This document shows positions 1 through 64,000 of a stretch of 64,000 nucleotides of DNA, one piece after another; position 1 is the first letter of the stretch, and every line of letters starts with the position of its first letter. The notes below the pieces were generated by a model. It ran no database searches, had not been told where the DNA came from, and saw nothing but the letters and a program-made list of their open reading frames with translations. Location: positions 47,011 through 111,010 of the forward strand of contig CAYFUR010000003.1 in NCBI GenBank assembly GCA_964346275.1, written 5' to 3'. Source of the stretch: an uncultured Candidatus Sumerlaeota bacterium. Its GTDB lineage: Bacteria; Sumerlaeota; Sumerlaeia; SLMS01. The translations under genes and the position numbers were made by a program.

Positions 1-2
1 AA

Positions 3-314
3 GTGGGGCTGCCCGGCCTGCTGATCTGCCTGCCATTCCTTCTCTTGGCTCTCGCGGGCTTGCGAGGCCCCATACGCGGGCTCCTCTCTCACAGTCACTG
101 GAACCAGAACATGGCGGCGCGGTCCGCGGCGGCGGGTGTCTTGATCGCCCTGATCCACGCGGCGGTGGATTTCCATCTTCGGATTCCGCTGATCGGCTTT
201 CAATTCCTCATTCTCCTTTCATTGGCTTGCTGCGCGGCGAAGCGCAGAAGGACAGAGGACGAAACGTCAGGAAAAACAGTGAAATCGGTTGACGGAAGCA
301 CCTCGCCCTATTAA
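3..314 (+). CDS. C-terminal fragment of a polytopic membrane protein (possibly O-antigen ligase/Wzy_C-like)
   Basis: Open frame runs off the 5' edge of the window. Hydrophobic helices and an 'HAAVDFHLRIP' segment are loosely reminiscent of the Wzy_C/WaaL C-terminus. It sits directly upstream of the glycan operon. Confidence 0.3.
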   Translation: MGLPGLLICLPFLLLALAGLRGPIRGLLSHSHWNQNMAARSAAAGVLIALIHAAVDFHLRIPLIGFQFLILLSLACCAAKRRRTEDETSGKTVKSVDGSTSPY

Positions 315-503
315 CTGGCACGCGGATACAGACAAGGTGGAAGTGGCTCCCCGTTTCTGAACGCGCGTCGCAGCCGTCCGTCTCTGATCTGGCAGGACTT
401 ACCATCGTTCCTCCCTCGGTTGCTCAAGAGAGGATTGGTAAAGTTATGCCCAGACTGACGGCCGTGTGACACATTCCCGCTTTTCCGTAATTCCCCTGAT
501 ATT

Positions 504-1379
504 ATGGCTTCCACTCTCTCAAAAGACCTCAAACCTTCCGCGGCCCGAAAACACCGCGTGCTTCGTCCGCGCCGTGGATTAATCCCGATCGATTTCGAGG
601 AGCTCTGGCGCTATCGCGAGCTTCTCTTTTTTCTGACATGGCGGGATATCCTGGTGCGCTACAAGCAGACGCTCCTCGGCATCTGCTGGGCCGTGCTCCA
701 GCCTGTGCTGATGATGGTCGTCCTGACCTTTGTTTTCGGGAAGATGGGCAAATTCCCCAGCGAGGGAAAGCCCTATGCCGTGATGACCCTCGCCGCGCTC
801 CTCCCCTGGCAGTTCTTTTCCAATGCCCTGACGCAAAGCAGCAACTCCGTGGTGAGCGCCGGCAACATGATCCGGAAAGTTTACTTTCCCCGGCTCTACA
901 TCCCCATGAGCGCGATCCTCAGCGGAGTCGTTGATTTTCTCATCGCGATTGGGATTCTGTTCGCCCTCATGATTTACTTCGATGTCCCCTTCCGGCCGCA
1001 CCTCCTGATGCTTCCGGCCTTCTTCCTGGTGGCCCTCCTGGCATCCTTTGGGGTGGGCTTGTGGTTCGGGGCATTGAATGTGAAATATCGCGATGTCAGA
1101 CATATCGTGCCCTTTCTCGTCAGAGTAGGAACCTATCTCAGTCCGGTGGGCTTTCAATCCAGAATTGTGCTCGATAATTTCGGCCCGACCGCACACTTTA
1201 TATACAGCTTGAATCCCATGGTGGGCGTGATCGATGGATTTCGCTGGGCAGTGCTCGGGCCGGAATTTGAACCTTACTGGCCCGCGTTCCTGGCAAGCAT
1301 GGCCATGGTGCTCGTGCTGACCATTTCTGGAATCTATTATTTCCGCGCCTTTGAAAGGACCTTTGCCGACGTCATCTGA
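504..1379 (+). CDS. wzm: ABC-2 type polysaccharide/O-antigen export permease
   Basis: ATG at 504. 291 aa with 6 predicted TM helices; resembles the ABC-2 (Wzm/KpsM/TagG) family. Immediately followed by a cognate ATPase. Confidence 0.85.
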   Translation: MASTLSKDLKPSAARKHRVLRPRRGLIPIDFEELWRYRELLFFLTWRDILVRYKQTLLGICWAVLQPVLMMVVLTFVFGKMGKFPSEGKPYAVMTLAALLPWQFFSNALTQSSNSVVSAGNMIRKVYFPRLYIPMSAILSGVVDFLIAIGILFALMIYFDVPFRPHLLMLPAFFLVALLASFGVGLWFGALNVKYRDVRHIVPFLVRVGTYLSPVGFQSRIVLDNFGPTAHFIYSLNPMVGVIDGFRWAVLGPEFEPYWPAFLASMAMVLVLTISGIYYFRAFERTFADVI

Positions 1380-1401
1380 CGACTCAGGCGCCCGCTTTTC
1401 T

Positions 1402-2640
1402 ATGAACGAATCCGTCATTTCCGCGCGCGGCCTCTCGAAGAAATTTCGCCTCGGGGCAACTCTGCGCCACAATACCTTGAGAGACAAGATAAGCCACACG
1501 GTCCGATCCATGGCAAACCGCGCTTCCCGGGAGAAAACCCCGGGGGATTATAGCCGCGGGGGAAACAAAAAAGAGTTCTGGGCCCTGCGGGATCTTTCTT
1601 TCGATATATACGAGGGGGAAGTTGTCGGCATTATCGGCCGGAACGGCGCGGGCAAGTCGACCCTGCTGAAAATCCTCAGTGAGATCACCGACCCCACGGA
1701 GGGCGAAGTCCACCTGTCCGGGCGCGTCTCGAGTCTGCTTGAGGTGGGAACGGGTTTTCACCCAGAGCTTTCTGGCCGGGAAAATGTCTATCTTAATGGC
1801 GCGATTCTCGGTATGTCGCGCGCGGAGATTCGGCAAAAATTCGATGAGATCGTTGCCTTTGCCGAAGTAGAGCGTTTCCTGGACACCCCGGTGAAGCGCT
1901 ATTCCTCGGGCATGTTTGTTCGCCTCGCCTTCGCCGTGGCGGCACACCTGGAACCGGAGATTCTTCTGGTGGACGAGGTGCTGGCCGTTGGCGATGTAGG
2001 CTTTCAGCGCAAGTGTCTCGGCAAGCTGGAAGAAATCGCCAGCAGCGGACGCACCGTCCTTTTCGTCAGCCACAATATGGGCACCGTGGAAACCCTGACC
2101 CAGCGGGCGATCTGTCTGGAAGAAGGGCGCATCATGGCGGAGGGCGAATCGCGATCGACGATCCGCCGTTATCTGGATTTTATCGAAAGCTCGGTCCTCT
2201 CCGAGGAGCACCAGCACGACAAACTGCTGCGCATCAGGCTCATGCGCGATGGAGAGCCGGCCACCGCTGTTCGCATGGGCGATCCACTGACCTTCGAAAT
2301 CACCTACAATCTCCCTGAAACGCTCCGGAATCCGGTGATCGGCATTGGTATCTGCAACGAGCAAAACGTGCGCGTTTTCAGCCTGAGCATGTGGTATGAT
2401 GGCGAACGAATCACCGAACTGGCCGGACGCGGAACAATCCTTTGTGATGCGGGCGATGTTCCGCTCAACCAGGGCATTTATTTTGTGAAACTCGTGCTCA
2501 CTCAGGACCGGCGGGACATTGACGTTTCCGATCCGGCACTGCGTTTTGAGGTCGTGCCGACTGACGTTTTCGGAAACGGGGTCATCCCGACACGCAGCCA
2601 GGGCCTGATCTATACATCCGCAAAGTGGACCTTTCATTGA
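1402..2640 (+). CDS. wzt: Polysaccharide ABC exporter ATP-binding protein with C-terminal extension domain
   Basis: ATG at 1402 (the ORF frame starts at 1351). Walker A 'GRNGAGKSTLLKIL', an ABC signature and Walker B 'LLVDE'. About 170 extra C-terminal residues beyond the nucleotide-binding domain, consistent with a Wzt-type carbohydrate-binding C-domain. Confidence 0.85.
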   Translation: MNESVISARGLSKKFRLGATLRHNTLRDKISHTVRSMANRASREKTPGDYSRGGNKKEFWALRDLSFDIYEGEVVGIIGRNGAGKSTLLKILSEITDPTEGEVHLSGRVSSLLEVGTGFHPELSGRENVYLNGAILGMSRAEIRQKFDEIVAFAEVERFLDTPVKRYSSGMFVRLAFAVAAHLEPEILLVDEVLAVGDVGFQRKCLGKLEEIASSGRTVLFVSHNMGTVETLTQRAICLEEGRIMAEGESRSTIRRYLDFIESSVLSEEHQHDKLLRIRLMRDGEPATAVRMGDPLTFEITYNLPETLRNPVIGIGICNEQNVRVFSLSMWYDGERITELAGRGTILCDAGDVPLNQGIYFVKLVLTQDRRDIDVSDPALRFEVVPTDVFGNGVIPTRSQGLIYTSAKWTFH

Positions 2641-3329
2641 TGAAGGCTTTGCTGAAGGCCCAGGTGCGCCAGGAAAACGCAAGAGGCGAATGGTCTCAAT
2701 CTTATCGCGAAACCCTGAGAATTCGGGAAATCTATCCGCATATATGGGACATCCCCCTTTCTCGCGGACTTCAAACGATTCTTCAGAACCACCTGGCCAA
2801 TCAATCAGGTCCGTTGCTCGACTTCGGCGCTTCCGAAACCTCTCAAGTCCGGGCTCATTTGCAAGGCTTGGCCCCGGAGATGAATTACTTCAGCATGGAT
2901 ATTGATCGGCAAACGCGCCAGGATTATTACTCCTGGGATGAAATCGATCGAGAATTCTCTACCATCCTCAGCTCTGAAGTCATCGAACACATGAGCTATA
3001 CAGATGTCGTGGGCTTTCTTTCGAATGCGCAGGAATCCCTGGCCCCGGGCGGTCTGCTGATTCTGACAACTCCCAACATTTTCCATCCCACCCGCTTTCT
3101 TCAGGACCCCACCCATCAGACTCCCTGGAATTACGATCACCTGGGTGGCGAGTTGCTTGTTGCGGGGTTCGACCTCCTGGCATTCTATCGCTTTGGAGCA
3201 CCGAATGCCCCGCGGCATTTGAGAGGAAAGTTTTCTCAATTCTTCATGGGCAAGGTCCGAAAAAACCTGGGTCTGGACAACGCAAAGAGCATTTGCTGTG
3301 TCGCCAGAAAACCACAGCAGGCGGTCTGA
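2640..3329 (+). CDS. Class I SAM-dependent methyltransferase (candidate glycan-terminus modifying enzyme)
   Basis: ATG at 2640 overlaps the wzt stop (TGATG); an alternative GTG lies at 2625. A methyltransferase type 11/12-like core: 'LLDFGASE' (motif I-like) and 'GGLLILTTPN' (post-motif II). Confidence 0.6.
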   Translation: MKALLKAQVRQENARGEWSQSYRETLRIREIYPHIWDIPLSRGLQTILQNHLANQSGPLLDFGASETSQVRAHLQGLAPEMNYFSMDIDRQTRQDYYSWDEIDREFSTILSSEVIEHMSYTDVVGFLSNAQESLAPGGLLILTTPNIFHPTRFLQDPTHQTPWNYDHLGGELLVAGFDLLAFYRFGAPNAPRHLRGKFSQFFMGKVRKNLGLDNAKSICCVARKPQQAV

Positions 3330-3340
3330 ATCGTTCGATT

Positions 3341-4420
3341 ATGACTGGTCTTTTGAAAAAAGCCTATTGGACTTGGAAGTCAGCCTCACTTTCTCGCGCA
3401 CAAACACGCTCCCACTTCCTGGATTTTCCGGACCCTTCGCCAAAACACCGCATCGGATGGGTGCTCGCGGGAAATGAGTGGCTCGGAAGTGCCCGGGTGA
3501 AGGGGTTCCTGATCGACGAATCTTTGCAGCAGGCCGAGGAAAACTTTGTGAGCAGGATACTTTACCACCCCTCAGATGGGGACTATCTCCACTCCGCACT
3601 GGAATGGAAACCGGAACACTGGAGGCCCTTTCTGCAACGGCTCGATGTCCTTTGTTTCCAAACCCGGAGTGGCTATACAGAGCAGCTCCTGGAAGATTGC
3701 CGGGCGCATGGTGTGAAGACAGTGTTTTCTATCAGTGATCTCCAGATCCACAAAGTGCCGGAAAGTGTTTTTAGATTAAGCGATGCCGTCGTGACTTCAT
3801 CCCCGTTCCTGCGCGACCAGCTCCTGCCCTATCACTCGCAGGTTTTCGTTATCGACGATCCTCTCGAGGTCCCCGCGGGCATGCATCGAGTCGAACATGA
3901 TCGCCGCAACCAGCCACAGGTTGTCTGGTTCGGCCATCCTGGCCATTGGAACCACGTCGAGTTTCTTAAAGATGCTCTGCGGTCGCCAATGCTAAATGGA
4001 TATACGCTCAAAACGATTTCCCGGCACCCGGAAGCCTCTGTCCAGTGGCATCCGAAGACTGTCTGGCACGAGCTCCAGGACGGGGATATTGCCGTCATTC
4101 CCTGTGATCTGGACCAAAATGGAAAAGCGAAGTCGAGCAATCGCCTGACGGCACTCATGAAACTGGGCTATCCCGTCGTTGCAACGCCCATCCCCGCCTA
4201 TCAGCCTTATATACAACATGGAGAAAACGGATACTTTGCCACGGACCGGGAAAGCTGGATCCAGAGTCTGGCGCGCCTCGCCGATCAGAGTTTGAGACAG
4301 GAAATCGGCAAAGCGGCCCGAGAAACGGAGGCTTTGCGAGAAGTGGAACTGGCCTCTGTCCGGCGGAGATGGGAAAAGCTTTTCAACCGTCTTCTCGAGG
4401 ATCACTGCGACACCCGATGA
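3341..4420 (+). CDS. Putative GT-B-fold glycosyltransferase (divergent)
   Basis: ATG at 3341 (the ORF frame is open from TTG 3293). The C-terminal region 'NRLTALMKLGYPVVATPIPAY...HGENGYF' resembles the C-terminal sugar-donor-binding half of GT-B enzymes. No confident family assignment by eye. Confidence 0.4.
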   Translation: MTGLLKKAYWTWKSASLSRAQTRSHFLDFPDPSPKHRIGWVLAGNEWLGSARVKGFLIDESLQQAEENFVSRILYHPSDGDYLHSALEWKPEHWRPFLQRLDVLCFQTRSGYTEQLLEDCRAHGVKTVFSISDLQIHKVPESVFRLSDAVVTSSPFLRDQLLPYHSQVFVIDDPLEVPAGMHRVEHDRRNQPQVVWFGHPGHWNHVEFLKDALRSPMLNGYTLKTISRHPEASVQWHPKTVWHELQDGDIAVIPCDLDQNGKAKSSNRLTALMKLGYPVVATPIPAYQPYIQHGENGYFATDRESWIQSLARLADQSLRQEIGKAARETEALREVELASVRRRWEKLFNRLLEDHCDTR

Positions 4421-5181
4421 TACTTGTCTATCACCATGTCTCTCCTCTTGCTTCTGTGCCCGCCCCCGAGGAACGGGAACACAACGAGGGATGGGAATAC
4501 ACGATCGCGCCGGAAGCCTTCCGCAATCAGCTCCAACTTCTTCGGAAAAGGGGCTTTCGATTCATCTCGCTCGATCATCTGGCAAGCCTTCTTCTCCAAG
4601 GCGAAAACGAACCCGCCGACACGATCGTGGTGACTTTCGATGATGGGTGGATAGACAACTGGAACCACGCATGGCCCATCCTGAAAGAGCTCGAAATACC
4701 GGCAACGTTTTTCGTCACGACCGAACATCTCCGTAAAGGCGCCATGGTCGAAGGCAAAAAGATGGGACCGAAAGCGCTGCTCAAGCTGGCGGAATCCGGC
4801 ATGACCATTGGCGCCCATACGCGCACCCATGCGGATGTTTCCCGCGTTGCGAAAGAGATCGCCCGGGATGAGATCGCCGGAAGCCGGGAGGACCTGGCGA
4901 ACGTGCTGGGAGAACCGCCCCGCTTCTTCGCTTATCCAGGCGGAGCTTTTAATCGCCCGGCCGCGGACCTTGTTGGCGAGGCTGGCTATACAGCGGCCTG
5001 TTCCGTCGTCGGAGGTGGCCGTAACACACCGGGCGACCGATATTGGCTCTACCGGACGGTGCTGTCCGAGCGGCTGAATACTCTCCGTGATCGAATTTTT
5101 CTCTCGCCGCTGGCTCGGCCTTTCCTTAGCTCGCGAGCGAAAAGAACGACGGCGGCACTTCTCGGCCAGCGAAATGGCTGA
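4417..5181 (+). CDS. Polysaccharide deacetylase (NodB/CE4 family)
   Basis: ATG at 4417 overlaps the upstream stop (ATGA). 'VTFDDGW' carries the CE4 catalytic Asp-Asp pair; 'IGAHTRTH' is a metal-binding His motif. Confidence 0.8.
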   Translation: MILVYHHVSPLASVPAPEEREHNEGWEYTIAPEAFRNQLQLLRKRGFRFISLDHLASLLLQGENEPADTIVVTFDDGWIDNWNHAWPILKELEIPATFFVTTEHLRKGAMVEGKKMGPKALLKLAESGMTIGAHTRTHADVSRVAKEIARDEIAGSREDLANVLGEPPRFFAYPGGAFNRPAADLVGEAGYTAACSVVGGGRNTPGDRYWLYRTVLSERLNTLRDRIFLSPLARPFLSSRAKRTTAALLGQRNG

Positions 5182-6241
5182 AACCGCCAAGCCAAAGCTC
5201 AGCGTCCTCATGGCCGTCTATAACGGTGAAACGTATTTACGCGAAGCATTGCATGGCCTCCTCGGGCAGTCCTTCGAGGACTTCGAAGTGATCGCGGTCG
5301 ATGATGGGAGCACGGATTCGACGTTTGCTATTCTCGACGAATACGCCGCGCGGGATATCCGCATTCAAGTTGTCCGCAGCGAAAGAAACGAAGGGCTTGC
5401 CAAGGCCCTGAACCGCGGCCTTTCGCATTGCCGGGCAGAGTATGTGGCGCGCGCGGACGCGGACGACATTTCGTTGCCGGAACGGTTCGAGACACAATTG
5501 AACTTCCTGAAAGACAACCCCCAAACCGGGGTCCTGTCGTCCGCTTCTCTATCCATTGATGAACACGGAAAAGAGGGGGGATGGTCCATCCCTTCCCTGG
5601 ACCACGATGAGATTCAATTCCGCCTTCTCTGGATGTCTCCGATAAACCACGGTGCCGTTATGTATAGACGCCGTCTTGTGGAAGAGGCTGGTGGATATCA
5701 TCCGGATTTCTGGACAGCCCAAGACTACGAGCTTTGGAGCCGCCTCTCCGGAAAGACCCGCTTTGCAAACATCGAACGCCCGCTCATAAAGTATAGACGC
5801 CACTCGGATCAAACAACGGCAACCCGAGGGGATGGGGGCGCCTCCCTGAGCCGGCAAGTCTCGCAACGCCTGCTCCGCGACTACCTTCGCCGGGAGGTCG
5901 GCGAGGAGGAAACCCAACTCATCCGCCAGATGCTCAATGCCTTCGACCCCCTCGAACCCCGTGATTACCGCCCCGCGCTTGAATTATTGAAAGAATTGAT
6001 CGAGGAAACAGACCATCGGGGCGACGCTCGCACCAGCCGTCTTGCCCACAGGATTTTCGCGGGCTCGTGTCTCAAGCATTCGGTCATGCTCAGCTATCGC
6101 AATCCCGCGAGGAGCCGCCTGCTTTTCCGGGAGGCGGCGTCTCTTCATCCCCAATTGCTTCTTTCCCGGACTTCCCTGAAGCAGGCGATGCGCCTCTGTA
6201 TCCTCGGCCCTTGCCGGCGATTCAAGAGCCCTGTCTCATGA
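5174..6241 (+). CDS. Family 2 glycosyltransferase
   Basis: ATG at 5174. 'LSVLMAVYNGETYLREAL...FEVIAVDDGSTDST' is a canonical GT-A N-terminus; the DAD motif is present. Confidence 0.85.
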   Translation: MAETAKPKLSVLMAVYNGETYLREALHGLLGQSFEDFEVIAVDDGSTDSTFAILDEYAARDIRIQVVRSERNEGLAKALNRGLSHCRAEYVARADADDISLPERFETQLNFLKDNPQTGVLSSASLSIDEHGKEGGWSIPSLDHDEIQFRLLWMSPINHGAVMYRRRLVEEAGGYHPDFWTAQDYELWSRLSGKTRFANIERPLIKYRRHSDQTTATRGDGGASLSRQVSQRLLRDYLRREVGEEETQLIRQMLNAFDPLEPRDYRPALELLKELIEETDHRGDARTSRLAHRIFAGSCLKHSVMLSYRNPARSRLLFREAASLHPQLLLSRTSLKQAMRLCILGPCRRFKSPVS

Positions 6242-7443
6242 GTTCTTCTTCAAAGAAGCAGAGAGTGCTCCTTGTGGCCCCCGTGGGCTTTGGCGGCATC
6301 CAAACCTGGTGTTTGCATTATGCGAAGGCTCTGCGCGAGATGGGAAGTTTCGAGGCGGACGTCTTGTTTGAATGCTATGGTAAGACATCATCATCCAACA
6401 GACAGAGCGAAAATGAACAGGATTATACATCGGTCTTTTCCTATGGCGCGAAGGAAAACCGGTCCCATGTTTGCCGACGGCTTATTCGAACTCTCTCCAG
6501 CTACCACGTTGTCTATCCGAATACCAGCGGCATGACCTATCACGCGCTTGCACGGATGGGCGCAAAGCGGCCTGTCGCCATCGGAGCCTGCCGGGGAGAT
6601 TTCGAACACGACTACGGCACGCTTCAGATGTTCGAGCCTTACCTCGACGCAATCTTCACCGTGAGCGATCTCTGCCTTCGGGAGTTGGAATCCCGCCTCG
6701 CCGGAACAAGTCTGCCCATGACAGCCATTCCCCACGGCTCGGATCCAGGCTTGTGTAGACAAAATCCCAATGGCCCACTTCGGCTCGCTTTCACGGGGCG
6801 CTTTGCCCCGGTGAAGCGACTGCCCGACCTCGTTGAGATTGCCGGCCTCCTCAGGCAAGAGGGAGTCGGTTTCCGCCTCACCCTGGCGGGCGACGGCCCT
6901 CTCAAGGACGAATTGAAGCAACTTACCGAGACGAAAGATTTGGGAACGCATATCGATTTTCCCGGGAAACTGGAAACCCGCCAGATCGCCGAACTCCTCT
7001 CTGAATCCCATTGCCTCCTCTTGCTTTCCGAGCGGGAAAGCTTTGGGCTGAGTGCTCTTGAAGGAATGGCCCACGGCGCCGTTCCAATCGTCTCCAACAC
7101 CTGTGGCTGCCGGGAAGCGATTCAGCATGGCGAGAACGGCTTTCTTGTTTCTCCAGGCTCAATCGAAGAGGCCGCGCGCCACATAATTGCTCTGGAGCGG
7201 GACCGCGAAAGCTGGCAGCGGTTTTCGAATGCAGCCCGTGACACGGTGCGAAAGAAATACTCGGCCTCGCAAATACTCGAGAGGAACCTCGCATTCCTGG
7301 AGCAGGCAAGAGAGCGGCACCGCCTGAAGGTCATGGAAACACCCAATCATGTTCCCCCCTTTTCGCGCCTCGACCATCCTTTTCTGCCAAACGCGGCGAC
7401 GAAACTGCTGCGAACGGCTTTCAAGAGAGGAGGGTCTGTATGA
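6238..7443 (+). CDS. Family 1 (GT4-like) glycosyltransferase
   Basis: ATG at 6238 overlaps the upstream stop. 'ESFGLSALEGMAHGAVPIVSNTCGCREAIQHGENGFLV' is an EX7E-type GT4 C-terminal motif. Confidence 0.85.
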   Translation: MSSSSKKQRVLLVAPVGFGGIQTWCLHYAKALREMGSFEADVLFECYGKTSSSNRQSENEQDYTSVFSYGAKENRSHVCRRLIRTLSSYHVVYPNTSGMTYHALARMGAKRPVAIGACRGDFEHDYGTLQMFEPYLDAIFTVSDLCLRELESRLAGTSLPMTAIPHGSDPGLCRQNPNGPLRLAFTGRFAPVKRLPDLVEIAGLLRQEGVGFRLTLAGDGPLKDELKQLTETKDLGTHIDFPGKLETRQIAELLSESHCLLLLSERESFGLSALEGMAHGAVPIVSNTCGCREAIQHGENGFLVSPGSIEEAARHIIALERDRESWQRFSNAARDTVRKKYSASQILERNLAFLEQARERHRLKVMETPNHVPPFSRLDHPFLPNAATKLLRTAFKRGGSV

Positions 7444-8300
7444 CCGCGCCCCTGGTCAGCGTTCTCATGACTCTTTACAATCGCGAACGGTTTGTCTCCC
7501 AGGCGATCGAAAGCGTTCTCGCCTCTTCATTCGAAGACTTCGAACTGATCATCGTCGATGACGGATCGACTGACAGAAGCCTCGAGATTGCCCGCGGGTT
7601 TGAAGGCGACAGACGAGTCAGGGTTCAGCGGAATGAGAAGAACCTCGGTGATTACGCAAACCGAAACCGCGCGGCAAGCCATGCGACGGGCAAATACCTG
7701 AAATACATAGATTCCGATGACCTGATCTATACACATGGCCTTCAGGTCATGGTGCAATGCATGGAAGAACATCCGGATGCCGCCGTGGGAATCTGCAAAG
7801 GAGAAACCCGCAAAGAGCCTTATCCGATCCGCCTGACACCCCGGGAGGCCTACAAGCAGCACTTTTCCGGGAATGGCCTGCTGTCCAATGCGCCCACGTC
7901 CACGATTTTCCGCCGGGATGCTTTTCAGGAAATCGGGGGTTTTCGAGAGGATCTTTACTTCGGCGATTGCGAGCTTCTTCTGAAACTGGCCGCTCAATTT
8001 CCCATTCTGCTTCTTCCAGCGGGCCTGGCCTGGTGGAGGCAACATGGCAGCCAGGGGAATGCGAACCACCGTGATGTGCGCGCCTTTGGATCCCTTGCGT
8101 TCCGCGTTGAACGGGAAAAACTCACCAGCCCCAATTGCCCCCTTTCGCCGGAGGAACGCGCGCAGGCCATGCGCTGGCTGAAAGGCATTCAAACCCGCCG
8201 CCTTGCCAGGAAAAGCATCCGCCAGCCTGCCGCCGCCCTGGATCATTGGAACAAAAGCGGGCTCAAGCCGGCTGATATACGGTATCTTTTCTCTCGATAG
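7440..8300 (+). CDS. Family 2 glycosyltransferase
   Basis: ATGA overlap with the upstream gene. 'VSVLMTLYNRERFV...FELIIVDDGSTD'. Confidence 0.85.
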   Translation: MTAPLVSVLMTLYNRERFVSQAIESVLASSFEDFELIIVDDGSTDRSLEIARGFEGDRRVRVQRNEKNLGDYANRNRAASHATGKYLKYIDSDDLIYTHGLQVMVQCMEEHPDAAVGICKGETRKEPYPIRLTPREAYKQHFSGNGLLSNAPTSTIFRRDAFQEIGGFREDLYFGDCELLLKLAAQFPILLLPAGLAWWRQHGSQGNANHRDVRAFGSLAFRVEREKLTSPNCPLSPEERAQAMRWLKGIQTRRLARKSIRQPAAALDHWNKSGLKPADIRYLFSR

Positions 8301-8303
8301 CCC

Positions 8304-9251
8304 ATGTCTGAAACTCCGCAAATTACAGTGGTCATTCCCACCTATAACCGAGCTGGCTTACTTGGACAGGCCGTCCACTCGGTCCTTTGCCAGGAGGGAG
8401 TCTCCCACGAAATCATTGTCGTCGATGATGGTTCAACCGACAACACGAGGGAGGTTGTCCAGGACCTCCAAGACCGAATCCATTATATACGACAGGTCAA
8501 CAGCGGAGCACCGGCGGCACGCAACACCGGGCTTAAGCAAGCCACAGGGCAATCGATCAAGTTTCTCGATTCCGACGACTACCTTGCACCTGGCTGCCTG
8601 CAAGTCCAGTGGGCGCATCTGGAGAATTCAAACGCCGACATTGTGTACGGCCAATGGCAGGAAGTCGGGCTGGATACTCCCAATCCCGATCTTCCTCCGT
8701 TCGAAATGCCTTACGATGATCCGATCGATTCCTTGCTCGCTGATTGGTGGACTCCCAATTTCTCCTACCTGATTCGCTCTGATACCGCCAAGAGTACGGG
8801 ATGGGACGAGAGCCTCGGAAGCGCTCAGGATTTCGATTATATACTTCGGCTCGCTATTCGCGGCGCATCTTTTCAATACGTCCCGGGACCGGCTGGCTTC
8901 TACCGTTTCCACGGGCAGGAGCGTGTATCGCGCCTGCAACTTTCCTCCTGGTGCCGAAACCGGGAGAAAGTCTTGAGCCGCGCCGCGGATCTCCTTCTCC
9001 AGAGCGACAGCTTGACGGAAACACGCCGCCAGCACCTGGCACTTTCGCTTTTTCGCCTTGCCCAGGCTGTTTTCGCGGAGGACCGGTCGTGGTTTCGCCG
9101 CCTTACAGACAAAACTCGTGAAATCGAGCCTGGTTTTCGTCCTCCCAGGAAAGCTCATGCACTGATGGCGTCTCTTCTTGGCCTGGAAGGCGCGGAAGTT
9201 CTCCTTCAGGCGCGGAGAAACTATTTGAAGAAAAGGCGGAGCCCCGTTTGA
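8304..9251 (+). CDS. Family 2 glycosyltransferase
   Basis: ATG at 8304. 'ITVVIPTYNRAGLL...HEIIVVDDGSTDNT'; 'DSDD' DXD motif. Confidence 0.85.
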   Translation: MSETPQITVVIPTYNRAGLLGQAVHSVLCQEGVSHEIIVVDDGSTDNTREVVQDLQDRIHYIRQVNSGAPAARNTGLKQATGQSIKFLDSDDYLAPGCLQVQWAHLENSNADIVYGQWQEVGLDTPNPDLPPFEMPYDDPIDSLLADWWTPNFSYLIRSDTAKSTGWDESLGSAQDFDYILRLAIRGASFQYVPGPAGFYRFHGQERVSRLQLSSWCRNREKVLSRAADLLLQSDSLTETRRQHLALSLFRLAQAVFAEDRSWFRRLTDKTREIEPGFRPPRKAHALMASLLGLEGAEVLLQARRNYLKKRRSPV

Positions 9252-10423
9252 AACGCGCCGCCTTCGTGCTTTTTTCCGAGCCGTTCCTTTTTCCGCCAAC
9301 GCTCCATGCCGCCGAAATCCTTGCTGCCGACGGATGGAAGGTCGACATCCTTGGCATGCGCATCCCGCGGGTCCGGCGCTGGCAATTGGGCGATAACATC
9401 ACTATCCACGACTTCGGCGAGTTAAGAAAAGGCCTCTCACTGCGACTCCAGTATCTCCGGTTTATTCTCTGGGTGAGGAGAATGGCGGAAAAGGCTCGCT
9501 TTCGAGCTGTTTTCGGCTACGACATGATGGCGGGCCTGCCAGCGGCGATTGCCGCGCGCGCTTGCGGTGCGCTCCTTGTCTATCATAATCACGATCTCAT
9601 GATGCCCCAGGAAACCCGGTGGCTCTTCTATCGTTTGGTGAAACGAGGGGAAGAGGCCGCCGCGAGGGCTGCCGGCATGGTCGTTTTCCCCCAAAAAGAG
9701 CGGGGGCGAATCTTTTCGCGGCAGGCAAAGCTCAAGCGCTCCCCTGCCATTGTCTATAACTGCCCGCTTTTGAGCTGGCCGGAAACGGCGGAACTCCAGG
9801 CGCCGGAAGTCACCGCCTGGAAAGAAACGGTCGGAAATATCATCCTCTATCAGGGCGGCCTCTTGGAGCATCGTGGCTTGTTTCGTCTAGTCGATTCCAT
9901 GCGCGATTGGACTTTTGAAGGAGGGCTTCTCATGGTAGGCCTTCCCCTTGAAGAGAACATCGTTGAGAGACTCAAAGAACGCGCCCGGGCGGGCGGCCTT
10001 CTTCATCGGGTCATGATTCTGCCACCGATCGACCATAATAATCTGGCGTCCTTGTCCCGGCTCGCTGATGTCGGCATTGGTGTCCTGCAGAGCGGAAAAG
10101 CAGCCGGTAATGATCCTCGTTACGTGAACTTGCGCCATCTCGGCGGGGCGTCGAATAAGATCTTTGAATACATGGCCGCCGGCCTGCCGGTGGTCTGTGC
10201 CCGCGGCTCCGGTTTCGAGGAAATCATCCGCGAGCCGGAGCATGGCTTTCTCTGCGACGGTGACTCCGCCGAGGATATTGCTCGGGCGATTAACGATGTC
10301 TTTGCGGAACCGCAGCGCTATCATTCCATCTCCCAGGCGAACCAGACCGCTTTCCGCGAGAAATACAACTATGAGGCTCAATTCCGGCCTGTGCTGGATT
10401 TCATTGATTCGGGATCCGTCTAG
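9248..10423 (+). CDS. Family 1 glycosyltransferase
   Basis: Probable TTG start at 9248 overlapping the upstream TGA; the next in-frame ATG (9356) would remove the first Rossmann strand. 'KIFEYMAAGLPVVCARGSGFEEIIREPEHGFLCD' is a GT-B C-terminal motif. Confidence 0.8.
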   Translation: MKRAAFVLFSEPFLFPPTLHAAEILAADGWKVDILGMRIPRVRRWQLGDNITIHDFGELRKGLSLRLQYLRFILWVRRMAEKARFRAVFGYDMMAGLPAAIAARACGALLVYHNHDLMMPQETRWLFYRLVKRGEEAAARAAGMVVFPQKERGRIFSRQAKLKRSPAIVYNCPLLSWPETAELQAPEVTAWKETVGNIILYQGGLLEHRGLFRLVDSMRDWTFEGGLLMVGLPLEENIVERLKERARAGGLLHRVMILPPIDHNNLASLSRLADVGIGVLQSGKAAGNDPRYVNLRHLGGASNKIFEYMAAGLPVVCARGSGFEEIIREPEHGFLCDGDSAEDIARAINDVFAEPQRYHSISQANQTAFREKYNYEAQFRPVLDFIDSGSV

Positions 10424-10429
10424 ACACCG

Positions 10430-11494
10430 ATGAGCAAACGCATCCTCTGCATCGGAGAAAACTGGCTTGGGTCGGACGCGCGCGCGGCCTTTCACGCCTT
10501 TCGGCGCCTTGGCCACTCGGTCCTGATCGTCGACGACTGGAACTATGTCCCAATGACGTGGAGGTCCTTTCCCGCGCGGCTTGCTCGAAAGCTCCTGAAG
10601 CCTTTGTTGGTGAAAGAAATGGCCCGGGACTGCCACCGATTGATTCGACGGTTCCAGCCGGATCTTGTTTTCGTGTTCAAAGGCAACTGGGTGGACCCCT
10701 CGGTCCTGCGCTTTTGCAGGGAACAGGGAATCCCCACGGTCAATTATTATCCCGATGTCAGTTTCCTCGCCCATGGACCGTATATACCAGAATGCCTCCC
10801 TCTTTATAGTCACATCTTCACGACGAAATCTTATGGCATTCAGGACATGCGCCAGAAACTGGCCGTCAAGGAATCCAGCTTCCTTGAACCAGGATACGAC
10901 CCGGAGCTTCATTTTCCCGTGGTTTTGAGTGAACGGGACAAGCTGATATACGAATGCGACCTCACATTTATCGGCACGTGGTCCCCTAAGAAGGAGAAAC
11001 TTCTCGGCGAGGTCCAACGAGCACTTCCCCAGATCAATGCCAGGATATGGGGCTGCCAGTGGGAGAAAGCGGGGAACAGGCGCCTCGACCCCTGGATCAT
11101 GGGAGACGAAGTCACCGGCGATGAATATACGAAGGCGCTTTGCGGAGCATCCATCTGCCTTGGGCTCTTAAGCGAGAGGCGCGAAGGGGCATCTTCAGGT
11201 GATCTCATCACAGCGCGGACCTTTCAGATCCCTGCCTGTGGACGATTGATGCTGCACGAGCGAAATGAAGAAGTTCTGCGATACTTCAATGAAGCGCAAG
11301 AAGCGGCCTTTTTCGAAGGCCCCGATGAACTGGTCAAGAAGATCAGCTATTATCTCGAAGACGATGAAAAGCGCGAAAGCGTGGCGCGCATGGGGCGGGA
11401 ACGATCGCTGGACAGCGGCTACTCGATCGACAAAAAAATGCGCGTCGTCATCGACTGGCTGGAAAAGCGGGAAGGGCGGACGAGCCGCCTATGA
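10430..11494 (+). CDS. CgeB-like glycosyltransferase (Glyco_trans_1_2/DUF3880-type)
   Basis: ATG at 10430. N-terminal 'RILCIGENW...', the central region and 'ARTFQIPACGRLMLHERNEEVLRYF' match the CgeB-family pattern as I recall it. Confidence 0.6.
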   Translation: MSKRILCIGENWLGSDARAAFHAFRRLGHSVLIVDDWNYVPMTWRSFPARLARKLLKPLLVKEMARDCHRLIRRFQPDLVFVFKGNWVDPSVLRFCREQGIPTVNYYPDVSFLAHGPYIPECLPLYSHIFTTKSYGIQDMRQKLAVKESSFLEPGYDPELHFPVVLSERDKLIYECDLTFIGTWSPKKEKLLGEVQRALPQINARIWGCQWEKAGNRRLDPWIMGDEVTGDEYTKALCGASICLGLLSERREGASSGDLITARTFQIPACGRLMLHERNEEVLRYFNEAQEAAFFEGPDELVKKISYYLEDDEKRESVARMGRERSLDSGYSIDKKMRVVIDWLEKREGRTSRL

Positions 11495-12654
11495 CGCCTC
11501 GGGCCGCGATCCTTGTGACGCATCCAATCCAATACTTCACGCCCTGGTTTCGTGAACTGGAGGCTCGGAAGGAAGTCGACTTCGAAGTGCTCTATTGCTT
11601 CCAGCCAGACGCAAAACAGCAGGGAACAGGCTATGGAAAAGCGTTTGAATGGGATCGGCCGCTTCTCGAAGGGTATCGACACCGTTTTCTGGAAAATGCC
11701 TCCAAGACGCCGGGGTTTCACTTCAATGGCTGCGACACGCCGCAAGTCAAAAACCTGATTTCTTCGAAAGCGTATGACGCGTGGATTATATGCGGGTGGA
11801 ACACCAGAAGTTACTGGCAGGCGATTCGAGCCTGCCATCGGCATGGCGTTCCGATGGCCATTCGCGGGGACTCCCATTTGCTTGGGAGACGGCCCATTTC
11901 CCTCCGCATCTTAAAGCGGTTTCTCCACGGCCGCTGGATTCCCCGGTTCTCGGCCTACCTGACTGTTGGCAAGCTCAATGAGGATTATTATCGCCACTAT
12001 GGCGCCGACGAGAACCGTTTCTTTCCTGTCAGGCATTTTGTGGATAATGAATGGTTCGCCGCGCAATCGGAGGCGGCTCGTACGAATCGAGAGAAACTTC
12101 GAAGGCATTGGGACATCCCGTCCAACGCGGTGGTTTTTGTTTTTTGTGGCAAGCTGGTCGAGACGAAGCGCCCAAAGGACATACTTCTGGCCTTGGAACA
12201 ACTTGACCGCGAAGACACCCATGCTCTTTTCGTCGGCGATGGCCCCTACCGGCAAGAATGTGCAGAATTCGCCGCCTCCCGCAACCTGCCCGTGACCTTT
12301 GCCGGATTTCTGAACCAGGGGGAATTGCCGGAAGCATACGCTGCAAGCGATGTGCTTCTGTTGCCGTCCCGGGAGACCTGGGGCCTGGTTGTCAACGAGG
12401 CAATGGCGTCGGGCCTGCCAGCGATCGTCTCGGACCAGACGGGATGTGCGCCAGACCTCGTTCTTCCCGAAAAAACAGGCCGGGTCATTCCCCACGGGGA
12501 GATAAATGTCCTCGCATCGGCAATGAATACTTATAGACAGAAGCCGTCTCTCGCCAAGGAACAGGGTGAAGCCGCCAGGGAACTGGTCCATCGCCGCTTT
12601 AACCCCTCCGGTGCGGCGGACCGCACCGTGGAAGCGATCCAGGCAATCCTGTGA
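11491..12654 (+). CDS. Family 1 glycosyltransferase
   Basis: ATGA overlap. 'ETWGLVVNEAMASGLPAIVSDQTGCAPDLV'. Confidence 0.85.
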   Translation: MTPRAAILVTHPIQYFTPWFRELEARKEVDFEVLYCFQPDAKQQGTGYGKAFEWDRPLLEGYRHRFLENASKTPGFHFNGCDTPQVKNLISSKAYDAWIICGWNTRSYWQAIRACHRHGVPMAIRGDSHLLGRRPISLRILKRFLHGRWIPRFSAYLTVGKLNEDYYRHYGADENRFFPVRHFVDNEWFAAQSEAARTNREKLRRHWDIPSNAVVFVFCGKLVETKRPKDILLALEQLDREDTHALFVGDGPYRQECAEFAASRNLPVTFAGFLNQGELPEAYAASDVLLLPSRETWGLVVNEAMASGLPAIVSDQTGCAPDLVLPEKTGRVIPHGEINVLASAMNTYRQKPSLAKEQGEAARELVHRRFNPSGAADRTVEAIQAIL

Positions 12655-14138
12655 GCCGCCCGAATATTTACAATTGTATCCTGCGATCCCTTGGAATCGC
12701 CCTGATTCTCACCGGGACGCAGGCCTGGGTTCTTGGCATGCTTTCCGCCGGGGCCATGGCCGCGTGTTTCTGTCTCTACTTTTCGCTCATTCTCATCGCC
12801 CAGCTTGGCGACAAAACGGTCGTCCTGCCTCTCTTTATCATTCCGGTCTGGTGGATGCATTACGTCCCCGCCCCACAGCTCGCCAAGCGCGGCCTTGTCG
12901 ATTACTGGTTCTGCCGTCTATACCTCCAGGACCTGAACTGGCAAACAAACTACGAACTCACCTGCTGGGCTCTTGTGCCGCTCACCATCGGCCTTGTCCT
13001 GCCGCTTGTGGTGCCCGGCTTTCTGACAGCCCGGCAGCTTTCCTCGTCGTGGGCGGACTGGAGAAAACGCCTCACCCTGTCGCCCTATTTCGAGAATTTC
13101 TGCCTGGTTTGGCTGGTGGTGTGCATTCTTGCCGATGCCCTCCGTCTTTACAGTTATGCCGGCCCGCTGCGCCAGCCCGTCAGCCTTGTCATCGAAACGC
13201 GCCTTATCGCCATGGGCACGCTTTTGCTCCTCGGACGGCCGAAAGCGGCGATCGCGGGAGGGCTTCTCGGCTTTGGTTACGAGTTGGTTCTCGCCTCCAC
13301 CTCGGGGCTCTTTGCGGGGCTCTTCGACCGCGTTTTGCCCGTGCTCTTTCTCCTCATGTTCCGCTGGCGCTGGAGATGGCTTGCCATGCTTGCGGTGATC
13401 GGGTTTTTCGCCGCCCTCTATGTGAACGAAGTCGAAAAACAAACCGTCTATCGCGTCAAGCTCCGCCAGGGCGAATTGTCCGGTCCGATAGACTCCGTCT
13501 TTTTTCTCGGGGACCTTTGGCTCGATCTCGTGATGAGCCCCAAGGAATTGTTCAGCATGGAGACGAGGAGCAATTTCTTCGCGCGGATGGACAACCAGTT
13601 CTATATACAGAATGCGCTCATGTCGCGTATTCCAAGCGAAGTCCCCCATTATTCGGGCAAGCGCGTTTTCGGAGTTGTTGAGAACTTTTTGCCACGCATC
13701 ATCCACCCGAATAAACCGGACCTGCTCGACCGAAAGGAGTTCACCTATCTCACCGGACATCCGCTGCAGGAAGGCACGTCCATGGGATATGGCCCGTCCG
13801 GCGAATTCTATATCGATTATGGCCTCTGGGGTCTCTACATCGGGATGCTCTTCTACGGGCTGGCTTTCGGCCTGGCGTGGCGGCTGTTCCACCATCTCGG
13901 TGATGAAAACCCCGCCTGGTGGCCGTGGTTTTGTTATTTGTTCGGCATGTGGATCACTCAGATCGGAGCGATGATGATCATGATTACCGGCCGCACGATC
14001 AAAGGCGCGATCATCCTTATTGTTCTTGTCTGGGCCGTTCCCCAGATTCGCGACATGCTTGCGCTTCCTTCCCGCCGGAAAGAACGCCGGTCGCCGCCAA
14101 AGCCTGTTGCGCGCCGCCAACCGCTTCCCGACGCATGA
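12651..14138 (+). CDS. Polytopic membrane protein, putative Wzy-like repeat-unit polymerase
   Basis: GTG start overlaps the upstream TGA. About 10 TM helices with one large (~130 aa) soluble loop, as expected for Wzy-type polymerases. No diagnostic motif could be confirmed by eye. Confidence 0.4.
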   Translation: MSRPNIYNCILRSLGIALILTGTQAWVLGMLSAGAMAACFCLYFSLILIAQLGDKTVVLPLFIIPVWWMHYVPAPQLAKRGLVDYWFCRLYLQDLNWQTNYELTCWALVPLTIGLVLPLVVPGFLTARQLSSSWADWRKRLTLSPYFENFCLVWLVVCILADALRLYSYAGPLRQPVSLVIETRLIAMGTLLLLGRPKAAIAGGLLGFGYELVLASTSGLFAGLFDRVLPVLFLLMFRWRWRWLAMLAVIGFFAALYVNEVEKQTVYRVKLRQGELSGPIDSVFFLGDLWLDLVMSPKELFSMETRSNFFARMDNQFYIQNALMSRIPSEVPHYSGKRVFGVVENFLPRIIHPNKPDLLDRKEFTYLTGHPLQEGTSMGYGPSGEFYIDYGLWGLYIGMLFYGLAFGLAWRLFHHLGDENPAWWPWFCYLFGMWITQIGAMMIMITGRTIKGAIILIVLVWAVPQIRDMLALPSRRKERRSPPKPVARRQPLPDA

Positions 14139-15562
14139 GACCCGCATCCTTCTTTGCCCGCATTCCCCCAGAAGTATTTCTCGCTCTGGGACTGGCATTC
14201 ATTTTTTTGGCTTTCATGCCGCCCGCGATTTTCTCTGCAGACGGGAATTCCATGCTCGCCGTCACGGAATCAATTATCAATGATGGCGACTTCACAGTGC
14301 CTCCGGAATCCGGCGTTCCCGGCACCGGCGGGCACTTTTACTCTCAGTGGTATCCCCTTTTATCTATTCTGGCGGCGCCTTTCGTGCTCATCGGACAAGG
14401 GTTTGCTCTCTTTGCCGGGGTTGATACTCATCATGGAGCGGTCATGGGAGGGCTTGCGCTGAACGCCCTTCTCTCTTCCGCCGCGGCGGCCCTTGTTGTG
14501 TTCTTATCAAAGCGGCTGGGAGGGCCACCGCGACTCGCCTATACGGCTGGCATCGCCTATGGCCTGGGGACTTTCGCGCTTGTCTATGCTCAAAAATTCT
14601 TTGCAGAGCCCCTTCTGGCTCTGTGCGGGCTGGGGGCGTTTCTCGGAGCGTTTCAGCGGAGCCGCGGAGGAATTTGGCTCTGTTTGGCTTGTTGCGCCCT
14701 CGCCGTCCTCGCCAAACCGACGGGGGTTCTCTTTTCCCCCCTTCTTGCAGCTTATCTTTTCTTAAACCGCCGCTCTCTGATCGACACCATATATCCACTG
14801 GTGGGGATGCTGGCGGGCCTTGTTGTCTCTATGGTTTACAACCAAATCCGGTTTGGCAGCTCCCTCGATTTCGGCAACCGGCCGGGATTCGGGCTCTCGG
14901 CCTTTTTCGAGGCTTTTCCCGGCCTGCTTCTCAGCCCCGGCTACGGCTTGATCTGGTATTCACCGGTTATCCTCTGCCTCTTGTTCCTGCCCAAGGCGGC
15001 CTTGCGAAAAGCAGAGGTTCTCGCAATCCTCAGCCTTTTCGTAACGCTGTGGGTATTCTATGCCTGCAGACCTGTCGACTGGTTCGGCGGATGGTCCTGG
15101 GGGCCACGCTTTCTGCTCCCGGCCCTGGCGCTCCTCGTCCCGGTCGCGCCCCTGATGCGCAAACGATATGCAGCCTTGCTGCCTCTCCTCGCGGCCATCG
15201 GACTGGTGTTGCACCTTCCCACTCTCTTCACGTATTACGAGCGCGTCTATATGCTATCGGGCGATGGAAGCCCATCGGGCGAGGAACTCGCCTGGAGCTT
15301 TCGCAGTGCCCCCTTCCTCGCGATCTGGCCGGAAACGGCCGAGCTTCTGTTTGATGAACGAAAAGTCGATCCGTCAGACTACTTCAACACAGAGGACACG
15401 AGACCGGAAGGTTTACTGACGGAGACGATCGCGGCCTGGTGGTATTTCCTGCCAGGGCTGGGAGTCCCGCGCCTGATCAGTGCTGCCGTCCCATTGTTTC
15501 TATCCGCGCTGGGGGGGCTTTCTATTCTTTGGGGATTCCGATTGCTTCCGCGCGACACATGA
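14135..15562 (+). CDS. Polytopic membrane protein, putative GT-C-fold glycosyltransferase
   Basis: ATG at 14135 overlaps the stop of the previous gene (ATGA). The first-loop acidic motif 'SADGNSMLAVTESIINDGDF' is followed by many TM helices, consistent with lipid-linked-sugar-dependent GT-C enzymes. Confidence 0.4.
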   Translation: MRPASFFARIPPEVFLALGLAFIFLAFMPPAIFSADGNSMLAVTESIINDGDFTVPPESGVPGTGGHFYSQWYPLLSILAAPFVLIGQGFALFAGVDTHHGAVMGGLALNALLSSAAAALVVFLSKRLGGPPRLAYTAGIAYGLGTFALVYAQKFFAEPLLALCGLGAFLGAFQRSRGGIWLCLACCALAVLAKPTGVLFSPLLAAYLFLNRRSLIDTIYPLVGMLAGLVVSMVYNQIRFGSSLDFGNRPGFGLSAFFEAFPGLLLSPGYGLIWYSPVILCLLFLPKAALRKAEVLAILSLFVTLWVFYACRPVDWFGGWSWGPRFLLPALALLVPVAPLMRKRYAALLPLLAAIGLVLHLPTLFTYYERVYMLSGDGSPSGEELAWSFRSAPFLAIWPETAELLFDERKVDPSDYFNTEDTRPEGLLTETIAAWWYFLPGLGVPRLISAAVPLFLSALGGLSILWGFRLLPRDT

Positions 15563-16641
15563 AACCTCTCTGCCTGGCAGCCTATTCTTTTCGCAAAGGG
15601 AATGGCGGTATCGCCCAGGTTTCCAGAATGATTGCCCGCGTTCTGACGGAAGAGGCGGAGGCTCTCGGCATCGCTCCCCGGCTGCTTGCTTTCGAGGATG
15701 AATCGCCCCCGGATGGTATTCCCTTTCCGTTTTCCACGGCCAGGGGTTCCGCCCTCCGATATGCTCTCTTGGTCCGCCGCCACGCGCTTTCCGGCTGTGA
15801 TTTTCTTTACGATTCCTGCAATATGGCCCAGGTTCATCCCCGCCTGCCCGGCCTCAATCGCCGCAATCTGATCATGATCAATGGAATCGAAGTCTGGGAA
15901 GATGCCAAGGACCGCTGGTTGCGGGCGGCCCGGAATGCAACAATGCTTGTGTCTATATCAGAACACACAAGAGAAAAGGCGGAAAAACTCCATGGCGGCT
16001 TTTCACGCGCACGGGTGTGCTGGCTTGGAACCGATACGGACCAGGAGCCGGAAGTGACTTCTTCCCGGCCGGCGTCGGACGCGCCGCCCCGCGCCCTGAT
16101 CGTCGGACGCATGGAATCCCATGAGGCCTACAAGGGCCATCGCGAGTTGATCGATGCCTGGCCCGCCGTTCTACCCGAAGTGCCAGATGCCCAGCTTCAT
16201 ATCGCCGGAAAAGGATCCGGTGTTGAGGAACTGAAGACGATCGCCGAGAATTCCGGAGCCGAGCGCTCTATCGTTTTCCACGGCTATGTCTCATTCGATG
16301 ATCTGGAGAAACTCTATCTGGATTGCCGCCTCTACGCCATGCCCAGCCGCGGAGAAGGGTTCGGCCTTGTGTATATCGACGCCATGCGCTTTCGCCGCCC
16401 CGTGATCGCTTCCAATCGCGATGCCGGACAAGAAGTGGTCGCTCATGGCGAGACCGGCTACGTCGTCGATCCAGAAGACATCGAGGGTCTGGTCGAGAGC
16501 GTCGTCCGCTTGATGAAGGATCCGGAGCTGGCAAGCCGCCTCGGCGACAAGGGCTTTCAACGCTGGAAAGAGCATTTCACGTATAGCGCTTTCAAGCGGC
16601 GCTTTCTGCCTCTCCTGGAACATTTTGTGACGGCCTGGTAG
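15559..16641 (+). CDS. Family 1 glycosyltransferase
   Basis: ATG at 15559 overlaps the upstream TGA. 'GEGFGLVYIDAMRFRRPVIASNRDAGQEVVAHGETGYVV'. Confidence 0.85.
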   Translation: MKPLCLAAYSFRKGNGGIAQVSRMIARVLTEEAEALGIAPRLLAFEDESPPDGIPFPFSTARGSALRYALLVRRHALSGCDFLYDSCNMAQVHPRLPGLNRRNLIMINGIEVWEDAKDRWLRAARNATMLVSISEHTREKAEKLHGGFSRARVCWLGTDTDQEPEVTSSRPASDAPPRALIVGRMESHEAYKGHRELIDAWPAVLPEVPDAQLHIAGKGSGVEELKTIAENSGAERSIVFHGYVSFDDLEKLYLDCRLYAMPSRGEGFGLVYIDAMRFRRPVIASNRDAGQEVVAHGETGYVVDPEDIEGLVESVVRLMKDPELASRLGDKGFQRWKEHFTYSAFKRRFLPLLEHFVTAW

Positions 16642-16642
16642 C

Positions 16643-17809
16643 TTGCACATCGCTCATTTTATTCCCTACTCCGGCAGTGCCCAGGGAGGCCCCGTAGTGG
16701 CTCTGGCCGGCATGACCGCCGCACTGCACAAACGCGGCCACGGCGTTTCCCTTTTCAGCGTCTCCCGCACTCAGGACGGCCCGCAAATGGCATTCAATGG
16801 TGCCGTGGATCTGCAAACGGCGACCACGTCGCGGCTTGGATCTTTTCGGTGGTCACCGGAACTTCATGGAAAAGCCCGATCGGCCAGGCCGGATATTGTC
16901 CATTCCCATTGCCTCTTTACGGACGTAAACAGATTGGCCGGGAAAACGGCCCGGCGTGTTGGCGTGCCGCATCTCATCGCCCCCTGCGGACACCTTCAAC
17001 CCGACGCTCTCAAACGCTCCGCATGGAAGAAACACCTCGCCATGGCAGCCTTCCAGCGCCGATTTCTCAGGCGGGCGGACTGCCTTCACGTAAAGTCCGA
17101 GCAGGAGCTTGCAGGCGTGCGGAGCGCCGGATTCAAGGGGCCAGCGGCGCTCATCCCAAATCCTGTCGTGCCCCTCGGCCAGGATTGTCTCGACACGGAA
17201 TCTTTTCGAAAACGGCTCGGCCTCAAAAGCGAAGAGAAAATCATCCTGTTTCTGGGAAGAATTCATCCCGTCAAGGGGCTGGACCCCCTGGTTGAGGCAT
17301 GGAGCCGCTTAGCCAATCAATACGGAACCTGGAGGCTGGTGATTGCCGGGCCGGACGAGGGAGGGTTCCAGAGTGAGATCCTTTCGAAAGCGAAGGAAAA
17401 GGGATGCGCCCATTCCATTTGTTTCCCGGGACCGCTGGACGAGAAGACCAAGTGGAGCGCTTACGCTGCATCCGACCTTTTCGTCATGCCCAGCGATTTC
17501 GAAAATTTCGGGCTTTCCATCGCCGAGGCTCTATCGGCGGGACTCCCTGTGATCGCGTCGGATGGGACTCCCTGGAAAGACCTGCCCACCGCAGGCGCGG
17601 GTTGGTATATACCACGAACCGTCGAAGCCCTCGTGGAGGCCCTGGAGGATGCGATGGGCCTCCCGGATGAAAAAATTGGGGACATGAAAGGCCGTGCTCG
17701 CCACCTGGCCGAAGCGTATAGCCCTCAGGAAATTGCCTTCCGGCTCGAAGCTGTCTACTCGTGGCTTCTGGGCCAGGGCCCGAGACCCGAATGTGTTACT
17801 GGTTCTTGA
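16643..17809 (+). CDS. Family 1 glycosyltransferase
   Basis: TTG start 1 nt after the upstream TAG; no nearby ATG. 'FENFGLSIAEALSAGLPVIASDGTPWKDL'. Confidence 0.8.
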   Translation: MHIAHFIPYSGSAQGGPVVALAGMTAALHKRGHGVSLFSVSRTQDGPQMAFNGAVDLQTATTSRLGSFRWSPELHGKARSARPDIVHSHCLFTDVNRLAGKTARRVGVPHLIAPCGHLQPDALKRSAWKKHLAMAAFQRRFLRRADCLHVKSEQELAGVRSAGFKGPAALIPNPVVPLGQDCLDTESFRKRLGLKSEEKIILFLGRIHPVKGLDPLVEAWSRLANQYGTWRLVIAGPDEGGFQSEILSKAKEKGCAHSICFPGPLDEKTKWSAYAASDLFVMPSDFENFGLSIAEALSAGLPVIASDGTPWKDLPTAGAGWYIPRTVEALVEALEDAMGLPDEKIGDMKGRARHLAEAYSPQEIAFRLEAVYSWLLGQGPRPECVTGS

Positions 17810-17813
17810 TCCA

Positions 17814-18380
17814 ATGAAAAACGAGCAACCCCTCATACGGACGAATCAAGCATCCACGCTCAGCCTTCGAAACCGCCTGGGTCGGGCATTGTGGCAGATC
17901 GTGTGGGTGCTCTTGTTCCGCCTTTCTCCCGTTCCTTTTCATGGGTGGCGGCGCGGCCTTTTGAGGCTCTTTGGCGCCCGGATCGGAAGACGGGCCAAGG
18001 TCTATCCCTCCGTATCGATCTGGGCGCCATGGAATCTGACAATGAAAGAGGGAGCCGTGCTTGCCCCTCATGTCATCTGTTATTCGGTGGCGAGAATCTC
18101 CATCGGCCGCGAAACCACGGTGTCCCAGTATAGCCACCTCTGCGCAGCCACCCACGATTTCGAAGACCCTGCGTTCCCCCTTGTGAAGAAACCAATTCGT
18201 ATAGAAAATCAGGTCTGGATCGCTGCCGATGTCTTTATCGGGCCGGGCGTCACCATCGGCGAAGGAACGGTGGTGGGCGCGCGTTCCAGCGTCTTTACAA
18301 ACCTCCCGCCATGGGAGATCTGCCTGGGGACGCCTGCCAGGCCAGTCCGCGAACGCAAAATCAAACAACCGAAATCATGA
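17814..18380 (+). CDS. Hexapeptide-repeat acetyltransferase (WcaF/colanic-acid-type)
   Basis: ATG at 17814. Left-handed beta-helix repeats 'VWIAADVFIGPGVTIGEGTVVGARSSV'. Confidence 0.8.
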   Translation: MKNEQPLIRTNQASTLSLRNRLGRALWQIVWVLLFRLSPVPFHGWRRGLLRLFGARIGRRAKVYPSVSIWAPWNLTMKEGAVLAPHVICYSVARISIGRETTVSQYSHLCAATHDFEDPAFPLVKKPIRIENQVWIAADVFIGPGVTIGEGTVVGARSSVFTNLPPWEICLGTPARPVRERKIKQPKS

Positions 18381-19699
18381 AAAAAGAAGAAGCCGCCTCT
18401 CCTGCCCCCGGGCCCATCGTCATCCTCTGTCATTACTTCTGGCCCGAGGAAATGGCCACCGCCGAGATGGTTTCCGGCGTTGCCTTTGAGCTTTCGAAAC
18501 AGGGGCTTCCAATAGCGGCCATTGCCGGCCAACCCGCTTATCGCAACCGTGGGGCGTTTCTTCCCCGCACAACTTCTCAGCATGGGGTGGTGATTCGCCG
18601 TGTTTGGTCGACGCGGTTTAACAAGAACAACCCCGCCGGAAGGATCCTGAATACAGCCACGTTCGCGGTCTCCGCCTTTCTGGCCGCCTTGTTCTTTCCC
18701 AACCCCGGAGGATATCTGGCCGTCACCAACCCTCCCCTGCTGCCATGGGTGGCTGCCCTTGTTGGATTCCTCCGGCGCCGCCCCTGCTATTTGCTGATCC
18801 ATGATGTGTATCCCGAAATTGCCATCGCCCTCGACAAGATACCGCCTGGCTCGGCGGTGGCCCGTTTCTGGGGATGGCTCAATCGCCAATGTTATCGGCA
18901 AGCCGACCGTATTATCGTTTTGGGGAGCTGTATGGCCCGGGCGATTCATCCCTATTTGCGCGAATCAGAACGGGACAAGACGGTTATCATTCAGAACTGG
19001 GCAGATGGCGAAAGAATCCAGCCCGTCCCGTCGGGTGAGAACCCGCTGCTCCAGGAACTGGGGCTTGAGGACAAATTCGTCGTCTCCTATTCGGGGAACA
19101 TCGGGCTTTTCCATGAAATCGAGACGATCGCGAAAGCGGCCAAGGCGCTCGAAAATCGAGCGGATATTCATTTCCTTTTCATCGGCGACGGCGCGCAGCA
19201 CGTCTGGCTGAAGAACTTCCTGGAAGAAGAGAAACTGGCAAACGCCACGCTCCTTCCTTTCCAGCCGAAAGACCGGCTTCCGACCACCCTGACGGCATGC
19301 GATGCGGGCCTGGTCAGCTTGAAGGACGAAGCCACGGGCTATTGCGTTCCCAGCAAGTTCTACGGCATGTTGGCGGCCGGCAAAGCCATCATCGCGATTG
19401 CAAATGAAGCGAGCGAAGTCGCGGAGGCAGTCCAGCGCCACGGGTGCGGCATGGTGATTCCCCCGGGGAACGCCGGGCTTCTCCGCCAGGCAATTGAGTC
19501 CCTTGCGAAGGACAAGACAAGAGCCCAGAAAATGGGTTCAAAAGCCAGAATTGCATTTCGTCAAAATTATTCCCTTGCAAAAACAGTCGCTAAATACATA
19601 GAAACACTGACTTTCAAAAGCGAAATCCCCTGCCAAGTAGGTGGGAATTCTCCGGAAATTCAGGACAAAGACTCGCGTGCCTCCCAAATTCGGCCCTGA
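18377..19699 (+). CDS. Family 1 glycosyltransferase (WcaI-like)
   Basis: ATGA overlap. N-terminal 'IVILCHYFWPEEMATAEM' and a typical GT-B C-terminal half. Confidence 0.85.
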   Translation: MKKEEAASPAPGPIVILCHYFWPEEMATAEMVSGVAFELSKQGLPIAAIAGQPAYRNRGAFLPRTTSQHGVVIRRVWSTRFNKNNPAGRILNTATFAVSAFLAALFFPNPGGYLAVTNPPLLPWVAALVGFLRRRPCYLLIHDVYPEIAIALDKIPPGSAVARFWGWLNRQCYRQADRIIVLGSCMARAIHPYLRESERDKTVIIQNWADGERIQPVPSGENPLLQELGLEDKFVVSYSGNIGLFHEIETIAKAAKALENRADIHFLFIGDGAQHVWLKNFLEEEKLANATLLPFQPKDRLPTTLTACDAGLVSLKDEATGYCVPSKFYGMLAAGKAIIAIANEASEVAEAVQRHGCGMVIPPGNAGLLRQAIESLAKDKTRAQKMGSKARIAFRQNYSLAKTVAKYIETLTFKSEIPCQVGGNSPEIQDKDSRASQIRP

Positions 19700-21167
19700 A
19701 GAATTCTCCATACGCAAACAGTCCCCAGCCGCGGCTGAATCCGGTCCCGCTGTTGATCCGTATCCCGCATTCCGCGCGGAGAGCCCACCGGCGGAATTGC
19801 CAGCGGCTCAAAGAGCCGCGCGGAGCGCGACCAAGTATTTCATCCGGGCCAGGACGAGCCGCTGGATCACTTGGGATGCGTTCGTCGCATTTCTCTCCCT
19901 CACCCTGGGCTATGCCCTTTCGCCAAAGGCGGACATCTTTCCCGGGGCTCCTGTCCAAGCACTCCTCGCCTATCCTTTTCTTGCCATGGCAGCAGGACAG
20001 GTGGCGGGCCTGTACGAACGGCAGATCCTCCTCAGCGGTGCGCGCCTTCTTTCATCAGCCATCGTTTCCGGCCTTCTCTCGGTCGTCTTCCTCGTCTTAT
20101 TCTACAATTTTGTCCTCTTCGAGCCAGCAGGCCGCTGGGTCCTCCTGATCACGGCAAGCTGCTTTTTCTTTGGACTTTCCGCTCTTCGCTTCCTGATCCA
20201 TTTCCTCGGACGTTTCTACAAAATCCGTGTCCTGATCGTCGGAAAAAACGAAGGCCACAACCCGGTTGTCCGCCATCTGACCATGGGCGACCGCCACCAC
20301 GTTCTCGCGGGCTTTTGCAACGTTCATGGAAAGGCCGATCATGATCGATATGTCGGACATTTGGATAATTTGCCGGCCTTGTGCCGCCGTTACGACATAG
20401 ACGAAGTCCTTGTCTCCGAAGAATTCCTGAACGAATCAGACGTTCTCGAGAAATGCTTCGGTCTCCTCGATATGGGAGTCACGGTGCTGGACGAGTGCTC
20501 TTTCTTTGAACAGACTTTCGAGCAAGTCCCCGTCGAGCGAATCAAGGGGGCCTGGTTCTTCAACGCCAAGATCGGCCAGCAAAAATCCTTCGACGTTTTC
20601 CTCAAACGCCTCATGGATATCGTTCTCTCCCTGGTGGGGATCTTGTTGCTCGCCCCCGCCGCCCCCCTTATCTGGCTGGCAATTCGCCTGACTTCTCCCG
20701 GCCCGGCAATCTATACACAGATTCGTGCGGGGCAATTCGGCAGGCCATTTCGGATCTACAAGTTCCGCACGATGCGCCTGGACGCGGAAAGGAATGGCCC
20801 GGTCTGGGCTTCGGAACGCGATCCACGCATCACGGCGGTTGGCCGACTGCTTCGAAAGACAAGGCTCGACGAAATCCCCCAGTTTTGGAATGTACTGAAA
20901 GGGGACATGTCCTTCGTCGGCCCGCGGCCGGAGCGGCCCGAGCAAATCCACCGGATTGAGCAAAAAGTCCCCTATTTCGGTTACCGTCACTGGTTCCGGC
21001 CGGGAATCACGGGCTTGGCCCAGGTGCGTTATCCCTACTCCGCGAGCGTGGAAGATGCGAAGACGAAACTTCAACACGACCTGTATTACCTCAAGAATTT
21101 CAACATTCTGCTGGATATTCAGATTATCATGAGAACGGCTGCGGCCATCATGAAGGGCGCACGCTAA
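19641..21167 (+). CDS. Polyprenyl-phosphate hexose-1-phosphate transferase (WbaP/WcaJ 'bacterial sugar transferase' family), initiating enzyme
   Basis: C-terminal catalytic domain: 'SPGPAIYTQIRAGQFGRPFRIYKFRTM', 'DEIPQFWNVLKGDMSFVGPRPERPEQ'. N-terminal TM helices. The true start is uncertain; the longest frame overlaps the upstream gene by 59 nt. Confidence 0.85.
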   Translation: MGILRKFRTKTRVPPKFGPEEFSIRKQSPAAAESGPAVDPYPAFRAESPPAELPAAQRAARSATKYFIRARTSRWITWDAFVAFLSLTLGYALSPKADIFPGAPVQALLAYPFLAMAAGQVAGLYERQILLSGARLLSSAIVSGLLSVVFLVLFYNFVLFEPAGRWVLLITASCFFFGLSALRFLIHFLGRFYKIRVLIVGKNEGHNPVVRHLTMGDRHHVLAGFCNVHGKADHDRYVGHLDNLPALCRRYDIDEVLVSEEFLNESDVLEKCFGLLDMGVTVLDECSFFEQTFEQVPVERIKGAWFFNAKIGQQKSFDVFLKRLMDIVLSLVGILLLAPAAPLIWLAIRLTSPGPAIYTQIRAGQFGRPFRIYKFRTMRLDAERNGPVWASERDPRITAVGRLLRKTRLDEIPQFWNVLKGDMSFVGPRPERPEQIHRIEQKVPYFGYRHWFRPGITGLAQVRYPYSASVEDAKTKLQHDLYYLKNFNILLDIQIIMRTAAAIMKGAR

Positions 21168-21186
21168 GCCCAGGTATTCCCCCACA

Positions 21187-21222
21187 AACAAGCTCCCGGG
21201 CGATATGACCCGGGAGCTTGTT
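21187..21222. terminator. Bidirectional rho-independent terminator candidate between convergent operons
   Basis: Perfect 14-bp inverted repeat AACAAGCTCCCGGG/CCCGGGAGCTTGTT with an 8-nt loop. It sits exactly between the convergent stop codons at 21167 (+) and 21253 (-). Confidence 0.55.
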
Positions 21223-21252
21223 CATTTATGCCAGCTTGCTCTGGTGTCTTTC

Positions 21253-23562
21253 TCAGTCGGTGCGCGGATGATAGCCGTAGGGATGACCATAGCCATATCC
21301 ATAGGTGCCGATGGAGACCTCGGACTTCGTCCGATTGTAAATCACGCCAAGGATTCGCGTATCCATTGAGCGCAGCCGCTGCACGGTGTTTTCCAGCGTA
21401 TGCATCGGCGTGCTCCCCAGCCGAACCACAAGACAGGCGCCTTCGACCTTCTGCGCCAGCACCAGGGAATCTGCTACGGCATCGCACGGGGCGGAATCCA
21501 GAATAATCAGCGAGTAATGCTTCTTCAGTTGCTCGAGCAATTCGCTCATGCGGCGGCTGTCGAGCAAGTTCAGCGGAGACGGCGTTGAGGCTCCCGCGGG
21601 CATGAAATTCAGATCTGGTACATCCGTGGGTTGAATGACTTCCTCTAAGCTCTTCTGGCCCGTCAGGACTTCGGAAAGTCCCGATTCCCGCTTGGAATTG
21701 AATGCTTCATGGAGAATCGGGCGGCGAAGGTCCGCGTCGATTACCAGAGTCTTTTCTCCCTTGCCCGAGAAATTGAGCGCCAGATTCGAGCAAATCGTCG
21801 ACTTGCCTTCCATCGGCAGACAGCTCGTCACCATCAGAACGCAGGGGGGATGCTCTGCTGTAGAATACTGCAAGGACGTCCGCAGATAGTGAAAGGCCTC
21901 GCGTCCCAACCCTGCTTGCTTGTCCGGCTGTTTCGTCGTCAGGGGAAGTGGCTGGCGCTTCTTGCGCGAAAAAACCGAAGTGAACGATTTACGGCCACCG
22001 AGAAATGGAATCGTGGCGAGCGTTGGCAGTTCCAACCTCTCTTCCACCACATCGGGATTCTTGATCGAGCGATCCAGCCAGGAAAGAAGCAGCACAAGCC
22101 CTCCGCCGACAAGCAAACCGAAGAAGAGGAACTTCGACATCGTGGAAGCAATCTTCGGAGAGGAATGCGAAGTGGGGATGCTCGCCGGCCGGGTGATGCC
22201 GACGTCGCGGAAGGAGAGCCCATCGGCCACGTCCAGCCGTTTATACTGATCGAGCAGTCCTTCGTATATTTCGCGGGTCGAGTCCACTTGCCGCCTTAAC
22301 ATTCGAAAATCAATCATCTTTCCTTCGATCAAGTGGACCTTTTCCTTTTGCTGCTCCAGACGATCGAGAAGGTGCTTCTCCGTGATCTCCGCCATCTGAA
22401 GACGGCTGCCGAAATCGTTAAGAACGGCCTGCGTCGCGCTGGTCAACTCATCGCGGATTCCGGAAATCTCCAGATCAATCCGGCGAAGCTGCGGATAGTC
22501 GGGCTCGTTTTCCGCGGCGATGGAAATTCGCTTCACCTGGAGTTCGCTGAGCTGGCGCAGAAGCGCCGTATAATAAGGATCCTCGGAAATGAGCGTTTGG
22601 CGAACCGATCCGGAGCCCGCTGCTTCCTTGCGAGCCCCGTAAAGGGCGATTTCATTCTTCGTTTCCTCGATCTGTTTCGTTAGGCTGACCATGGTATCGA
22701 TGGAAATCTTCAGTGTCTCCTCCATCGCTTTCAGATCGGATTCCGAGTTGAATTCGTAGAGTTCTTTCTCCGCCGCCTCGAGTTCCTGCTTTGTTTCCTC
22801 GATTTGTTCGGCCAGGAAACGGCGCGCATAGCTGAAGGCTTCCGCTTGCTGCTCTTCCACGTCCGAGATGAACTGGTTCGCGAATTCGTTGGCGATCTCC
22901 GCCGCGCGGTTCGGATCGCGATCGGTGACCGTGATCTCGATGAGCTTCGTGCTGCGCTTCTGATTCACAGAGACTTTGCCGAGCAAATCGGCGATTCGCT
23001 TCTGGTTTTCCAAGGTCCGCTCGTCGGCCTGGATGTCGGGCACGTTTACAAGGCGATTCTGGAGAAAGCCGATGGAACTCGAAACAGCGTTCTTCGCTGC
23101 GGCAAGAGGGGATTCCTCCCGGGGTTCGTCCGGTTTCGCAGTTGAAGAGGCGTAGAGCCCGAGAGCATCGATCACCGACTGGGCGACTTTGGGGCTGCGA
23201 ATCATCTCCACCGCGGTTTCCATCTCGTCGATGCGGAAATAATAGGGCCGGGCGCCGAGCTGCATGTCCATATCGAGGACTTTCTGGCGCGACGGCTCAT
23301 ACATGATTGTCGCCGTGGAGGAGTACTTGGGGGTCGTGCGGCTGAGCTGAAAGGCACCCAGGGCCAGGAATATGAGGAGGCAAAAAAGAATGAGCCAGAT
23401 ATGGCTCACGAAAAGCCGGAAATAATGCCTCAGATCATAATCGAGGAGCTTGGGGGACAGCATTCCTCTCGAGGGCATGCTCTTTCCACCGCCGGCCCAG
23501 GCCAGCCCCGATTCACGCTGATCGCCGCCGTTCTGGGGCGGGTTTTTCTCAGAATCCTGCAC
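21253..23562 (-). CDS. wzc: Polysaccharide co-polymerase / tyrosine autokinase (Wzc/EpsB-like)
   Basis: GTG start at 23562. N-terminal TM, a Wzz-like periplasmic coiled-coil region, a second TM and a C-terminal P-loop 'GKSTICSNLALNFSGKGEKTLVIDADLRRP'. A Tyr-rich tail 'YGYGYGHPYGY' is encoded at the 3' end. Confidence 0.85.
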   Translation of the reverse strand: MQDSEKNPPQNGGDQRESGLAWAGGGKSMPSRGMLSPKLLDYDLRHYFRLFVSHIWLILFCLLIFLALGAFQLSRTTPKYSSTATIMYEPSRQKVLDMDMQLGARPYYFRIDEMETAVEMIRSPKVAQSVIDALGLYASSTAKPDEPREESPLAAAKNAVSSSIGFLQNRLVNVPDIQADERTLENQKRIADLLGKVSVNQKRSTKLIEITVTDRDPNRAAEIANEFANQFISDVEEQQAEAFSYARRFLAEQIEETKQELEAAEKELYEFNSESDLKAMEETLKISIDTMVSLTKQIEETKNEIALYGARKEAAGSGSVRQTLISEDPYYTALLRQLSELQVKRISIAAENEPDYPQLRRIDLEISGIRDELTSATQAVLNDFGSRLQMAEITEKHLLDRLEQQKEKVHLIEGKMIDFRMLRRQVDSTREIYEGLLDQYKRLDVADGLSFRDVGITRPASIPTSHSSPKIASTMSKFLFFGLLVGGGLVLLLSWLDRSIKNPDVVEERLELPTLATIPFLGGRKSFTSVFSRKKRQPLPLTTKQPDKQAGLGREAFHYLRTSLQYSTAEHPPCVLMVTSCLPMEGKSTICSNLALNFSGKGEKTLVIDADLRRPILHEAFNSKRESGLSEVLTGQKSLEEVIQPTDVPDLNFMPAGASTPSPLNLLDSRRMSELLEQLKKHYSLIILDSAPCDAVADSLVLAQKVEGACLVVRLGSTPMHTLENTVQRLRSMDTRILGVIYNRTKSEVSIGTYGYGYGHPYGYHPRTD

Positions 23563-23715
23563 GAGTCTTGTCTCTCCCGTCTGCCTGCGCCATCAGGCAG
23601 GCGCAAATCCGGCGAAGATTTGCCGATCCGTGGCCTTGTTACAATGAGAAACTCGTCATCCTCGCCCAGAAATCTCAGGGGTTTTATCGAGGAAGCCGGG
23701 CCGCGGAGCAGAGAA

Positions 23716-24714
23716 TTATTGTTTCCGGTTTTTCTCGAAGGATTTGCGGATCACATAGGGCCGTTTTTCCTGCCCCTCGTAGTAACTGCGGATCATGATT
23801 TCGCCCAGCAAACCGATGCTCAGGAACTGAAAGGAACTCAGCAGAAAGAAGATGCTCAGAAAGAGCCAGCCATTGCGGTTGATGTTCAAATAGGGCGGGA
23901 AAAGCTTCTGATAAACTGTGATGGCTCCGCAGAGAGATCCGCCCAGGAAGCTCAGAAGGCCCAGCATGCCGAAGATCTGCATGGGTTTGGTGGAATAGGA
24001 GAGCAGGAACTTCACCGTCACCAGGTCCAGCAACACGCGTGTCGTGCGTCCAAAGCCGTAGTTGGATTTGCCATGGCGGCGCGGCCGATGGCGTACCTTG
24101 ATCTCGGCGACGGTAGCTCCGCCCCAACTCGCCAGCGCGGGCAGAAAGCGATGCATCTCGCCGTAGATATTCAAGTCTTTGACGACCTCCCGGCGATAGG
24201 CCTTGAGGGTGCAGCCGAAGTCATGGATCTGGACTCCGGTGATCGCCGCGATGAGCCGGTTGGCCAGCACCGAGGGCAGTGTGCGCGTCAGGTAGGCATC
24301 CCGGCGCTTGAAGCGCCATCCGCTCGCCACATCGTATCCCTGATCAATCACACGAAGCAGGCGCGGGATGTCGTGAGGGTCGTTCTGCAAATCCGCATCG
24401 ATGGGTATGATCACGTCGCCCCTGGCATGACGAAACCCGGCGGAAAGGGCGGCGGTCTGGCCAAAATTCCTGCGGAAGACGATGCCCGCCACGTGATCCG
24501 GATCGGCTTCGTGCAAGTCCTCGATCACTTTCGCGGAACCGTCGGTACTCCCGTCATCGACAAAGAGAACCTCCCATTCGGCGTCGAGCTTCTCGAGCAC
24601 GGTCTCGAGTTCCCGATGAAGAGGCTCCAGATTCCCCTCTTCATTAAAGACGGGGACAATAACGGAAACCAGTCGTTTTGAATCCTCTGCCATGGCCAGG
24701 ACTAACTCTATCAT
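23716..24714 (-). CDS. Polyprenyl-phosphate glycosyltransferase (GT2; ArnC/GtrB/DPM1-like)
   Basis: 'VSVIVPVFNEEGNLEPL...WEVLFVDDGSTDGS'. Two TM helices near the C-terminus are typical of Und-P-sugar synthases. An alternative ATG lies at 24693. Confidence 0.8.
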   Translation of the reverse strand: MIELVLAMAEDSKRLVSVIVPVFNEEGNLEPLHRELETVLEKLDAEWEVLFVDDGSTDGSAKVIEDLHEADPDHVAGIVFRRNFGQTAALSAGFRHARGDVIIPIDADLQNDPHDIPRLLRVIDQGYDVASGWRFKRRDAYLTRTLPSVLANRLIAAITGVQIHDFGCTLKAYRREVVKDLNIYGEMHRFLPALASWGGATVAEIKVRHRPRRHGKSNYGFGRTTRVLLDLVTVKFLLSYSTKPMQIFGMLGLLSFLGGSLCGAITVYQKLFPPYLNINRNGWLFLSIFFLLSSFQFLSIGLLGEIMIRSYYEGQEKRPYVIRKSFEKNRKQ

Positions 24715-24841
24715 CCAGGGTCTTTTGAAATGGCACGGTCCGGGCCGGGCAAGGCCCGTGGCAACAAGAAACGGCCCGGGAACTTTCTCTTGCTTTCACG
24801 AGGAAAGGTCGAATCCCTTTGCCGAACAAAGAAAGGCCTCC

Positions 24842-25597
24842 ATGGAAGAGCGGATTTACCAGCGTTATTTTGAAATCGACCGGCACCATTTCTGGCGCCA
24901 TGGAAAGCGCCGCCTCACCATTCGCTGGATGCGCAGGTATCTCCCGCGCCGGACCGGGACGCCCAGGTTGCTGGATATCGGCAGCGGCCCCACGCTCTAT
25001 CCAAAGAAGCTTCAGCAGCTGGGAGATCTCACAGTCATTGAACCCCACGAGGAAACCGCGCTCTTTTTAACGGAAAAAATGAAGGTCCGCACGGTTGCCG
25101 GCGAGCTGCCCGGGAATCTCCCCGTGGAGGGCCCATTCGATGGGATCAGCATGCTCGACGTGCTGGAGCATGTGGAGGATGAGCAACAAGCCCTGCAATC
25201 GGTGCATCGCCTGTTGGCGGATGACGGAGTGCTCCTGCTCACGGTCCCTGCCTACCAATGGATGTGGAGCCCCCACGACGACCTCTCGCACCATTACCGG
25301 CGCTATACTGCGACGCGATTAAGGCGCGCCCTGCAAAAAAGCGGATTTCGCGTCGAGCGAATCACCTATTACACGTCCCTCCTGTTCCCAATCGCGGTGG
25401 CTCAAAGGACCGCTGCCAAGTTGATGCAGCGCTCGGGGCTGCGGGAATACGAGCCAAAGGTTCCCCATCCCGCGATTAATCAGGCATTTGGCCTGGCCAT
25501 GCGGCTGGAATTCGAGCTTCTGAAGAACGCCGATCTTCCCTTCGGCCTCTGCCTTCTCTGCGCTGCGCGAAAGCGCGGGGGACGCGCATGCCACTAG
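24842..25597 (+). CDS. Class I SAM-dependent methyltransferase
   Basis: ATG at 24842. 'LLDIGSGPTLY' (motif I) and 'DGVLLLTVP' (motif III). Divergent from the GT2 gene. Confidence 0.7.
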   Translation: MEERIYQRYFEIDRHHFWRHGKRRLTIRWMRRYLPRRTGTPRLLDIGSGPTLYPKKLQQLGDLTVIEPHEETALFLTEKMKVRTVAGELPGNLPVEGPFDGISMLDVLEHVEDEQQALQSVHRLLADDGVLLLTVPAYQWMWSPHDDLSHHYRRYTATRLRRALQKSGFRVERITYYTSLLFPIAVAQRTAAKLMQRSGLREYEPKVPHPAINQAFGLAMRLEFELLKNADLPFGLCLLCAARKRGGRACH

Positions 25598-25721
25598 CCT
25601 TCCTGTCTATACGGAAACGAAAAACAAAACTGCCGGCACAATCCATTTTCTGCCACTGGCACGAAGTTCTTTATCGAAAAAGTATGTGCCAACACAGGAC
25701 AAATCTGCTCAGGAGGTTCCT

Positions 25722-26804
25722 ATGAGCGACAACAAGCAGATCGAAAGCCTGGCGACTTATTACTGTCTCGGCCGCAGCGGCCTGCGCGTTTCTCCGCTTT
25801 GTCTCGGAACCATGACCTTCGGAAATGAGGGCTGGGGCGCGGATGAGAAAACTTCGCGGCAAATCTACAATCGCTACCTGGAAGCCGGAGGAAACTTCAT
25901 CGACACTGCCGATCTCTACTCCGGCGGAGAGAGCGAGCGGCTGCTCGGCAAGTTCTTCAAAGAGGATAAAAATCGCGACCGGATCGTTCTCGCAACGAAG
26001 TTTAACTTCAACGCCATCAAGTCCGACCCGAATGCCGGCGGTAACCATCGCAAGCATATCCGGGAAGCCGTGGAAGCGAGCCTGCAACGGCTGCAAACGG
26101 ACTACATCGACCTCTATTGGATGCACGCCTGGGACACGGTCACCCCAGTGGAAGAGGTGATGTCGACCCTCAACAGCCTCGTAGAGCAGGGCAAGATCCG
26201 CTACATCGCCTTCTCGGACACACCGGCCTGGTATGTGGGCGCGGCGGCAATGCTTGCCGACCAGAAGGGATGGGCACGGCCCATCGCTCTGCAGTTGGAA
26301 TACAGCCTTTCCTGCCGCGATATCGAATACGAATTCGTGGATCTGGCCCAGAACATGGATGTCGCAATTTGCCCCTGGAGTCCGCTCGCCGGAGGCCTGC
26401 TGACGGGAAAATACACGCGCGACAAAACGCCGGAAGGCCGCTTGAAGGAGTTGAAGGATTCAGGGAATCCAATCTTCAAAAAACTGACGGAAAGAAACTT
26501 CAAAATCGTTGATGTGCTGGTCGAGGTGGCAAAGCAAGCCGGGCGTCCACCGGCGGAGGTGGCCCTGAACTGGGTGGCCAGGCGCCCCGGGGTCACATCC
26601 ACGCTCATTGGCGCGACCAAAATAGAGCAGCTCGAAAGCAACCTCCAGGCGCTGGAATTTGATCTTCCCCAGGATGCGCTGAAGCGTCTGGACGAAGCGG
26701 GCAGGCCAGGCGAGATGACGCCTTATATGTTCTATCAGGGCCACCTGAAGGGCATGACTTTCGGCGAGCGTCCCGTGCATCGCGAACCACCCTGGTTTCG
26801 ATGA
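25722..26804 (+). CDS. Aldo/keto reductase
   Basis: ATG at 25722, preceded by AGGAGG at 25711-25716. 'YYCLGRSGLRVSPLCLGTMTFG...NFIDTADLYSGGESE' is an AKR signature. Confidence 0.85.
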   Translation: MSDNKQIESLATYYCLGRSGLRVSPLCLGTMTFGNEGWGADEKTSRQIYNRYLEAGGNFIDTADLYSGGESERLLGKFFKEDKNRDRIVLATKFNFNAIKSDPNAGGNHRKHIREAVEASLQRLQTDYIDLYWMHAWDTVTPVEEVMSTLNSLVEQGKIRYIAFSDTPAWYVGAAAMLADQKGWARPIALQLEYSLSCRDIEYEFVDLAQNMDVAICPWSPLAGGLLTGKYTRDKTPEGRLKELKDSGNPIFKKLTERNFKIVDVLVEVAKQAGRPPAEVALNWVARRPGVTSTLIGATKIEQLESNLQALEFDLPQDALKRLDEAGRPGEMTPYMFYQGHLKGMTFGERPVHREPPWFR

Positions 26805-27182
26805 ACTGATTTCCTGCCTGAATGCCCGGGCTGGCCCCACCCCGGTCCGGGCATTGACCCCTCCTTTTTTTCTCCCTGTATCAATCCTCATCAGAGGGTT
26901 TCCGCAGGTCAAAAGCTCCTCTCAAATTCATTTATTATAATCCAAAATCCAGCACCTCCCGTTTTTCCGTAAAAGAACGGATATCAAATAAAAAAACTCC
27001 GGGAGCTTAAGGCTTCTGGACTTATCCGCGAGAGAGGCCCCTCTTTTTCATTGCGAACGGGGATGCCGCAAAAGACCCTTTCCTCATTAGGAAATTTTGC
27101 CTGATGAATCTTGTTTTGGACCATAGAAGTTGAAAACCAGCCAGGACTGAGACAAGGATACCGCGACCAGGAGAAATGCGTC

Positions 27183-28625
27183 ATGGGTGCTTCGCAGGCC
27201 CCCGCGAGCACGAAATTGCCTTTAAGGATTCAGATGCTCGACGACGACGCCACCAGCCTGGCGATGCTCGGGCATGTCCTCTCGCGCCAGGGCTGGGATG
27301 TGATGCCTTGCCAGTCGATCGCCGAAGCCTCCTCAATGCTCCAACAGACCATCCCCGACGTGGCAGTTGTCGATGTCTATCTCGACGGCGAGGATGGACT
27401 CTCCTTCGTCAGCCACTTGCGGAAGGACTATCCAGACGTCGGCATTGTGGTCATTTCCGCGGAAGATACGGAAACGCTGGCAAAAAAAGCCGTGAAATCG
27501 GGGGCTGACTATTTCCTGAGCAAGCCCATCGCCCCGGCCGCATTGGTCCTGACCCTGCGCCGGCTGGCGGAACTGCGCCAGGAACGCCAGCGGGTAACCA
27601 CCCTGGAACACGAATTGGAGCGCTCCGTCCGCGACACGCTCTTTCCCGAAATCGTGACACACAGCGATTCCATGCGCTCGATTCTCCGGCTTGTTGAAAA
27701 GGTGGCCCCCCGCGAGTTATCCGTTTTGATCTGCGGGGAAAGCGGAACGGGAAAAGAACTCGTCGCCCGTGCGATCCACCAGCATAGCCTCCGGTCCAAA
27801 GGGCCTTTCGTCGAACTCAACTGCGCGGCACTGCCTCCCAACCTGGTGGAAAGCGAACTTTTCGGCCATGAAAAGGGAGCCTTCACCGGGGCAGTCGCCT
27901 CGCGCGCGGGGAAGATCGAACTTGCGGACGGAGGCACGCTCTTTCTTGATGAAATCGGAGAGCTCCCGCTGGAAATACAGCCGAAGCTTCTCCGGGCGCT
28001 TCAAGAGCGGCGGGTCACTCGAGTTGGGGGCAAAGAGGACATTCATTGCGATTTCCGCCTGGTGACGGCGACAAATCTCGACCTGCTGAAAGAGGTGCGC
28101 GAGAACAATTTCCGCGAAGACCTCTTTTATCGCGTGTCCGTCTTCCCGATCAAATTGCCGCCGCTACGCGAACGCATGGAAGACATGCCCATGCTGCTGG
28201 CGCACTTCCTGAAACAGGAGGGGATTCAGAACCCACACATTTCCGATGAGGCCCGGGCGGCGCTTCAGGTCTATCACTGGCCCGGGAATATCCGCGAGCT
28301 AAAGAATTTCTCCCAGGCGGTGCCCCTCCTGACGGATAATGAGTTGATCGACGAAGACGCCGTCATGGCCTACTTTGGCAGCCGCATCGGCGGGGGCCCC
28401 CCCCCCCCCCCCCCCCCCCCAAACCCCCCGAAGAGGCAGGGGGGCAGCGGCGGATCAAAAACCCGCCGGCAAAATGGCGGCGCGGGACGCCAGGAAAACC
28501 TCCATGCCTTGCGTGTCTACAACGGCAATGTGCCCGAGGCCGCCCTTGCCCTTGGGATGGGACGAGCCACCCTTTATAAATACATCAAGAAAAACGATAT
28601 CACCCTCGAAAACTTCACCGTATAA
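27183..28625 (+). CDS. Sigma-54-dependent transcriptional activator (NtrC family: REC + AAA+ + Fis-type HTH) with internal Pro8 linker
   Basis: REC domain 'VAVVDVYLDGEDG'. AAA+ sigma-54 domain: 'VLICGESGTGKELVA', the GAFTGA loop 'HEKGAFTGA', 'LFLDEIGELP'. C-terminal HTH 'EAALALGMGRATLYKYIKK'. No adjacent sensor kinase. Confidence 0.9.
   Translation: MGASQAPASTKLPLRIQMLDDDATSLAMLGHVLSRQGWDVMPCQSIAEASSMLQQTIPDVAVVDVYLDGEDGLSFVSHLRKDYPDVGIVVISAEDTETLAKKAVKSGADYFLSKPIAPAALVLTLRRLAELRQERQRVTTLEHELERSVRDTLFPEIVTHSDSMRSILRLVEKVAPRELSVLICGESGTGKELVARAIHQHSLRSKGPFVELNCAALPPNLVESELFGHEKGAFTGAVASRAGKIELADGGTLFLDEIGELPLEIQPKLLRALQERRVTRVGGKEDIHCDFRLVTATNLDLLKEVRENNFREDLFYRVSVFPIKLPPLRERMEDMPMLLAHFLKQEGIQNPHISDEARAALQVYHWPGNIRELKNFSQAVPLLTDNELIDEDAVMAYFGSRIGGGPPPPPPPPNPPKRQGGSGGSKTRRQNGGAGRQENLHALRVYNGNVPEAALALGMGRATLYKYIKKNDITLENFTV
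28397..28420. repeat. 24-nt homopolymeric C tract inside the CDS (encodes PPPPPPPP)
   Basis: c(24) at 28397-28420, followed by aaa and c(6), read directly from the sequence. It lies in frame between the AAA+ domain and the HTH of the sigma-54 activator. Confidence 0.95.
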
Positions 28626-28635
28626 TCCCTCAATC

Positions 28636-28656
28636 TCTTGGAATTTGCCGTTGCGA
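28636..28656 (+). promoter_or_regulatory. Candidate sigma-54 -24/-12 element (imperfect)
   Basis: 'TTGGaatttgccgtTGCg': GG at 28640-41 and GC at 28653-54, but with an 11-nt rather than the canonical 10-nt spacer. About 75 nt upstream of the epimerase start and just downstream of the sigma-54 activator gene. Confidence 0.2.
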
Positions 28657-28729
28657 ACCCATCCCTCCGCGGCGAGGTTGGCCGCCGCGGCGCGACACGC
28701 TGCGCGACATCTTCCAATCGGAGCCCCCG

Positions 28730-29860
28730 ATGTTCAAACGCGTGCTGGTTACCGGCGGTGCCGGGTTTATCGGTTCCCACATGGTCGACCTCCTGCTTGA
28801 AAAGGGCTACAAAGTCCGCGTCTTCGACAATCTCGAGCCACAAGTCCATGGAGAAAGAGACACGCCACCCGGATATCTGTCGCGCGAGGCTGAATTCATT
28901 CGTGGCGATGTACTCGACCGCGATGCCTTGAAGAAAGCGATGGAAGGATGCGACGCGGTGATTCACGACGCCGCCATGGTTGGTGTCGGTCAGTCGCAAT
29001 ACCAGATCCAGCGCTATACGCATGTCAATACAACGGGGACGGCCATTCTGCTGGATATCCTGGCCACGGAAAAAACGACCGTGGAGCGCCTCATGGTCGC
29101 CAGCTCGATGAGTATTTACGGAGAGGGCCTTTATCGGCGGCCATCGGACGGCGCAGCAATGGCCCCTTCGCTCCGTCCGGACCACCAGTTGGAAGCGTTG
29201 GATTTCGAGATGCGCGACCCGGAGACCGGCGAGGCACTCGAGCCGGTGCCTACCCCGGAAAGCAAACCACTTTATTGTACATCGATCTATGCGCTGAACA
29301 AGAAAGACCAGGAAGAATATTCCATCGTGGCAGGCAGGACCCATGGAATCCCCGTTGTGGCCACCCGGTTCTTCAATGTTTACGGGCCGCGCCAATCCCT
29401 TTCAAACCCTTACACAGGGGTGGCAGCGATCTTCTCCTCGCGTATCAAGAACGGCAACCCTCCGTTGATTTACGAGGACGGCCATCAGTCGCGGGACTTT
29501 ATATACGTCCGCGACCTGGTGGAGGCGAAACTTTTTCTCCTGGAAAACGAAAAGGCCAATCTGGAAGCCTTCAATATCTGCACGGGCCGCTCGACTTCGG
29601 TGCTCAAGATCTCCGAGATCCTCGCGGAACTCCATGGCAAGCCAGAACTCAAGCCAGAGGTGGTGAAGCGTTTCCGCTCCGGTGATATCCGTCATTGTTT
29701 TGGAGACCCCAAAAAGCTCGCCAGCCTTGGATGGACTGCCCAGACGCCCCTGGAAGAAGGAATGAAGATCCTTGTGAAGTGGTCCGCCGAGCAGGAAGCG
29801 GTCGACCAGGTGGATAAAGCCCACCGGGAACTCGTCGAACGCGGATTGGTAAAGGAGTAG
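28730..29860 (+). CDS. NAD-dependent nucleotide-sugar epimerase/dehydratase (SDR family)
   Basis: ATG at 28730, preceded by GGAG. 'VLVTGGAGFIGSH' is a Rossmann motif; a YxxxK catalytic motif is expected; the protein is 376 aa. Confidence 0.85.
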   Translation: MFKRVLVTGGAGFIGSHMVDLLLEKGYKVRVFDNLEPQVHGERDTPPGYLSREAEFIRGDVLDRDALKKAMEGCDAVIHDAAMVGVGQSQYQIQRYTHVNTTGTAILLDILATEKTTVERLMVASSMSIYGEGLYRRPSDGAAMAPSLRPDHQLEALDFEMRDPETGEALEPVPTPESKPLYCTSIYALNKKDQEEYSIVAGRTHGIPVVATRFFNVYGPRQSLSNPYTGVAAIFSSRIKNGNPPLIYEDGHQSRDFIYVRDLVEAKLFLLENEKANLEAFNICTGRSTSVLKISEILAELHGKPELKPEVVKRFRSGDIRHCFGDPKKLASLGWTAQTPLEEGMKILVKWSAEQEAVDQVDKAHRELVERGLVKE

Positions 29861-29870
29861 GGTTATCGGG

Positions 29871-31640
29871 GTGCTGCGAGAAAGAAAACCACTGGAATCA
29901 AGGATACCCGATATCGGCGACGATATAGACAGGAAGGAGCGCCGAATCTGGCTCTCCCTTCCGATACTCTATATGCTGGTCATCCTGACCTGGGCGGGAG
30001 TTTTTGGTGTTCGCCTCGCTGGTCCTCCCAATATTATGGATGAGGACCAGCGGCGCCCGGCGGCCTATGCCCTCGACGTGATCGCCAACAACCAGTGGCT
30101 GGTGCAACGCGACGATACCGGAGACATCACCTCAAAGCCGCCGCTCTATACGTGGCTTGTCGTTTTCGCGTCCGGGATCTGGGGAGGACTGGATAACTTT
30201 ACGCTCTACCTGCCGGGCGCCTTGTCCGTTTTGGCGCTGGCTCTCATGATCCAGGCTCTTGGCGCATCAACTTTCGGACGGCTCGGAGGCTTCTTCGGGG
30301 CCGTGGCCTACCTCTTATCATCGGCGGGATTCGAACAGGTCCACCTCGCCCGAACAGATGCGGTCTTTTCGCTCGCGGTTTTCGTTTCCGCGCTGCTCGC
30401 CTACCAGGCGGCGCTGGGCCGGCGGTCCTGGATCTGGTTCTGGCTGGCATCGGCGATTGCCACACTGACAAAAGGACCACTGGGCCTGCTCCTCGCCGCG
30501 GGCGGGCTCCTTGGGCTGATCGGCCTGGGCAGTAAGAAAACAGGCGGAGAAAACCGCCCGGTGGTTCGCCAGCACATAATCGGTTTTGCGCTTTTTCTAC
30601 TGATTTCAGGAGGGTGGTTCTTCCTGGCCTGGCTCAGTGCGGGCCAGCCGCTCATCGACAAAATGATCGGCAAGGAACTCGTCGGCCACGCCGTGGAAAG
30701 CGGAGACGGCCAAAAGCCATTCGAAGGGCTTGTAAAGCCGAGTCTTTATTTTCTTTCACGCTTTCTCCCCTGGTCGGTTTTTGCCCTTATTGGAATCGTT
30801 CGCGTTTTTACGTCCCCTTCCGCAAGCCTTGAGAACCGGCGTATGGAACGGTTCCTCGCGGCCTATTTTCTTTTTGGCCTCGCGCTCTTCTCCATCGCGC
30901 CCCATCAGCGCTGGGTGCATCAGTACCCTTTGCTTCCCGCCGCCTCGTTGCTCGCGGGATGCGAGATCGTGCGTCTTCTCCCCCGCCGCTGGATTTTTCC
31001 TGCATTACGCTGGTATCCGCTGGCGGCGGGAGCCCTCCTGATATGCGCCGGAGTCGTCTATCAAGCAGTTCGAGGCCCGCGCGTCGAACGATCCGTCCTC
31101 TCTCGCGAAGCCGCCGAATACATCGAAGAAGCCACCCACAGCCATTTTCCCATCATGCACGTCGATTCAACCATGGCCGTGCAGTATTACCTGGGCACCA
31201 TGCGGCCGCGTATCACACATGCGCAGGCCGTGGAGGCACTCGCCTCGGACCACGCCGCCTTCGTCCTCGTTCAGGACAAGGACGATTTCGACAAGATCTA
31301 CTGGAAGAATCCGGATGGCATCCACATTATCAAGGATTGGAACGAGTCCGGACGGGATTATCCCTATATGCGTCTTCTCGGAAACCGCCCCGCGATGGAC
31401 CAGTACGAGAGGCTCGTCTTCTATCAAAACGACTTTCGCGTCGCGACTGCGGGAGCGCGCCTGGAACGGATGACCTACAACCAGTTTGAATTCTTCCCCT
31501 ATGGCGAGGCTCCCCGCGCCGTCATCACCAACGACGCGGGAAAACGCCGCACCGTCCGCGTTGGATTTATCGAGGGAGAATCGAAGAAAATGAAGAAACG
31601 CCGTCTGGAACCTGGCGAGTCCGCCGTCTTCACTCCCTGA
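29871..31640 (+). CDS. GT-C glycosyltransferase, ArnT/PMT-like (GT39/GT83 family)
   Basis: GTG start. 'DEDQRRPAAYALDV...SKPPLYTWLVVFA' is an ArnT-type first-loop motif; 'ATLTKGPLGLLLAAGG'; about 12 TM helices plus a C-terminal soluble domain. Confidence 0.75.
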   Translation: MLRERKPLESRIPDIGDDIDRKERRIWLSLPILYMLVILTWAGVFGVRLAGPPNIMDEDQRRPAAYALDVIANNQWLVQRDDTGDITSKPPLYTWLVVFASGIWGGLDNFTLYLPGALSVLALALMIQALGASTFGRLGGFFGAVAYLLSSAGFEQVHLARTDAVFSLAVFVSALLAYQAALGRRSWIWFWLASAIATLTKGPLGLLLAAGGLLGLIGLGSKKTGGENRPVVRQHIIGFALFLLISGGWFFLAWLSAGQPLIDKMIGKELVGHAVESGDGQKPFEGLVKPSLYFLSRFLPWSVFALIGIVRVFTSPSASLENRRMERFLAAYFLFGLALFSIAPHQRWVHQYPLLPAASLLAGCEIVRLLPRRWIFPALRWYPLAAGALLICAGVVYQAVRGPRVERSVLSREAAEYIEEATHSHFPIMHVDSTMAVQYYLGTMRPRITHAQAVEALASDHAAFVLVQDKDDFDKIYWKNPDGIHIIKDWNESGRDYPYMRLLGNRPAMDQYERLVFYQNDFRVATAGARLERMTYNQFEFFPYGEAPRAVITNDAGKRRTVRVGFIEGESKKMKKRRLEPGESAVFTP

Positions 31641-32556
31641 CTGGGAAAGCTTGATCCCAATCTTCGCTCTTCCCTTTGTTCCGTCTCTTTTTCTGGAAGC
31701 CGCCTTCGATCAGTTTCTGGACTTTGGTGCCCCAATCAAAAGGCGTATAGAAGGCGAAAACCGCCTGGACCGCAAACATGCCAATCCCGGCGCCCAAAAT
31801 CACGTCGCCGGGATAATGGCGCCGGTATCGCACGCGCGCAAGTGCACACCCCACTGCAAGCAAATACCAGAGGAACCGGCCTTTCGGAAGAACACGCGCC
31901 AGGTAAGCCGCAAGAACAAAGGCACCCGCGGCATGGCCACTGGGGAAGGAGGAATAATTTGAAATGCTCAGGATTCCGCGCTCTTCGCCAAAGGGGAGCC
32001 TCCCCGAAATCCAACTGAAGATTTCCGTTCCGGGCCGTTCCCGGGAAAACCAGAGCCAGTAGTCTCCAGGAACGGGCTCGAGCACGGTGTTGCTGTATTG
32101 ATTGAGATAAGAGGAAATTTCTTCCTGCTCCGCTTTCCCCATTTTCCAACCATATTTCGGGCGTGCCCGTCCCGTGGAGAATTTGATCGCGTTGACTGCC
32201 AGTGAAGAGATGAGAACCGCGCACAGCAAAGGCACGAGCGTGCCGCGGAGATCCTGGCGATAAATCCAGATCACCAAGGCCACCGTGGCCATCACCGTAA
32301 AAGTCGCGAATTGCTCCGTCGTAGAAAAGAACTCATCGAGAGCATCGAGAGAATACTTCAAAAAGAAGTAGAGAGCATCCCAGGAAGCACGGGAGAACTG
32401 GATTTCAACGGCAGCCACCAGCGCGGGAATTACAAGATAAAGCCAGCTTCTTCCGGTGAGGGGCTTGCGAAAGGGATAATTGCGATTGTCGGACGGAGCA
32501 GGCATTTCCAACCTTGTGCAGAGGAGAATGACTGGGCTTGCCCCTTTGCCGGGCAT
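31630..32556 (-). CDS. PAP2-family phosphatase (membrane)
   Basis: 'FPSGHAAGAFVLAAY...VRYRRHYPGDVILGAGIG' are PAP2 motifs 2 and 3 (PSGH, SRxxxxxHxxxD-like). It is antisense to and overlaps the ends of both flanking GT-C genes; an alternative ATG lies at 32505. Confidence 0.8.
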   Translation of the reverse strand: MPGKGASPVILLCTRLEMPAPSDNRNYPFRKPLTGRSWLYLVIPALVAAVEIQFSRASWDALYFFLKYSLDALDEFFSTTEQFATFTVMATVALVIWIYRQDLRGTLVPLLCAVLISSLAVNAIKFSTGRARPKYGWKMGKAEQEEISSYLNQYSNTVLEPVPGDYWLWFSRERPGTEIFSWISGRLPFGEERGILSISNYSSFPSGHAAGAFVLAAYLARVLPKGRFLWYLLAVGCALARVRYRRHYPGDVILGAGIGMFAVQAVFAFYTPFDWGTKVQKLIEGGFQKKRRNKGKSEDWDQAFPVRE

Positions 32557-32573
32557 CCTGGAAGCAGGTCACT

Positions 32574-34352
32574 ATGACAGCGGATGCTCCCATTGACCCA
32601 GCAAGAAGCGCTTCCCGTGAAGAATCCAGATCGGGAGGAACTCTGACAAAAGGCTTATTCGTGACAAAGCAAAAATGGGTTCCTCTGGTTCTCTTTCTCG
32701 CGAGCTTCGCTCTGTTCCTCCTTGGGAATCATTCCCACGGAGTCTGGAATCGCGATGAATCGCGCTATGCCGTCGCCACGAGGGAAATGATCCAAACAGG
32801 GGATTTGATCATCCCCCACTTCAATGGGGAAGTCCGATACGATAAACCGATTTTGATCTACTGGCTCATGGCGGCGCCCATGAAGGTCCTCGGCGTCAAT
32901 GAGTTCAGCGTTCGCTTTCCCAGCGCCCTCATGGGGGCTTTCCGAGTCGTCCTGATTTACTTCCTGGCTCTCTCTCTTGGTGCCAGCCGCCGAGCCTCCG
33001 TTCTGGCTGGCGTCATGGCCACACTCAGCTTTTTGCTCCTTTTGATTTCCAAGGCGGCGACAACGGATTCCACGCTTGTTCTGACCGTGGTTGCGGCCAT
33101 GTTTCTTTTCTGGCTCCAGGTTCGCCAAGGCTTTACCTGGAAGCGCCATGTCCTGTTCTGGGCGGCGATCGCCTTCTCCGGCCTTGTGAAAGGGCCTCCG
33201 GGCATCCTGGTTGTCGCGCTGGGAACCGTCACGTTCCGGCTGTTGAGCGCCTGGAGGCGCCGCCGTCATCCCGAGTCGCCCGATGAACCGGCCCCCACGC
33301 CTTTTCTGACCTGGCTGGTCCGTTTTGCCGGCGGCCTGGCGGTGCTGCTCCTCATAACGCTTCCCTGGGTGATACCGGCCTGGGTCCGCACCGATGGCGG
33401 CTTCTTCGCGCATTCCATCGGAAAACACGTTATCGAGCGGGCCCAAACGGAAATGGAGGGCCATGGCGGCTCGTTCTTCTATTATATTCCCGTCGCACTG
33501 GCCGCCATGCTTCCCTTCACGGCCCTCTGGGTTGCGTCGATTTACTGGGCCTGGAAAAAACACCGCCGCGTTGAGGTCCGCTTTCTTTGGAGCTGGTTCC
33601 TCCCCGGCCTGATTCTGTTTTCCGCTGTGAGCACCAAACTCCCCCACTACATCGCCCCCTTGCTTCCCGCGATGATCCTCATGGGCGCCCTTTGGTGGAC
33701 TGAACTGGAAGTGGGGAAATTCTCACGCCAGGTGAAACGGTTCGTCCCTTCGGGCTGGTGGTATGCCGGCGCGATTTTCAACCTGGTGGTTGGGGTGGGC
33801 ATCCTCGTTGGGATTCCATTGGCCATCATTGGAATTGGAGCCCCCGTCGGCCCGGTTCCGGTGGCCATCATCGCTGGCTTGCTCGGTCCGGGGCTGATTT
33901 TAGGCGCCCATTTCTGGTGGCGCAGACAGCCAAGACGTTCGCTCGCCTGGAGCGCCGGCGGATGGATTCTGGGCCTGAGCCTTGGCTTTGCCTTCGGCCT
34001 CCCCGCCGTCAATGCCTCCCGCCCCTCCCAGAAAGCAGGGGCCTGGCTCCAGGAAAACGCCCCTGAAGACACCCGCCTTCTCATGGCGGAATTCGATGAG
34101 CCGAGCCTTGTTTTCTATGGCGGCGGGCCGTTCACAACGATCGGCACGGGCGAGCCGGAACGCGCGTTTCGGCTCCTTAACGATTTACAGACACCCACGG
34201 CACTGGTAACGACTCCAGACCGCTGGCGCAAATACCAGCGAGAGTATACCGGGCCGCCTGTCTCGCCGCGGGTTTCCGAGCGCTATCGCGTGAAGGGCTT
34301 TTACTTCGAACGCGGCGAGCCTCTGACCCTCGTCATTGCAGGAAACTGGTAA
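32574..34352 (+). CDS. GT-C glycosyltransferase, ArnT-like (GT83/GT39 family)
   Basis: ATG at 32574 (the ORF is open from TTG 32538). 'NRDESRYAVATREMIQTGDLIIPHFNGEVRYDKPILIYWLMA' is a strong ArnT/PMT N-terminal signature; 'SGLVKGPPGILVVALG'. Confidence 0.8.
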   Translation: MTADAPIDPARSASREESRSGGTLTKGLFVTKQKWVPLVLFLASFALFLLGNHSHGVWNRDESRYAVATREMIQTGDLIIPHFNGEVRYDKPILIYWLMAAPMKVLGVNEFSVRFPSALMGAFRVVLIYFLALSLGASRRASVLAGVMATLSFLLLLISKAATTDSTLVLTVVAAMFLFWLQVRQGFTWKRHVLFWAAIAFSGLVKGPPGILVVALGTVTFRLLSAWRRRRHPESPDEPAPTPFLTWLVRFAGGLAVLLLITLPWVIPAWVRTDGGFFAHSIGKHVIERAQTEMEGHGGSFFYYIPVALAAMLPFTALWVASIYWAWKKHRRVEVRFLWSWFLPGLILFSAVSTKLPHYIAPLLPAMILMGALWWTELEVGKFSRQVKRFVPSGWWYAGAIFNLVVGVGILVGIPLAIIGIGAPVGPVPVAIIAGLLGPGLILGAHFWWRRQPRRSLAWSAGGWILGLSLGFAFGLPAVNASRPSQKAGAWLQENAPEDTRLLMAEFDEPSLVFYGGGPFTTIGTGEPERAFRLLNDLQTPTALVTTPDRWRKYQREYTGPPVSPRVSERYRVKGFYFERGEPLTLVIAGNW

Positions 34353-34393
34353 CGCCGAACCATCTCCGAAAGAAGGATCTGTCCTCCGCCCCG

Positions 34394-35515
34394 ATGATTC
34401 CCTATCTCGACCGCGACCTGCTCCGATCGTTTCTCCTGACTTTTTTCGTCCTGATGGCTTTTATCCAGGTCGGCTACCTGGTTTCCGTTCTCCTGGAAAA
34501 CTCGAGCTATATTTTCGGTGCCGATGAGTCAAAGCTCGGCTGGGTCCTTCTCTATTACGCCGTGACGATTCCACGCCAGGCGTCCTATGCCATTCCCGTG
34601 GTGACATCCGTCTCTCTCCTTTGGGTCTATACACAGAAGAGCCGGCAGAACGAAACCCTGGCATATCTCTCCGGTGGAGTCGGGCCGCCGCGGCTGGCGC
34701 TTCCGCTCATCGTTGCCGCGTTTCTTTTCTCCATCGCCACCTACATGATTATCGAGTACCTCGCCAATCCCGCGGAACGGTATGCTTATCGCATCGAACG
34801 CATCAATATCCAGGACCGCGGACTCGATACCCTGACACGCGAGCAGGACGTTTTTCAAAAAGGACGGGGAAACCGCTTCTATAGCATTCGAGAGTTCGAA
34901 CCCACTGACTCCACCATGGATGCTCCGATCATCATCGACATGGGGCCTCGATGGAGCTCCCCCGTCTGGCGGCTTGACGCGGATTCCGCCGAGCGCACCG
35001 AATTAGACGGCAAAGCCGAATGGGTCTTCTATGATGCCGTTTTCCGGCGGTTTACGCCCGAGGGGACAGTCTCCCAGTTTACTCAGAGGCCACGGCTTTC
35101 GGAAAGCGATCTGGGAGTCAAGCTGGAGGAGGAACTGACGCGCTATCTCCGCCAGCGATTCAAACCGGACCAGATGGGTTTCCGCGAATTGAGGGATTAT
35201 ATCGAGTTGTTTGAGATACAGGGCAAGCCGACCGCCAAGCTGCGGACGCGCCTGCATTTCAATTTCGCCATCCCGCTGAGCAGCTTCATCCTCTCCATCC
35301 TGATGTGCGGCCATATTCTGAGACCGTCCGCCGCCGGCGTGGTTGTCGGCTTCGGCGGCGGACTGGTCATCATTGCGGTCTATTTCGCGAGCATGATCGC
35401 TTTCCGCACCATGGCGGTGTCCGGGGCGGTCGATCCCATTTTCGGTGCCTATACGCCAGCCCTGGTGGGGCTGGTGATCGGGATCATGCTCCTGAAACGA
35501 TACCGGCCGGCCTAG
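34394..35515 (+). CDS. LptF/LptG-family (YjgP/YjgQ) permease
   Basis: ATG at 34394. N-terminal 'MIPYLDRDLLRSFLLTFFVLMAF' is typical of the LptF/G family: three N-terminal TM helices, a periplasmic beta-jellyroll region and C-terminal TM helices. Confidence 0.7.
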   Translation: MIPYLDRDLLRSFLLTFFVLMAFIQVGYLVSVLLENSSYIFGADESKLGWVLLYYAVTIPRQASYAIPVVTSVSLLWVYTQKSRQNETLAYLSGGVGPPRLALPLIVAAFLFSIATYMIIEYLANPAERYAYRIERINIQDRGLDTLTREQDVFQKGRGNRFYSIREFEPTDSTMDAPIIIDMGPRWSSPVWRLDADSAERTELDGKAEWVFYDAVFRRFTPEGTVSQFTQRPRLSESDLGVKLEEELTRYLRQRFKPDQMGFRELRDYIELFEIQGKPTAKLRTRLHFNFAIPLSSFILSILMCGHILRPSAAGVVVGFGGGLVIIAVYFASMIAFRTMAVSGAVDPIFGAYTPALVGLVIGIMLLKRYRPA

Positions 35516-35525
35516 GATCCGTATA

Positions 35526-37091
35526 TCACGGATTGTAGAGCAGGCTGCCTTCGATAACTCGATCAAGGCGGTCTGAGTAGCGAATTTCGACGAAGTAAGG
35601 CCCACGGCCGTCCTCGCGTCCCGACAAATCCGCTTCCCAGATGTGATGGCTTTCCGCGGGATTCACCCAGCTTTTGCCGGAGTCCATCGGGCCGCTATAC
35701 AGCGCCTGGGCCATGGGGTCTTCCTGGGGCGCGAAGTCCATTTCACTCCATTCACTTCCGTTGATGCGATACATCACCTCGGCGCCAGGCATCCCATCGA
35801 AAATGTTGGCCAGCAGCTTCTCGCTGTCGCCAAACTGCTGCTCCGGCGGGTAGATTCGCATCTGAAAATCCTTGTCCATGCCCGCCGCTTTATATTCGAA
35901 GGTATAGTCCGTTCCATTGATCGCCAGAATCGTATAGCCGTTGGGCGACCCATCACGCTGGTCGGCCAGAGGAATGCCGCGGGCATCCTTCGGCCCGCTC
36001 CACCAGGACCCGGAGACCGTGACCGTGTTGTGGCTGTGGAACTCGCCGTCCCCTTCCCAGCCTTCCTCTTCCGTGAAGAAATGATGGTTGTTGTAGTGCG
36101 TATGGCCGCTGACGGCGACGATCCATTTGCGATCCTTCAAGACGTCAAAGAGTGCCTGGATGTTGCCTGTCAGCTTGTTGCGGCGGGTGGCGGACCAGAG
36201 CGGCGCGTGGGTGCCGATGACGATCAGCCGATCCTCGGGCACGTACTCCAGGTTCCTCTCGAGCCAATCGATCTGCCAGGGTTCGAACGTCTCATCGTAC
36301 GTCCCCGTCCGTTCTTTACCCCCGAGCCAGCGAATATTGTCGAACACGACAAAGTGAGCCTTGCCGTAATTGAATGTATAGTTCGCGGGGCCAAAGTACC
36401 GATTGAACGTCTCGTCGGAATGCTCGTCATCCGGGGCATCAAAGTTTAAGTCATGGTTTCCCAAAACGTGGTAAAAGGGCACGCCCACCTTGCCCACGGA
36501 GCGGATATAGCGGTCGAAGAGATTCAGATGATCAAACATAATGTCGCCGAGCACGATTGCGAAGTCGGGATTCATCAGCGGCAATTCCGAGAGAACGTCG
36601 TCGCGTATATAATCCACTTCCTGGCTGGATTCCGGCTGGGTGTCGGCGAGCAAAGCGACTCGGAAGGCTTCCGGCTCCTCGACGGGATAAAGAGGGAATT
36701 CGATCTGATCCGGAAGATCACCGGTCGCGGCCACGCCGTCATAATAACTTTCCGGCGACCCCTGGGGCTTGTGGATGTAATAGAAGCGGGGCAGATTGTT
36801 CTCATCCACCGGCACAGCGTAGCCCTTCGGCTTGACCACGAAGATGATGGAATCATCGTCGACGGGAATTTCAAAACGCCCATCGGGACCTGTTGTGGAG
36901 AAGTCCTCTTCGTCCGCGACAACCACTCCTTCCATGGGCTGGTCGATCCCTTCGTCGAACTGGCCATTTTCGTTCAAATCTTCAAAAACAATTCCTGTGG
37001 CCTGCTCACTGGTCTGGGCGAGCACCGGTGCCGTGCCCAGCGAGAATGCCAAAAGCGTATAGACAGCATAGCGTCTTCTCATGGTCTTCAT
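35526..37091 (-). CDS. Secreted calcineurin-like metallophosphoesterase
   Basis: Start at 37091 (M41 of the longest frame) with GGAGAAAGGA upstream. Signal peptide 'MKTMRRRYAVYTLLAFSLGTAPVLAQ'. Motifs 'GDIMFD', 'GNHD' and 'GHTHYNNHHF'. Confidence 0.8.
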   Translation of the reverse strand: MKTMRRRYAVYTLLAFSLGTAPVLAQTSEQATGIVFEDLNENGQFDEGIDQPMEGVVVADEEDFSTTGPDGRFEIPVDDDSIIFVVKPKGYAVPVDENNLPRFYYIHKPQGSPESYYDGVAATGDLPDQIEFPLYPVEEPEAFRVALLADTQPESSQEVDYIRDDVLSELPLMNPDFAIVLGDIMFDHLNLFDRYIRSVGKVGVPFYHVLGNHDLNFDAPDDEHSDETFNRYFGPANYTFNYGKAHFVVFDNIRWLGGKERTGTYDETFEPWQIDWLERNLEYVPEDRLIVIGTHAPLWSATRRNKLTGNIQALFDVLKDRKWIVAVSGHTHYNNHHFFTEEEGWEGDGEFHSHNTVTVSGSWWSGPKDARGIPLADQRDGSPNGYTILAINGTDYTFEYKAAGMDKDFQMRIYPPEQQFGDSEKLLANIFDGMPGAEVMYRINGSEWSEMDFAPQEDPMAQALYSGPMDSGKSWVNPAESHHIWEADLSGREDGRGPYFVEIRYSDRLDRVIEGSLLYNP

Positions 37092-37294
37092 TCCTTTCTC
37101 CGTTTTCTGGATTGGCAGGATAAGCGTTCCCGGGGCCATTTCAATAAGGATATCGGCGTGCCACCAAATCGCCATGAGCGGGTTTCGACAAAGAGGAGGT
37201 TCGCCGGCCAACCTGGTCCGCCCAGGAGGCGGGAATCTGCCTTGCGGGACAAGATGGGGGCTCGGATCTTACGAACGAAAGGATAGCATAGGGC

Positions 37295-38227
37295 TCACGA
37301 GCGCCAAAGCTCTGGCTGGCCGTCTTTCTCGGTTTCGTGGTGGATCGCCACGAGACTGATTTGAGGAAAGCATTGCTTGAGATTCCGGCGCACCATCTCC
37401 TCGATGTCCGTGACACCCGCTGCCGGCAAGGCGTCGGAAACCACGATATGCAGATCCAGATGCACGTCGTTCTCCATCCCGTGGCTGCGGATGGCATGGG
37501 CGTCCAAAACGCCTTCAACATTTTCGGCGACGTGGCGCACCTCGCCCGGATCCAGCCGCTGGCGATCGGTCATTGTCGCCAGGTTGTCGCGCAGGATCAA
37601 GAAAGCAGCCAGGAAAAGCATGACACCAACGAAGGATGCCAGCAACGGGTCCAGCCACCAGGCAAAGGGGCTGAGCGCCAGGGAGGCAAAGCTGAGCCCG
37701 GTGATGGCCGAATCCGAGAGCGTGTGCTTTGAATCCGCCCGGAGCAATGGACTCCCCAGCCGCTTGCCCTCTCGGCCTTCGTAGGCCGCCACAAAAAGGT
37801 TCACCGCAAGCCCGGCGCCGACCAGTGCATAGAAGTACCAGGCGCTCGGTTCATGGCGGTTTTCGCCCAATGTTCCGGCAAAATGGCGATAGACGACAGA
37901 AAAGGCGTTTCGAAACATTTCGTAGCACAGCAGCATGACCAGTGCGCCGATGAGCATGGCGGCGACGTGTTCGAACTTCGCATGGCCATAGGGATGCTTC
38001 TCGTCCGCCGGTTTATTGGCCAGGCGCATCGTCACGATGCCGATCACGTTGTTGGCGCCATCCAGAATGCTGTGGAATCCATCCGCGACAACGGTCAGGT
38101 TTCCAGCCAGCAAACCCACGACGATCTTGATCGCGGCCACCATCCAATTGAAAAAAAGCGTGTGGAGCAGAACCCGCGAAACCGATCGATTCCGCTCCGC
38201 ATAATCCGCCTGTCCGGAAGAGGTCAT
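37295..38227 (-). CDS. Cation diffusion facilitator family transporter (CzcD/FieF-like)
   Basis: ATG at 38227 (the longest frame uses TTG at 38254). 'AGNLTVVADGFHSILDGANNVIGI' and 'YGHAKFE' are CDF signatures; a C-terminal cytoplasmic domain is present. Confidence 0.85.
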   Translation of the reverse strand: MTSSGQADYAERNRSVSRVLLHTLFFNWMVAAIKIVVGLLAGNLTVVADGFHSILDGANNVIGIVTMRLANKPADEKHPYGHAKFEHVAAMLIGALVMLLCYEMFRNAFSVVYRHFAGTLGENRHEPSAWYFYALVGAGLAVNLFVAAYEGREGKRLGSPLLRADSKHTLSDSAITGLSFASLALSPFAWWLDPLLASFVGVMLFLAAFLILRDNLATMTDRQRLDPGEVRHVAENVEGVLDAHAIRSHGMENDVHLDLHIVVSDALPAAGVTDIEEMVRRNLKQCFPQISLVAIHHETEKDGQPELWRS

Positions 38228-38407
38228 GACTAACTGTTTTACCCTTTGATACAAGCCTGGGCTTCCGGCTTGAGACCTTTGAAGTGAAGAGTCTTTTCCT
38301 CTTGGAAGGAATCGTCAAGATTTCTCGGCCAAATAGCGGAAAAACTTCCATAGGCGGGCTTTTTGCTCCCTTCGCCAAAGCGCCAAAACCTTGAACCGGA
38401 GTGTCCC

Positions 38408-39505
38408 GTGAAACGACTCGCTGTCTTGCTCCTCTTCCTTTTTTCGCTCCTCACGGCGGGACACGCCCAAGAATATCGGCTGGCCCTTCCCGGATACGAC
38501 TATACGTTCCCGAGGGACCACGGAGCCCACCCCCAGTTCCAGAACGAATGGTGGTACTTTACCGGTAACCTGGTGGCGGAGAACGGACGGCAATTCGGAT
38601 TCAAATACACGATCTTCCGATCGGCCATCGCGCCTCCGAACACACGCTCCCTGAAGAAGTCCCCCCTTGCGGATTCGCAACTCCTCCTGGGCCATTTCGC
38701 GATCAGTGATCTCGACAAGAAAGATCATGAGAGCTGGGAACGCCTGGGGCGTCCCGGTTTTGGCCAGGCGGAATTCAGCACGGAAACCCTGGCCCTCCGC
38801 GTGGACCGCTGGCGCATTGAGCGCGCCGAGGGAGACTCTATCCACGTCCGGACGGAAACCGGCGACTCGGGCATCGACCTGATGCTCGATCCGCTGAAGC
38901 CCTTCGTGATTCATGGCGAGGAGGGCATCCATCGAAAAGGAGCCGGCCGTGGTCAGGCCTCCCACTACATCACCTACCCGAGGCTCCAAGCCGAAGGCAC
39001 CCTGGCCTGGCGGGGTGAAACATTCCAGGTGGAGGGCCTTGCATGGATGGACCATGAATTCGGATCGAACCAGCTCGGCGAGGAGGAGGTCGGCTGGGAC
39101 TGGTTCGCCATCCAGTTGGATTCAAATGAAGAGCTGATGCTTTATGGCATTCGGCGCCGCGATGGCAGTTTTTCCCCCATTGCCACCGGTTCGTATATAA
39201 ACGCAGAAGGAGAACTGGTGCCGATTCCGAAAAGCGAATACACCATCGAGGAGCTTGACCAGTGGAAATCGCCAAAGTCCGGCGCCGTCTATCCGATGGG
39301 ATGGCGCATCAGCCTCCCCCGTTATGACGCGAATCTTCGCATCGCCCCCGCTTTCAAAAACCAGGAAATGGATACGACCCGCTATACAGGTGCGTATTAC
39401 TGGGAAGGAGCGATTCGAATTTCGGGAAAATGGAAGGGAGCGGAAACGCGCGGGAAAGGATACGCGGAATTGGTTGGCTACGCGGGCGACTTCGGCCTGC
39501 TCTAA
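38408..39505 (+). CDS. AttH/CrtC-like (lipocalin-like hydroxyneurosporene-synthase family) secreted protein
   Basis: Probable GTG at 38408 giving the signal peptide 'KRLAVLLLFLFSLLTAGHA'. 'FPRDHGAHPQFQNEWWYFTGNL' matches the conserved CrtC/AttH N-terminal motif. Confidence 0.6.
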   Translation: MKRLAVLLLFLFSLLTAGHAQEYRLALPGYDYTFPRDHGAHPQFQNEWWYFTGNLVAENGRQFGFKYTIFRSAIAPPNTRSLKKSPLADSQLLLGHFAISDLDKKDHESWERLGRPGFGQAEFSTETLALRVDRWRIERAEGDSIHVRTETGDSGIDLMLDPLKPFVIHGEEGIHRKGAGRGQASHYITYPRLQAEGTLAWRGETFQVEGLAWMDHEFGSNQLGEEEVGWDWFAIQLDSNEELMLYGIRRRDGSFSPIATGSYINAEGELVPIPKSEYTIEELDQWKSPKSGAVYPMGWRISLPRYDANLRIAPAFKNQEMDTTRYTGAYYWEGAIRISGKWKGAETRGKGYAELVGYAGDFGLL

Positions 39506-40197
39506 GCGCGTTCCGCCTTTGCCCCGCTTCCACTTGTGTAGGCGAGCACAAGCAGCGCCAGGGCGCTGATAATCGCCACGAGGACAAAGGCCTCCCGGTC
39601 GCGCCCGGCATTCATCAGCTCGTAAATCGCGATCGCCGCCGTCTGCGTTTCGCCCGGAATATTTCCCGCCACCATCAGGGTCGCGCCGAAATCGCCCACC
39701 GCCCGGGCGAAGGCGATGGTTCCCGCCGCCATGAGCGAGGGCCGGATAAGAGGCAGGTAAATCTCGAGAAACAGGCGCACGCCCCCCGCGCCGTCTATAC
39801 GGGCGGCCTCGATGATTTCCTCCTCCGTTCCGGAGAAAACCGCCGCCAGCTGGCGCGTCACGATGGGGATCGTCGCAACTGATGCCGCCAGGATTGCCGC
39901 ATTCGTCGTAAAGACAAGAGGCGAGCCGAAGAGCGTCTCCCAGGCCTCGCCGATCGGGCTTCGCCGCCCCGCCAGGACGAGAAGGTAATAACCTACCACG
40001 GTGGGAGGCAAAACCAGCGGCAGCAGAACCGCCGCCATGACCCACCGCTTTCCGCGAAATGCCCGCGTTCCCAGAAAATAGCCGAATAACGAACCCAGAA
40101 CCAACGCGGCCAGCGTTGCCGCGAATGCCACACGAAGCGTGAGAAAAACCGGCCGCCAGTCTACATCGGAAAGTGTTTCAAACAAGGCGTTGATCAT
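39502..40197 (-). CDS. modB: Molybdate ABC transporter permease
   Basis: ABC-transporter TM-domain permease signature 'EAARIDGAGGVRLFLEIYLPLIRP' and 'GNIPGETQTAAIAIY', which is typical of ModB. Adjacent to a ModA-like gene. Confidence 0.75.
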   Translation of the reverse strand: MINALFETLSDVDWRPVFLTLRVAFAATLAALVLGSLFGYFLGTRAFRGKRWVMAAVLLPLVLPPTVVGYYLLVLAGRRSPIGEAWETLFGSPLVFTTNAAILAASVATIPIVTRQLAAVFSGTEEEIIEAARIDGAGGVRLFLEIYLPLIRPSLMAAGTIAFARAVGDFGATLMVAGNIPGETQTAAIAIYELMNAGRDREAFVLVAIISALALLVLAYTSGSGAKAERA

Positions 40198-40991
40198 TCT
40201 CCCCCACCCTCATTGGGGAGCGAGTAGCCATGTCGCTGGAGAATTGTCTCGGCGGTTTCCGTCGAGAGGAAATCCAGAAACTCGCGCGCTTGCTCTTTCA
40301 TCTCCGATCGCACGATCATACCAGCATCCTGGCGGATGAGTTGGTGAAGGCTTCGGGGAATCTGCTCATAGGGCCACTCGCCAGATACCGCCAGTGAGAG
40401 GGGAACCAGGCCCGCCTCGGCATTCCCGCTGGTCACGAAACGAAAAGCCTGGCCGACATTCTCACCGAGGACTAAACGAGGCTCCACATGCTCCCAGACC
40501 CCGCTGTTCTGGAGGGCTTCGCGTGCCGCGCGCCCATAGGGAGCATGGGCCGGATTCGCGATCGAGACTTTCCGCACCCTCTCGTCGGCCAGGTCCCCGA
40601 TCGAATCAATGGGAGGGCTGATTCCCCGCGCCGCCACCAGCACGAGCTGGCCCAACGCAAATGTCGTGGTGCTGCCGGGGCTCACAATCCCCTCTTCGGC
40701 AAGAGCCTGGATGTATTCATCGTCCGCGCTCAGGAAAAGATCAAAGCCCGCTCCCTGGCGAATTTGCCGGTAAAGAATCCCCGATGCTCCGCTGCTCAGG
40801 GTCGTCTGGACGCCGGATCTCTTCTCGAATTCCCGAGTGATCTCTTCCAAAGCCGGGAGGGCATTCGACGCGACGGCAATCACAAGGGGAGGATCTTCGT
40901 CCGCTCCCCCGCCGCAGGCGGCGAGAAGCACAAGAACAATGAAGATCGTAAGAAGTTTGAACGGAAATACGGACGGCACGGCTCTCTCCAA
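40194..40991 (-). CDS. modA: Molybdate ABC transporter substrate-binding lipoprotein
   Basis: Lipobox 'LLAACGGG'. 'VIAVASNALPALEEI...SSGASGIL...FDLFLSADDEY' is ModA-like. Overlaps modB by 4 nt. Confidence 0.8.
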   Translation of the reverse strand: MERAVPSVFPFKLLTIFIVLVLLAACGGGADEDPPLVIAVASNALPALEEITREFEKRSGVQTTLSSGASGILYRQIRQGAGFDLFLSADDEYIQALAEEGIVSPGSTTTFALGQLVLVAARGISPPIDSIGDLADERVRKVSIANPAHAPYGRAAREALQNSGVWEHVEPRLVLGENVGQAFRFVTSGNAEAGLVPLSLAVSGEWPYEQIPRSLHQLIRQDAGMIVRSEMKEQAREFLDFLSTETAETILQRHGYSLPNEGGGE

Positions 40992-41145
40992 ACTCAGGAA
41001 AACTCAACATTCGAGCTTTCCTTTCTCTGAATCGAGCAGAATTCCACGCCCCCAGTGAAAATAGGTAAAGTCTATGCTTCTCTTAAGACCTGATGGCTGC
41101 GAGACAGCATGTTAAACAGCCGAAAGAGAGGCTTTCTCGGCAGTT

Positions 41146-44100
41146 TTGCCTTCATCCCCATCGCCGCGCCCGAAAGCCGTGAGGAGAATTCAGTCTCAGA
41201 TGGAGAGTTTCAGTCCACGCCCTGGACCAGCGAGCGGACAGCATCGAGCCAGCGGCGGTTCCTCGCGCCTCATTGCCCGCAAAAACATTCAACGCCATCT
41301 TTGGCCTCTTATTTACTCTGCCGGGACGGCCATGGCGATTCTCCTCACGGTCCTTCTTTACGACTTCATCCAACAGGAATTCCTCCTTCTAATCTTTTCC
41401 GGCAGAGAGGCCCAATGGCTGGGCGTCTCCGCGAGGGCCTGGTCATTCCGGATCATAATTCTTCTCTTTGCTCTCCTCGCGGGTGCCCTTGTCTATTCTT
41501 TCAGCCTGCGAGCCGCTCTTCTCCAGGAACGGATCGACCGAACAACAAAACGCCTCCGCCAAAAAGAACGCGAAGCCCGGGGCAGGGAAGCGGAACACAA
41601 AGGCATTCTCGCCTCCTTGAAAGACGTGATTTGGGCGGGCGACCCGGAGACTCACGAGATGGTTTATCTGAATCCTTCCGCCGAAGCCCTTTACGGCCTG
41701 CCTCGCGAGAGTTTCTTCCAGAATCCCGATCTCTGGAAAAAAGTGGTGCATCCCGCCGACCAGGAAAAGGTGATGCGCTATACATCGCTGCTTCATCAAA
41801 ACGGTTTCGTTGAAATGAACTACCGCATTGTTCGGCCCGATGGAGAAGTGCGATGGGTCACCGACCAAGGCACAGTGATCCGCAACCAGGAGGGCGGGGC
41901 GAGACGCCTCGCCGGGATCGTCAGTGATATCACGGAACAGGTTTTTGCCCGCGAGGGATTAAAGCGGAGCGAGGAGATGATCAAAAGCATTCTCAACGGC
42001 GCGCCCATCATGATCCGCGCCGTCGACTCCCGCGGAATCATCAAGCTCTGCGAGGGTCGCTCGCTCGAGGCCATTGGTGAAACGCCCGGCCAAGCTGTGG
42101 GCGAACTAGTTCAAAATCACTTCAAAGACGACTTCCAGCAATGGAGCGATTGGATGCGCGCGCTTTCCGGCGAGACCTTTACCTCAATTTGGAGCCGCCG
42201 GGGCTATGTGTTTGAAACCTTCTACTCCCCTCTGAGGGAAGACGGAAAGATCGTTGGGGCCGTTTGCGTGGGGAACGACATCACAACGCGCCAGATTGCC
42301 CAGGAAGCCCTGGAAGAATCGGAAATGCGCTTTCGGCGCCTCGCGGATTCCGCGAACGAGGGCGTCGTGATCTCCCTGGATGGAACCATTCTCGAGGCCA
42401 ATGAAGCCTTCCTGCGGATTTTTGGTCTTGATGAGAAAGAAGTAGAAGGACTGACTGCCAAAGACATCGTTGCCCCTGAAGCCTGTGAACGGACTCTGGA
42501 AAAAATCCGAAACCAGGACGAAGGCGTCTACGAGTCCATCGGGAAAAGAAAAGACGGATCCCGTTTTCCCATCGAGGTTTATGGCCGCGCGATACCTTAT
42601 GAAGGACGGATGGCGCGGGTCACGTCTATACGGGATATCACCGCCGAGAAGCGGATTCGCCAGGAACTGCTCGAGGCGATTGAAACCGCTGAATCCGCAT
42701 CCCGGGCGAAAAGCGAATTCATTGCGAATGTCAGCCACGAAATCCGGACGCCGCTGAACGCCGTGATCGGGCTCGCCCAAATCCTCGAACGCTCCGACCT
42801 GAACGCCCAGCAGCGCGATTACATTCAGACCATTCATCGCTCGGGCGATACCTTGCTCTCGCTGCTCAATGATCTTCTGGATCTTTCAAAAGTCGACGCG
42901 GGGAAACTGGAAATCGAGAAGATCGGTTTCGATGTGCGGGAATGCGTGGAGGCCGTGGGAGATTTGCTCGCGCCGAAAGCGCAGCTCAAAGGGCTGGAAT
43001 TCCTGGTGGAAATTGATCGGGATGTCCCACGCCAGGTGGTCGGCGATCCCTCCCGCCTTCAACAAATCCTCCTGAATCTTGCCGGCAATGCCGTGAAATT
43101 CACTTCCGAGGGTGAAGTGCATATTCGGGTCGAAAGAGAAACAACGGAAAAAGAAATGCCCGGCAGAACGACGCTCCTGTTTTCCATCGAAGATACTGGA
43201 ATTGGCATTTCAACGGAAGACCGAGCGAAGCTCTTTCAGCCATTTTCACAGGTCGATTCGTCCACAACTCGCAAATACGGCGGGACCGGCCTGGGCCTTG
43301 CCATCTCGCGCCAGCTTGTTCACGCCATGGATGGCGAGATCGATGTGGAAAGCGAAGAAGGTGAGGGGACTCGATTCTCTTTTACGCTTCCTCTTTTGGT
43401 ATCAGACAGCCGCACAGCGACGGAAACGGCCTTTAAGCTACAGATTCTCGGGGGAATGAAAGTTCTTCTCGTTGACGAAAATGAGCCCGCGCGCCGCCAG
43501 CTGAGCGGAATGCTTTCTTCCTGGGGCTGCGAAGTCACCGAACTGTCCGGCGGCAAACCCCTCCTGGAAATGGCTCGCGAGAACAGGGATTGCGGCCACT
43601 TCGATGCGATCATCCTGGATCAACAACTTCAGGACATACAACTTGCCGATCTCCTGGAAGAACTTGGCAAAGCAGTGCCGGATCGCACATGTCCTTTTAT
43701 CCTGATGACCGCAGCGACGGCTTCTTCGGAGGAATTGACTCTGATTAACGAGCATTTTGACACCTTCATTCGCAAACCGATCAAACGAACCCAAATGTTG
43801 GAAGCGCTTGTTAACCTTTCTCTCGGCGATGACCAGGACCAGGACATGGGGTTGTCCGAATCAAGCGCCAGCCAGTGGCTTGAGGCGCATGCTCCTGATT
43901 CCCCGGACAGGAGCACGGCCGTTCTCGTCGTCGAGGACAATGAGATCAATCAGCTCGTTGCCCGGGAAATGTTGCGGAATGCCGGTATCGCGTGCGAGTT
44001 TGCCCAAAACGGTCTCGAAGCCCTCGATATGCTGAAACACAAGTCCTATGATCTCGTCTTCATGGACGTTCAAATGCCCGAGATGGATGGGATCGAGGCG

Positions 44101-44688
44101 ACCAGACATCTTCGTGAATCAGGCTGTCAAACGCCCGTGATCGCCATGACCGCCAGCGCTCTCTCGAGGGACCGCGAGCGATGCATGGAAGCGGGAATGG
44201 ATGATTACGTTACGAAGCCCATCAGCATGGAGACTCTCCAGGAGGTGCTCAATCAGCACTTGCATCGATCCAGCACGCAGTCTGGAGAGCAAGAAGGCCG
44301 GGATTCCCACTCAGACCACCGAGGCCCGGTTGACCTCGACCGTTTGAACATCATCACCGCCGGCGATAAAGATGTGATGAAAGAGATTGCCGACCTTTTC
44401 CTGAAGGACGGCCGAAAGCGCCTCTCCGAAATCCGCGACGCTTTGAAGGAGCAGAACCTGGAGGCGGTCCGCAAAAATGCGCATGCGCTCAAAGGTGCCA
44501 GCATGAACCTGGGAGCTCAGGAGCTGGGTGCTACATGCGCGGCATTGGAGAATCGCGCCCGGGAAGCGTCCCTCCCGGCCATGCGCCGTGAATATGCCCA
44601 GGCATGTGAGCAATACCGCGAGGCAGAAGATTTCCTGCACTCTCGTTTAGGCGAGGGAGCAGCGGCGCGACCTAGCGGGCCCAGATAG
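41146..44688 (+). CDS. Hybrid sensor histidine kinase (2 TM, 3 PAS, HisKA, HATPase, REC, REC, Hpt)
   Basis: H-box 'SHEIRTPLNAVIGLAQ'. G-boxes 'GTGLGLAISRQLV'. REC domains 'VLLVDENEPARR' and 'VLVVEDNEINQ...DLVFMDVQMPEMDG'. Hpt 'AHALKGASMNLGA'. Start codon uncertain. Confidence 0.85.
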   Translation: MPSSPSPRPKAVRRIQSQMESFSPRPGPASGQHRASGGSSRLIARKNIQRHLWPLIYSAGTAMAILLTVLLYDFIQQEFLLLIFSGREAQWLGVSARAWSFRIIILLFALLAGALVYSFSLRAALLQERIDRTTKRLRQKEREARGREAEHKGILASLKDVIWAGDPETHEMVYLNPSAEALYGLPRESFFQNPDLWKKVVHPADQEKVMRYTSLLHQNGFVEMNYRIVRPDGEVRWVTDQGTVIRNQEGGARRLAGIVSDITEQVFAREGLKRSEEMIKSILNGAPIMIRAVDSRGIIKLCEGRSLEAIGETPGQAVGELVQNHFKDDFQQWSDWMRALSGETFTSIWSRRGYVFETFYSPLREDGKIVGAVCVGNDITTRQIAQEALEESEMRFRRLADSANEGVVISLDGTILEANEAFLRIFGLDEKEVEGLTAKDIVAPEACERTLEKIRNQDEGVYESIGKRKDGSRFPIEVYGRAIPYEGRMARVTSIRDITAEKRIRQELLEAIETAESASRAKSEFIANVSHEIRTPLNAVIGLAQILERSDLNAQQRDYIQTIHRSGDTLLSLLNDLLDLSKVDAGKLEIEKIGFDVRECVEAVGDLLAPKAQLKGLEFLVEIDRDVPRQVVGDPSRLQQILLNLAGNAVKFTSEGEVHIRVERETTEKEMPGRTTLLFSIEDTGIGISTEDRAKLFQPFSQVDSSTTRKYGGTGLGLAISRQLVHAMDGEIDVESEEGEGTRFSFTLPLLVSDSRTATETAFKLQILGGMKVLLVDENEPARRQLSGMLSSWGCEVTELSGGKPLLEMARENRDCGHFDAIILDQQLQDIQLADLLEELGKAVPDRTCPFILMTAATASSEELTLINEHFDTFIRKPIKRTQMLEALVNLSLGDDQDQDMGLSESSASQWLEAHAPDSPDRSTAVLVVEDNEINQLVAREMLRNAGIACEFAQNGLEALDMLKHKSYDLVFMDVQMPEMDGIEATRHLRESGCQTPVIAMTASALSRDRERCMEAGMDDYVTKPISMETLQEVLNQHLHRSSTQSGEQEGRDSHSDHRGPVDLDRLNIITAGDKDVMKEIADLFLKDGRKRLSEIRDALKEQNLEAVRKNAHALKGASMNLGAQELGATCAALENRAREASLPAMRREYAQACEQYREAEDFLHSRLGEGAAARPSGPR

Positions 44689-44754
44689 TCCTTGCAGCAC
44701 TTTTCTTTCTGCTTAAAATAAGAGGTGGATTCATTCTTTGCGAGAGGCTGCTTC

Positions 44755-45711
44755 ATGGACCAGCAAAAATCCATTATCGATGTCGAAAATCTCGTCGTTG
44801 ATTATGGAAAGGGGAAAGACAAGACCCGTGCCGTGTCCGGCATCAGCCTCTCGGTCGCCAAGGGGGAAACAGTCGGCTTTATCGGCGCCAACGGCGCGGG
44901 AAAATCCACAACGATTAAAACCCTCATGGGGTTCATTTTCCCCACCAGTGGCACGGTTCGGATGTTCGGAGCGCCCTGTGGGACAGTAGAAAGCCGCCGG
45001 CGCATCGGCTATCTTCCAGAAGTCGCCCTCTATTATCCTTTCATGAAGGCCCGCGAGCTGCTCGAACTTTATGGAGGCCTCCAGGGCATGGCTGCGCGTG
45101 AGTTGAAACGGGAGATTCCAGGACTCCTGGATAAAGTCGGCCTCGCTGGCAAGGAAGAGGTGCTGCTCAAGAACTTCTCAAAAGGCATGCAACAACGCCT
45201 TGGAATCGCCCAGGCCATTATTGCACGTCCGGAAGCCCTGGTCTTTGATGAGCTGTCGAGCGGCCTCGATCCTGTCGGGCGCCATGACCTCCGGCAGGTT
45301 CTGCTCGAATTGAAACAGGAAGGCCGGACGATCTTCTTCAGCTCCCACGAGTTGACGGAGGTGGAGACTTTGTGCGACCGCGTGATCATGATTCACCGGG
45401 GCAAAATCGTTACGGAAGCGCCCGTGGACGAACTCATGAAGCCGCTCAATGAATTCGAGATCGTCTTTCAATTGCCGGAAGGAGAAGAAATGCCCCCGGC
45501 GATCGCCGAGACCTCTCCTGAAAGGGATGGAAACCGGTTCCGCGCCCGCATTCATGACGTCGAGCATTACAGCCGGTGTATACACGAGCTGTCAGAACGG
45601 CGTGCTCCGATTCACCACACGTCGTCGAAATCGCGTTCCCTGGAAGATTACTTTATCGAGTTGGTTCGTGAGCAGGAAACGGGCACCCTTCAACACTCCA
45701 GTTCCGAATAA
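44755..45711 (+). CDS. ABC transporter ATP-binding protein
   Basis: ATG at 44755 with GAGAGG upstream. Walker A 'GANGAGKST', signature 'LSSGL'-like and Walker B 'LVFDE'. Confidence 0.85.
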   Translation: MDQQKSIIDVENLVVDYGKGKDKTRAVSGISLSVAKGETVGFIGANGAGKSTTIKTLMGFIFPTSGTVRMFGAPCGTVESRRRIGYLPEVALYYPFMKARELLELYGGLQGMAARELKREIPGLLDKVGLAGKEEVLLKNFSKGMQQRLGIAQAIIARPEALVFDELSSGLDPVGRHDLRQVLLELKQEGRTIFFSSHELTEVETLCDRVIMIHRGKIVTEAPVDELMKPLNEFEIVFQLPEGEEMPPAIAETSPERDGNRFRARIHDVEHYSRCIHELSERRAPIHHTSSKSRSLEDYFIELVREQETGTLQHSSSE

Positions 45712-46207
45712 TAAATAGCAGCGGCATGGCGGCGGCCCAGCACAGAGCGAGAGCGATGATTGCAACAGGCGTGCTCACGCCGAATTCAATCGCGCCGAAT
45801 TCCCTCCCCGCGTAATAGGATGCCGGGCCGCCCACCGCGGCGAAAAGCGCCGCCAGCACATAGCGTCCGTTCAACCAGGAGAGACACCCCTCCACCGTCG
45901 TGGCTAAATTAAACCACATTCCCAGGAGCCAGACCGGCGTCAGCCAGACAGGCCATCCTGCGTCTGTGAATCGATGGACTCCCGCGATCCCGAGTGAAGT
46001 ATCCACAGCAAAGCCGAAAGCCCCAATCAACGCGAAAAAAAGAAAACGCTGCTTCCCCGCTCCGTTTAAAAAAGCATCCAGAGCGACCAGCCCGGCAACA
46101 ACCAGGGGACCAAGAAAGGGAAGGCCGTTGGCAGCGCCGAGTACACTGGTAAACCAGCCGACGTTGAAAGACACCAGGTTGATCAGGCTATGCATCCCGG
46201 ATGTCAT
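45653..46207 (-). CDS. DUF2878-like small membrane protein
   Basis: Start at 46207 (ATGA-type overlap with the DUF1365 stop). 5-6 TM helices. A family commonly co-operonic with DUF1365 in lipid-modification clusters. Confidence 0.45.
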   Translation of the reverse strand: MTSGMHSLINLVSFNVGWFTSVLGAANGLPFLGPLVVAGLVALDAFLNGAGKQRFLFFALIGAFGFAVDTSLGIAGVHRFTDAGWPVWLTPVWLLGMWFNLATTVEGCLSWLNGRYVLAALFAAVGGPASYYAGREFGAIEFGVSTPVAIIALALCWAAAMPLLFIIRNWSVEGCPFPAHEPTR

Positions 46208-46983
46208 GAACGAGGAGCCTCCCTTGTCTTGGGATGGGGATAGAAGCGGGCTCGTTTCCACCAAAGCTTAAGAGCCTGCCAGTGAATTTTCGCCACCACC
46301 TGGAGCGTCATGAAAGGATAGTAAACCAACACAGCCGCTAATGAGCGCGCTGTCATCGGCTTGCGCTCGAGGGTCATCGTCGCATCGAACACTTTCTTTC
46401 CATCCTTCAAATCTTCCATGTGCACCGCCAGCATCCGGCCGGGCTCGTTGAAGCGCCAGTCGTAATCCAATTCCATGGGCAGGAAGGGCGAGACATGAAA
46501 ATCCTTGGCAAATTGAAAGCGCATTTGTGGCCCGCGGGCTTTGCTTCGATCGCGGGGAAGCACATAACAATGCATTTCCCGCCAGGGCGTATTGCTCACC
46601 TCGGCAATGATCGTCTCGACCTCGGTGTCCTCCCGATTGAAACAATAATAAAAACTCACAGGGTTGAAACAATATCCAAAATACCGGAGATGCGTCAGAA
46701 GGCGAATCGGGCCATCGGGGCGGCTGCCCGTCCGTTCTTCCACGAGATCCCGAACCGACTCCTGTAACGGCTGTTTCGCATCGCCAATGTGGTCGCCACG
46801 GCGAAACCAGGCGAGATTCGGGCTGTCCGCCGACCAAAACCATCGCCGGCTGAAGGCCTGGGGCAGCTCTTCGAGATCCAGGTAGACCATGAAAAGCTTA
46901 TAGACAAAATGGTTTTCTATTGGAGAAAATCGCCGATGGCGCACTTTGCCGATGTAAAGACAACTGTCTTCCTGGGCCGTCAT
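46204..46983 (-). CDS. DUF1365 family protein
   Basis: 'LYIGKVRHRRFSPIENHFVYKLFMVYLDLEEL' matches the conserved DUF1365 N-terminal signature. Confidence 0.7.
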   Translation of the reverse strand: MTAQEDSCLYIGKVRHRRFSPIENHFVYKLFMVYLDLEELPQAFSRRWFWSADSPNLAWFRRGDHIGDAKQPLQESVRDLVEERTGSRPDGPIRLLTHLRYFGYCFNPVSFYYCFNREDTEVETIIAEVSNTPWREMHCYVLPRDRSKARGPQMRFQFAKDFHVSPFLPMELDYDWRFNEPGRMLAVHMEDLKDGKKVFDATMTLERKPMTARSLAAVLVYYPFMTLQVVAKIHWQALKLWWKRARFYPHPKTREAPRS

Positions 46984-46995
46984 GATCGCCCTCCC

Positions 46996-47412
46996 TTACA
47001 GCCGGGCTTTGATCTTTCGGATCACGCCACCCAGTACTGGAACACGTTCGTAAATCAATGCGCCGACATCAAAGTAATCGCGATGATATTCGATTTTCCC
47101 GGAAAACCGAAGATGGGAGATGCCGGGAACATGGGCGGTTTCGCCTTTGCGAAAGCTTCCGTGCTCCATGTGCATGACCCAGGGAAGGGAGGCTTCGTTT
47201 CCGTCGATCATTGGCTTGCCGAAATCAAACTGGCAAGAGACAACGCCTTCGTAAAGGCCGGCGAAATATTTCTTCAACTCATCAATACCGTGAACTTCGT
47301 GAATCGGGTCGAGGAAATGAATTTGCTGCGTATAAATCTCTTCCGCAAGGTCCAGATTTTCCGCATTTAACTGATTAAAGACCGCCTGGAATCTGTCGAT
47401 GATCTCACTCAC
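46996..47412 (-). CDS. NTF2-like/SnoaL-like small protein
   Basis: 138 aa with a mixed alpha+beta composition typical of the NTF2-like fold. Overlaps the desaturase stop by 4 nt. Confidence 0.45.
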   Translation of the reverse strand: MSEIIDRFQAVFNQLNAENLDLAEEIYTQQIHFLDPIHEVHGIDELKKYFAGLYEGVVSCQFDFGKPMIDGNEASLPWVMHMEHGSFRKGETAHVPGISHLRFSGKIEYHRDYFDVGALIYERVPVLGGVIRKIKARL

Positions 47413-48377
47413 CGGAGCTTCCCCTTCTCACCACTGCGGACATGGGCCGGCACGGGCCTCAGTTCCCAGATCAGCCCGGCCCACGACATCATTTTCAGGA
47501 TATAGTAAGTCACGTCGATCTCGTACCAGAAGAAACCCTGGCGCGCCGCCGAGGGATAATAATGGTGATTGTTGTGCCATCCTTCACCAAAGGTGATCAA
47601 CGCCAGCAGCAGGCTGTTCTTGCTTTCATCCTTGGTGGGATAGCGGGCCTTTCCAAATTTGTGACTCAACGAGTTGATCGTGAATGTCCCGTGAAAAAGC
47701 AAAACCGTGGAAATGAAGAACCCCCAGATCAGCATCTGCCAGCCGTTCGTTCCAAGCCCGGGGGCGGTCGCTTCGAGGAGGACACCGAGAAAGAACATCG
47801 CCGCTCCCAGAACGACTGGGGGGAAAATATCAAAGCGGTCGAGGAAACGCAGTTCGGGAAACCGCGCAAGGTCCTTCACTTCTTTCAGCCGCGTCGGAAA
47901 ATTCTCCCGAGCCGTGATCCAGAACATGTGGCTCCAAAGGAAACTGTCACGATGCGGCGAATGAACGTCTTCCTCGGTATCTGAATACCGATGGTGATGG
48001 CGGTGATGCGCTGCCCACCAGAGAGGTCCCCGCTGGACAGCCAGGCTGCCAATCAATGCGAAGATGAACTGCATGGGCCGGCTTGTCTTGTAGGCACGAT
48101 GGGAAAAGTAACGATGATAGAATCCGGTGATGGCGAACATACGGACGGCATACAGGGCCAGGCAGACAGCGACGGCGATGGGACTCCATCCAACCCAGAT
48201 CACGGCGAGACAGGCAATGTGGACGCCGAGGAATGGAAGGACGCGAAACCAGTCGACCTTCTTCTTTTCTTCCACCTCGCCCATCTGCTCGGCAGCGTGA
48301 TAGCTGTCGACCCATTGGCGCATGGTGTTGATCATCGAGACTTTGTTCGAAGTTTTCTTTTTCGGAAGTTCCTGCAT
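47409..48377 (-). CDS. Acyl-CoA (stearoyl-CoA-type) fatty acid desaturase
   Basis: Histidine boxes 'HRYFSH', 'HRHHHRYSD' and 'HNNHHYYP'; 4 TM helices. Confidence 0.85.
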   Translation of the reverse strand: MQELPKKKTSNKVSMINTMRQWVDSYHAAEQMGEVEEKKKVDWFRVLPFLGVHIACLAVIWVGWSPIAVAVCLALYAVRMFAITGFYHRYFSHRAYKTSRPMQFIFALIGSLAVQRGPLWWAAHHRHHHRYSDTEEDVHSPHRDSFLWSHMFWITARENFPTRLKEVKDLARFPELRFLDRFDIFPPVVLGAAMFFLGVLLEATAPGLGTNGWQMLIWGFFISTVLLFHGTFTINSLSHKFGKARYPTKDESKNSLLLALITFGEGWHNNHHYYPSAARQGFFWYEIDVTYYILKMMSWAGLIWELRPVPAHVRSGEKGKLR

Positions 48378-48612
48378 CTTTCTCCCTGTTATCGTCGCTG
48401 CTTAATGGACGAGCAAACCCAATTCGGTGAGATACAAAAGGATAAGCAGCACGTCCCGGGCCAAGACGACAGAAGAATTCTTTCGACACGCCGACAACGG
48501 CTTTTGCCGACTCCGTTCGTCGAGTTCCTTGACAAGCCTCCCGACCTCGAATCAAAGTCTCAAGCCCGGAGACACGGCCAGCCGGGAAAAACCAATAAGT
48601 CGAGTAGCGGGA

Positions 48613-49947
48613 ATGTCGAAGACCTATCGCGTGATCACCTACGGGTGTCAGATGAACGAGCACGACTCGGAAATCATGGAAGGTCTGCTGCAGCAACGCG
48701 GCTACGAGAAGGTGGAGAGCGAATTCGACGCCGACGTCGTCGTGTTCAACACATGTTGCGTCCGCGAAGGGGCCGAAAACCGCGCCATCGGACGCTGCCA
48801 GTCCTTGCGCTCGGCCAAGGACAGGAATCCCGATAAAGTGGTGATCATGTCTGGTTGCGTTGCCCAGGATCAGGGCCGGAAGCTTCTCGAACGCATTCCA
48901 GGCCTGGATCTCGTCGTTGGAACGCGCGATTATGTCCATCTGCCCGACCTGATCGAGCAATTCAAAGTCACCGGCGAGCGGGCCGTGGCCGTCGAAGACA
49001 TCGACAAGCCTCTTTCCGTCAATGTCCAGCCCGTCCGCCAGAACAAACTCCGCGCATTCGTCAATATCATGTATGGGTGCAACAACCGTTGCACTTTCTG
49101 TATCGTGCCCAGGACGCGGGGCGTTGAATGGAGCCGCCCGATCGCCGATCTTGTCGAAGAGGTGCGGCGCCTTGTCGCGGAAGGTACCCGCGAGGTGATC
49201 CTTCTCGGCCAGAACGTCAACAGCTACATGACCGATGAGCGCGAGGACTTCCACGATCTCCTCTGTGCCCTGAACGAAATCGACGGCCTTTGGCGAATCC
49301 GCTACACCACGTCGAATCCCAAAAGTGCCCGCGGCCGCCACATCAGCGCCGTGGCCCAATGCGAAAAAGTCATGGAGAATCTCCACCTCCCCGTGCAATC
49401 GGGCAATGACCGCGTTCTGCGCCAGATGAAGCGCGCCTATAATACCAAGCGGTACCGCTACCTGGTGGAGATGTTCCGGGATCAGAATCCCCTGCACTCC
49501 CTCACCACCGACATCATCGTCGGCTTTCCCACGGAAACGGATGAGGAGTTCGAGGAGACCCTGCAACTCGTCGAGGAGATGCGCTACGACAGCGCCTTCA
49601 TGTTCATGTATAGTCCACGCCCTGGCACGGTGGCGGCGGACACCATGGCCAACGATGTCCCCTTGCGGGTAAAGAAAGAGCGGCTCCAGCGGCTGATCGA
49701 GCGCCAGGAGGCCATTTCCTTCGAGAAAAACCGGGAAGAAATTGGCCGCACTCACGAGGTGCTGGTGGAAGGCCCTTCGCGCAAGAACCCCGATCACCTC
49801 CAGGGACGCACGCGCACCGACAAGATGGTCATCTTTCCGGGGAAATCGCGCCTGATCGGAACGCTCGCGGACGTGCGCATCACCGGCGGGAACTCCCACA
49901 GCCTGCTGGGCGAGATTCTCACCCGCGAGGCTCTCCCAACGGGATGA
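48613..49947 (+). CDS. miaB: tRNA-i6A37 methylthiotransferase (radical SAM)
   Basis: ATG at 48613. N-terminal MTTase domain 'YRVITYGCQMNEHDSE'. Radical SAM 'CNNRCTFCIVP'. A C-terminal TRAM domain. Confidence 0.9.
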   Translation: MSKTYRVITYGCQMNEHDSEIMEGLLQQRGYEKVESEFDADVVVFNTCCVREGAENRAIGRCQSLRSAKDRNPDKVVIMSGCVAQDQGRKLLERIPGLDLVVGTRDYVHLPDLIEQFKVTGERAVAVEDIDKPLSVNVQPVRQNKLRAFVNIMYGCNNRCTFCIVPRTRGVEWSRPIADLVEEVRRLVAEGTREVILLGQNVNSYMTDEREDFHDLLCALNEIDGLWRIRYTTSNPKSARGRHISAVAQCEKVMENLHLPVQSGNDRVLRQMKRAYNTKRYRYLVEMFRDQNPLHSLTTDIIVGFPTETDEEFEETLQLVEEMRYDSAFMFMYSPRPGTVAADTMANDVPLRVKKERLQRLIERQEAISFEKNREEIGRTHEVLVEGPSRKNPDHLQGRTRTDKMVIFPGKSRLIGTLADVRITGGNSHSLLGEILTREALPTG

Positions 49948-50208
49948 TCAGACGCTTTCGATAGCCTGGATGACGAGGGGGCGAAGCTCGGACCATTCAG
50001 CCGATGGATCCTTGGTCACCGTTACGAAATCGTTCAGCAGAAACACGGAGACGATTGCATCGACTTCATAGACCGCCTCGGCGATCGGATGATCGGAGGC
50101 GTTCTCCTTCTTGATCGTTTTCGATCCGGAATCGAGGGTCTTGCCCTCGATGGTAAACTTCATGGCGTTTTCATTCGGTGTGGGTTCTGCCAGAACAACC
50201 TTCGGCAT
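49948..50208 (-). CDS. Nfu/NifU N-terminal-domain protein (Fe-S scaffold-associated)
   Basis: AGGAG RBS upstream of the ATG at 50208. 'TPNENAMKF...AIVSVFLLNDFVTVTK...W' matches the Nfu_N domain pattern. No cysteines, so N-domain only. Confidence 0.7.
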   Translation of the reverse strand: MPKVVLAEPTPNENAMKFTIEGKTLDSGSKTIKKENASDHPIAEAVYEVDAIVSVFLLNDFVTVTKDPSAEWSELRPLVIQAIESV

Positions 50209-50260
50209 CGGAAACTCCTGAGCGGGAATCGAATTTCATTGAAGAAGGAGCAACCCCCGG

Positions 50261-50316
50261 GCCCGGCCACAAGGGGGCAAAGGCGCCAGCAGTCCCCTGA
50301 ATCGCGCGGGCCGGGC
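50261..50316. other. GC-rich nested stem-loop in divergent intergenic region
   Basis: Outer stem GCCCGGCC (50261-68) / GGCCGGGC (50309-16); inner stem AGGGG (50272-76) / CCCCT (50294-98). Confidence 0.3.
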
Positions 50317-50377
50317 TGACTTGGCCCATGGATTGCCCTCTATCTGGCCAGATTGAACGAAAAGGGGAGCAAAAGCC

Positions 50378-50563
50378 TTGAACGCACCAAATTCATCGCG
50401 AAATCACAAATGGCATGACGTGAATCCGCGGTTGTATGATCGCCTGAACGCCCTCTGCTCGGTTATCCTGGGGATTGTCCTGATCGCAACGGCGCTCCTG
50501 GCGGTGCAGCCGAGCATGAACCCCGATCTGCCGCAGTATAATCAGGTCGAAACCCCACAATAA
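50378..50563 (+). CDS. Hypothetical small membrane protein (61 aa)
   Basis: Single hydrophobic helix 'ALCSVILGIVLIATALLAV'. No RBS checked; could be spurious. Confidence 0.15.
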   Translation: MNAPNSSRNHKWHDVNPRLYDRLNALCSVILGIVLIATALLAVQPSMNPDLPQYNQVETPQ

Positions 50564-50651
50564 ATCGAGCCTTCGGGTGGGAATCGGCTTGGCCTCGCAG
50601 CCCGCCGTTCCTATCCTGGGAATCATTGACGGAAACTGGAGGCAAAGAACG

Positions 50652-51083
50652 TTGATTAACCGCTCGCGGAGAAACTCCAAAAAAGCATTCACCTTCCTCG
50701 AAATCATGTTCGTGGTGGTGATTATCGGAATTCTGCTGGCTCTCGTCGGCCCCCGCCTTGTCGGCCGCACGCAGAAAGCCCGTATTCAGGCCAGCAAAGC
50801 GCAGCTCAAAAGCCTGGAAACAGCCATCAAGACATTCGAAATGGACACCGGCACCTTCCCCGAACGGCTGGAAGATCTGATCGACAGGCCGTCTGAACTG
50901 GAAGAGTCCTGGGATGGCCCCTACGTCGATTCCGATGTTGTTCCCACAGATGCCTGGAATGAAGATTATGAATACGAGTATCCTGGCGACGAGAACGAGA
51001 ATGGATTCGACCTGTGGTCCAAGGGTCCGGACCGCGAGTCCAACACCGAGGACGATATTCCCAATTGGACAAAGGGCAGATAA
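50652..51083 (+). CDS. gspG: Type II secretion pseudopilin, GspG-like (prepilin-type N-terminal methylation domain)
   Basis: Probable TTG start. Leader followed by 'FTFLEIMFVVVIIGILLAL'. 'ARIQASKAQLKSLETAIKTFEMDTGTFP' matches the GspG core. Confidence 0.75.
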   Translation: MINRSRRNSKKAFTFLEIMFVVVIIGILLALVGPRLVGRTQKARIQASKAQLKSLETAIKTFEMDTGTFPERLEDLIDRPSELEESWDGPYVDSDVVPTDAWNEDYEYEYPGDENENGFDLWSKGPDRESNTEDDIPNWTKGR

Positions 51084-51245
51084 AGCGATCTGCCATGGAT
51101 TCTCCGGCGGCGCCGCGGTTTCTCCACCGGGCGCCGCCTTTCCTTTTGCAAATTCCGTTTTGGTCTTTGAGGCCCCTGTGCCATCGCCCCCATGAATGAC
51201 TTCCAGCCGGTCTATGTCGGAAACCCCAGGGAGAAGAAAGGTTCC

Positions 51246-52076
51246 ATGAGCGAAACAATCGCCTCCATGCGCATGCTTGACGAAGCAGCAGCGTCCGTCC
51301 GGGAAAAGCTGGGCGAAATTCCTTCGATCCTGGTCGTTGCGGGAAGCGGCCTGGGTGGATTCGCGGGAACGCTCGACGACGCACAAGAAGTTTCCTATAC
51401 GGAACTGAAGCATTTCCCGGCAAGCACCGTGGTTGGCCATGCGGGAAAACTGGTTAAGGGCAAGTGCGCCGGCAAGCCGATCATCGTGATGAGCGGACGC
51501 AAGCACCTCTACGAGGGCGTCGAAGCCCACGAGGCTGTGCGGGCCCTCAGAGCCTTGATCCACGGCGGCGTCAAGACGGTGATTCTTTCCAACGCGGCCG
51601 GCGGCATGAACATGCAGTTCCAGGTCGGCGACTTGATGTTGATCAGCGACCATATCAACAACATGAACCGCAATCCCCTGCTCGGTCCGAATCTGGACGA
51701 GTTGGGTCCGCGGTTCCCGGATATGAGCAACCCCTACGACCGGGATCTTCGCCAGGTTGCGCGCGAGGCGGCCCTCTCTCAGGGCATCACGCTGCGCGAG
51801 GGGGTTTATTTAGGCAATTTAGGACCAACCTATGAGACCCAGGCGGAAGTCAGGATGTGGCGGCAGTTTGCCGACGCCGTCGGAATGAGCACGGTGCCGG
51901 AAAACCTCGCGGCGGTCCATGCCGGGGCTCGAGTGCTGGGAATTTCACTCATCACGAACTCCCTGGTCCACTCGACGGACAAAGAAACGACCCACGAGGA
52001 AGTGATGGAAACGGGCCGGCAGGCCGGCGAGAAATTCAACCACCTGGTAACGGAGATTATCCGGCGCCTGGACTAA
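51246..52076 (+). CDS. Purine nucleoside phosphorylase (PNP-I/PunA family)
   Basis: ATG at 51246 with GGAGAAG upstream. 'VVAGSGLG', 'VGHAGKLVKG' and 'MSGRKHLYEG' are PNP signatures. Confidence 0.85.
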   Translation: MSETIASMRMLDEAAASVREKLGEIPSILVVAGSGLGGFAGTLDDAQEVSYTELKHFPASTVVGHAGKLVKGKCAGKPIIVMSGRKHLYEGVEAHEAVRALRALIHGGVKTVILSNAAGGMNMQFQVGDLMLISDHINNMNRNPLLGPNLDELGPRFPDMSNPYDRDLRQVAREAALSQGITLREGVYLGNLGPTYETQAEVRMWRQFADAVGMSTVPENLAAVHAGARVLGISLITNSLVHSTDKETTHEEVMETGRQAGEKFNHLVTEIIRRLD

Positions 52077-52100
52077 GGGCTCGGAACGAATCGATTCCGC

Positions 52101-53021
52101 ATGATAGAAGTCGATAATCTGACGAAATATTACGGTCCCACGCGCTCCATTGAAGACGTAACTTTTTCCGTGGAGAAGGGCGAGGTGCTTGGATTCCTGG
52201 GCCCGAACGGCGCCGGGAAATCGACAACCATGCGTCTGCTGGTTGGACTGAGCCGCCCCACGGCGGGAAGCGCCCGGATTGCCGGTCACGATATCCAGGA
52301 AGGGCACGATGCGATCCGCAAGATGATCGGCTATTTGCCCGAGCAGGCTCCGCTCTACGGGGATATGACGCTTGGCGCCTACCTGCGCTTCATGGCAGGG
52401 ATCAAAGGCGTTCCCATGGGCCAGACGCGCCGCGAGATGGAGCGCACGACGGAACTGGTGAACCTTGAGAAAGATCGCAAGCGCCTGCTGCGCAATCTTT
52501 CCAAAGGCACGCGCCAGCGGGCCGCCATCGCCCAGGCCCTTCTCGGCGACCCGCAGATCCTTATCCTCGACGAGCCCACCATCGGCCTGGATCCCTCGCA
52601 AATCAACGACATCCGCAATCTCGTGAGAAGCATGCGGGGCGAGCGCACCGTGCTCCTCTCGACACACATCCTGCCAGAGGTCGAGATGATTTGCTCGCGG
52701 GTGGTGATCATATCCGCCGGACGCATCGCCGTGCAGGGAACACCGGAAGAGCTGGCGCAGCGCGAGGATCCGCAATTTCATATTGTTGTGCGCGGAGAGC
52801 GGAAGAAGCTGGAAGAGATTCTCTCGAAATACGGCGAGGCAAGAATGGAAGAGCAAGACAACCGCCTGATCGCGACGATCCCGGCTCCCGGGGAACAGCA
52901 GCGCCCTGAGCTGGCGCGGCAGCTCGTTGAGGCAGGGATGGAGCTGCATGAGTTCCACCTGGCCCGGGTCCGCCTGGAGGACGTCTTTCTCCGATCCACC
53001 GCGAGGCCCGCGAAAGAATGA
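52101..53021 (+). CDS. ABC transporter ATP-binding protein (GldA-like, ABC-2 subfamily)
   Basis: Walker A 'GPNGAGKSTT', signature 'LSKGTRQR' and Walker B 'ILILDEPT'. Confidence 0.85.
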   Translation: MIEVDNLTKYYGPTRSIEDVTFSVEKGEVLGFLGPNGAGKSTTMRLLVGLSRPTAGSARIAGHDIQEGHDAIRKMIGYLPEQAPLYGDMTLGAYLRFMAGIKGVPMGQTRREMERTTELVNLEKDRKRLLRNLSKGTRQRAAIAQALLGDPQILILDEPTIGLDPSQINDIRNLVRSMRGERTVLLSTHILPEVEMICSRVVIISAGRIAVQGTPEELAQREDPQFHIVVRGERKKLEEILSKYGEARMEEQDNRLIATIPAPGEQQRPELARQLVEAGMELHEFHLARVRLEDVFLRSTARPAKE

Positions 53022-53779
53022 CCGGATTCCTGCGCCAGACCTCTCTTGTCTTCCGCCGCGAGCTGGGCAGCCTGCTTACGCTCCCGCTCTTCTATATTCT
53101 GACAGGGATTTTCTTCCTCCTCGGCGCGATGATCTATCTCGTCATGCTCATAGAGTTCGCCCGCGGCGCAGAAGGAATGAGCGTCAATGTCACCGATTCC
53201 GTCGTCCGGCCCACCTTCCACAGCATCCATTTCTTTTTACTCTTCCAGATCCCCCTGATCACCATGCGGGTTTTTGCCGAGGATCGCGCCCTGGGAATGC
53301 TCGACCTTTTTCAGACCATGCCGATCAAGGATTGGGCCCTGCTGCTGGGCAAATTCTTCGGCGCCCTGGCGGGTATCGGGGTCTATATTGTCCTGACGAT
53401 TTCCTTTCCGATCACGACAGCAATGCTGGGCGAAGTGGAATGGCCCGTGGTCATCGGCAGCATTATCGTGCTGTTTCTCAGTGCGGGCGCATATACAGCG
53501 GTGGGGCTTTTCTTCAGTGCCCTGACGGAATCGCAGGTTGTCGCGGCGGTTTTGAGCTACGTCACGATATTCCTCCTGGCCTTCGGGCAATACTTTGCCG
53601 AGGGATGGCAGATCCTGCCGCTCCAGCAGGCGCTCCGCCACTTCACCGTCAGCGAGCACGTCTCCTCGATCCTGGCTGGAAACATCGCCCCGATGAATAT
53701 CGTCTATTTCTTCGCGCTGGCGGCGATTTTCCTGTTCTGCACGGCGCGCAGTCTTGAATCCCGCAGGTGGAGAGCATAA
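53018..53779 (+). CDS. ABC-2 family permease (GldF-like)
   Basis: ATG overlaps the upstream TGA; 6 TM helices. Confidence 0.65.
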   Translation: MTGFLRQTSLVFRRELGSLLTLPLFYILTGIFFLLGAMIYLVMLIEFARGAEGMSVNVTDSVVRPTFHSIHFFLLFQIPLITMRVFAEDRALGMLDLFQTMPIKDWALLLGKFFGALAGIGVYIVLTISFPITTAMLGEVEWPVVIGSIIVLFLSAGAYTAVGLFFSALTESQVVAAVLSYVTIFLLAFGQYFAEGWQILPLQQALRHFTVSEHVSSILAGNIAPMNIVYFFALAAIFLFCTARSLESRRWRA

Positions 53780-53782
53780 TCC

Positions 53783-55375
53783 ATGGCGCAAGGCCGGAAA
53801 CAACGCACCGCCTCCTCAACGATCCTTCGCATGACTCCGATCATTCTGGGGCTGTTGGGAACCGTTGCCGCCTTCGCGCTGGCCGCTATCGCGGGACAGT
53901 TCCTCCAATGGCATTACGCCCTTGGCGGGCTTTCCATCGCCAGCATCCTGGGCGGCCTCCTCTGGCTTCAGGACGTGAAATGGAAGATCGCCATTTCCAC
54001 CCTTGTCTATACCATCTTCTTCATCGTTTGCGTTGGCCTGGTCTATTTGATTTCCGCCAACCGCCCGGGCCGGTTCGACATCACCCAGAACAAGATGCAC
54101 ACCCTGTCGCCCCAGACGCAGAACCTGCTCGCGAACCTGCCGTCCGATCAGTCGATCCTGATCCAGGCTTTCTACCCGCTCGCGGAGCACCTGACGATCC
54201 AGCGCTTTCTCAATAACTATGCGCGCTTCGCCCCCCAGATCGATTACGAGCTATACGACCCAGCCCGCGATATCGGCCAGATGACCGACACGGAGGTGCG
54301 CATCCAACCCGGCGACGTCATCCTGACATTGCGCAACCAGCAGGACGAGGTGGTCCGCCAGGAGGTTGCCCAACTCGGAGATCAGGATATGAAGCGAGAG
54401 CACCTCCTCAGCAATGCCATCGCCCGCCTGATCCACACGGAAGAAGGAGTTGTCTATTTCCTCCAGGGACACGGCGAAAAGAAACTCGACGATTCAGACG
54501 AAGGATTCAGCAAACTCGCCGAGCAAATCAGCGCCATGGCGTATCCCGTCGAGCCCCTCCGCCTTCTGCAGGAACAGGCCGTCCCCCAGGATGCCATGGC
54601 CATTGTGATTGCCGGTCCGGCCTTTGACGTCTTCGATCCCGAGCGCGAAATGCTCATGCAATATCTCGAAGAGGGCGGCAAACTCGTCCTGCTCCTCGAT
54701 CCCCATGTCGAAGGAGAGACCAAGTTCCCGAATATCGAAGAGCTGCTGGCCAATACGGGCGTTCGTGCTCCCAATCGGCTGATCGTCGATCCCATCAGTG
54801 TCAATGCCTCAAACTCCTCCTTCACACCAGTTGTCCGCGTGACGGATCACGCCATCGGGGAAGCCTCGAACCAGAAGCCATTTCTTTTGAACCAGGCCCG
54901 GCCGCTTGAGATCCGCGACGAGGCGCCGGGCGGAACACGCGTCACGGCGCTGTTGATGACACACGAGCGCGTCTGGACGGAAACCTTTGGTGATATACGC
55001 AGCGTCCGGCGCCCCCAGCCGCCGGAAGACTCCTCGGCCATCGGGCAGTTGCAAACCGCCTATGCTTCGGAAAGGCCATCGGAAGGCGGCCGGCACGGAG
55101 AGACCATGCGCGCCGTGGTGATTGGTGATTCCGATGCCTTCATGAACCAGCACATCGAAAGCAACGGCGGCGCGGCGAGCTTCTTTCTGAACTCAATCGC
55201 CTGGCTGCCCGAGCGGCGCGAAATGCTGTATATCAAGCCGCGTGTTTTTGAAAGCACGCCTGTCACGCTGAATAAATCGCAATACTGGACGCTCTTTGGC
55301 CTCTTCATGGCATTCGGCGCCGCCTTCACACTCGGCGGCACGGCCTGGGCTCTGGCGAGAAGGAGGATGAAGTGA
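53783..55375 (+). CDS. GldG-like ABC-transporter auxiliary component
   Basis: N-terminal and C-terminal TM anchors bracket a large periplasmic domain. Position after the GldA/F-like pair matches the 'ABC-type uncharacterized transport system' architecture. Confidence 0.55.
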   Translation: MAQGRKQRTASSTILRMTPIILGLLGTVAAFALAAIAGQFLQWHYALGGLSIASILGGLLWLQDVKWKIAISTLVYTIFFIVCVGLVYLISANRPGRFDITQNKMHTLSPQTQNLLANLPSDQSILIQAFYPLAEHLTIQRFLNNYARFAPQIDYELYDPARDIGQMTDTEVRIQPGDVILTLRNQQDEVVRQEVAQLGDQDMKREHLLSNAIARLIHTEEGVVYFLQGHGEKKLDDSDEGFSKLAEQISAMAYPVEPLRLLQEQAVPQDAMAIVIAGPAFDVFDPEREMLMQYLEEGGKLVLLLDPHVEGETKFPNIEELLANTGVRAPNRLIVDPISVNASNSSFTPVVRVTDHAIGEASNQKPFLLNQARPLEIRDEAPGGTRVTALLMTHERVWTETFGDIRSVRRPQPPEDSSAIGQLQTAYASERPSEGGRHGETMRAVVIGDSDAFMNQHIESNGGAASFFLNSIAWLPERREMLYIKPRVFESTPVTLNKSQYWTLFGLFMAFGAAFTLGGTAWALARRRMK

Positions 55376-57159
55376 AACTCTATCGCCCGATTCTCGCCAT
55401 ACTCGCCGCGATCGCGCTGTTCGTTTTCTATCAGTGGGACGTGGAGCGCGTAGAAACCTCCCGCATGGCGGACCTGCAGGGCCAGCGCGTCCTCTTCCAG
55501 GATCCCCTGAAGGCCGTCGCCCTGGAATTCCAGAGCGAGAAAGGCACGGTCCGCCTGGAACGGAATGATCCAACAAGCCGCTGGCAAATCACCGAACCAG
55601 TCGATGCGCCCGCAAACGAATCCATCGTGAATGCTTATCTCGAGAATCTGCGTGGAGCAAAGCGCCAGGCGCGCTTTCCGGCGGAAGACCTCCCCCAGTA
55701 TGGCCTGGATTCCCCCGCCCGGCAGGTGGCTCTCACCACGGAGGCCGGGGACGGCCGGAAAACACAGAACCTGCTCTTTGGCAGCCAGCCCGCCGAATTC
55801 GGCAATGTCTATGCGCTCGTCGAAGGGGAAGAGGAAATCTTTACCGTTTCCGAGTGGCTCTATAACCAGTCCGCCAAAACTGTCCGGGATTTGCGGGACC
55901 GCTCGATCCTCCAGGAAAACATCGCCCGAGCTACCAGCTATACAGTCGAAACGCCTCGCCATCAATTCCGCCTTGAGCGCGAGGGGCAGACATCAACGGA
56001 CTGGCGCCTGGTGCGGGAAAACGCCCCGCCGATCCCCGCGGACCGGACCATCGTCGATCGCCTCCAGTCGACCCTCAGCCAGGGAAGTTTCCTGCAGGTT
56101 ATCGACGACCCGACAACTCCGGTCGCGCAGCTTGGATTTGAGAGGCCGGCGCTTGTCTTCAAGACGAACGAGGAGGAGATCGTATCCCTCGGCAGCCGCG
56201 TGCCGGAAACCGAGCAGTTCTATGCCCAGGCAGCAGGAAGGCTTGGCATCGTCTCCGCCGGGCTGTTTGCCGATTTCTTCCGCCACCCGCTGGAATGGGG
56301 AACAAAGCGTTTCGTCTGGATGGAGCAGGAGAAAATCCAGCAGATCGAGACCCAATCGGGCGACAACCAGATGACCCTGATGAAGCAGGACGACGGCTGG
56401 ATTCTTGTCGAGTCTCCCGGGGTCGAAGTGCGCAAGGACCGGCTTCAGGACTTCATCGATGGCCTGCTTTCCTTTTCCGCCGTGGGGCTCGTGAAGCCGT
56501 ATCTGTCCCCGGATGCGTATATCGATTATGGGATCGTGGACCAGAGCTATCGCGTGAAGGTGACCAACGCTGACGGCAGCAACCAGGGATTCCGGTTTGG
56601 CCGGGGCGACTCTCAACGCGGCGTGATCTATGCCCTGCGCGAACAGGACTCCTCGCTTTGGGAGGTGGACTTTCGTGCGCAAAAGCGCGTCTATAAATTC
56701 CGGTCCGACCTGGAAGAGCGCCGTATGATCCCGAACCTGGCTGAACGGACTCACCGCCTGGAGCTGGAAACAGAGGAAGGCGTGATCAGCCTGGAGCGCA
56801 CGGCCAGCGCCTGGGAATTGAAACTTCCGGAAAAGAGCCCGCTGGTGATTTCATCGCCGCAAGTCCAGGCGATGCTCCGTGCCTTCGAAGGCCTGGAAGT
56901 CCGAAGCGAGCTATACACCCGGGATCAGAAAACCGGCGACCTGGCGTTTCGTCTCTATGAGAAGGATTCCAGCCAGCCCTATCGGACTCTTGAGCTGATC
57001 GCGAAAGAAGAAGACACCGTTCAGTTTCAAACGCAGGGGAAAATCGTGGAGGTTTCCCGCCGGCAATACGAACCGCTGGAACAGATGATCGCCCAGTTGG
57101 TCTTGCTCTCTCGGCAGGAAGGGCCTCCCGCGGCGGGAGAATTCGGCCAGCGGAATTAA
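55372..57159 (+). CDS. DUF4340-like protein (GldG-associated)
   Basis: GTG overlaps the upstream TGA, with AGGAGG immediately upstream. N-terminal TM followed by a large soluble domain. This family typically follows GldG homologs. Confidence 0.45.
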   Translation: MKLYRPILAILAAIALFVFYQWDVERVETSRMADLQGQRVLFQDPLKAVALEFQSEKGTVRLERNDPTSRWQITEPVDAPANESIVNAYLENLRGAKRQARFPAEDLPQYGLDSPARQVALTTEAGDGRKTQNLLFGSQPAEFGNVYALVEGEEEIFTVSEWLYNQSAKTVRDLRDRSILQENIARATSYTVETPRHQFRLEREGQTSTDWRLVRENAPPIPADRTIVDRLQSTLSQGSFLQVIDDPTTPVAQLGFERPALVFKTNEEEIVSLGSRVPETEQFYAQAAGRLGIVSAGLFADFFRHPLEWGTKRFVWMEQEKIQQIETQSGDNQMTLMKQDDGWILVESPGVEVRKDRLQDFIDGLLSFSAVGLVKPYLSPDAYIDYGIVDQSYRVKVTNADGSNQGFRFGRGDSQRGVIYALREQDSSLWEVDFRAQKRVYKFRSDLEERRMIPNLAERTHRLELETEEGVISLERTASAWELKLPEKSPLVISSPQVQAMLRAFEGLEVRSELYTRDQKTGDLAFRLYEKDSSQPYRTLELIAKEEDTVQFQTQGKIVEVSRRQYEPLEQMIAQLVLLSRQEGPPAAGEFGQRN

Positions 57160-57968
57160 TCCGCGGCAAAAACGAGCAGCGAGCCGTCCTTTTTGGTTAC
57201 GCTCAGGTCGCGCAAGAACCGGTAACCGTCATTATGCGTAAAATCCCAAAGCTCCGATGGTTGGCGGGCGTTGCGCTCCAACAAATGGCGAATCAATGCC
57301 CCCTTCAACGCTTTCGAATGATGGCTGATGGTCTTATACTCCGCGACCCCGCTGCGCACCACGCGCTTCACAAATTTCACCTGGTGGCGTGCCTTCAATT
57401 CCCCGGAATTATCCCAGACGCGGCGATGCTGGTCGGGCAAGAGGTCCCAGACGACTTTTCCGCGCACCTCTTGTCGAAGAACTTCGCTCAGTGGACGGCG
57501 CCAGAAAGTCGCCAGCTTGCCGACGGCTCCTCCCAGGTTTGTGCTGATCTTCAGCTTGTAGGGTGGCAAATAATCGGTCGGCCGAACCAGGCCAAAGAGC
57601 CCGCTCATGATCAAGGTATTCTTATCGAAAAGCTTTTTCTCTGCCGGCTTCAGACTGCAATAATCCAGGGCGTCGTACATCACCCCCTGGTACAGGTTGC
57701 GCGCCGGCATTGTCGGGCTTTCAAGCAGGGAGCGATTCGCTTCCAGCGCCGCTGTCAGCGAATCTCCGCTCAGCTCAAAAACTTTTTCCAGGCCAATTCC
57801 GCGTTCGAGAACAGCTTGCAGCTGTTCGAAGAGAATCCCCCGATAGGGATCCAGCTCCTTGAGGGAATTGTACTTTGACTTCTTCCGCGCTGAATCATAG
57901 ATGGGCCCCTTCGAAGGCGGTTTCGCCTTTGTCTCCGAGGGAGGAAGGAGCAGAATCCAGTCACTCAT
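57156..57968 (-). CDS. YaaA-family (UPF0246/DUF328) peroxide-stress protein
   Basis: 'MSDWILLLPPSETK' and 'IMSGLFGLVRPTDYLPPYKLKI' parallel E. coli YaaA 'MLILISPAKTL' and '[21 protein letters not shown]'. Confidence 0.75.
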   Translation of the reverse strand: MSDWILLLPPSETKAKPPSKGPIYDSARKKSKYNSLKELDPYRGILFEQLQAVLERGIGLEKVFELSGDSLTAALEANRSLLESPTMPARNLYQGVMYDALDYCSLKPAEKKLFDKNTLIMSGLFGLVRPTDYLPPYKLKISTNLGGAVGKLATFWRRPLSEVLRQEVRGKVVWDLLPDQHRRVWDNSGELKARHQVKFVKRVVRSGVAEYKTISHHSKALKGALIRHLLERNARQPSELWDFTHNDGYRFLRDLSVTKKDGSLLVFAAD

Positions 57969-58126
57969 GGCAGCAGGACTCCGAGAGCATGGATGCCCGC
58001 CGAAGGTGGGCTACGAACCCCGTCATACTCGGATTTCGTAAAGTAAGAAACCCTAGCTCCGGCGTTTATTGGAGTCAACTGGACGATTCAAACTCTGCGG
58101 GAAGGAAGCCACGGACCACGATTCCG

Positions 58127-59143
58127 ATGAGGCTTTTTGTTTTCCTATTGGTGATTCTCCTCTCTTGCGCCGGCCCCCTGGCAAAGGCCAGAGGGCAACA
58201 GGAGCCGTCCCCGCCGGGGCGCGCCGCCGACCGGATCCTGGCCATCGTGGGGAAGGAAGTCTTCACTGCCCGCGACATGGACAAGTGGATCGTCGAGGCG
58301 CGATTGAGGGACCCGAGGAATCTGGAAATTCCCGACGAGCAACTCCGCCAAGAGATGCTTGCGCGGGCAATCGACGACTTTCTCCTGGCTGGATGGGCCG
58401 AAAGGGAAGTGGAGGAGCCGCCGGAGGAGGCCGTGGAAGCCCAGACGCAGGAAGCAATCGCCCGGCTCGAACAGGCAGCCCAGGGCCAGGGGGAACTCAA
58501 CGACCTCCTTCGAGAGAGCGGCATCGAGCCGCGGGAATTCCGCACGTGGATCAAGGAAAGGGCCAAGCGCTCCATGCTGATCAGCGATGCACTCGCGGCC
58601 TTCGCGGATCTCGGAGGCCGAAACCCCGCGGATACATCGCCGGAAAACGCTGATCGCGTTCGCCTGGCGCATATTTTCATCCAGCCCGGCGCAGGCTCGG
58701 ATGGACGGAAAAAGGCCCTCGAAAAAGCCCTCGCAATTCGGAGAGACCTGGAAAAAGGAATTTCCTTCGTCCGGGCGGCAAGCCTCTATAGCGACGACCG
58801 CTATACAGCGGATCGCGGCGGGTCCCTGGGATGGTTCACCCGCGGGGAAGCGTCCCCGGCGATCTGGCAGGCGGCGACCCGCCTCTCCCCCGGTGAAATC
58901 TCGGCCCCCGTGGAAACAGAAAACGGATTTCATCTCGTCCGCTTGATCGACTATGAAACGCCACAGCAGCGAGAATACCTGCGCCTCATGCAGGAAGAAG
59001 AATGGCGGCGGCTCGCCCAGCTCAGGGAGGAAATCGGAATCCGTCTCGCTCCCGGTTATGAGTTGCAGCCGATCCCTGAAGAATTCCAGAAGCCACAGAA
59101 CGAAGAGAGAAGCGATGGCCCGAGCGATCCAGACGGAATCTGA
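58127..59143 (+). CDS. Periplasmic peptidyl-prolyl cis-trans isomerase (SurA/PpiC-type parvulin)
   Basis: Signal peptide 'MRLFVFLLVILLSCAGPLAKA'. PpiC domain 'RLAHIFIQ...GGSLGWFTRGE...GFHLVRL'. Confidence 0.8.
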   Translation: MRLFVFLLVILLSCAGPLAKARGQQEPSPPGRAADRILAIVGKEVFTARDMDKWIVEARLRDPRNLEIPDEQLRQEMLARAIDDFLLAGWAEREVEEPPEEAVEAQTQEAIARLEQAAQGQGELNDLLRESGIEPREFRTWIKERAKRSMLISDALAAFADLGGRNPADTSPENADRVRLAHIFIQPGAGSDGRKKALEKALAIRRDLEKGISFVRAASLYSDDRYTADRGGSLGWFTRGEASPAIWQAATRLSPGEISAPVETENGFHLVRLIDYETPQQREYLRLMQEEEWRRLAQLREEIGIRLAPGYELQPIPEEFQKPQNEERSDGPSDPDGI

Positions 59144-60521
59144 CAAGGACACGATCGTTGCCCCCGCAACACCGGCCGGTGTGGGCGCCATTGCCATTGT
59201 CCGCCTGACAGGGCCGGAAAGCATGAACGCCTGCTCCCGCGTCTTTTCTCACGATCCCTCCCGCATGGAGCCCGGCCGCCTCGTCCTCGGAACACTGAAG
59301 CACCCCGGGTCCGGCGAGTCACTGGATCAGTGCCTCGCCGTCGCATGGAGGGCTCCCAGCTCCTTCACCGGCGAAGACATGATGGAATTTCACATCCACG
59401 GCTCGCCAGCGATTGTCCAGGCCGCCCTTGATGCATGCCTCTCCGCGGGAGCGCGCCACGCCACGCCGGGGGAATTCACCCGGCGCGCCTATCTCAACGG
59501 CAAGGTGGACCTGGCCCAGGCCGAAGCCGTGTCTGATCTGACACAGTCGCAGACGGAAGACGCCCGCCGCGCCGCACTGTCTCAACTCAGCGGCGGCCTT
59601 TCCCAATTGCTCATGAAAATCCGCGGCGACCTGATCCAGGTCACGGCCGAGTTGGAGGCGAGCGTCGATTATCCCGACGAGGAGATTCCCGACGTTTCCC
59701 GCGAACGCCTGGGCGGGCTGGTCGACCGGTCCCAGCGCCGGATCCAGGAACTGGTCGCCTCCTACGAACGCGGCCGCCGTCTCCACCAGGGTGCTCGAAT
59801 CGTGTTTGCCGGCCCGCCCAACGCGGGAAAATCATCGCTCTTTAACGCCATTCTCCGCCGGGAACGCGCCATCGTCACACCACATCCCGGGACAACGCGG
59901 GATTCCCTCGAGGCGGTCGTGGAATTGCGCGGGATTCCCGTCACGTTGATCGATACCGCCGGATTGCGCCTGGAGGCAGAAGAGATCGAAGCCATCGGCA
60001 TCGAGCGAACCCGCCAGGAAATCGAGTCGGCGGACCTCGTGCTGTTTGTTGTCGATTGTTCCGAACCAACAGCGGAAGCGGAACGCGAGTACGAGGCGAT
60101 CCGTCCTCTGGCGCACCTGCTGGTCTTCAATAAGGCGGACGCCGAACCAGATGAAACAAGACGCCGCGAATTGATCCAGCGATTTTCCGGCAAAGGGCAG
60201 GCGGCGCATCTGTTCGCCAGTGTCAAAGAGCGCCATGGAATCGGCCTTGTGGAGGAGAAGGCCATCGATATTCTGGGCCTTCGCCAGTCGGAAGGGGGGA
60301 GCCCCGCCGTCATCACCAGCGCCCGCCATGAAGCGGCGCTCAAGAAAGCAGCGGATTCGCTCCAGGTTGCCTCGGAGGGGCTCGCCACGGGCCTTTCTCC
60401 TGAATTCATCGTGGTTGATCTCTCGGGAACGCTGTCTGAAATGGATGCCATCCTCGGCCGCCAGGAGCTGGACGAGGAGATCCTCGATGCCGTCTTTTCC
60501 ACCTTCTGCCTTGGGAAATGA
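59115..60521 (+). CDS. mnmE: tRNA modification GTPase MnmE
   Basis: 'DTIVAPATPAGVGAIAIVRLTG', G1 'GPPNAGKSSLFNA', G3 'DTAGLR', 'NKAD' and C-terminal 'CLGK'. Confidence 0.9.
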   Translation: MARAIQTESDKDTIVAPATPAGVGAIAIVRLTGPESMNACSRVFSHDPSRMEPGRLVLGTLKHPGSGESLDQCLAVAWRAPSSFTGEDMMEFHIHGSPAIVQAALDACLSAGARHATPGEFTRRAYLNGKVDLAQAEAVSDLTQSQTEDARRAALSQLSGGLSQLLMKIRGDLIQVTAELEASVDYPDEEIPDVSRERLGGLVDRSQRRIQELVASYERGRRLHQGARIVFAGPPNAGKSSLFNAILRRERAIVTPHPGTTRDSLEAVVELRGIPVTLIDTAGLRLEAEEIEAIGIERTRQEIESADLVLFVVDCSEPTAEAEREYEAIRPLAHLLVFNKADAEPDETRRRELIQRFSGKGQAAHLFASVKERHGIGLVEEKAIDILGLRQSEGGSPAVITSARHEAALKKAADSLQVASEGLATGLSPEFIVVDLSGTLSEMDAILGRQELDEEILDAVFSTFCLGK

Positions 60522-62311
60522 CTCGTGGGAACCGCGACAGGGAGGGCCGCTTGCCAGTAAAACGAATCGTTGTCTATACGGTGGGGTTTGCGGCCATCGC
60601 CAGCATTTGTCTCTATGGCTTCCTGGCGGGCGGCCGCACGCGTGACTTTATCGACACCTTTGGCGCTGGCGGCGGCGAGAGCGGACTCTATACATCGAGA
60701 TTCGAAGGCTGGAGCCATCCATCAACCCCGATCCTGGATCCCGGCGCGCGCGGCGAAATCGTCTATGACTTCACCAAGGACACGGACGAAACGGTCCGGA
60801 TTCTCATCGAAGTTCCGGAAATTGACGGGCTCGCGGTTCTCAGCCATGTGTTCTGGAATGACCAGCGAAAAGAGCTTCCTCTGCGCAAGGGCGAGAATGC
60901 GTTCAACCTGAATTCTTTTCTTGGAGACGGCCACGGCGCATACCGTCTCCGGATTCAGGCCTATGCGGACCCCATTGAAATCGATGAGACAGTCACACCG
61001 GTCGAGCGCCTGGAAGTCATCACCACCGGACCGCGCGAAATGCATTGGGGAGCAGCCGCGTTTTTCATACTGGCCGCGGCGGGCATCTGGCTTCTCATCC
61101 CCTGGTCTCTCTTTCGAAGGCGCGAGGAAATGCCCTGGCGGGAAACGGGCAAAAGCCGCCAGGGAATCTTCGTTACGATTCTCATCGTCGCCGGAGCGGC
61201 GATCATCGTAACCGCCCCGGCGTGGCTCGCCCCGAAGCGTTTCGACGACATGCGGGCAATCAGCAATGCTTCTGTCCTGGCCGAACTGGGCGCCGACACG
61301 TCACGACTCTATTTCCGCTCGCCCCAGCGCCCCGGCTTTCTCGGGTTCGCCCTGCCCGTCGTTTCGATCTTTCCCAACAAGCTGACCATCGTCCAGACAA
61401 CTCCATCGGACTTTTATCGCCAGGTCTGGCGCGAGTACGACCGGAGGGGCTGGTCCTTCGGCACGCGAATCTTTCCCGAAATCAGCCTGATCAGTTGTGG
61501 CGGCGCGCTGCTCTGGCTGGCGCTGCTGTCGGCGCTCCTTCGCCAGGCGGGCTTCTCGCCCCTTGCCGCGGCGGGGGGAGCCGTCGTGGCCGCATTGATC
61601 TACCGATGGGCGCTTTACAACGCGGTCACGATCACTTTCAACCTGTTGATCAACCTGGCCGCCGTCGCAGGCTATCTCCTCTGGGTTCGCTCTGGCCGCA
61701 TGCTCGATGCGCTTTGGTCGGGGCTGCTTTTGTCCCTGGCGGGACTGACAAAAACGACGGCGATCACCAGCGCCTTTCCCATAGCTATCCATCTGATCCT
61801 GCTCCTGGCGAGTTCACCGGAAAGGCGCCGCCGGCTCCTCCCGCAAATCGGCGTCTATACATTCGCCGCGGTTCTTCCCGTTCTCTTCTATTATCAGGTC
61901 TTTCTCGATGGTTTATTTGCAACGCTTCGCCAGTTCCAGGTGGACCAGAAGAACCTCCTTCCCATCCACGAGGAATTCCCCCGGCGCTCCCCCGCCGCTT
62001 TTTTCTCCGGACTTGCGGGACTTGCGGGCCCATTCTGGACATTGCCCGTTGCGGGCGTCCTGGTCCTGCTGAACCGGAAAAGTTCCTCGCCCGGACGCAC
62101 GGAGACGTTTCCCCATCGCCAGGCCTTCTTCGCGAGTTGGCTGGCGTCTTCTCTCCTGGCGCCCCTCGCCATGCCCTTTATCTTTTCGCGGTTTTTTGTC
62201 TATGCAATTCCGAGCCTGGCGTATTACAGCGCTTTCGCCCTCGAGCCCATTGCCGGGAGGCTGAAGCGAAAAGCGGCCGATCAGGAATGTAAGCGGGAGG
62301 AAACCTCCTAA
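60518..62311 (+). CDS. Hypothetical polytopic membrane protein with N-terminal periplasmic domain, distantly GT-C/ArnT-like
   Basis: ATG overlaps the mnmE stop (ATGA). One N-terminal TM, a ~150-aa soluble domain, then ~10 TM helices including an 'SLAGLTKTTAITSAFP' segment reminiscent of the ArnT 'LTKGP' region. Confidence 0.3.
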   Translation: MTRGNRDREGRLPVKRIVVYTVGFAAIASICLYGFLAGGRTRDFIDTFGAGGGESGLYTSRFEGWSHPSTPILDPGARGEIVYDFTKDTDETVRILIEVPEIDGLAVLSHVFWNDQRKELPLRKGENAFNLNSFLGDGHGAYRLRIQAYADPIEIDETVTPVERLEVITTGPREMHWGAAAFFILAAAGIWLLIPWSLFRRREEMPWRETGKSRQGIFVTILIVAGAAIIVTAPAWLAPKRFDDMRAISNASVLAELGADTSRLYFRSPQRPGFLGFALPVVSIFPNKLTIVQTTPSDFYRQVWREYDRRGWSFGTRIFPEISLISCGGALLWLALLSALLRQAGFSPLAAAGGAVVAALIYRWALYNAVTITFNLLINLAAVAGYLLWVRSGRMLDALWSGLLLSLAGLTKTTAITSAFPIAIHLILLLASSPERRRRLLPQIGVYTFAAVLPVLFYYQVFLDGLFATLRQFQVDQKNLLPIHEEFPRRSPAAFFSGLAGLAGPFWTLPVAGVLVLLNRKSSSPGRTETFPHRQAFFASWLASSLLAPLAMPFIFSRFFVYAIPSLAYYSAFALEPIAGRLKRKAADQECKREETS

Positions 62312-62724
62312 GCGGATTCCTTTTTCTTCTCCCGGCTCATGCGCCGGCGGCGTGTCGGCTCCAATCCTTCCAGAGCGCGCATGCCATCGCAAAACTCGAC
62401 GGCATCGCGGGGGCGCCACAGAAACGGAAACCCGGCACACTGTGAGGGCTTTGCCGCGTGAATCCGGCAGAGGGGAAGCCCCTTGTCATCTTCATCGAGA
62501 AATATACAGGACTGTTCCGCATCTTCCTGGTCTTTTAGCTGAATCGTATCGCCCTTGCGAAAACAATATTCCTGGATGAACTGGTCTTCTGAGATTCCCA
62601 GGTGGTTAGCGGCCCTTGCGAGATCCGATTCGGTCAACTCGACGTAGCCGTCCCCCCGGCAGCAATTTCCGCAGCGGTGGCAGACGAATTCTTTTTTGTA
62701 GGGCCATCCGGGGCGCCGGGCCAT
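62308..62724 (-). CDS. YkgJ-family (UPF0153) Cys-cluster Fe-S/Zn-binding protein
   Basis: ATG at 62724 with GAGGTG upstream. 'CHRCGNCC' CxxCxxCC motif plus downstream Cys residues. Confidence 0.6.
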   Translation of the reverse strand: MARRPGWPYKKEFVCHRCGNCCRGDGYVELTESDLARAANHLGISEDQFIQEYCFRKGDTIQLKDQEDAEQSCIFLDEDDKGLPLCRIHAAKPSQCAGFPFLWRPRDAVEFCDGMRALEGLEPTRRRRMSREKKKESA

Positions 62725-62857
62725 GATTTCACCTCGTGGACGAATTGAGCGGTTTCCTTTTCCGCTTCCCAAGGAAAAAGGCGTCAGACAGACAGACAGA
62801 GGCCGCCAGTGAATAACCGGCGGCCTGGGATTCTTGTTCACCATGTTAAACGATCTT

Positions 62858-64000
<1,143 letters not shown>

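Follow-up and report, generated by a model that had tools for sequence, protein, structure and literature searches.

A nineteen-gene operon joining Wzm/Wzt to a Wzy-like protein: a possible hybrid of two glycan assembly pathways

An operon at positions 504-21167 of the window (the whole 64-kb stretch of DNA analyzed here) combines the ABC exporter Wzm/Wzt with a Wzy-family membrane protein and a WbaP-type initiating transferase, and faces a gene for a Wzc co-polymerase. Their co-occurrence, pointed out in the initial annotation, is real, and no fewer than three other lineages show the wzm-wzt ... Wzy-like layout as well. Because Wzm/Wzt and a Wzy-like protein without Wzx are found together repeatedly in distant bacteria, the arrangement may represent a true cross between two textbook pathways and not an accident. 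Our preferred reading, held tentatively and at somewhat below even chances, is that the 19 genes work as a single assembly line and belong to a type of operon that is conserved but has not been described before, in which Wzm/Wzt stands where sister clusters have Wzx. A hybrid was among the alternatives first raised and is favored by the comparative data; it is drawn wholly from gene content, as is the view of the Wzy-like protein as a polymerase, and is unproven.

Gene calls agree with the original description of 19 co-directional genes, all on the + strand, with wzm first and the WbaP-type transferase gene last (Table 1). The operon encodes Wzm, Wzt, a methyltransferase, a deacetylase, an acetyltransferase, 11 cytoplasmic glycosyltransferases, a GT-C enzyme, the Wzy-like protein and the WbaP-type transferase; an earlier figure of about 12 glycosyltransferases is thereby corrected to 11 GT-A/GT-B enzymes plus one GT-C, the latter having been overlooked. 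Tight coupling was likewise confirmed, with the count of tight junctions (1-8 nt overlap or 1-6 nt gap) revised from 13 to 15 of 18, 11 of these 15 being 4-nt overlaps. The other junctions are a 22-nt gap between wzm and wzt, an 11-nt gap between the methyltransferase gene and the glycosyltransferase gene that follows, and a 23-nt overlap between the last GT4 gene and the initiating transferase gene at GTG 19677. Start codons, including ATG 1402 for wzt, were picked by overlap and match those called independently on metagenome contigs of identical sequence. Promoter-like and terminator-like sites within the array showed no excess over shuffled sequence.

Table 1. Genes of the operon and its flanks (window coordinates)
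Feature	Coordinates	Strand	Basis
wzm, ABC-2 type permease	504..1379	+	PF01061 E 4e-19; weak NF050109 match
wzt, ABC ATPase with C-terminal Wzt_C carbohydrate-binding domain	1402..2640	+	PF00005; PF14524 56 bits (cut-off 30.4)
SAM methyltransferase	2640..3329	+	PF13489 E 2.3e-8; 1-nt overlap with wzt stop
GT4-like glycosyltransferase (weak)	3341..4420	+	PF13692 E 1.7e-6
Polysaccharide deacetylase	4417..5181	+	PF01522 E 6e-29
GT2 glycosyltransferase	5174..6241	+	PF00535 E 1e-35
GT4 glycosyltransferase	6238..7443	+	PF00534 E 2.5e-36
GT2 glycosyltransferase g08	7440..8300	+	PF00535 E 2.8e-33
GT2 glycosyltransferase g09	8304..9251	+	PF00535 E 2e-36
GT4 glycosyltransferase g10	9248..10423	+	PF00534, PF13579
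Glyco_trans_1_2 (CgeB-like) glycosyltransferase g11 (GT1_2)	10430..11494	+	PF13524 E 1e-26
GT4 glycosyltransferase g12	11491..12654	+	PF00534 E 1e-29
Wzy-superfamily polytopic membrane protein g13	12651..14138	+	~12 TM helices; Wzy-like via remote relatives only
GT-C fold glycosyltransferase (GT39/83-like), between g13 and g15	14135..15562	+	Family via homologues
GT4 glycosyltransferase g15	15559..16641	+	PF00534 E 2e-36; syntenic homologues in related loci
GT4 glycosyltransferase g16	16643..17809	+	PF00534, PF13579
WcaF-like hexapeptide O-acetyltransferase g17	17814..18380	+	NF007797 182 bits (cut-off 192); PF00132
GT4 glycosyltransferase g18	18377..19699	+	PF00534, PF13579
Polyprenyl-phosphate hexose-1-phosphate transferase (WbaP/WcaJ type, PGT)	19677..21167	+	PF02397 E 2e-66; TIGR03025 364 bits (cut-off 295)
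Wzc, PCP-2a co-polymerase with BY-kinase domain	21253..23562	-	Wzz, GNVR, AAA_31 domains; TIGR01007 166 bits (cut-off 108)
ArnC/GtrB-like polyprenyl-phosphate sugar synthase	23716..24714	-	PF00535 E 3e-36
Wzy_C gene (O-antigen ligase / PglL / WsaB family), C-terminal end	3..314	+	PF04932 E 8.5e-11

Profile matches bear out the proposed identities of Wzm, Wzt and the initiating transferase, the exact 496-aa product of the latter being present among public gene calls. The convergent gene encodes, as proposed, a Wzc tyrosine kinase, with Walker A, A' and B motifs and a C-terminal tyrosine cluster (YGYGYGHPYGY). Upstream of wzc on the same strand lies an ArnC-like gene, which matches NF007986 (E 2.7e-65) and NF047588 (5e-44) below both equivalog cut-offs. 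The glycan cluster also continues beyond the window start: the Wzy_C gene is complete on identical metagenome contigs (483 aa; L002 8360-9811) and is preceded by a gene for a membrane-anchored TPR protein (427 aa) and by a divergent operon with Wza. The GT-C, ArnC-like, Wzy_C, TPR and Wza genes had all been missed in the initial annotation, and their recognition has changed the pathway model. The SAM methyltransferase directly after wzt is a candidate capping or decorating enzyme, and the deacetylase is probably cytoplasmic, since a hydropathy scan showed no hydrophobic (TM-like) segment.

Comparison with other loci provides the main argument for a single system. Five metagenome loci from at least three lineages (L099, L102, L104, L107, and L108) share the order wzm-wzt, 8-9 kb of transferases, then GT1_2-GT4-Wzy-like-GT4-GT4-...-GT4-initiating transferase, the last being WecA-like in L102 and L108 in place of the WbaP type. 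Their GT1_2 proteins are 58-80% identical to each other and 57-59% identical to that of the window; this enzyme is the signature partner, adjoining the Wzy-like gene in most related loci examined. Counterparts of g12 (52-55% identity) lie immediately 5' of the Wzy-like gene in L099, L102, and L107. Wzm is 45-48% identical to its orthologues, which are the first genes of L102, L107, and L108, and Wzt is 44-48% identical across 348-389 of 412 aa to those of L102, L104, L107, and L108. The five loci encode no further polytopic protein except in L104, where a possible GT-C occupies the slot that the GT-C gene has in the window. In five other GT1_2 loci (L154, L160, L168, L169, and L178) a Wzx-type flippase replaces Wzm/Wzt; JGI names members of this type 'O-antigen/teichoic acid export membrane protein', and that of L168 is a WzxC-like protein. 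The Wzy-like family is also present in two of these (L154 and L169), and in L154 genes for Wza, Wzy_C, and Wzc stand in a divergent arrangement, as they do at the window locus. Among the loci compared none carried both transporters, an either/or pattern whose base is small, with 6 versus 5 loci, many with partial flanks, and with neither transporter in 7 of the 12 fully flanked loci.

A search for Wzx over the window and 10 kb upstream (~74 kb of the source organism) yielded no candidate, and a profile of the sister-cluster Wzx-type family found no match there. The polytopic ORFs of the window are confined to the Wzy-like protein, three GT-Cs, LptF/G, an ABC-2 permease and, 40 kb away, one of unknown type, and Wzy_C is the sole one in the 10 kb upstream. 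A Wzx gene could lie in another part of the genome, outside the ~74 kb covered. Two conventional pathways might then be merely adjacent, a standard Wzx/Wzy/Wzc/Wza exopolysaccharide route having become joined in transcription to an equally standard ABC-dependent O-antigen module, without functional cross-talk. That the visible portion of the genome is partial suits this idea, as do the LPS genes close by in the window (LptF/G, ArnT-like, and PAP2) and the more distant relatives of the Wzy-like module in which neither transporter was seen within 10 kb (7 of 12 fully flanked loci), indicating that transporters can sit outside. However, the wzm-wzt ... Wzy-like layout is kept at 45-59% protein identity, with equal order and orientation, across at least four lineages, the Wzx-type gene lies inside the cluster wherever this cluster family has one, and 4-nt overlaps run throughout the operon. 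Mere adjacency seems improbable.

Elsewhere, a Wzy-like gene is in synteny with counterparts of genes from each half of the operon (deacetylase and g08, 47-52%; g09 and g10, 29-40%; g16, 45%; g17, 59%). Syntenic homologues were found for the deacetylase in L150 and L153 (50-52%), g08 in L148, L150, and L153 (47-51%), g09 in L150 and L153 (33-40%), g16 in L010, L014, L016, L148, and L153 (43-45%) and g17 in L148; g18 homologues hold the equivalent position in L102, L108, and L148, and the specific best matches of g10 fall in loci of Wzy-like relatives. The deacetylase, GT2s, GT4s, GT1_2, Wzy-like protein, and acetyltransferase thus constitute one syntenic block in other loci. Since most glycosyltransferases from both halves are syntenic elsewhere, one product of one assembly line is favored, and the earlier suggestion of two glycans from one operon is weakened.

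The same block weighs against a Gram-negative version of dual-chain assembly, whereby one polymer would leave via Wzm/Wzt, a second, on a polyprenyl carrier, would be polymerized outside by the Wzy-like protein and Wzc, and the GT-C enzyme would join the two. The Lactococcus cwps cluster works in this way: a rhamnan leaves by an ABC exporter, a GtrB/ArnC-like enzyme starts the second chain, a GT-C links the two, and a polymerase and a chain-length regulator are part of the system (PMC10821137). Similar hints at the window locus are the 4-nt overlap of the Wzy-like and GT-C genes and the ArnC-like gene adjoining wzc, and in L017, L020, and L024 GT-C homologues lie <10 kb from close Wzm/Wzt orthologues without a Wzy-like gene. 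The GT-C enzyme is securely identified; it has 126 homologues at ~40% identity, some with PF13231 or PF02366 and some named 'glycosyltransferase family 39 protein' by NCBI, and D36 in its first loop is invariant. However, it is absent from L102, L107, L108, L012, and L016 (in all but L107 of which a g15 homologue directly follows the Wzy-like gene, with no GT-C between), and on this locus comparison it is a lineage-specific insertion, not integral to the conserved cluster design. The Wzy-like family was moreover found in 0 of 80 GT-C loci. We consider dual-chain assembly to have a small chance of being correct.

The Wzy-like protein itself yielded no significant match in Pfam, NCBIfam, or PDB; the Wzy assignment first proposed for 12651-14138 thus lacks a direct family match and stands through remote relatives, of which an exhaustive search returned 1013. 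Among 45 relatives, TIGR04370 was matched by 12, PF14296 by 9, and NF046084 by 8 (best 1.2e-11), all Wzy-polymerase and none ligase models, and NCBI labels the proteins at the corresponding position of L099 and L108 'O-antigen polysaccharide polymerase Wzy [Pyrinomonadaceae bacterium]'. The confident AF2 model of the window protein (pLDDT 87.6) shows ~12 TM helices and a large loop (260-380) between TM9 and TM10 that holds conserved Arg, Lys, and Glu residues. R268, R312, P328, G336, K355, and G391 are invariant in 45 of 45 relatives; R349 and E385 reach at least 90% conservation there and do not vary in the 8-sequence A2. Foldseek with this model found no similar solved or viral structure, WaaL and Wzy included, and hhalign gave no match to E. 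coli WbbH or to the upstream Wzy_C protein. The Wzy-like proteins of ABC-type (95-109 bits) and Wzx-type (40-44 bits) sister clusters are so divergent by profile score that they may not share a function. It could be that the window protein is a ligase rather than a polymerase. Und-PP-glycan donors at the periplasmic face are used by Wzy, WaaL, and PglL alike.

This common donor type is compatible with a pure ABC-dependent pathway, in which the whole polymer would be completed and capped in the cytoplasm before leaving through Wzm/Wzt. The Wzy-family protein would then act as a periplasmic WaaL- or PglL-like transferase that places the finished Und-PP-linked glycan on its acceptor, the Wzy_C/TPR pair would serve a second acceptor, and the GT-C enzyme would decorate the exported product, as GT-C enzymes are known to do for ABC-exported O antigens (PMC11127046). 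L102 and L108 lack a Wzy_C gene across 21 kb, and any ligase activity there may fall to the Wzy-like protein alone. The gene order TPR - Wzy_C - wzm - wzt - methyltransferase - glycosyltransferases - WbaP-type transferase is shared with the ABC-dependent S-layer glycan cluster of Geobacillus stearothermophilus, whose glycan has a methyl cap (PMC2943079); its WbaP homologue means that such a transferase is not a hallmark of the Wzy pathway, as had been supposed. On the other hand, the family matches polymerase models only, and its relatives occur in Wzx clusters such as L154, which has a separate Wzy_C, where a polymerase role would be natural. Wzc with an intact kinase domain and Wza are the usual companions of Wzy-dependent polymerization, and eleven transferases would be a high number for a polymer made processively. 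The pure ABC pathway is, on this evidence, rather unlikely.

Under the preferred hybrid reading, the WbaP-type transferase would start the glycan on undecaprenyl phosphate, and the 11 cytoplasmic glycosyltransferases with the deacetylase, acetyltransferase, and methyltransferase would build a large, decorated Und-PP-linked block at the inner membrane face. If each of the eleven transferases acts only once, the repeat unit would have to be unusually large, which counts against this reading. Wzm/Wzt, replacing Wzx, would carry the block across the membrane and feed the Wzy/Wzc/Wza route, the C-terminal glycan-binding domain of Wzt perhaps checking completeness at translocation. In the periplasm the Wzy-family protein would link blocks head to tail, with the Wzc tyrosine-kinase co-polymerase controlling this step, and the GT-C enzyme may add a sugar from a polyprenyl-phosphate donor supplied by the ArnC-like enzyme. 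The product could then exit via Wza or be transferred to an acceptor by the upstream ligase-like Wzy_C/TPR pair.

In known systems, Wzt proteins that have a glycan-binding domain export polymers completed and capped in the cytoplasm, not repeat units (PMC9445017, PMC3482155). This counts against the hybrid reading and, together with the methyltransferase right after wzt, suits cap-dependent export of finished chains as in the pure ABC pathway. The precedent for substitution of Wzx is Wzk/PglK, whose ABC architecture differs from that of Wzm/Wzt. Loss of wzx in E. coli is complemented by Wzk, with O16 antigen restored (PMC2841628), and the feeding of a Wzy pathway by an ABC flippase is thus possible in principle.

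Between 504 and 21167 the window carries 19 co-directional + strand genes. Their start codons were set from stop/start overlaps and match those called independently on metagenome contigs of identical sequence. Of the 18 junctions, 15 are then tight, where the initial annotation had counted 13, the overlaps being 4 nt at eleven, 8 nt at one and 1 nt at one and the gaps 1, 3, 4 and 6 nt; the looser junctions are wzm/wzt (22-nt gap), methyltransferase/glycosyltransferase (11-nt gap) and GT4/initiating transferase (23-nt overlap). Promoter-like and terminator-like sites within the operon are not commoner than in shuffled sequence. The array as first described is confirmed, and a single transcription unit is the simplest reading of it.

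Genes of the glycan cluster and of neighbouring regions (window coordinates)
Feature	Position	Strand	Evidence
Wzm, ABC-2 permease	504-1379	+	PF01061
Wzt, ATPase with Wzt_C carbohydrate-binding domain	1402-2640	+	PF00005; PF14524 (56 bits, cut-off 30.4)
Methyltransferase	2640-3329	+	Methyltransf_23
Polysaccharide deacetylase	4417-5181	+
Wzy-like protein	12651-14138	+
GT-C	14135-15562	+
WbaP/WcaJ-type polyprenyl-phosphate hexose-1-phosphate transferase (initiator), operon end	19677-21167	+	PF02397; TIGR03025 above cut-off
Wzc, PCP-2a	21253-23562	- (convergent)	Walker A, A' and B motifs; C-terminal cluster YGYGYGHPYGY
ArnC/GtrB-like polyprenyl-phosphate sugar synthase, upstream of wzc	23716-24714	-
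Sigma-54 enhancer-binding response regulator	27111-28625		VpsR domain, weak (PF20161, E 6e-5)
PMT_2 GT-C	29871-31640
PAP2 phosphatase	31630-32556	-
ArnT-like GT-C	32538-34352		NF009784 (E 6e-42, below cut-off)
LptF/G	34394-35515
GldG-like accessory transporter set	52101-57159
597-aa polytopic protein	60518-62311

The operon opens with an ABC-2 permease and its cognate ATPase encoded together, the pair by which the ABC-transporter-dependent pathway is recognized. Wzt has the C-terminal carbohydrate-binding domain of that pathway and, judged from sequence, a candidate terminal-modifying enzyme for a neighbour, as the methyltransferase gene overlaps the wzt stop and may encode the capping enzyme. 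The operon also encodes the cytoplasmic transferases (three GT2, seven GT4-type and one Glyco_trans_1_2), a WcaF-like acetyltransferase and a deacetylase that is probably cytoplasmic, since a hydropathy scan shows no hydrophobic segment in it. A Wzy-superfamily gene, of a kind that the ABC pathway does without, lies inside the operon and inside the sister clusters, a set of related metagenome loci. The initial annotation had read the initiator, too, as a mark of the Wzy route; this is undiagnostic, because initiation by a polyprenyl-phosphate hexose-1-phosphate transferase is not exclusive to the Wzx/Wzy-dependent pathway (PMC2943079). Its observation that a Wzy-family gene with Wzc stands beside Wzm/Wzt holds, extends to Wza, and is unusual.

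The Wzx/Wzy-dependent pathway is represented by a PCP-2a co-polymerase with BY-kinase motifs and a C-terminal tyrosine cluster, and by an OPX protein. The latter is Wza (Poly_export PF02563 plus SLBB), which identical contigs (L002, from microbial-mat metagenomes) place 6 kb before the window start; the region upstream was read from these contigs. The ORF ending at window 314 proved to be the tail of a Wzy_C protein (O-antigen ligase family, 483 aa), and before it comes a TPR protein (427 aa) with a membrane anchor; beyond these a divergent operon (L002 2386-6950, - strand) encodes two cohesin-domain proteins, Wza and a 202-aa NusG paralogue. The locus therefore holds Wza, Wzc, the initiating transferase, two Wzy/WaaL-type membrane proteins, a GT-C and Wzm/Wzt, and its order, TPR - Wzy_C - wzm - wzt ... 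initiating transferase, is that of slg-type protein O-glycosylation clusters (PMC2943079). Nothing ties the cohesin-domain proteins, or a giant SdrD_B-repeat protein also upstream of the window, to the glycan. A NusG paralogue also lies within a Wza-Wzc ... GT-C ... Wzm-Wzt array of a Deltaproteobacteria MAG (L017 7539-8060), and the presence of such paralogues by these long operons suggests RfaH/UpxY-like antitermination. The sigma-54 response regulator gene, which sits between the glycan cluster and a lipid A block, is a candidate regulator of the polysaccharide genes.

The Wzy-like protein itself gave no significant match in Pfam, NCBIfam or PDB, so that the HMM annotation proposed at the outset did not identify it directly; the assignment, a putative one, comes from its remote relatives, some of which match Wzy models. 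Word-indexed homologue searches returned one or two relatives at most, one of them at 64% identity, and a 45-sequence profile gained no more, while an exhaustive search of 1.8 billion representatives recovered 1013 remote relatives at 25-33% identity. Among 45 full-length relatives, TIGR04370 (oligosaccharide repeat unit polymerase) is matched by 12, NF046084 (exosortase Y-associated Wzy-like protein) by eight (best E 1.2e-11), PF14296 by nine and PF01901 by two; matches to other families are few and weak (DUF6418 in 2/45, best E 0.0029; DUF2368 in 1/45, E 0.0065). An AlphaFold model built from the relatives' alignment is confident (pLDDT 87.6, pTM 0.89), and the positive-inside rule applied to it predicts that both termini lie inside and that there are about 12 TM helices. 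TM9 and TM10 are joined by a 120-residue loop containing R268, R312 and K355, invariant in 45/45 relatives, together with R349 and E385, which at least 90% of them conserve. This modelled architecture is as expected of Wzy/WaaL-type enzymes. Foldseek comparison of the model with PDB and BFVD gave noise only (TM about 0.1). Comparisons of the family by hhalign with E. coli WbbH and the upstream Wzy_C protein were negative, an expected and uninformative outcome for single sequences from families so divergent. Searches against PDB with the sequences and profiles of both the Wzy-like protein and the GT-C were empty, as were those with the Wzy_C protein, the 597-aa protein and the candidate flippases. 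A classical ABC pathway in which this protein acts as a ligase would suit the Wzt_C domain and the methyltransferase next to wzt; with the relatives matching polymerase models, and Wzc and Wza alongside, we regard it as unlikely. Were it nevertheless correct, the protein would found a new ligase family for ABC-exported glycans.

The polytopic ORFs of the 64-kb window are the Wzy-like protein, the GT-C, two ArnT-like GT-Cs, LptF/G, an ABC-2 permease and one 597-aa protein, and the Wzy_C protein is the sole one in the 10 kb upstream. Across both regions none matches Polysacc_synt or MurJ and no MOP-family Wzx was found, so the flippase search that the initial annotation had called for ended without a candidate there. 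The 597-aa protein, with about 11 TM segments, lies directly after mnmE, 40 kb away, and has no match in Pfam, NCBIfam or PDB sequences. Wzb phosphatase was likewise not found in the locus. A MOP profile built from the Wzx sequences of three E. coli proteins lacked sensitivity; the Wzx-type family of the sister clusters was recognized by mutual similarity and by the JGI names of cluster members, and its profile has no match in the locus. The GldG-like set (ABC ATPase, ABC-2 permease, ABC_transp_aux protein and DUF4340 protein) appears unrelated to the glycan operon.

A genome scan with the single Wzy-like protein as query gave no matches, and two alignments of its relatives (A1 and A2) proved too variable to be of use in scanning loci. 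Six remote Wzy-like relatives lie in GT4-rich neighbourhoods, nearly always with Glyco_trans_1_2 and GT4 genes beside the Wzy-like gene, and homologues near them specifically match the operon's g10, g12, g15 and g16 (GT4), g11 (GT1_2, that is, Glyco_trans_1_2) and g17 (acetyltransferase); no Polysacc_synt protein is on record in these neighbourhoods. The decisive scan was of metagenomes with the Glyco_trans_1_2 query, which found the window's layout in five loci (L099, L102, L104, L107 and L108) belonging to at least three lineages by mutual identity. The conserved order is wzm - wzt - about 8 kb of transferases - GT1_2 - GT4 - Wzy-like - GT4 - GT4 - ... - GT4 - initiating transferase. Identity to the window is 45-48% for Wzm, 44-48% for Wzt (near full length, C-terminal domain included), 57-59% for GT1_2 and 52-55% for g12, the last in three of the five. 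Their Wzy-like proteins score 95-109 bits against the family profile, and two are named by NCBI 'O-antigen polysaccharide polymerase Wzy [Pyrinomonadaceae bacterium]'; the Pyrinomonadaceae proteins carry the accessions HYR76673.1 and HWN11866.1. The initiator is WecA-like in L102 and L108, and in L107 a Wzc fragment immediately precedes wzm. These loci contain no further polytopic proteins except one of 457 aa in L104, which occupies the slot of the window's GT-C and weakly resembles the GT-C profile (hhalign E 4e-4).

Five other loci carry a Wzx-type flippase in place of Wzm/Wzt. In four of them (L154, L160, L169 and L178) it belongs to a 12-TM family whose 90%-identity cluster members are named by JGI 'O-antigen/teichoic acid export membrane protein', and in L168 it is WzxC-like; in L154, as in the window's locus, Wza, Wzy_C and Wzc are present too, in a divergent arrangement. 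Both transporter types together were found in no locus, an either/or pattern that comprises 6 versus 5 loci only. Conventional pathways served by a Wzx encoded elsewhere in the genome would account for the vacancy and for Wzc and Wza; since the Wzx-type flippases of the sister clusters are encoded inside the cluster, and in none of these loci together with Wzm/Wzt, we think this quite improbable. In three more loci (L148, L150 and L153) the gene set is syntenic with the Wzy-like family, L150 having a different polymerase-like gene: the deacetylase is shared at 50-52% identity, g08 (GT2) at 47-51%, g09 (GT2), g10 and g11 at 29-41%, g16 at 39-45% and g17 at 59%, and g18 (GT4) is present in L148 at 29%. 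The transferases of both operon halves thus belong to one conserved set. A mosaic of separately occurring ABC and Wzy modules, for which the initial annotation had wished the two halves compared, was accordingly dropped, as both modules occur, identically ordered, in the closest relatives, and the transferases of both halves are syntenic. Its option of two glycans made from one operon is weakened by the single syntenic block of transferases, and accidental adjacency by conservation of the layout at 45-59% identity in several lineages.

The GT-C gene and the ArnC-like synthase gene were both missed by the initial inventory. The former overlaps the Wzy-like gene by 4 nt, and its product has 126 homologues (identity about 40%), of which some contain PF13231 or PF02366 (PMT/PMT_2) and some are named GT39. 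PMT/ArnT homology (hhalign against the window's ArnT-like protein, E 7e-4) and an invariant acidic residue in the first extracytoplasmic loop (Asp36) place this polytopic protein in the GT-C family; a single-sequence AlphaFold model was unusable (pLDDT 44). In L012, L016, L102 and L108 the g15 homologue directly follows the Wzy-like gene, so the GT-C is a lineage-specific insertion. In L104 (14935-17755) two extra genes separate the Wzy-like gene from the g15 homologue, and this position may be a hot spot for gaining periplasmic transferases. The 80 genome loci of the GT-C family come from Acidobacteriota, 'Deltaproteobacteria' MAGs, Cyanobacteria and others, and none contains the Wzy-like family; close Wzm/Wzt orthologues adjoin the GT-C in L017, L020 and L024, and Wza and Wzc in L017, L029 and L030. 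L017 (GCA_052390235.1, JBQTHB010000002.1 12008-33507) is a separate co-directional array of Wza, Wzc, NusG paralogue, methyltransferase, GT2, GT-C homologue (43% identity), sugar-nucleotide genes, Wzm and Wzt, the last two scoring 256 and 328 bits against the window's proteins; OPX and PCP-2a with Wzm/Wzt therefore recur without the Wzy-like family within 10 kb.

A synthase and a GT-C are both present for a three-component system of GtrA/GtrB/GtrC type, and no small 3-4 TM flippase ORF (GtrA-like or SMR-like) was found in the cluster. The synthase, 8 kb from the GT-C, could just as well supply the two ArnT-like enzymes at 29871-34352. These lie with an NAD-dependent epimerase/dehydratase, PAP2 phosphatase and LptF/G in a probable lipid A/LPS modification block (28730-35515). 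A 426-aa ORF at 23401-24681 (+) is almost certainly not a gene, being of odd composition, without family matches, antisense to the ArnC-like gene and overlapping the wzc start. In about 45 cyanobacterial loci (L032-L091; Coleofasciculus, Leptolyngbya and relatives) a GT2 gene comes after the GT-C homologue, no more than about 100-300 bp away, and is similar to the ArnC-like query (E 1e-9 to 1e-15); the two genes look like a conserved pair for periplasmic glycosylation.

Textbook accounts assign each bacterial surface glycan to one of a few mutually exclusive routes. What is unusual here is a Wzy-family gene with Wzc and Wza in a cluster whose sole translocase is Wzm/Wzt, while sister clusters have Wzx. 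From the gene content, the most economical model, which we adopt tentatively, is that Wzm/Wzt has taken the place of Wzx in a Wzy/Wzc/Wza route. Und-PP-linked blocks would be completed in the cytoplasm and passed by Wzm/Wzt, the Wzt glycan-binding domain perhaps sensing completeness; the Wzy-like enzyme with Wzc would polymerize them, the GT-C would decorate the polymer, and this would be exported by Wza or ligated by Wzy_C/TPR. More speculatively, and with considerable doubt, Wzm/Wzt-type exporters might have naturally replaced Wzx across a conserved Wzy/Wzc/Wza cluster family, in this mat bacterium, Pyrinomonadaceae and others, creating a fourth assembly route in which large lipid-linked blocks are checked by the Wzt domain, ABC-exported and Wzy-polymerized in the periplasm. 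If so, translocation is an exchangeable module in nature, pathway inference from single marker genes can mislead in environmental genomes, and the family offers parts for glyco-engineering of large repeat units as well as a natural setting in which to study recognition by Wzy polymerases and by the glycan-binding domains of Wzt. The parts are all of known kinds; what is new is their combination and its conservation, native Wzm/Wzt plus Wzy clusters without Wzx not having been found described in the papers searched.

Cap-recognizing ABC systems for O-antigen (E. coli O9a/O8, Aquifex WzmWzt) share the ABC-2 permease, Wzt_C ATPase and wzt-adjacent methyltransferase (PMC3482155, PMC9445017), but have no Wzy-family protein or Wzc/Wza, few (often multidomain) polymerizing transferases and usually a WecA start; in the window's cluster the initiator is of WbaP type, there are 11 transferases, all separate, and a Wzy-like protein and a PCP-2a kinase are encoded as well. 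Compared with the Wzx/Wzy group 1 capsule and colanic acid pathway (WcaJ/WbaP, Wzx, Wzy, Wzc, Wzb, Wza), the locus shares an initiator of WbaP/WcaJ type, numerous single transferases and a WcaF-like acetyltransferase, together with a Wzy-family protein, a Wzc that has the kinase motifs and a Tyr-rich tail, and, on the upstream side, Wza; it differs in having Wzm/Wzt, with Wzx and Wzb not found there. O-antigen clusters of E. coli carry either wzx/wzy or wzm/wzt, strictly as alternatives (PMC7685785). The slg cluster of Geobacillus stearothermophilus NRS 2004/3a has the same order, TPR (WsaA) - Wzy_C (WsaB) - wzm - wzt - transferases with methyl-capping - WbaP homologue (WsaP), and demonstrates that a WbaP-type initiator and Wzm/Wzt can share one pathway (PMC2943079). 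Its host, however, is Gram-positive, it has four rhamnosyltransferases and no Wzy-like polymerase candidate, GT-C or Wzc/Wza, and it glycosylates the S-layer; at the window's locus neither an S-layer protein nor another target was identified.

The dual-chain systems, Lactococcus cell-wall polysaccharide and streptococcal/enterococcal rhamnopolysaccharides, combine an ABC exporter, polymerase, chain-length regulator, GtrB/ArnC-like enzyme and extracytoplasmic GT-C in one locus, as here (PMC10821137), but in those Gram-positive loci the second chain retains its own Wzx-type flippase, and neither Wza nor a BY-kinase Wzc is present. As the window's GT-C is, unlike theirs, a lineage-specific insertion, a Gram-negative analogue of dual-chain assembly is a rather remote prospect. 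Multi-component GT-C systems (Gtr, Gml, pentofuranose three-component) likewise place a GT39/83-like GT-C and a polyprenyl-phosphate sugar synthase near an ABC-dependent cluster (PMC11127046), although here no GtrA-type or SMR-type flippase was detected and the synthase lies apart, beside wzc. For the exchange of Wzx for Wzm/Wzt, a functional precedent is Wzk, which in an E. coli wzx mutant showed that a Wzy polymerase can be fed by a flippase of the ABC type (PMC2841628); Wzk/PglK are fused half-transporters of a different ABC class from Wzm/Wzt, and theirs was an engineered substitution rather than a native cluster design.

Follow-up and report, generated by a model that had tools for sequence, protein, structure and literature searches.

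The window analysed here, a stretch of 64,000 nucleotides from an uncultured 'Candidatus Sumerlaeota' bacterium of microbial mats, carries a glycosyltransferase gene, referred to below as GT2, that lies where two loci for envelope glycans meet (Table 1). The first of these is an exopolysaccharide/O-polysaccharide operon, which encodes Wzm, Wzt (with a Wzt_C domain) and a Bac_transf priming transferase for export and priming, along with a methyltransferase, twelve GT2/GT4-type glycosyltransferases, a CE4 deacetylase, a hexapeptide acyltransferase and two multi-TM proteins. The locus is closed by a Wzc-like kinase (237 bits to TIGR01005 and 193 bits to Wzc), located 153 nt downstream of GT2 on the same strand.

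The second locus comprises an epimerase, two GT-C-type membrane glycosyltransferases, a PAP2 lipid phosphatase and an LptF/LptG-family permease. The epimerase gene ends 10 nt before GT-C 1, and its product is most similar in the PDB to PelX, a UDP-GlcNAc C4-epimerase (6wjb/6wj9, 170 bits). The PAP2 protein carries the motifs KxxxxxxRP, PSGH and RxxxxxHxxxD; its best PDB match is LpxE (6ebu), at a weak E of 0.006, and matches to Und-PP phosphatases were weak too. It could be an LpxE/LpxF-like enzyme or, equally, an Und-PP phosphatase.

Scans for regulatory elements added little. To tie the operons to the sigma-54 regulator, the window was searched for sigma-54 promoters (TGGCAC-N5-TTGCW, up to two mismatches), which gave 19 matches against 26 expected, i.e., no signal; the match in the intergenic region between GT2 and the divergent methyltransferase lacks the GG. 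Sigma-70 promoters and terminators around GT2 were at or below chance, and neither Rfam nor tRNA scans gave any match within the window.

Table 1 Genes and features of the two envelope-glycan loci and of the remaining candidates, with positions in the window
Feature	Position	Strand	Evidence and remarks
Exopolysaccharide/O-polysaccharide operon	504-21167	+	Pfam scans
CE4 polysaccharide deacetylase	4369/4417-5181	+	PF01522 6e-29
GT-C 3	14135-15562	+	Compact GT-C fold (475 aa) inside the exopolysaccharide operon; AlphaFold2 pLDDT 92.7
Wzc-like polysaccharide co-polymerase/tyrosine autokinase	21253-23562	-	Wzz, GNVR and AAA_31 domains
GT2	23716-24714	-	ORF of 332 aa
SAM-dependent methyltransferase	24842-25597	+	Divergent from GT2; Methyltransf_23 3e-16
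Sigma-54 regulator	27111-28625		
GalE/PelX-type NAD-dependent sugar-nucleotide 4-epimerase	28730-29860	+	Epimerase 1.8e-49; insertion of ~40 aa
GT-C 1	29871-31640	+	PMT_2/ArnT-like membrane glycosyltransferase; PF13231 35.1 bits (cutoff 26.1)
PAP2 lipid phosphatase	31630-32556	-	Between GT-C 1 and GT-C 2; PF01569 4e-20
GT-C 2	32538-34352, likely start 32574	+	ArnT-like (GT83-type); PF02366 (PMT) 2.7e-21, 77 bits
LptF/LptG-family LPS export permease	34394-35515	+	PF03739 3.4e-47; 41 nt downstream of GT-C 2
GT-C 4, probable	60518-62311	+	Profile and family evidence only

The coordinates given in a sequence-only reading of this DNA all correspond to real ORFs. For GT2, the start used in public gene calls is M8 (24693), which is the likely one and yields a protein of 325 aa. 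A PF00535 domain covers residues 17-180 (E 3.3e-36, Pfam scan), and an overlapping plus-strand ORF (23401-24681) without a Pfam match was dismissed as a shadow ORF. Hydropathy analysis identified two C-terminal TM segments (residues 247-265 and 284-306), forming a hairpin at 247-306, and both line up with the transmembrane helices of ArnC in an alignment that reaches residue 326-327. The C-terminal TM pair expected from the earlier reading is thus present, and GT2 is the only protein of its type in the window to possess it.

Among characterised enzymes, GT2 is nearest to ArnC (PmrF, the Und-P 4-deoxy-4-formamido-L-arabinose transferase; PDB 9hwj, 8vxh and 9bhc), with which it shares its length and the arrangement of a GT-A domain, juxtamembrane helices and two TM helices. 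The match to 9hwj runs end to end (215 bits, 37% identity over 306 aligned residues), as compared with 121 bits for GtrB and 66 bits for DPMS. The NCBIfam ArnC model NF007986 was likewise matched over its full length (220.4 bits, residues 15-327), followed by the PgfS model with 151 bits. Residues 106-111 constitute a DXD-type metal motif, DADLQN, which aligns with 100-DADLQN-105 of ArnC, and R134, S148 and R212 correspond to ArnC R128, S141 and R205, the residues for acceptor and donor phosphates (PMC12690121). All of these positions are invariant in an alignment of 27 orthologs. T169 of GT2 is replaced by Met in ArnC and by D157 in GtrB. The proposal that GT2 is an ArnC/GtrB-like Pren-P-sugar synthase is therefore borne out: by homology, it is a polyprenyl-phosphate glycosyltransferase of the ArnC/GtrB/DPMS class, predicted to load a sugar onto a lipid carrier.

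It is not an ArnC equivalog, as the score is below the curated NF007986 cutoff of 529 and no ArnA or ArnB is encoded in the window. Unlike ArnC, GT2 has no arnBCADTEF context, and it belongs to a separate orthogroup. Genes for ArnA, ArnB, formyltransferase, aminotransferase or YdjC-type deacetylase were absent from the ~52 window genes scanned, and neither ArnA, ArnB nor ArnD occurs among the recurrent neighbours of 80 GT2 orthologs.

Four GT-C enzymes had been suggested for the window. GT-C 1 and GT-C 2 were both matched by Pfam and are paralogs (24% identity, E 1e-13), with acidic motifs in the first periplasmic loop that read MDEDQR and RDESRYA, respectively. GT-C 2 aligns over about 440 residues with ArnT of C. 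metallidurans (GT83, PDB 5ezm, E 7e-12) and retains the equivalents of D55, K85 and R270, whereas D takes the place of E84, and G that of H265, one of two His; we take these five ArnT positions to be catalytic or Und-P-binding. Its score against the NCBIfam ArnT model (144 bits, equivalog cutoff 567) led us to reject it as an ArnT equivalog. RgtA-D, FlmK and LgmB are related to ArnT and attach other sugars to lipid A.

GT-C 3 itself gave no match in Pfam scans, but PMT_2 or PMT was found in some members of its family, in which D36 is nearly invariant. Its high-confidence model retrieved ArnT (5ezm, E 2e-6) as the top Foldseek match, followed by ALG12, Emb, ALG9, AglB and AftB, in support of the third candidate; by predicted fold, this compact family can now be recognised as GT-C. 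The fourth fared less well. GT-C 4 consists of an N-terminal TM helix, a β-rich periplasmic domain of ~150 aa and a multi-TM core, and its family is rare, with 40 representatives among 1.84 billion. PMT_2 was matched by 9 of 33 members, and hhalign connected it with the GT-C 3 family over about 100 columns (92% probability, E 7e-7); D243-D244, following a TM helix, is invariant. On the other hand, direct searches of Pfam, NCBIfam and the PDB gave no match, the AlphaFold2 model (pLDDT 46.5, from a two-sequence alignment) was too poor for a fold search, and the gene is unlinked, lying 36 kb away among housekeeping genes, between mnmE and a gene for a CxxCxxCC protein. GT-C 4 is thus probably a very rare GT-C with an added N-terminal β-rich domain. 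The ORF 12651-14138 was considered as a fifth GT-C and rejected (hhalign probability 0.6%); it is probably a Wzy-like polymerase. The window thus does encode putative GT-Cs able to consume the GT2 product, one of them ArnT-like, as had been proposed.

A NodB-type deacetylase had also been noted, and the PF01522 match confirms it. Together with GT2 and an ArnT-like transferase it had been assembled into a triad, in which GT2 would make an Und-P-N-acyl-amino-sugar, CE4 would de-N-acylate it at the cytoplasmic face and a GT-C would move the cationic amino sugar to lipid A. Several features are in keeping with this route: the nearness of GT2 to ArnC, the ArnT-like character of GT-C 2, and the similarity of the epimerase to a UDP-GlcNAc 4-epimerase, which makes an N-acetylhexosamine donor possible. 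CE4 lacks a signal peptide and TM segments, as expected of an enzyme at the cytoplasmic face, and retains intact motifs for metal binding and catalysis, so that it would resemble ArnD, a CE4-like deformylase, and NaxD/LgmC in being a cytoplasmic metal-dependent de-N-acetylase. NaxD and LgmC, however, belong to the YdjC family, not to CE4. The gene is 19 kb from GT2, in the other operon, where it overlaps the flanking glycosyltransferase genes on both sides. Its best matches are PgaB, PdaB, IcaB, HfsH and PplD (PDB 6dq3), the PDB matches being polysaccharide or peptidoglycan deacetylases, and none of the 11 NCBIfam families matched is named for ArnD. No CE4 homolog was found within 10 kb of GT2 orthologs (0/80 loci). 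Given also the missing Arn genes and the ArnC score below cutoff, the triad is highly improbable, and we regard CE4, from its sequence and setting, as a putative cytoplasmic enzyme of the exopolysaccharide pathway and not an ArnD analog.

The GT2 orthogroup is very large and well conserved, spans more than 15 phyla at 50-61% identity and is separate from both ArnC and GtrB; the best relative in the genome collection is only 59% identical. We examined the neighbourhoods of orthologs in 80 genomes. A GT-C-like gene directly adjoins the ortholog (≤300 nt) in 17 of these and is found within 5 kb in 21, which supports the logic of a donor passed to a GT-C. In one case (L007), the adjoining GT-C is homologous to both GT-C 2 (66 bits) and GT-C 1 (32 bits), and in another (L075) a PMT_2 GT-C, the GT2 ortholog, an LPG_synthase_TM protein and a PAP2 protein are encoded in one row. 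In L040, one operon contains the GT2 ortholog and, at a distance of 1.1 kb and in the same orientation, an ortholog of the window epimerase (298 bits). Homologs of the divergent methyltransferase adjoin GT2 orthologs in L063 and L069. The window GT-Cs showed marginal homology to Planctomycetota GT-Cs that follow GT2 orthologs, and no pairing was drawn from this.

The commonest neighbour of the orthologs is not a GT-C, but a GT4 of ~390 aa (31/80 loci, directly downstream in 21). This, and the presence of the orthogroup in monoderm and CPR lineages without LPS, would fit a GT2 that feeds no GT-C and acts with a cytoplasmic glycosyltransferase in the initiation or modification of a membrane glycolipid or another lipid-linked intermediate. 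We hold such a role to be very unlikely here: no homolog of the recurrent GT4 was detected in the window, adjacency to GT-C genes is frequent as well, and all characterised members of the structural class make Pren-P-sugars for periplasmic or extracytoplasmic transferases (PMC12690121).

We therefore favour, with a probability of about 65%, a role of GT2 in making an Und-P-sugar for periplasmic GT-Cs, foremost the ArnT-like pair GT-C 1 and GT-C 2. As homology and conserved residues suggest, the cytoplasmic GT-A domain would use a nucleotide sugar as donor and the phosphate group of the lipid carrier as acceptor; the carrier would reach the catalytic centre by passing between the juxtamembrane helices, and the C-terminal TM hairpin would serve as anchor. 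The Und-P-monosaccharide would then be flipped and serve as donor for GT-C transferases at the periplasmic face, as the enzyme class and the gene adjacency in other genomes imply. The best-supported consumers would be the two paralogs, which flank the PAP2 gene and are co-linear with the epimerase and LptF/G genes; this arrangement points to lipid A or core as the target, to which a hexose or N-acetylhexosamine of galacto configuration would probably be added. GT-C 3 of the exopolysaccharide operon may draw on this donor as well.

A number of observations count against this pairing. A distance of 5-8 kb, occupied by the methyltransferase, an aldo-keto reductase and the sigma-54 regulator, separates GT2 from the ArnT-like genes, which are encoded on the other strand, and the sole same-strand neighbour of GT2 is the Wzc-like kinase. 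The prevalence of the GT4 over GT-C among ortholog neighbours and the weakness of the PAP2-LpxE match point the same way, as does the lack of a flippase gene: Pfam scans and a crude hydropathy filter found no GtrA, ArnE/F or LPG_synthase_TM-type flippase in the window.

The position of GT2 upstream of the co-oriented Wzc-like kinase, with no convincing terminator between them, raises the alternative that its product is used solely by GT-C 3, for a periplasmic side branch of the exopolysaccharide, and that the ArnT-like pair is served by a donor encoded elsewhere. Parallels exist in the GtrA/GtrB/Gtr(type) system of O-antigen glucosylation and in GacI/GacL of streptococcal rhamnopolysaccharide, and PgfS, the second-best NCBIfam match of GT2, comes from a streptococcal side-chain glucosylation system. 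Members of the GT-C 3 family adjoin GT2 orthologs in L069 and L073, and in L084 a distant TM-anchored Pren-P GT2 and a homolog of the methyltransferase are followed by a member of this family. However, GT2 is 8 kb from GT-C 3 and on the opposite strand. A habitual linkage between the GT-C 3 family and Pren-P GT2 proteins was rejected, the survey being essentially negative and the four single contexts mixed: a distant Pren-P-GT-like GT2 occurred near the family in ~4 of 80 metagenomic loci, and a full-length ortholog in none (0/80). Moreover, Und-P-sugars diffuse in the membrane, so position cannot argue for exclusive use. We consider this alternative possible but rather unlikely, and retain supply of the ArnT-like pair as the preferred role.

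The pairing of a Pren-P-sugar synthase with GT-C transferases is an already well-known pattern (Gtr, Arn, Gac and Rgt). GtrB (Synechocystis sll0501, PDB 5ekp) with GtrA and Gtr(type), PgfS and GacI/GacL all follow the same logic of synthase, flippase and GT-C; GtrB and PgfS are full-length homologs of GT2, more distant than ArnC. As with GacI/GacL, there is an ABC-exported polymer (Wzm/Wzt) with a GT-C in the locus, whereas in contrast to the Gtr systems the window has no GtrA-like flippase and its GT2 and GT-C genes are non-adjacent.

PAP2 phosphatases (LpxE/LpxF) act beside ArnT-related transferases in Rhizobium and Francisella. One could accordingly picture the second locus, fed by GT2, as a lipid A remodelling system, in which the PAP2 enzyme would strip one or more phosphates and the GT-C pair would add a sugar of galacto configuration (Gal, GalNAc or GalN) to both ends of the lipid A disaccharide, or to the core. 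We put this forward as a speculative and unlikely elaboration; if true, phosphate masking in the style of Rhizobium, Aquifex and Francisella would exist in an uncultured microbial-mat lineage, with a donor synthase drawn from a pan-bacterial orthogroup. More broadly, this orthogroup is often fused into operons with genes for PMT_2-type GT-C, LPG_synthase_TM and PAP2 proteins. For the mat bacterium, the analysis gives one gene a role, and the two envelope-glycan loci that meet at it could share a lipid-linked sugar donor.

The minus-strand GT2 ORF encodes 332 aa (Pfam Glycos_transf_2, E 3.3e-36), or 325 aa from the start used in public gene calls, M8 (24693), and an identical protein is also present in microbial-mat metagenome assemblies. 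A plus-strand ORF overlapping it (23401-24681) had no Pfam match and was discarded as a shadow ORF. GT2 aligned end to end with the NCBIfam models ArnC (residues 15-327, 220 bits) and PgfS (151 bits). Among solved structures it matched ArnC at 215 bits (37% identity, 306 positions), GtrB at 121 bits and, in the GT-A part, DPMS at 66 bits. Its metal motif D106-ADLQN corresponds in the alignment to ArnC 100-DADLQN-105; R134, S148 and R212, invariant in 27 orthologs, align with ArnC R128, S141 and R205, to which coordination of the acceptor and donor phosphates has been assigned (PMC12690121). Hydrophobic segments 247-265 and 284-306 make up a C-terminal TM hairpin, which the other three GT2 genes of the window lack. 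By sequence, GT2 thus qualifies as a member of the polyprenyl-phosphate (Pren-P) glycosyltransferase class; both the ORF and its ArnC/GtrB-like assignment in the sequence-only reading are upheld, including the TM pair on which that assignment depended.

GT2 is not, however, an ArnC equivalog, as its 220 bits against that model compare with a cutoff of 529. At Thr169, invariant across its orthogroup, GT2 differs from both ArnC (Met) and GtrB (D157), and Pfam scans of the window detected no formyltransferase, aminotransferase or UDP-GlcA decarboxylase gene. The orthogroup is very large, with at least 8000 homologs at E < 1e-20. Among the matches listed, the closest non-identical relative shares 61% identity, and relatives at 49-59% occur in many lineages of a species-level genome collection, including Hydrogenedentota, Sumerlaeota, Geobacteraceae, Acidobacteriota, Planctomycetota, Desulfobulbaceae, Chloroflexota, Actinomycetota, Clostridia, Omnitrophota, NC10 and a CPR Magasanikbacterium. 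Since monoderms are among them, a dedication of the orthogroup to lipid A is impossible.

Features of the window (GC ~57%) as mapped by Pfam scans
Feature	Position	Strand	Context
Long exopolysaccharide or O-polysaccharide operon	504-21167	+	Wzm, Wzt with Wzt_C domain, methyltransferase, 12 GT2/GT4-type transferases, hexapeptide acyltransferase, Bac_transf priming enzyme
CE4 deacetylase	4369-5181		in the operon
Multi-TM protein	12651-14138		in the operon
GT-C 3 (multi-TM protein)	14135-15562		in the operon
Wzc-like tyrosine autokinase	21253-23562	-	convergent with the operon
GT2	23716-24714	-	153 nt upstream of the autokinase
Methyltransferase, aldo-keto reductase, sigma-54 response regulator			divergent from GT2
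SDR epimerase	28730-29860		start of second cluster
GT-C 1	29871-31640		second cluster
PAP2 phosphatase	31630-32556	-	second cluster, between GT-C 1 and GT-C 2
GT-C 2	32538-34352		second cluster
LptF/G permease	34394-35515		second cluster, last gene
Unrelated housekeeping genes	beyond ~35.5 kb
GT-C 4 (candidate)	60518-62311		housekeeping region, flanked by mnmE and a CxxCxxCC protein

The locus at 504-3329 and 12651-23562 combines traits of two export routes: Wzm, Wzt with its carbohydrate-binding Wzt_C domain and a neighbouring methyltransferase, which could make a chain-terminating cap, are typical of ABC-transporter export, and the Wzc-like autokinase, a WbaP-like priming transferase and the 495-aa multi-TM protein 12651-14138 (no Pfam or NCBIfam match) of the Wzy-dependent route. 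Further downstream, a lone GspG-like pseudopilin of the type II secretion kind (50577-51083; T2SSG 5.8e-25, N-terminal methylation motif) lies in a 1.2-kb, otherwise intergenic-looking stretch with no further T2SS genes nearby. A four-gene ABC-2 system (52101-57159: ATPase, permease, GldG-like ABC_transp_aux and DUF4340 protein) resembles gliding-motility-associated ABC transporters. The minus-strand cluster of DUF2878, DUF1365 and fatty-acid desaturase genes (45653-48377) is a grouping that we take to accompany lipid-modifying genes, e.g., cyclopropane-fatty-acid synthase.

The ORFs of 80 GT2-ortholog loci were compared among themselves and against the window proteins. The commonest neighbour was a ~390-aa GT4 (31/80 loci, directly downstream in 21), and in 13 Planctomycetota loci the ortholog was directly followed by a ~650-aa multi-TM protein, with a PMT_2 match in all four scanned. 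By an iterated GT-C profile, at least 17 of the 80 orthologs have a GT-C-like gene no more than 300 nt away, and at least 21 have one no more than 5 kb away; both counts are lower bounds because many contigs are short. In one acidobacteriotal locus the adjoining GT-C is a clear homolog of GT-C 2 (66 bits) and GT-C 1 (32 bits). In an NC10 MAG (L075, 8219-13046), genes for a PMT_2 GT-C, the GT2 ortholog, a flippase-like LPG_synthase_TM protein and a PAP2 phosphatase stand close together in one row, which has the look of an independent module for lipid-linked glycosylation. Of the 80 orthologs, 13 have an LPG_synthase_TM-like neighbour; no flippase candidate was found in the window.

Synteny is conserved in the Geobacteraceae/Desulfuromonadales loci L005, L010, L019, L023, L034, L040, L054 and L068, which share a trio of TM-bearing GT2 (~325 aa), ArnC-like GT2 ortholog and ~400-aa GT4. 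On inspection of L019, two genes upstream of the trio resemble the cytochrome c biogenesis proteins ResB/CcsB and CcsA, and several sister loci match in size and TM pattern. A Methyltransf_23/11-type SAM methyltransferase recurs beside Pren-P GT2 genes (window, 24842-25597; L063, 3684-4499; L069, 8522-9280; L084, 4217-4924; L018, 5698-6423). In L063 it shares 4 nt with the GT2 ortholog; rows of methyltransferase/GT2/GT-C or GT2/GT-C/methyltransferase occur in L084, a GT-C 3-family locus with a distant Pren-P GT2, and in Planctomycetota. This recurrence may reflect methylation of either the sugar or the acceptor.

The sequence-only reading had joined GT2 and an ArnT-like transferase with the CE4 deacetylase in one triad. 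CE4 (PF01522, 6e-29) has neither signal peptide nor TM segment, and its gene overlaps glycosyltransferase genes on both sides. Its best NCBIfam matches were PgaB, PdaB, PdaA, IcaB, NodB and HfsH, with no ArnD-named family among them, and its best PDB match was 6dq3, cited in the PplD paper. No CE4 homolog occurred in any of the 80 GT2-ortholog loci. These matches, the operon position and the lack of co-occurrence place CE4 in the exopolysaccharide pathway, where the residue that it de-N-acetylates probably belongs to the polymer or to the polymer's lipid-linked precursor and not to an Und-P-sugar donor. In spirit, this is the kind of outcome, a grouping with peptidoglycan deacetylases, that the sequence-only reading had named as refuting it. 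The proposed logic of donor synthase and GT-C is supported by ortholog adjacency, and the deacetylase drops out of it.

GT-C 2 is ArnT-like (PMT 2.7e-21; PDB 5ezm, 7e-12), with 144 bits against an ArnT cutoff of 567. Equivalents of ArnT D55, K85 and R270, which we take to be catalytic and Und-P-binding residues, are kept; D stands in place of E84, and G in place of one of two His. GT-C 1 (PMT_2 35.1, gathering score 26.1) is its paralog (24% identity, E 1e-13); judged from sequence comparison, both are GT-C/GT83-like enzymes and not ArnT equivalogs. GT-C 3 has no Pfam match of its own, and some members of its family are annotated PMT_2/GT39. Its AlphaFold2 model (40-sequence alignment; pLDDT 92.7, pTM 0.93) retrieved ArnT first among PDB entries in Foldseek (E 2e-6), then ALG12, EmbA/B, ALG9, AglB and AftB, and depicts a compact GT-C without periplasmic domain. 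For GT-C 4, Pfam, NCBIfam and PDB searches gave no direct match and the AlphaFold2 model was poor, with pLDDT ~60-85 only in a beta-rich domain. This ~150-aa periplasmic domain stands between an N-terminal TM helix and a multi-TM core; D243-D244 after a TM helix and a K-(E/T)-T-A motif in the core are invariant. The family is very rare, with 40 representatives in a set of 1.84 billion clustered proteins; 9/33 members match PMT_2, and profile-profile comparison with the GT-C 3 family gave 92% probability. GT-C 4 is a probable divergent PMT_2-type GT-C, unlinked to the other parts. Three of the four proposed candidates are thus recognised as GT-C by Pfam or Foldseek, and GT-C 4 probably so, on weaker family and profile evidence.

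The SDR epimerase, ending 10 nt upstream of GT-C 1, is closest to the UDP-GlcNAc C4-epimerase PelX (170 bits) and GalE-type 4-epimerases, and more distant from UDP-GlcA epimerases and decarboxylases. A ~40-residue insertion splits its Pfam Epimerase match into ~5-139 and 172-350 and is conserved in the Geobacteraceae ortholog (L040, 3699-4826). Because this ortholog (298 bits) is operonic with the GT2 ortholog in L040, in the order GT2, GT4, epimerase, we infer a galacto-configured hexose or HexNAc as the donor sugar. Between the two ArnT-like genes lies that of a PAP2 enzyme, which among solved structures weakly matched LpxE best (E 0.006), and LptF/G comes after the pair; this layout suggests that the acceptor is lipid A or core. 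Alternatively, GT2, adjoining the Wzc-like kinase, could serve the exopolysaccharide enzyme GT-C 3: members of that family lie beside a GT2 ortholog in two loci, and another row unites methyltransferase, TM-anchored GT2 and GT-C, but 80 loci of the family show almost no such linkage. GT2 could also serve both the ArnT-like pair and GT-C 3, and GT2 with a GT-C would follow the three-step mechanism familiar from the Gtr, Arn, Gac/Pgf, Rgt, Flm and Lgm systems.

Follow-up and report, generated by a model that had tools for sequence, protein, structure and literature searches.

Here we describe a gene cluster of an uncultured Sumerlaeota bacterium, found in a 64-kb window (the whole stretch of DNA that was analysed), in which a PAP2 phosphatase gene and a gene for an ArnT-like membrane glycosyltransferase of the GT-C type form a divergent pair followed by an LptG-like permease gene. 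The most likely role of the cluster is the decoration of lipid A or a related envelope lipid, and we tentatively propose that it is an envelope-lipid modification cluster of two linked sub-modules, acting on lipid A or an envelope glycolipid. Sumerlaeota is a globally distributed phylum without a cultured member, and nothing on its lipid A chemistry was found in the literature; the cluster would be the first concrete handle on the envelope lipid chemistry of the phylum.

Sub-module B, the proposed core, would consist of the divergent PAP2 and GT-C 2 genes and then the LptG-like permease gene. PAP2 would dephosphorylate a lipid at its head group (most likely lipid A, at position 1 or 4'), and GT-C 2 would glycosylate that very molecule with a polyprenyl-phosphate-sugar as donor, both steps falling just before the extraction of LPS by LptB2FG. 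Such a sub-module would follow the logic of LpxE/RgtF or LpxF/RgtD, perhaps co-adapted with LptG in the manner of the Ara4N modification in Burkholderia. Sub-module A would comprise an SDR 4-epimerase and GT-C 1: the SDR would provide a 4-epimerised UDP-sugar (of the GalNAc, Gal or GalA type), the carrier lipid would be charged with this sugar by a polyprenyl-phosphate glycosyltransferase whose gene lies elsewhere, and GT-C 1 would add a second sugar to the same or a neighbouring envelope glycolipid. The scheme is built on the domain identities, the ArnT-like fold and residues, the intact PAP2 motifs, the gene order and the recurrent fusion documented below; from these we infer lipid A as the substrate, the nature of the sugars, the reaction order and any coupling to LptG.

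Gene content and conserved gene order

The six genes that the initial annotation had placed in 27183-35515 were all recovered in that order and with those domains by ORF calling and a Pfam search of the window, and the lengths it gave for the two GT-C proteins (589 aa and 604 aa) agree with the ORFs. The features, in window coordinates, are:

27183..28625 (ORF from 27111), + strand: NtrC-family EBP; Response_reg, Sigma54_activat and HTH_8 (Pfam)
28638..28655, + strand: sigma-54-like motif (from the sequence)
28730..29860, + strand: extended SDR nucleotide-sugar 4-epimerase (predicted), 376 aa; Epimerase (Pfam)
29871..31640, + strand: GT-C 1, 589 aa; PMT_2 (Pfam)
31630..32505 (longest ORF to 32556), - strand: PAP2, 291 aa; PAP2 (Pfam); gene callers start at 32505
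32574..34352, + strand: GT-C 2, 592 aa from the ATG at 32574 (604 aa from 32538); PMT and PMT_2 (Pfam)
34394..35515, + strand: LptG-like permease (LptF/LptG family); LptF_LptG (Pfam)

The order SDR, GT-C 1, PAP2 (minus strand), GT-C 2 and LptF/G is found in six Sumerlaeota lineages (the window, L005, L087, L088, L090 and L177), with protein identities of 38-79% between the window's five-gene cluster and those of the other five. The module posited from the window is thus co-conserved among its relatives, and the recurrence of one gene order in six lineages indicates that the core is more than a chance neighbourhood. Its tightest unit is the divergent PAP2(-)/GT-C 2(+) pair, which is present in 13/13 ortholog loci with upstream flank, these being the six lineages above together with L095, L096, L097, L099, L101, L109 and L116. 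The pair lies among unrelated metabolic genes, without LptF/G, in L099 and L101, and this counts against the lipid A reading. PAP2 is convergent with GT-C 1 and overlaps it, and is divergent from GT-C 2; with 68 bp between their starts, PAP2 and GT-C 2-LptFG are separate transcription units. GT-C 1 always lies directly downstream of the SDR, which is 63-79% identical across Sumerlaeota, and across the 10-bp gap the two are probably co-transcribed. A GH38 alpha-mannosidase gene adjoins the cluster in three lineages.

The SDR epimerase and the two GT-C proteins

The Pfam Epimerase match of the SDR is split into two stretches, and the protein carries an insertion of ~40 aa. Its best solved relative is PelX (6wjb; E 8e-49), a UDP-GlcNAc C4-epimerase (bioRxiv 10.1101/2020.05.26.111013), and the other top relatives in the structural database include GalE-type enzymes, MoeE5, WbgU and WbpP. 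By its closest solved relatives, the SDR would belong to the UDP-hexose/HexNAc 4-epimerase family.

GT-C 2 matched the ArnT of C. metallidurans (5ezm) over residues 44-487 in a phmmer search (E 7e-12), and aligned equivalents of ArnT D55, R58, Y59, K85, D158, R270 and Y345 (C. metallidurans numbering) are present. The D-E-x-R-Y-A motif of the first loop and the equivalents of K85, D158, R270 and Y345 are invariant or nearly so among 30 GT-C 2 orthologues, and the conserved positions include equivalents of residues that are essential for the function of B. cenocepacia ArnT (PMC5377068). As judged from these alignments, GT-C 2 is an ArnT-like glycosyltransferase in which the ArnT functional residues are kept. 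Its score against the NCBIfam ArnT model, 144 bits, is far below the cut-off of 567, a point that counts against the lipid A reading, and none of the arnBCADEF genes turned up in the window or, for six lineages, within 10 kb.

For the GT-C 1 profile, the C. metallidurans ArnT is the only PDB match at E<=0.01 (E 3e-12), the remaining two being Ig-like domains at E 0.025. The AF2 model of GT-C 1 (pLDDT 89.8) has ArnT 5f15 as its top Foldseek match (E 4.5e-13, TM 0.60/0.65), with Pmt4 ranked 11th (E 5e-5, TM 0.41). By these matches both proteins are of the GT-C fold, in which a multi-helix membrane domain at the N-terminus is followed by a periplasmic domain at the C-terminus. In the orthologue alignment GT-C 1 retains the ArnT D, R, K and D158 equivalents and is substituted at Y59 (to P), E84 (to S) and Y345 (to H); no R270 equivalent is evident there, and the protein gave no match to the NCBIfam ArnT model. 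On its predicted structure, GT-C 1 is a membrane glycosyltransferase of the ArnT fold whose donor site has diverged. The initial annotation had called the two GT-C proteins paralogous, which is borne out, albeit at a distance (24% identity, hhalign probability 99.8%).

That one or both GT-Cs instead glycosylate envelope proteins, as PMT-like mannosyltransferases or as protein glycosyltransferases of another kind, is highly improbable. Such a role could be read from the Pfam matches (PMT and PMT_2), the NCBI homologue name 'glycosyltransferase family 39', the neighbouring alpha-mannosidase gene and the lack of the Y59, E84 and Y345 equivalents in GT-C 1, but ArnT is the only significant PDB match (E<=0.01) for either family, with no PMT match for either protein in the PDB profile searches, and Pmt4 stands far below ArnT in the Foldseek ranking. 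The Pfam search found no MIR domain in either protein, and protein O-glycosylation gives no rationale for the tight linkage to a lipid phosphatase and LptG. The profile searches and, for GT-C 1, the structural search therefore favour ArnT, as the initial annotation had proposed.

The PAP2 phosphatase and PAP2::GT-C fusions

The three PAP2 motifs (KxxxxxxRP, PSGH and RxxxxxHxxxD) are intact, and their local forms KFSTGRARP, PSGH and RVRYRRHYPGD do not vary among 12 homologues; an insertion of ~70 aa separates motifs C1 and C2. The AF2 model (pLDDT 80) has a helical membrane core, for which the top Foldseek match is the Aquifex LpxE 6ebu (E 5e-4, TMt 0.69), with B. subtilis PgpB close behind, and in the profile ranking human LPP3 and PgpB come above LpxE. 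Among NCBIfam models only SepP matched, with 20 bits where the cut-off is 250. The data fit an undecaprenyl-pyrophosphate (Und-PP) phosphatase as well as they fit a lipid A phosphatase. The gene is not in a housekeeping context, a point in favour of the initial annotation: the protein belongs to a subfamily of its own, made up of stand-alone PAP2 proteins (61 clusters at E<=1e-30), and the gene adjoins GT-C 2 in every ortholog locus examined.

Outside its orthologues, GT-C 2 is most closely related to PAP2::GT-C fusions of ~790-830 aa, and a second, unrelated PAP2::GT-C fusion type occurs within the Sumerlaeota clusters themselves. Only the PAP2 half is common to the two types; the fusion arose at least twice. 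Joining of the two domains in one polypeptide predicts a mechanistic coupling of phosphate removal and membrane-lipid glycosylation, and the cluster draws attention to PAP2::GT-C fusion enzymes as a large family yet to be studied. A bolder proposal, which we consider rather unlikely as a whole, is that PAP2 with an ArnT-fold GT-C constitutes a widespread, as yet uncharacterised dephosphorylate-then-glycosylate system for lipid A, encoded by two genes in Sumerlaeota and fused (~720-830 aa) independently at least twice, be it in this lineage or in others, whose product would be co-adapted with LptG such that the altered head group is required for export; the modification would then belong to LPS biogenesis itself in several uncultured phyla, being constitutive and possibly essential and not a response to stress.

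The best scores of the PAP2 half of the Sumerlaeota fusion are with Und-PP phosphatase models (SepP, 78 bits; YbjG-type, 52 bits), neither of which reaches its cut-off. The other fusion type, the one closest to GT-C 2, occurs in a second, unrelated lineage, where a DedA/VTT gene follows the fusion gene, overlapping or abutting it, in nine loci, and an unrelated LptF/G gene flanks this fusion-DedA operon in six. DedA proteins act as Und-P flippases; their fusions with PAP2 have been read as carrier-recycling units (PMC10127716, PMC9876793); the fusion-DedA operons recall these, an observation counted against the lipid A reading.

These observations bear on a somewhat unlikely alternative, in which the cluster serves the economy of the carrier lipid. 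PAP2 would be an Und-PP phosphatase that regenerates Und-P at the outer leaflet, and the GT-Cs would be polyprenyl-phosphate-sugar (or -pyrophosphate-glycan) transferases for another acceptor, such as O-antigen/core, an exopolysaccharide or another glycolipid; the genes would then be linked by a common Und-P pool and not by a common acceptor. Besides the Und-PP phosphatase matches of the fusion, the SepP match of the window's PAP2 and the DedA neighbours, this account can draw on the activity of Aquifex LpxE, which also hydrolyses C55-PP (PMC6581854), and on the large polysaccharide cluster upstream in the window. On the other hand, an ArnT-type transferase using Und-P-sugar frees Und-P and not Und-PP, so that a dedicated pyrophosphatase is not obviously needed, and every Und-PP phosphatase model scores far below its cut-off. 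The presence of this narrow PAP2 subfamily beside GT-C 2 in every ortholog locus examined and the recurrence of LptF/G adjacency in two lineages also speak against it.

The LptG-like permease and the LPS context

The permease matches Pfam LptF_LptG at E 3e-47 over profile positions 3-353 of 353. It appears closer to LptG than to LptF, judging by its NCBIfam scores (128.6 bits for LptG, cut-off 240, vs 70.2 for LptF, both below cut-off) and its sole PDB match, LptG (6mjp_G). Its gene starts 41 bp downstream of GT-C 2, and an LptG-like gene directly follows GT-C 2 in seven lineages (the window, L005, L087, L088, L090, L095 and L177); the 64 kb of the window contain no other LptF/G gene. The initial annotation took the Lpt-family adjacency as a sign of an LPS context, and this context is strengthened by the finding of LptF/G again beside a PAP2::GT-C fusion in the unrelated lineage. 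A further link comes from Burkholderia cenocepacia, where a viable arnT deletion needs an lptG suppressor mutation (PMC5377068); if the recurrent LptG neighbourhood is functional, it would extend the Burkholderia finding of an LPS export that can depend on how the head group is modified.

Upstream in the window, and likewise in keeping with an LPS context, lies an O-antigen-type polysaccharide cluster with Wzm/Wzt (including Wzt_C). The nearest deacetylase and GT2 genes are in a polysaccharide cluster ~24 kb upstream and look generic, the GT2s resembling EPS enzymes. No gene for a polyprenyl-phosphate sugar synthase (ArnC/RgtE-like GT2) was found within 10 kb in any lineage, which counts against decoration of lipid A. 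The loci examined contained no lpx genes, in a sample too small to inform.

The sigma-54 activator

The initial annotation also placed the module under a sigma-54 activator, and here it was not upheld: the EBP is adjacent in only 5/8 lineages, and a canonical -24/-12 promoter was not found. By its architecture (REC, AAA+ with GAFTGA, and HTH_8) the EBP is of the NtrC family, all its NCBIfam matches lying below the equivalog cut-offs. It adjoins the module upstream of the SDR, on the same strand, in the window, L001, L010, L087 and L177; the orthologues of L001, L010 and L087 are 58-68% identical, and the L177 EBP has the same architecture. An antisense STAS gene lies between EBP and SDR in L001, L087 and L177, and no EBP orthologue is next to the module in L005, L088 or L090.

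A sigma-54-like motif, TTGGAATTTGCCGTTGCG, is located ~85 nt upstream of the SDR start with a GG-to-GC spacing of 11 nt, the canonical spacing being 10. In the window, L001 and L177, a GG...TTGC motif with the 11-nt spacing precedes the SDR by ~85-95 nt, and L005 has a sigma-54-like motif with canonical spacing; the motif is not conserved in L087, L088 and L090. A search of the whole window for the canonical -24/-12 consensus with <=2 mismatches yielded 19 matches where 26 would be expected by chance, and the intergenic regions of the module contained none of them.

That the adjacent activator turns on an inducible regulon for lipid A remodelling in response to a signal is distinctly improbable on this evidence. 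The position of the EBP in five lineages, the motif shared by three of them and its canonically spaced counterpart in L005 would fit such a regulon, as would a hybrid kinase with an Hpt domain, encoded on the far side of the module in the window and, as a homologue, in L087. They are to be set against the spacing, the shortfall of consensus matches, the three lineages without the EBP, the intervening STAS gene and the separate transcription of PAP2 and GT-C 2-LptFG; an essential LPS permease would, moreover, be an odd member of an inducible regulon. The EBP is a frequent, loosely associated neighbour and not a demonstrated regulator of the module. The remark that no kinase lies nearby holds for the immediate neighbourhood but not farther out, the hybrid kinase being encoded at 41146-44688; its homologue in L087, at the far end of the same module, is 39% identical.

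Relation to known systems

All components of the cluster are of known kinds, and the whole is a variant of LpxE/RgtF- and ArnT-type logic, which makes the finding incremental and not surprising. In the Rhizobiales systems of LpxE/LpxF with RgtF/RgtD (and the donor synthase RgtE), a PAP2 lipid phosphatase gene likewise stands beside an ArnT-like GT-C gene, both active sites would face the periplasm, and the donor pathway likewise includes a nucleotide-sugar 4-epimerase, LpsL in Rhizobium. The top structural match of the module's PAP2 is itself an LpxE. The Sumerlaeota clusters differ in having no RgtE/ArnC-like GT2 nearby, an SDR closest to a UDP-GlcNAc epimerase and not to a UDP-GlcA epimerase, two GT-Cs (three in most relatives) and an LptG-like gene inside the cluster; they also belong to another phylum. 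The initial annotation did not recognise the arrangement as characterised; this stands for the exact arrangement but not for PAP2/ArnT-like adjacency, already known from the clustered lpxE-rgtF-rgtE of Oligotropha carboxidovorans (PMC7663294).

With ArnT (GT83) of the arn/pmr Ara4N pathway, the module's GT-Cs share the GT-C fold and GT-C 2 shares the catalytic and undecaprenyl-phosphate-binding residues, and the neighbourhood of GT-C 2 and the LptG-like gene echoes the arnT/lptG suppressor link of B. cenocepacia. The module differs in the absence of an arnBCADEF context, the distance of GT-C 2 from the equivalog cut-off, the pairing of GT-C 2 with PAP2 and the lack of several ArnT residues in GT-C 1.

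Amino-sugar modification of lipid A is carried out by FlmK/FlmF2/NaxD with LpxF in Francisella, where an ArnT-family transferase acts alongside a PAP2 lipid A phosphatase, and by LgmABC in Bordetella. The donor of the FlmK and LgmABC systems derives from UDP-HexNAc, which matches an SDR closest to a UDP-GlcNAc 4-epimerase; unlike these systems, the module holds no GT2 or deacetylase.

The mycobacterial decaprenyl-phospho-arabinose pathway, in which the PAP2 Rv3807c, the epimerase DprE1/E2 and GT-C arabinosyltransferases are encoded together, resembles the module in uniting a PAP2, an epimerisation step and GT-C transferases, and there PAP2 acts on the donor lipid and not on the acceptor. PAP2-DedA and PAP2-DUF368 fusions, which have been taken to join an Und-PP phosphatase to an Und-P flippase (PMC10127716, PMC9876793), likewise show PAP2 recurrently linked to membrane proteins that handle the carrier lipid, and the DedA gene behind the fusion of the second lineage is a further likeness; the partner of the module's PAP2 is, however, a glycosyltransferase and not a flippase, and the window module has no DedA gene. 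From the mycobacterial pathway the module differs in lacking a UbiA-type prenyl-phosphoribose synthase and in having an epimerase of another family, and Emb/Aft structures were much weaker fold matches than ArnT.

Gene content and genomic setting

The six genes and domains assigned to the module in the initial annotation (27183-35515) were confirmed by open reading frame and Pfam analysis, as follows.

27111/27183-28625: activator of the EBP type (Pfam Response_reg, Sigma54_activat and HTH_8)
28730-29860: SDR epimerase (Epimerase)
29871-31640: GT-C 1, 589 aa (PMT_2)
31630-32556, minus strand: PAP2 phosphatase (PAP2)
32538-34352: GT-C 2, 604 aa (PMT and PMT_2)
34394-35515: permease (LptF_LptG, full-length domain)

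The SDR and GT-C 1 genes are separated by 10 bp and GT-C 2 and the permease by 41 bp; with starts as in the public gene callers, a 68-bp spacer lies between the divergent PAP2 and GT-C 2 genes. The convergent GT-C 1 and PAP2 genes share 11 bp at their 3' ends (31630-31640). Across several lineages this 3' overlap measures 9-44 bp (for example, 10785-10828 in the homologous locus L087 and 10832-10840 in L090), leaving no space for a terminator, so that mutual interference between the two transcripts is possible. A scan of 26.7-37.4 kb for sigma-70 promoters and terminators gave nothing above shuffled sequence, leaving the transcription units undefined, and an Rfam scan of the whole window returned zero matches.

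For every module protein, the nearest genome relatives are Candidatus Sumerlaeota MAGs. The PAP2 protein has identical copies on contigs of two metagenomes, one from JGI (sample 3300012002) and one of a microbial mat at ENA; a look-up of exact matches to GT-C 1 returned none. Upstream of the module, positions 1-23562 of the window are taken up by a large polysaccharide cluster. Besides three GT2 and at least seven GT4-like proteins, it encodes a Wzm/Wzt ABC exporter (with a Wzt_C domain for glycan binding), methyltransferases, a polysaccharide deacetylase, a hexapeptide acyltransferase and a Bac_transf priming enzyme, and it includes a divergent Wzz/GNVR tyrosine-kinase-like gene. Two long ORFs of this cluster (12651-14138 and 13919-15562) are without a Pfam match. 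On the 3' side lie genes for a secreted metallophosphoesterase (35526-37211, 561 aa; syntenic in L005), a CDF transporter, an AttH/CrtC-like double-lipocalin protein, a binding-protein-dependent transporter (solute-binding protein and permease) and a hybrid histidine kinase with an Hpt domain. Four lineages have the lipocalin gene in synteny with the module (window 38363-39505; L001 9057-10181; L005 12654-13763; L088 1-65), and in L001 it stands immediately 3' of GT-C 1. Further downstream are a separate four-gene unit (52101-57159; ABC transporter ATPase, ABC-2 permease, GldG-like ABC_transp_aux and DUF4340) and, after it, a PpiC-type (SurA-like) rotamase (57875-59143).

Conservation of gene order

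By searching 174 fetched loci with the window proteins (tblastn) and looking up gene neighbourhoods, we found the order SDR, GT-C 1, antisense PAP2, GT-C 2, LptF/G permease in five further loci, L005, L087 (GCA_020848155.1), L088 (GCA_965610335.1), L090 and L177 (GCA_964269675.1), at 38-79% identity. The module is real and conserved among relatives.

This conservation is nested, with the PAP2/GT-C 2 pair, the permease and the SDR/GT-C 1 pair differing in their spread. The divergent PAP2/GT-C 2 pair was present in all 13 loci that carry a GT-C 2 ortholog with upstream flank (the window, L005, L087, L088, L090, L177, L095, L096, L097, L099, L101, L109 and L116), and seven of them have the permease directly after GT-C 2. 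Neither L099 nor L101 has a permease after GT-C 2; there, the pair lies among unrelated metabolic genes, none of which is a donor synthase. The SDR and GT-C 1 genes are always paired, and in L001 and L010 the pair stands without the PAP2 block. Distant GT-C 1 homologues from Verrucomicrobiota, Planctomycetota and other phyla (33-42% identity) have none of the module neighbours. One GT-C 2-like protein, P0184, was rejected as an ortholog and treated as a paralogue, as it is 36% identical and its locus (L178) lacks both PAP2 and LptF/G genes.

Both GT-C proteins are ArnT-like

The two GT-C proteins share 24% identity, and the best match of both among solved structures was ArnT rather than a protein O-mannosyltransferase. 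GT-C 2 matched the C. metallidurans ArnT directly (E 7e-12), and its residues aligning with ArnT D55, R58-Y59, K85, D158, R270 and Y345 are invariant or almost invariant across 30 orthologues. The residues essential in B. cenocepacia ArnT fall among these positions (PMC5377068). The score of GT-C 2, 144 bits, is below the ArnT equivalog cut-off of 567.

For GT-C 1, a single-sequence search of the PDB found no match; a family profile retrieved ArnT (E 3e-12) and otherwise just two Ig-like domains (E 0.025). The closest structure to its confident AF2 model (pLDDT 89.8) was likewise ArnT (E 4.5e-13, TM 0.60/0.65), with ALG12, oligosaccharyltransferases and Pmt4 ranking well below. GT-C 1 retains the equivalents of ArnT D55, R58, K85 and D158; Y59, E84 and Y345 are substituted, and no R270 equivalent was evident by alignment. 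These changes suggest that its donor or acceptor differs from that of ArnT.

PAP2 phosphatase, epimerase and permease

All three catalytic motifs are present in the PAP2 protein, which has an insertion of ~70 aa between C1 and C2 and falls in a distinct stand-alone subfamily that comprises ~60 clusters at 50% identity. By fold, its best match was the Aquifex LpxE, a trifunctional enzyme (PMC6581854), with B. subtilis PgpB a close second. The SDR protein is nearest to PelX, a UDP-GlcNAc C4-epimerase, followed by other 4-epimerases, and the permease resembles LptG more than LptF.

The SDR also has an insertion of ~40 aa (~residues 134-175) separating the halves of its fold, and its length is exactly 376 aa in every called Sumerlaeota orthologue (L001, L087, L088, L090 and L177). 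It is far more conserved than its GT-C neighbour, with identities of 63-79% across all orthologues versus 39-46%.

PAP2::GT-C fusions

In four of the module loci, the gene after the permease lies on the opposite strand and encodes a third GT-C of 710-763 aa, with PAP2 at its N terminus and PMT_2 at its C terminus. It is missing from the window and from L177; in the window, the metallophosphoesterase gene takes its place. In three lineages a GH38 alpha-mannosidase gene comes after it. Beyond its orthologs, the nearest relatives of GT-C 2 are also PAP2::GT-C fusions, of 790-830 aa (~200 bits, 30-33% identity).

L087 4884-7049; L088 4852-6984; L090 4685-6976; L005 8862-10994: third GT-C fused to a second PAP2
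L092 940-5241 (also L110, L111, L112, L115, L120 and L170): second-type fusion (~790 aa), overlapping or abutting DedA/VTT gene, convergent LptF_LptG gene

Only the PAP2 halves are common to both fusion types, indicating that such fusions arose at least twice. In nine loci a DedA/VTT gene stands directly after the second type, and in six of the nine a convergent LptF_LptG gene comes next; L093 and L094, from the same lineage, are without this permease gene, which is a remote relative of the window permease. Beyond it, L092 has genes for a MurC-MurB fusion, a Bac_transf protein and a further GT-C. Taken together, PAP2 and ArnT-fold GT-C are linked in three separate ways, and the LptF/G neighbour recurs in two unrelated lineages. 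The fusion family, so far unstudied, is probably the most interesting lead from this analysis.

A model for lipid modification

In the simplest reading, PAP2 would edit a lipid phosphate at the periplasmic face, GT-C 2 would glycosylate the same lipid from a polyprenyl-phosphate sugar, and LptB2FG would extract the product; the SDR and GT-C 1 would supply a second, 4-epimerised sugar. This scheme would follow the same dephosphorylate-and-glycosylate logic as LpxE/RgtF, whose genes are clustered in Oligotropha (PMC7663294), and LpxF/RgtD. It also agrees with the situation in Burkholderia, where LPS export needs ArnT, through LptG (PMC5377068).

The main rival explanation is that PAP2 recycles undecaprenyl pyrophosphate. 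In its favour, the best NCBIfam matches of the PAP2 half of the fusion are Und-PP phosphatases, though sub-threshold, a DedA gene adjoins the second fusion type, and PAP2-DedA and PAP2-DUF368 fusions have been published (PMC10127716, PMC9876793). Sequence and fold data for PAP2 fit both lipid-phosphate editing and carrier recycling. A search for E. coli LpxA/B/C/D with tblastn gave no match in the fetched loci, which span too little of any genome to be informative, and a literature search yielded no usable publication about LPS or the envelope in Sumerlaeota.

The main element missing from the lipid-editing model is a donor synthase, as no GT2 gene lies within 10 kb of the module in any lineage; the GT2 proteins of the upstream polysaccharide cluster look like EpsE, TuaG and EpsD, not ArnC or PpgS. 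Overall, the lipid A interpretation offered initially is plausible and somewhat strengthened by this analysis, and the module would add a version from an uncultured phylum to the known PAP2 and ArnT-like lipid-editing systems.

The sigma-54 activator and regulation

Because it carries a GAFTGA loop, a Walker A motif and the receiver aspartate, the activator is a genuine phosphorylation-dependent sigma-54 activator. Of eight lineages, five have its gene upstream of the SDR, three of them with an antisense STAS gene in between; L005, L088 and L090 have no activator beside the module. A search with the consensus TGGCAC-N5-TTGCW, allowing two mismatches, found fewer sites than expected by chance and none in the intergenic regions of the module. 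A k-mer comparison did reveal a shared sigma-54-like motif, TTGGAATTTGCCGTTGCG (28638-28655), ~85 nt upstream of the SDR, with a GG-to-GC spacing of 11 nt where the canonical spacing is 10; aligning the regions upstream of the SDR with MAFFT gave no information. The motif recurs with the same spacing in L001 and L177 and with canonical spacing in L005, and no sigma-54-like motif was found upstream of the SDR in L087, L088 or L090. Given these distributions and the spacing, sigma-54 control of SDR and GT-C 1 is possible yet unsupported, and that of the PAP2, GT-C 2 and permease units has no support; the proposal that the module is under the activator is accordingly weak.

The activator had also been described as an orphan. 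The adjacent genes indeed include no kinase; however, the hybrid histidine kinase (41146-44688; several PAS, HisKA, HATPase, two REC and Hpt domains) lies 12.5 kb downstream, and the L087 module has a 39% identical homologue at its far end (L087 1-1624). This kinase may be a phosphorelay partner, in which case the activator would not be an orphan.

Additionally, the activator gene contains a 24-nt homopolymeric C tract (28397-28420), translated as a poly-proline linker joining the AAA+ domain to the HTH, that is absent from the orthologues in L001, L010 and L087. A frameshift artefact was considered and rejected, since manual translation against the orthologues showed that no other frame restores their sequence. 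A 1-nt change in tract length would remove the DNA-binding domain, so that the tract could be either a slippage-prone switch or a sequencing-prone site.
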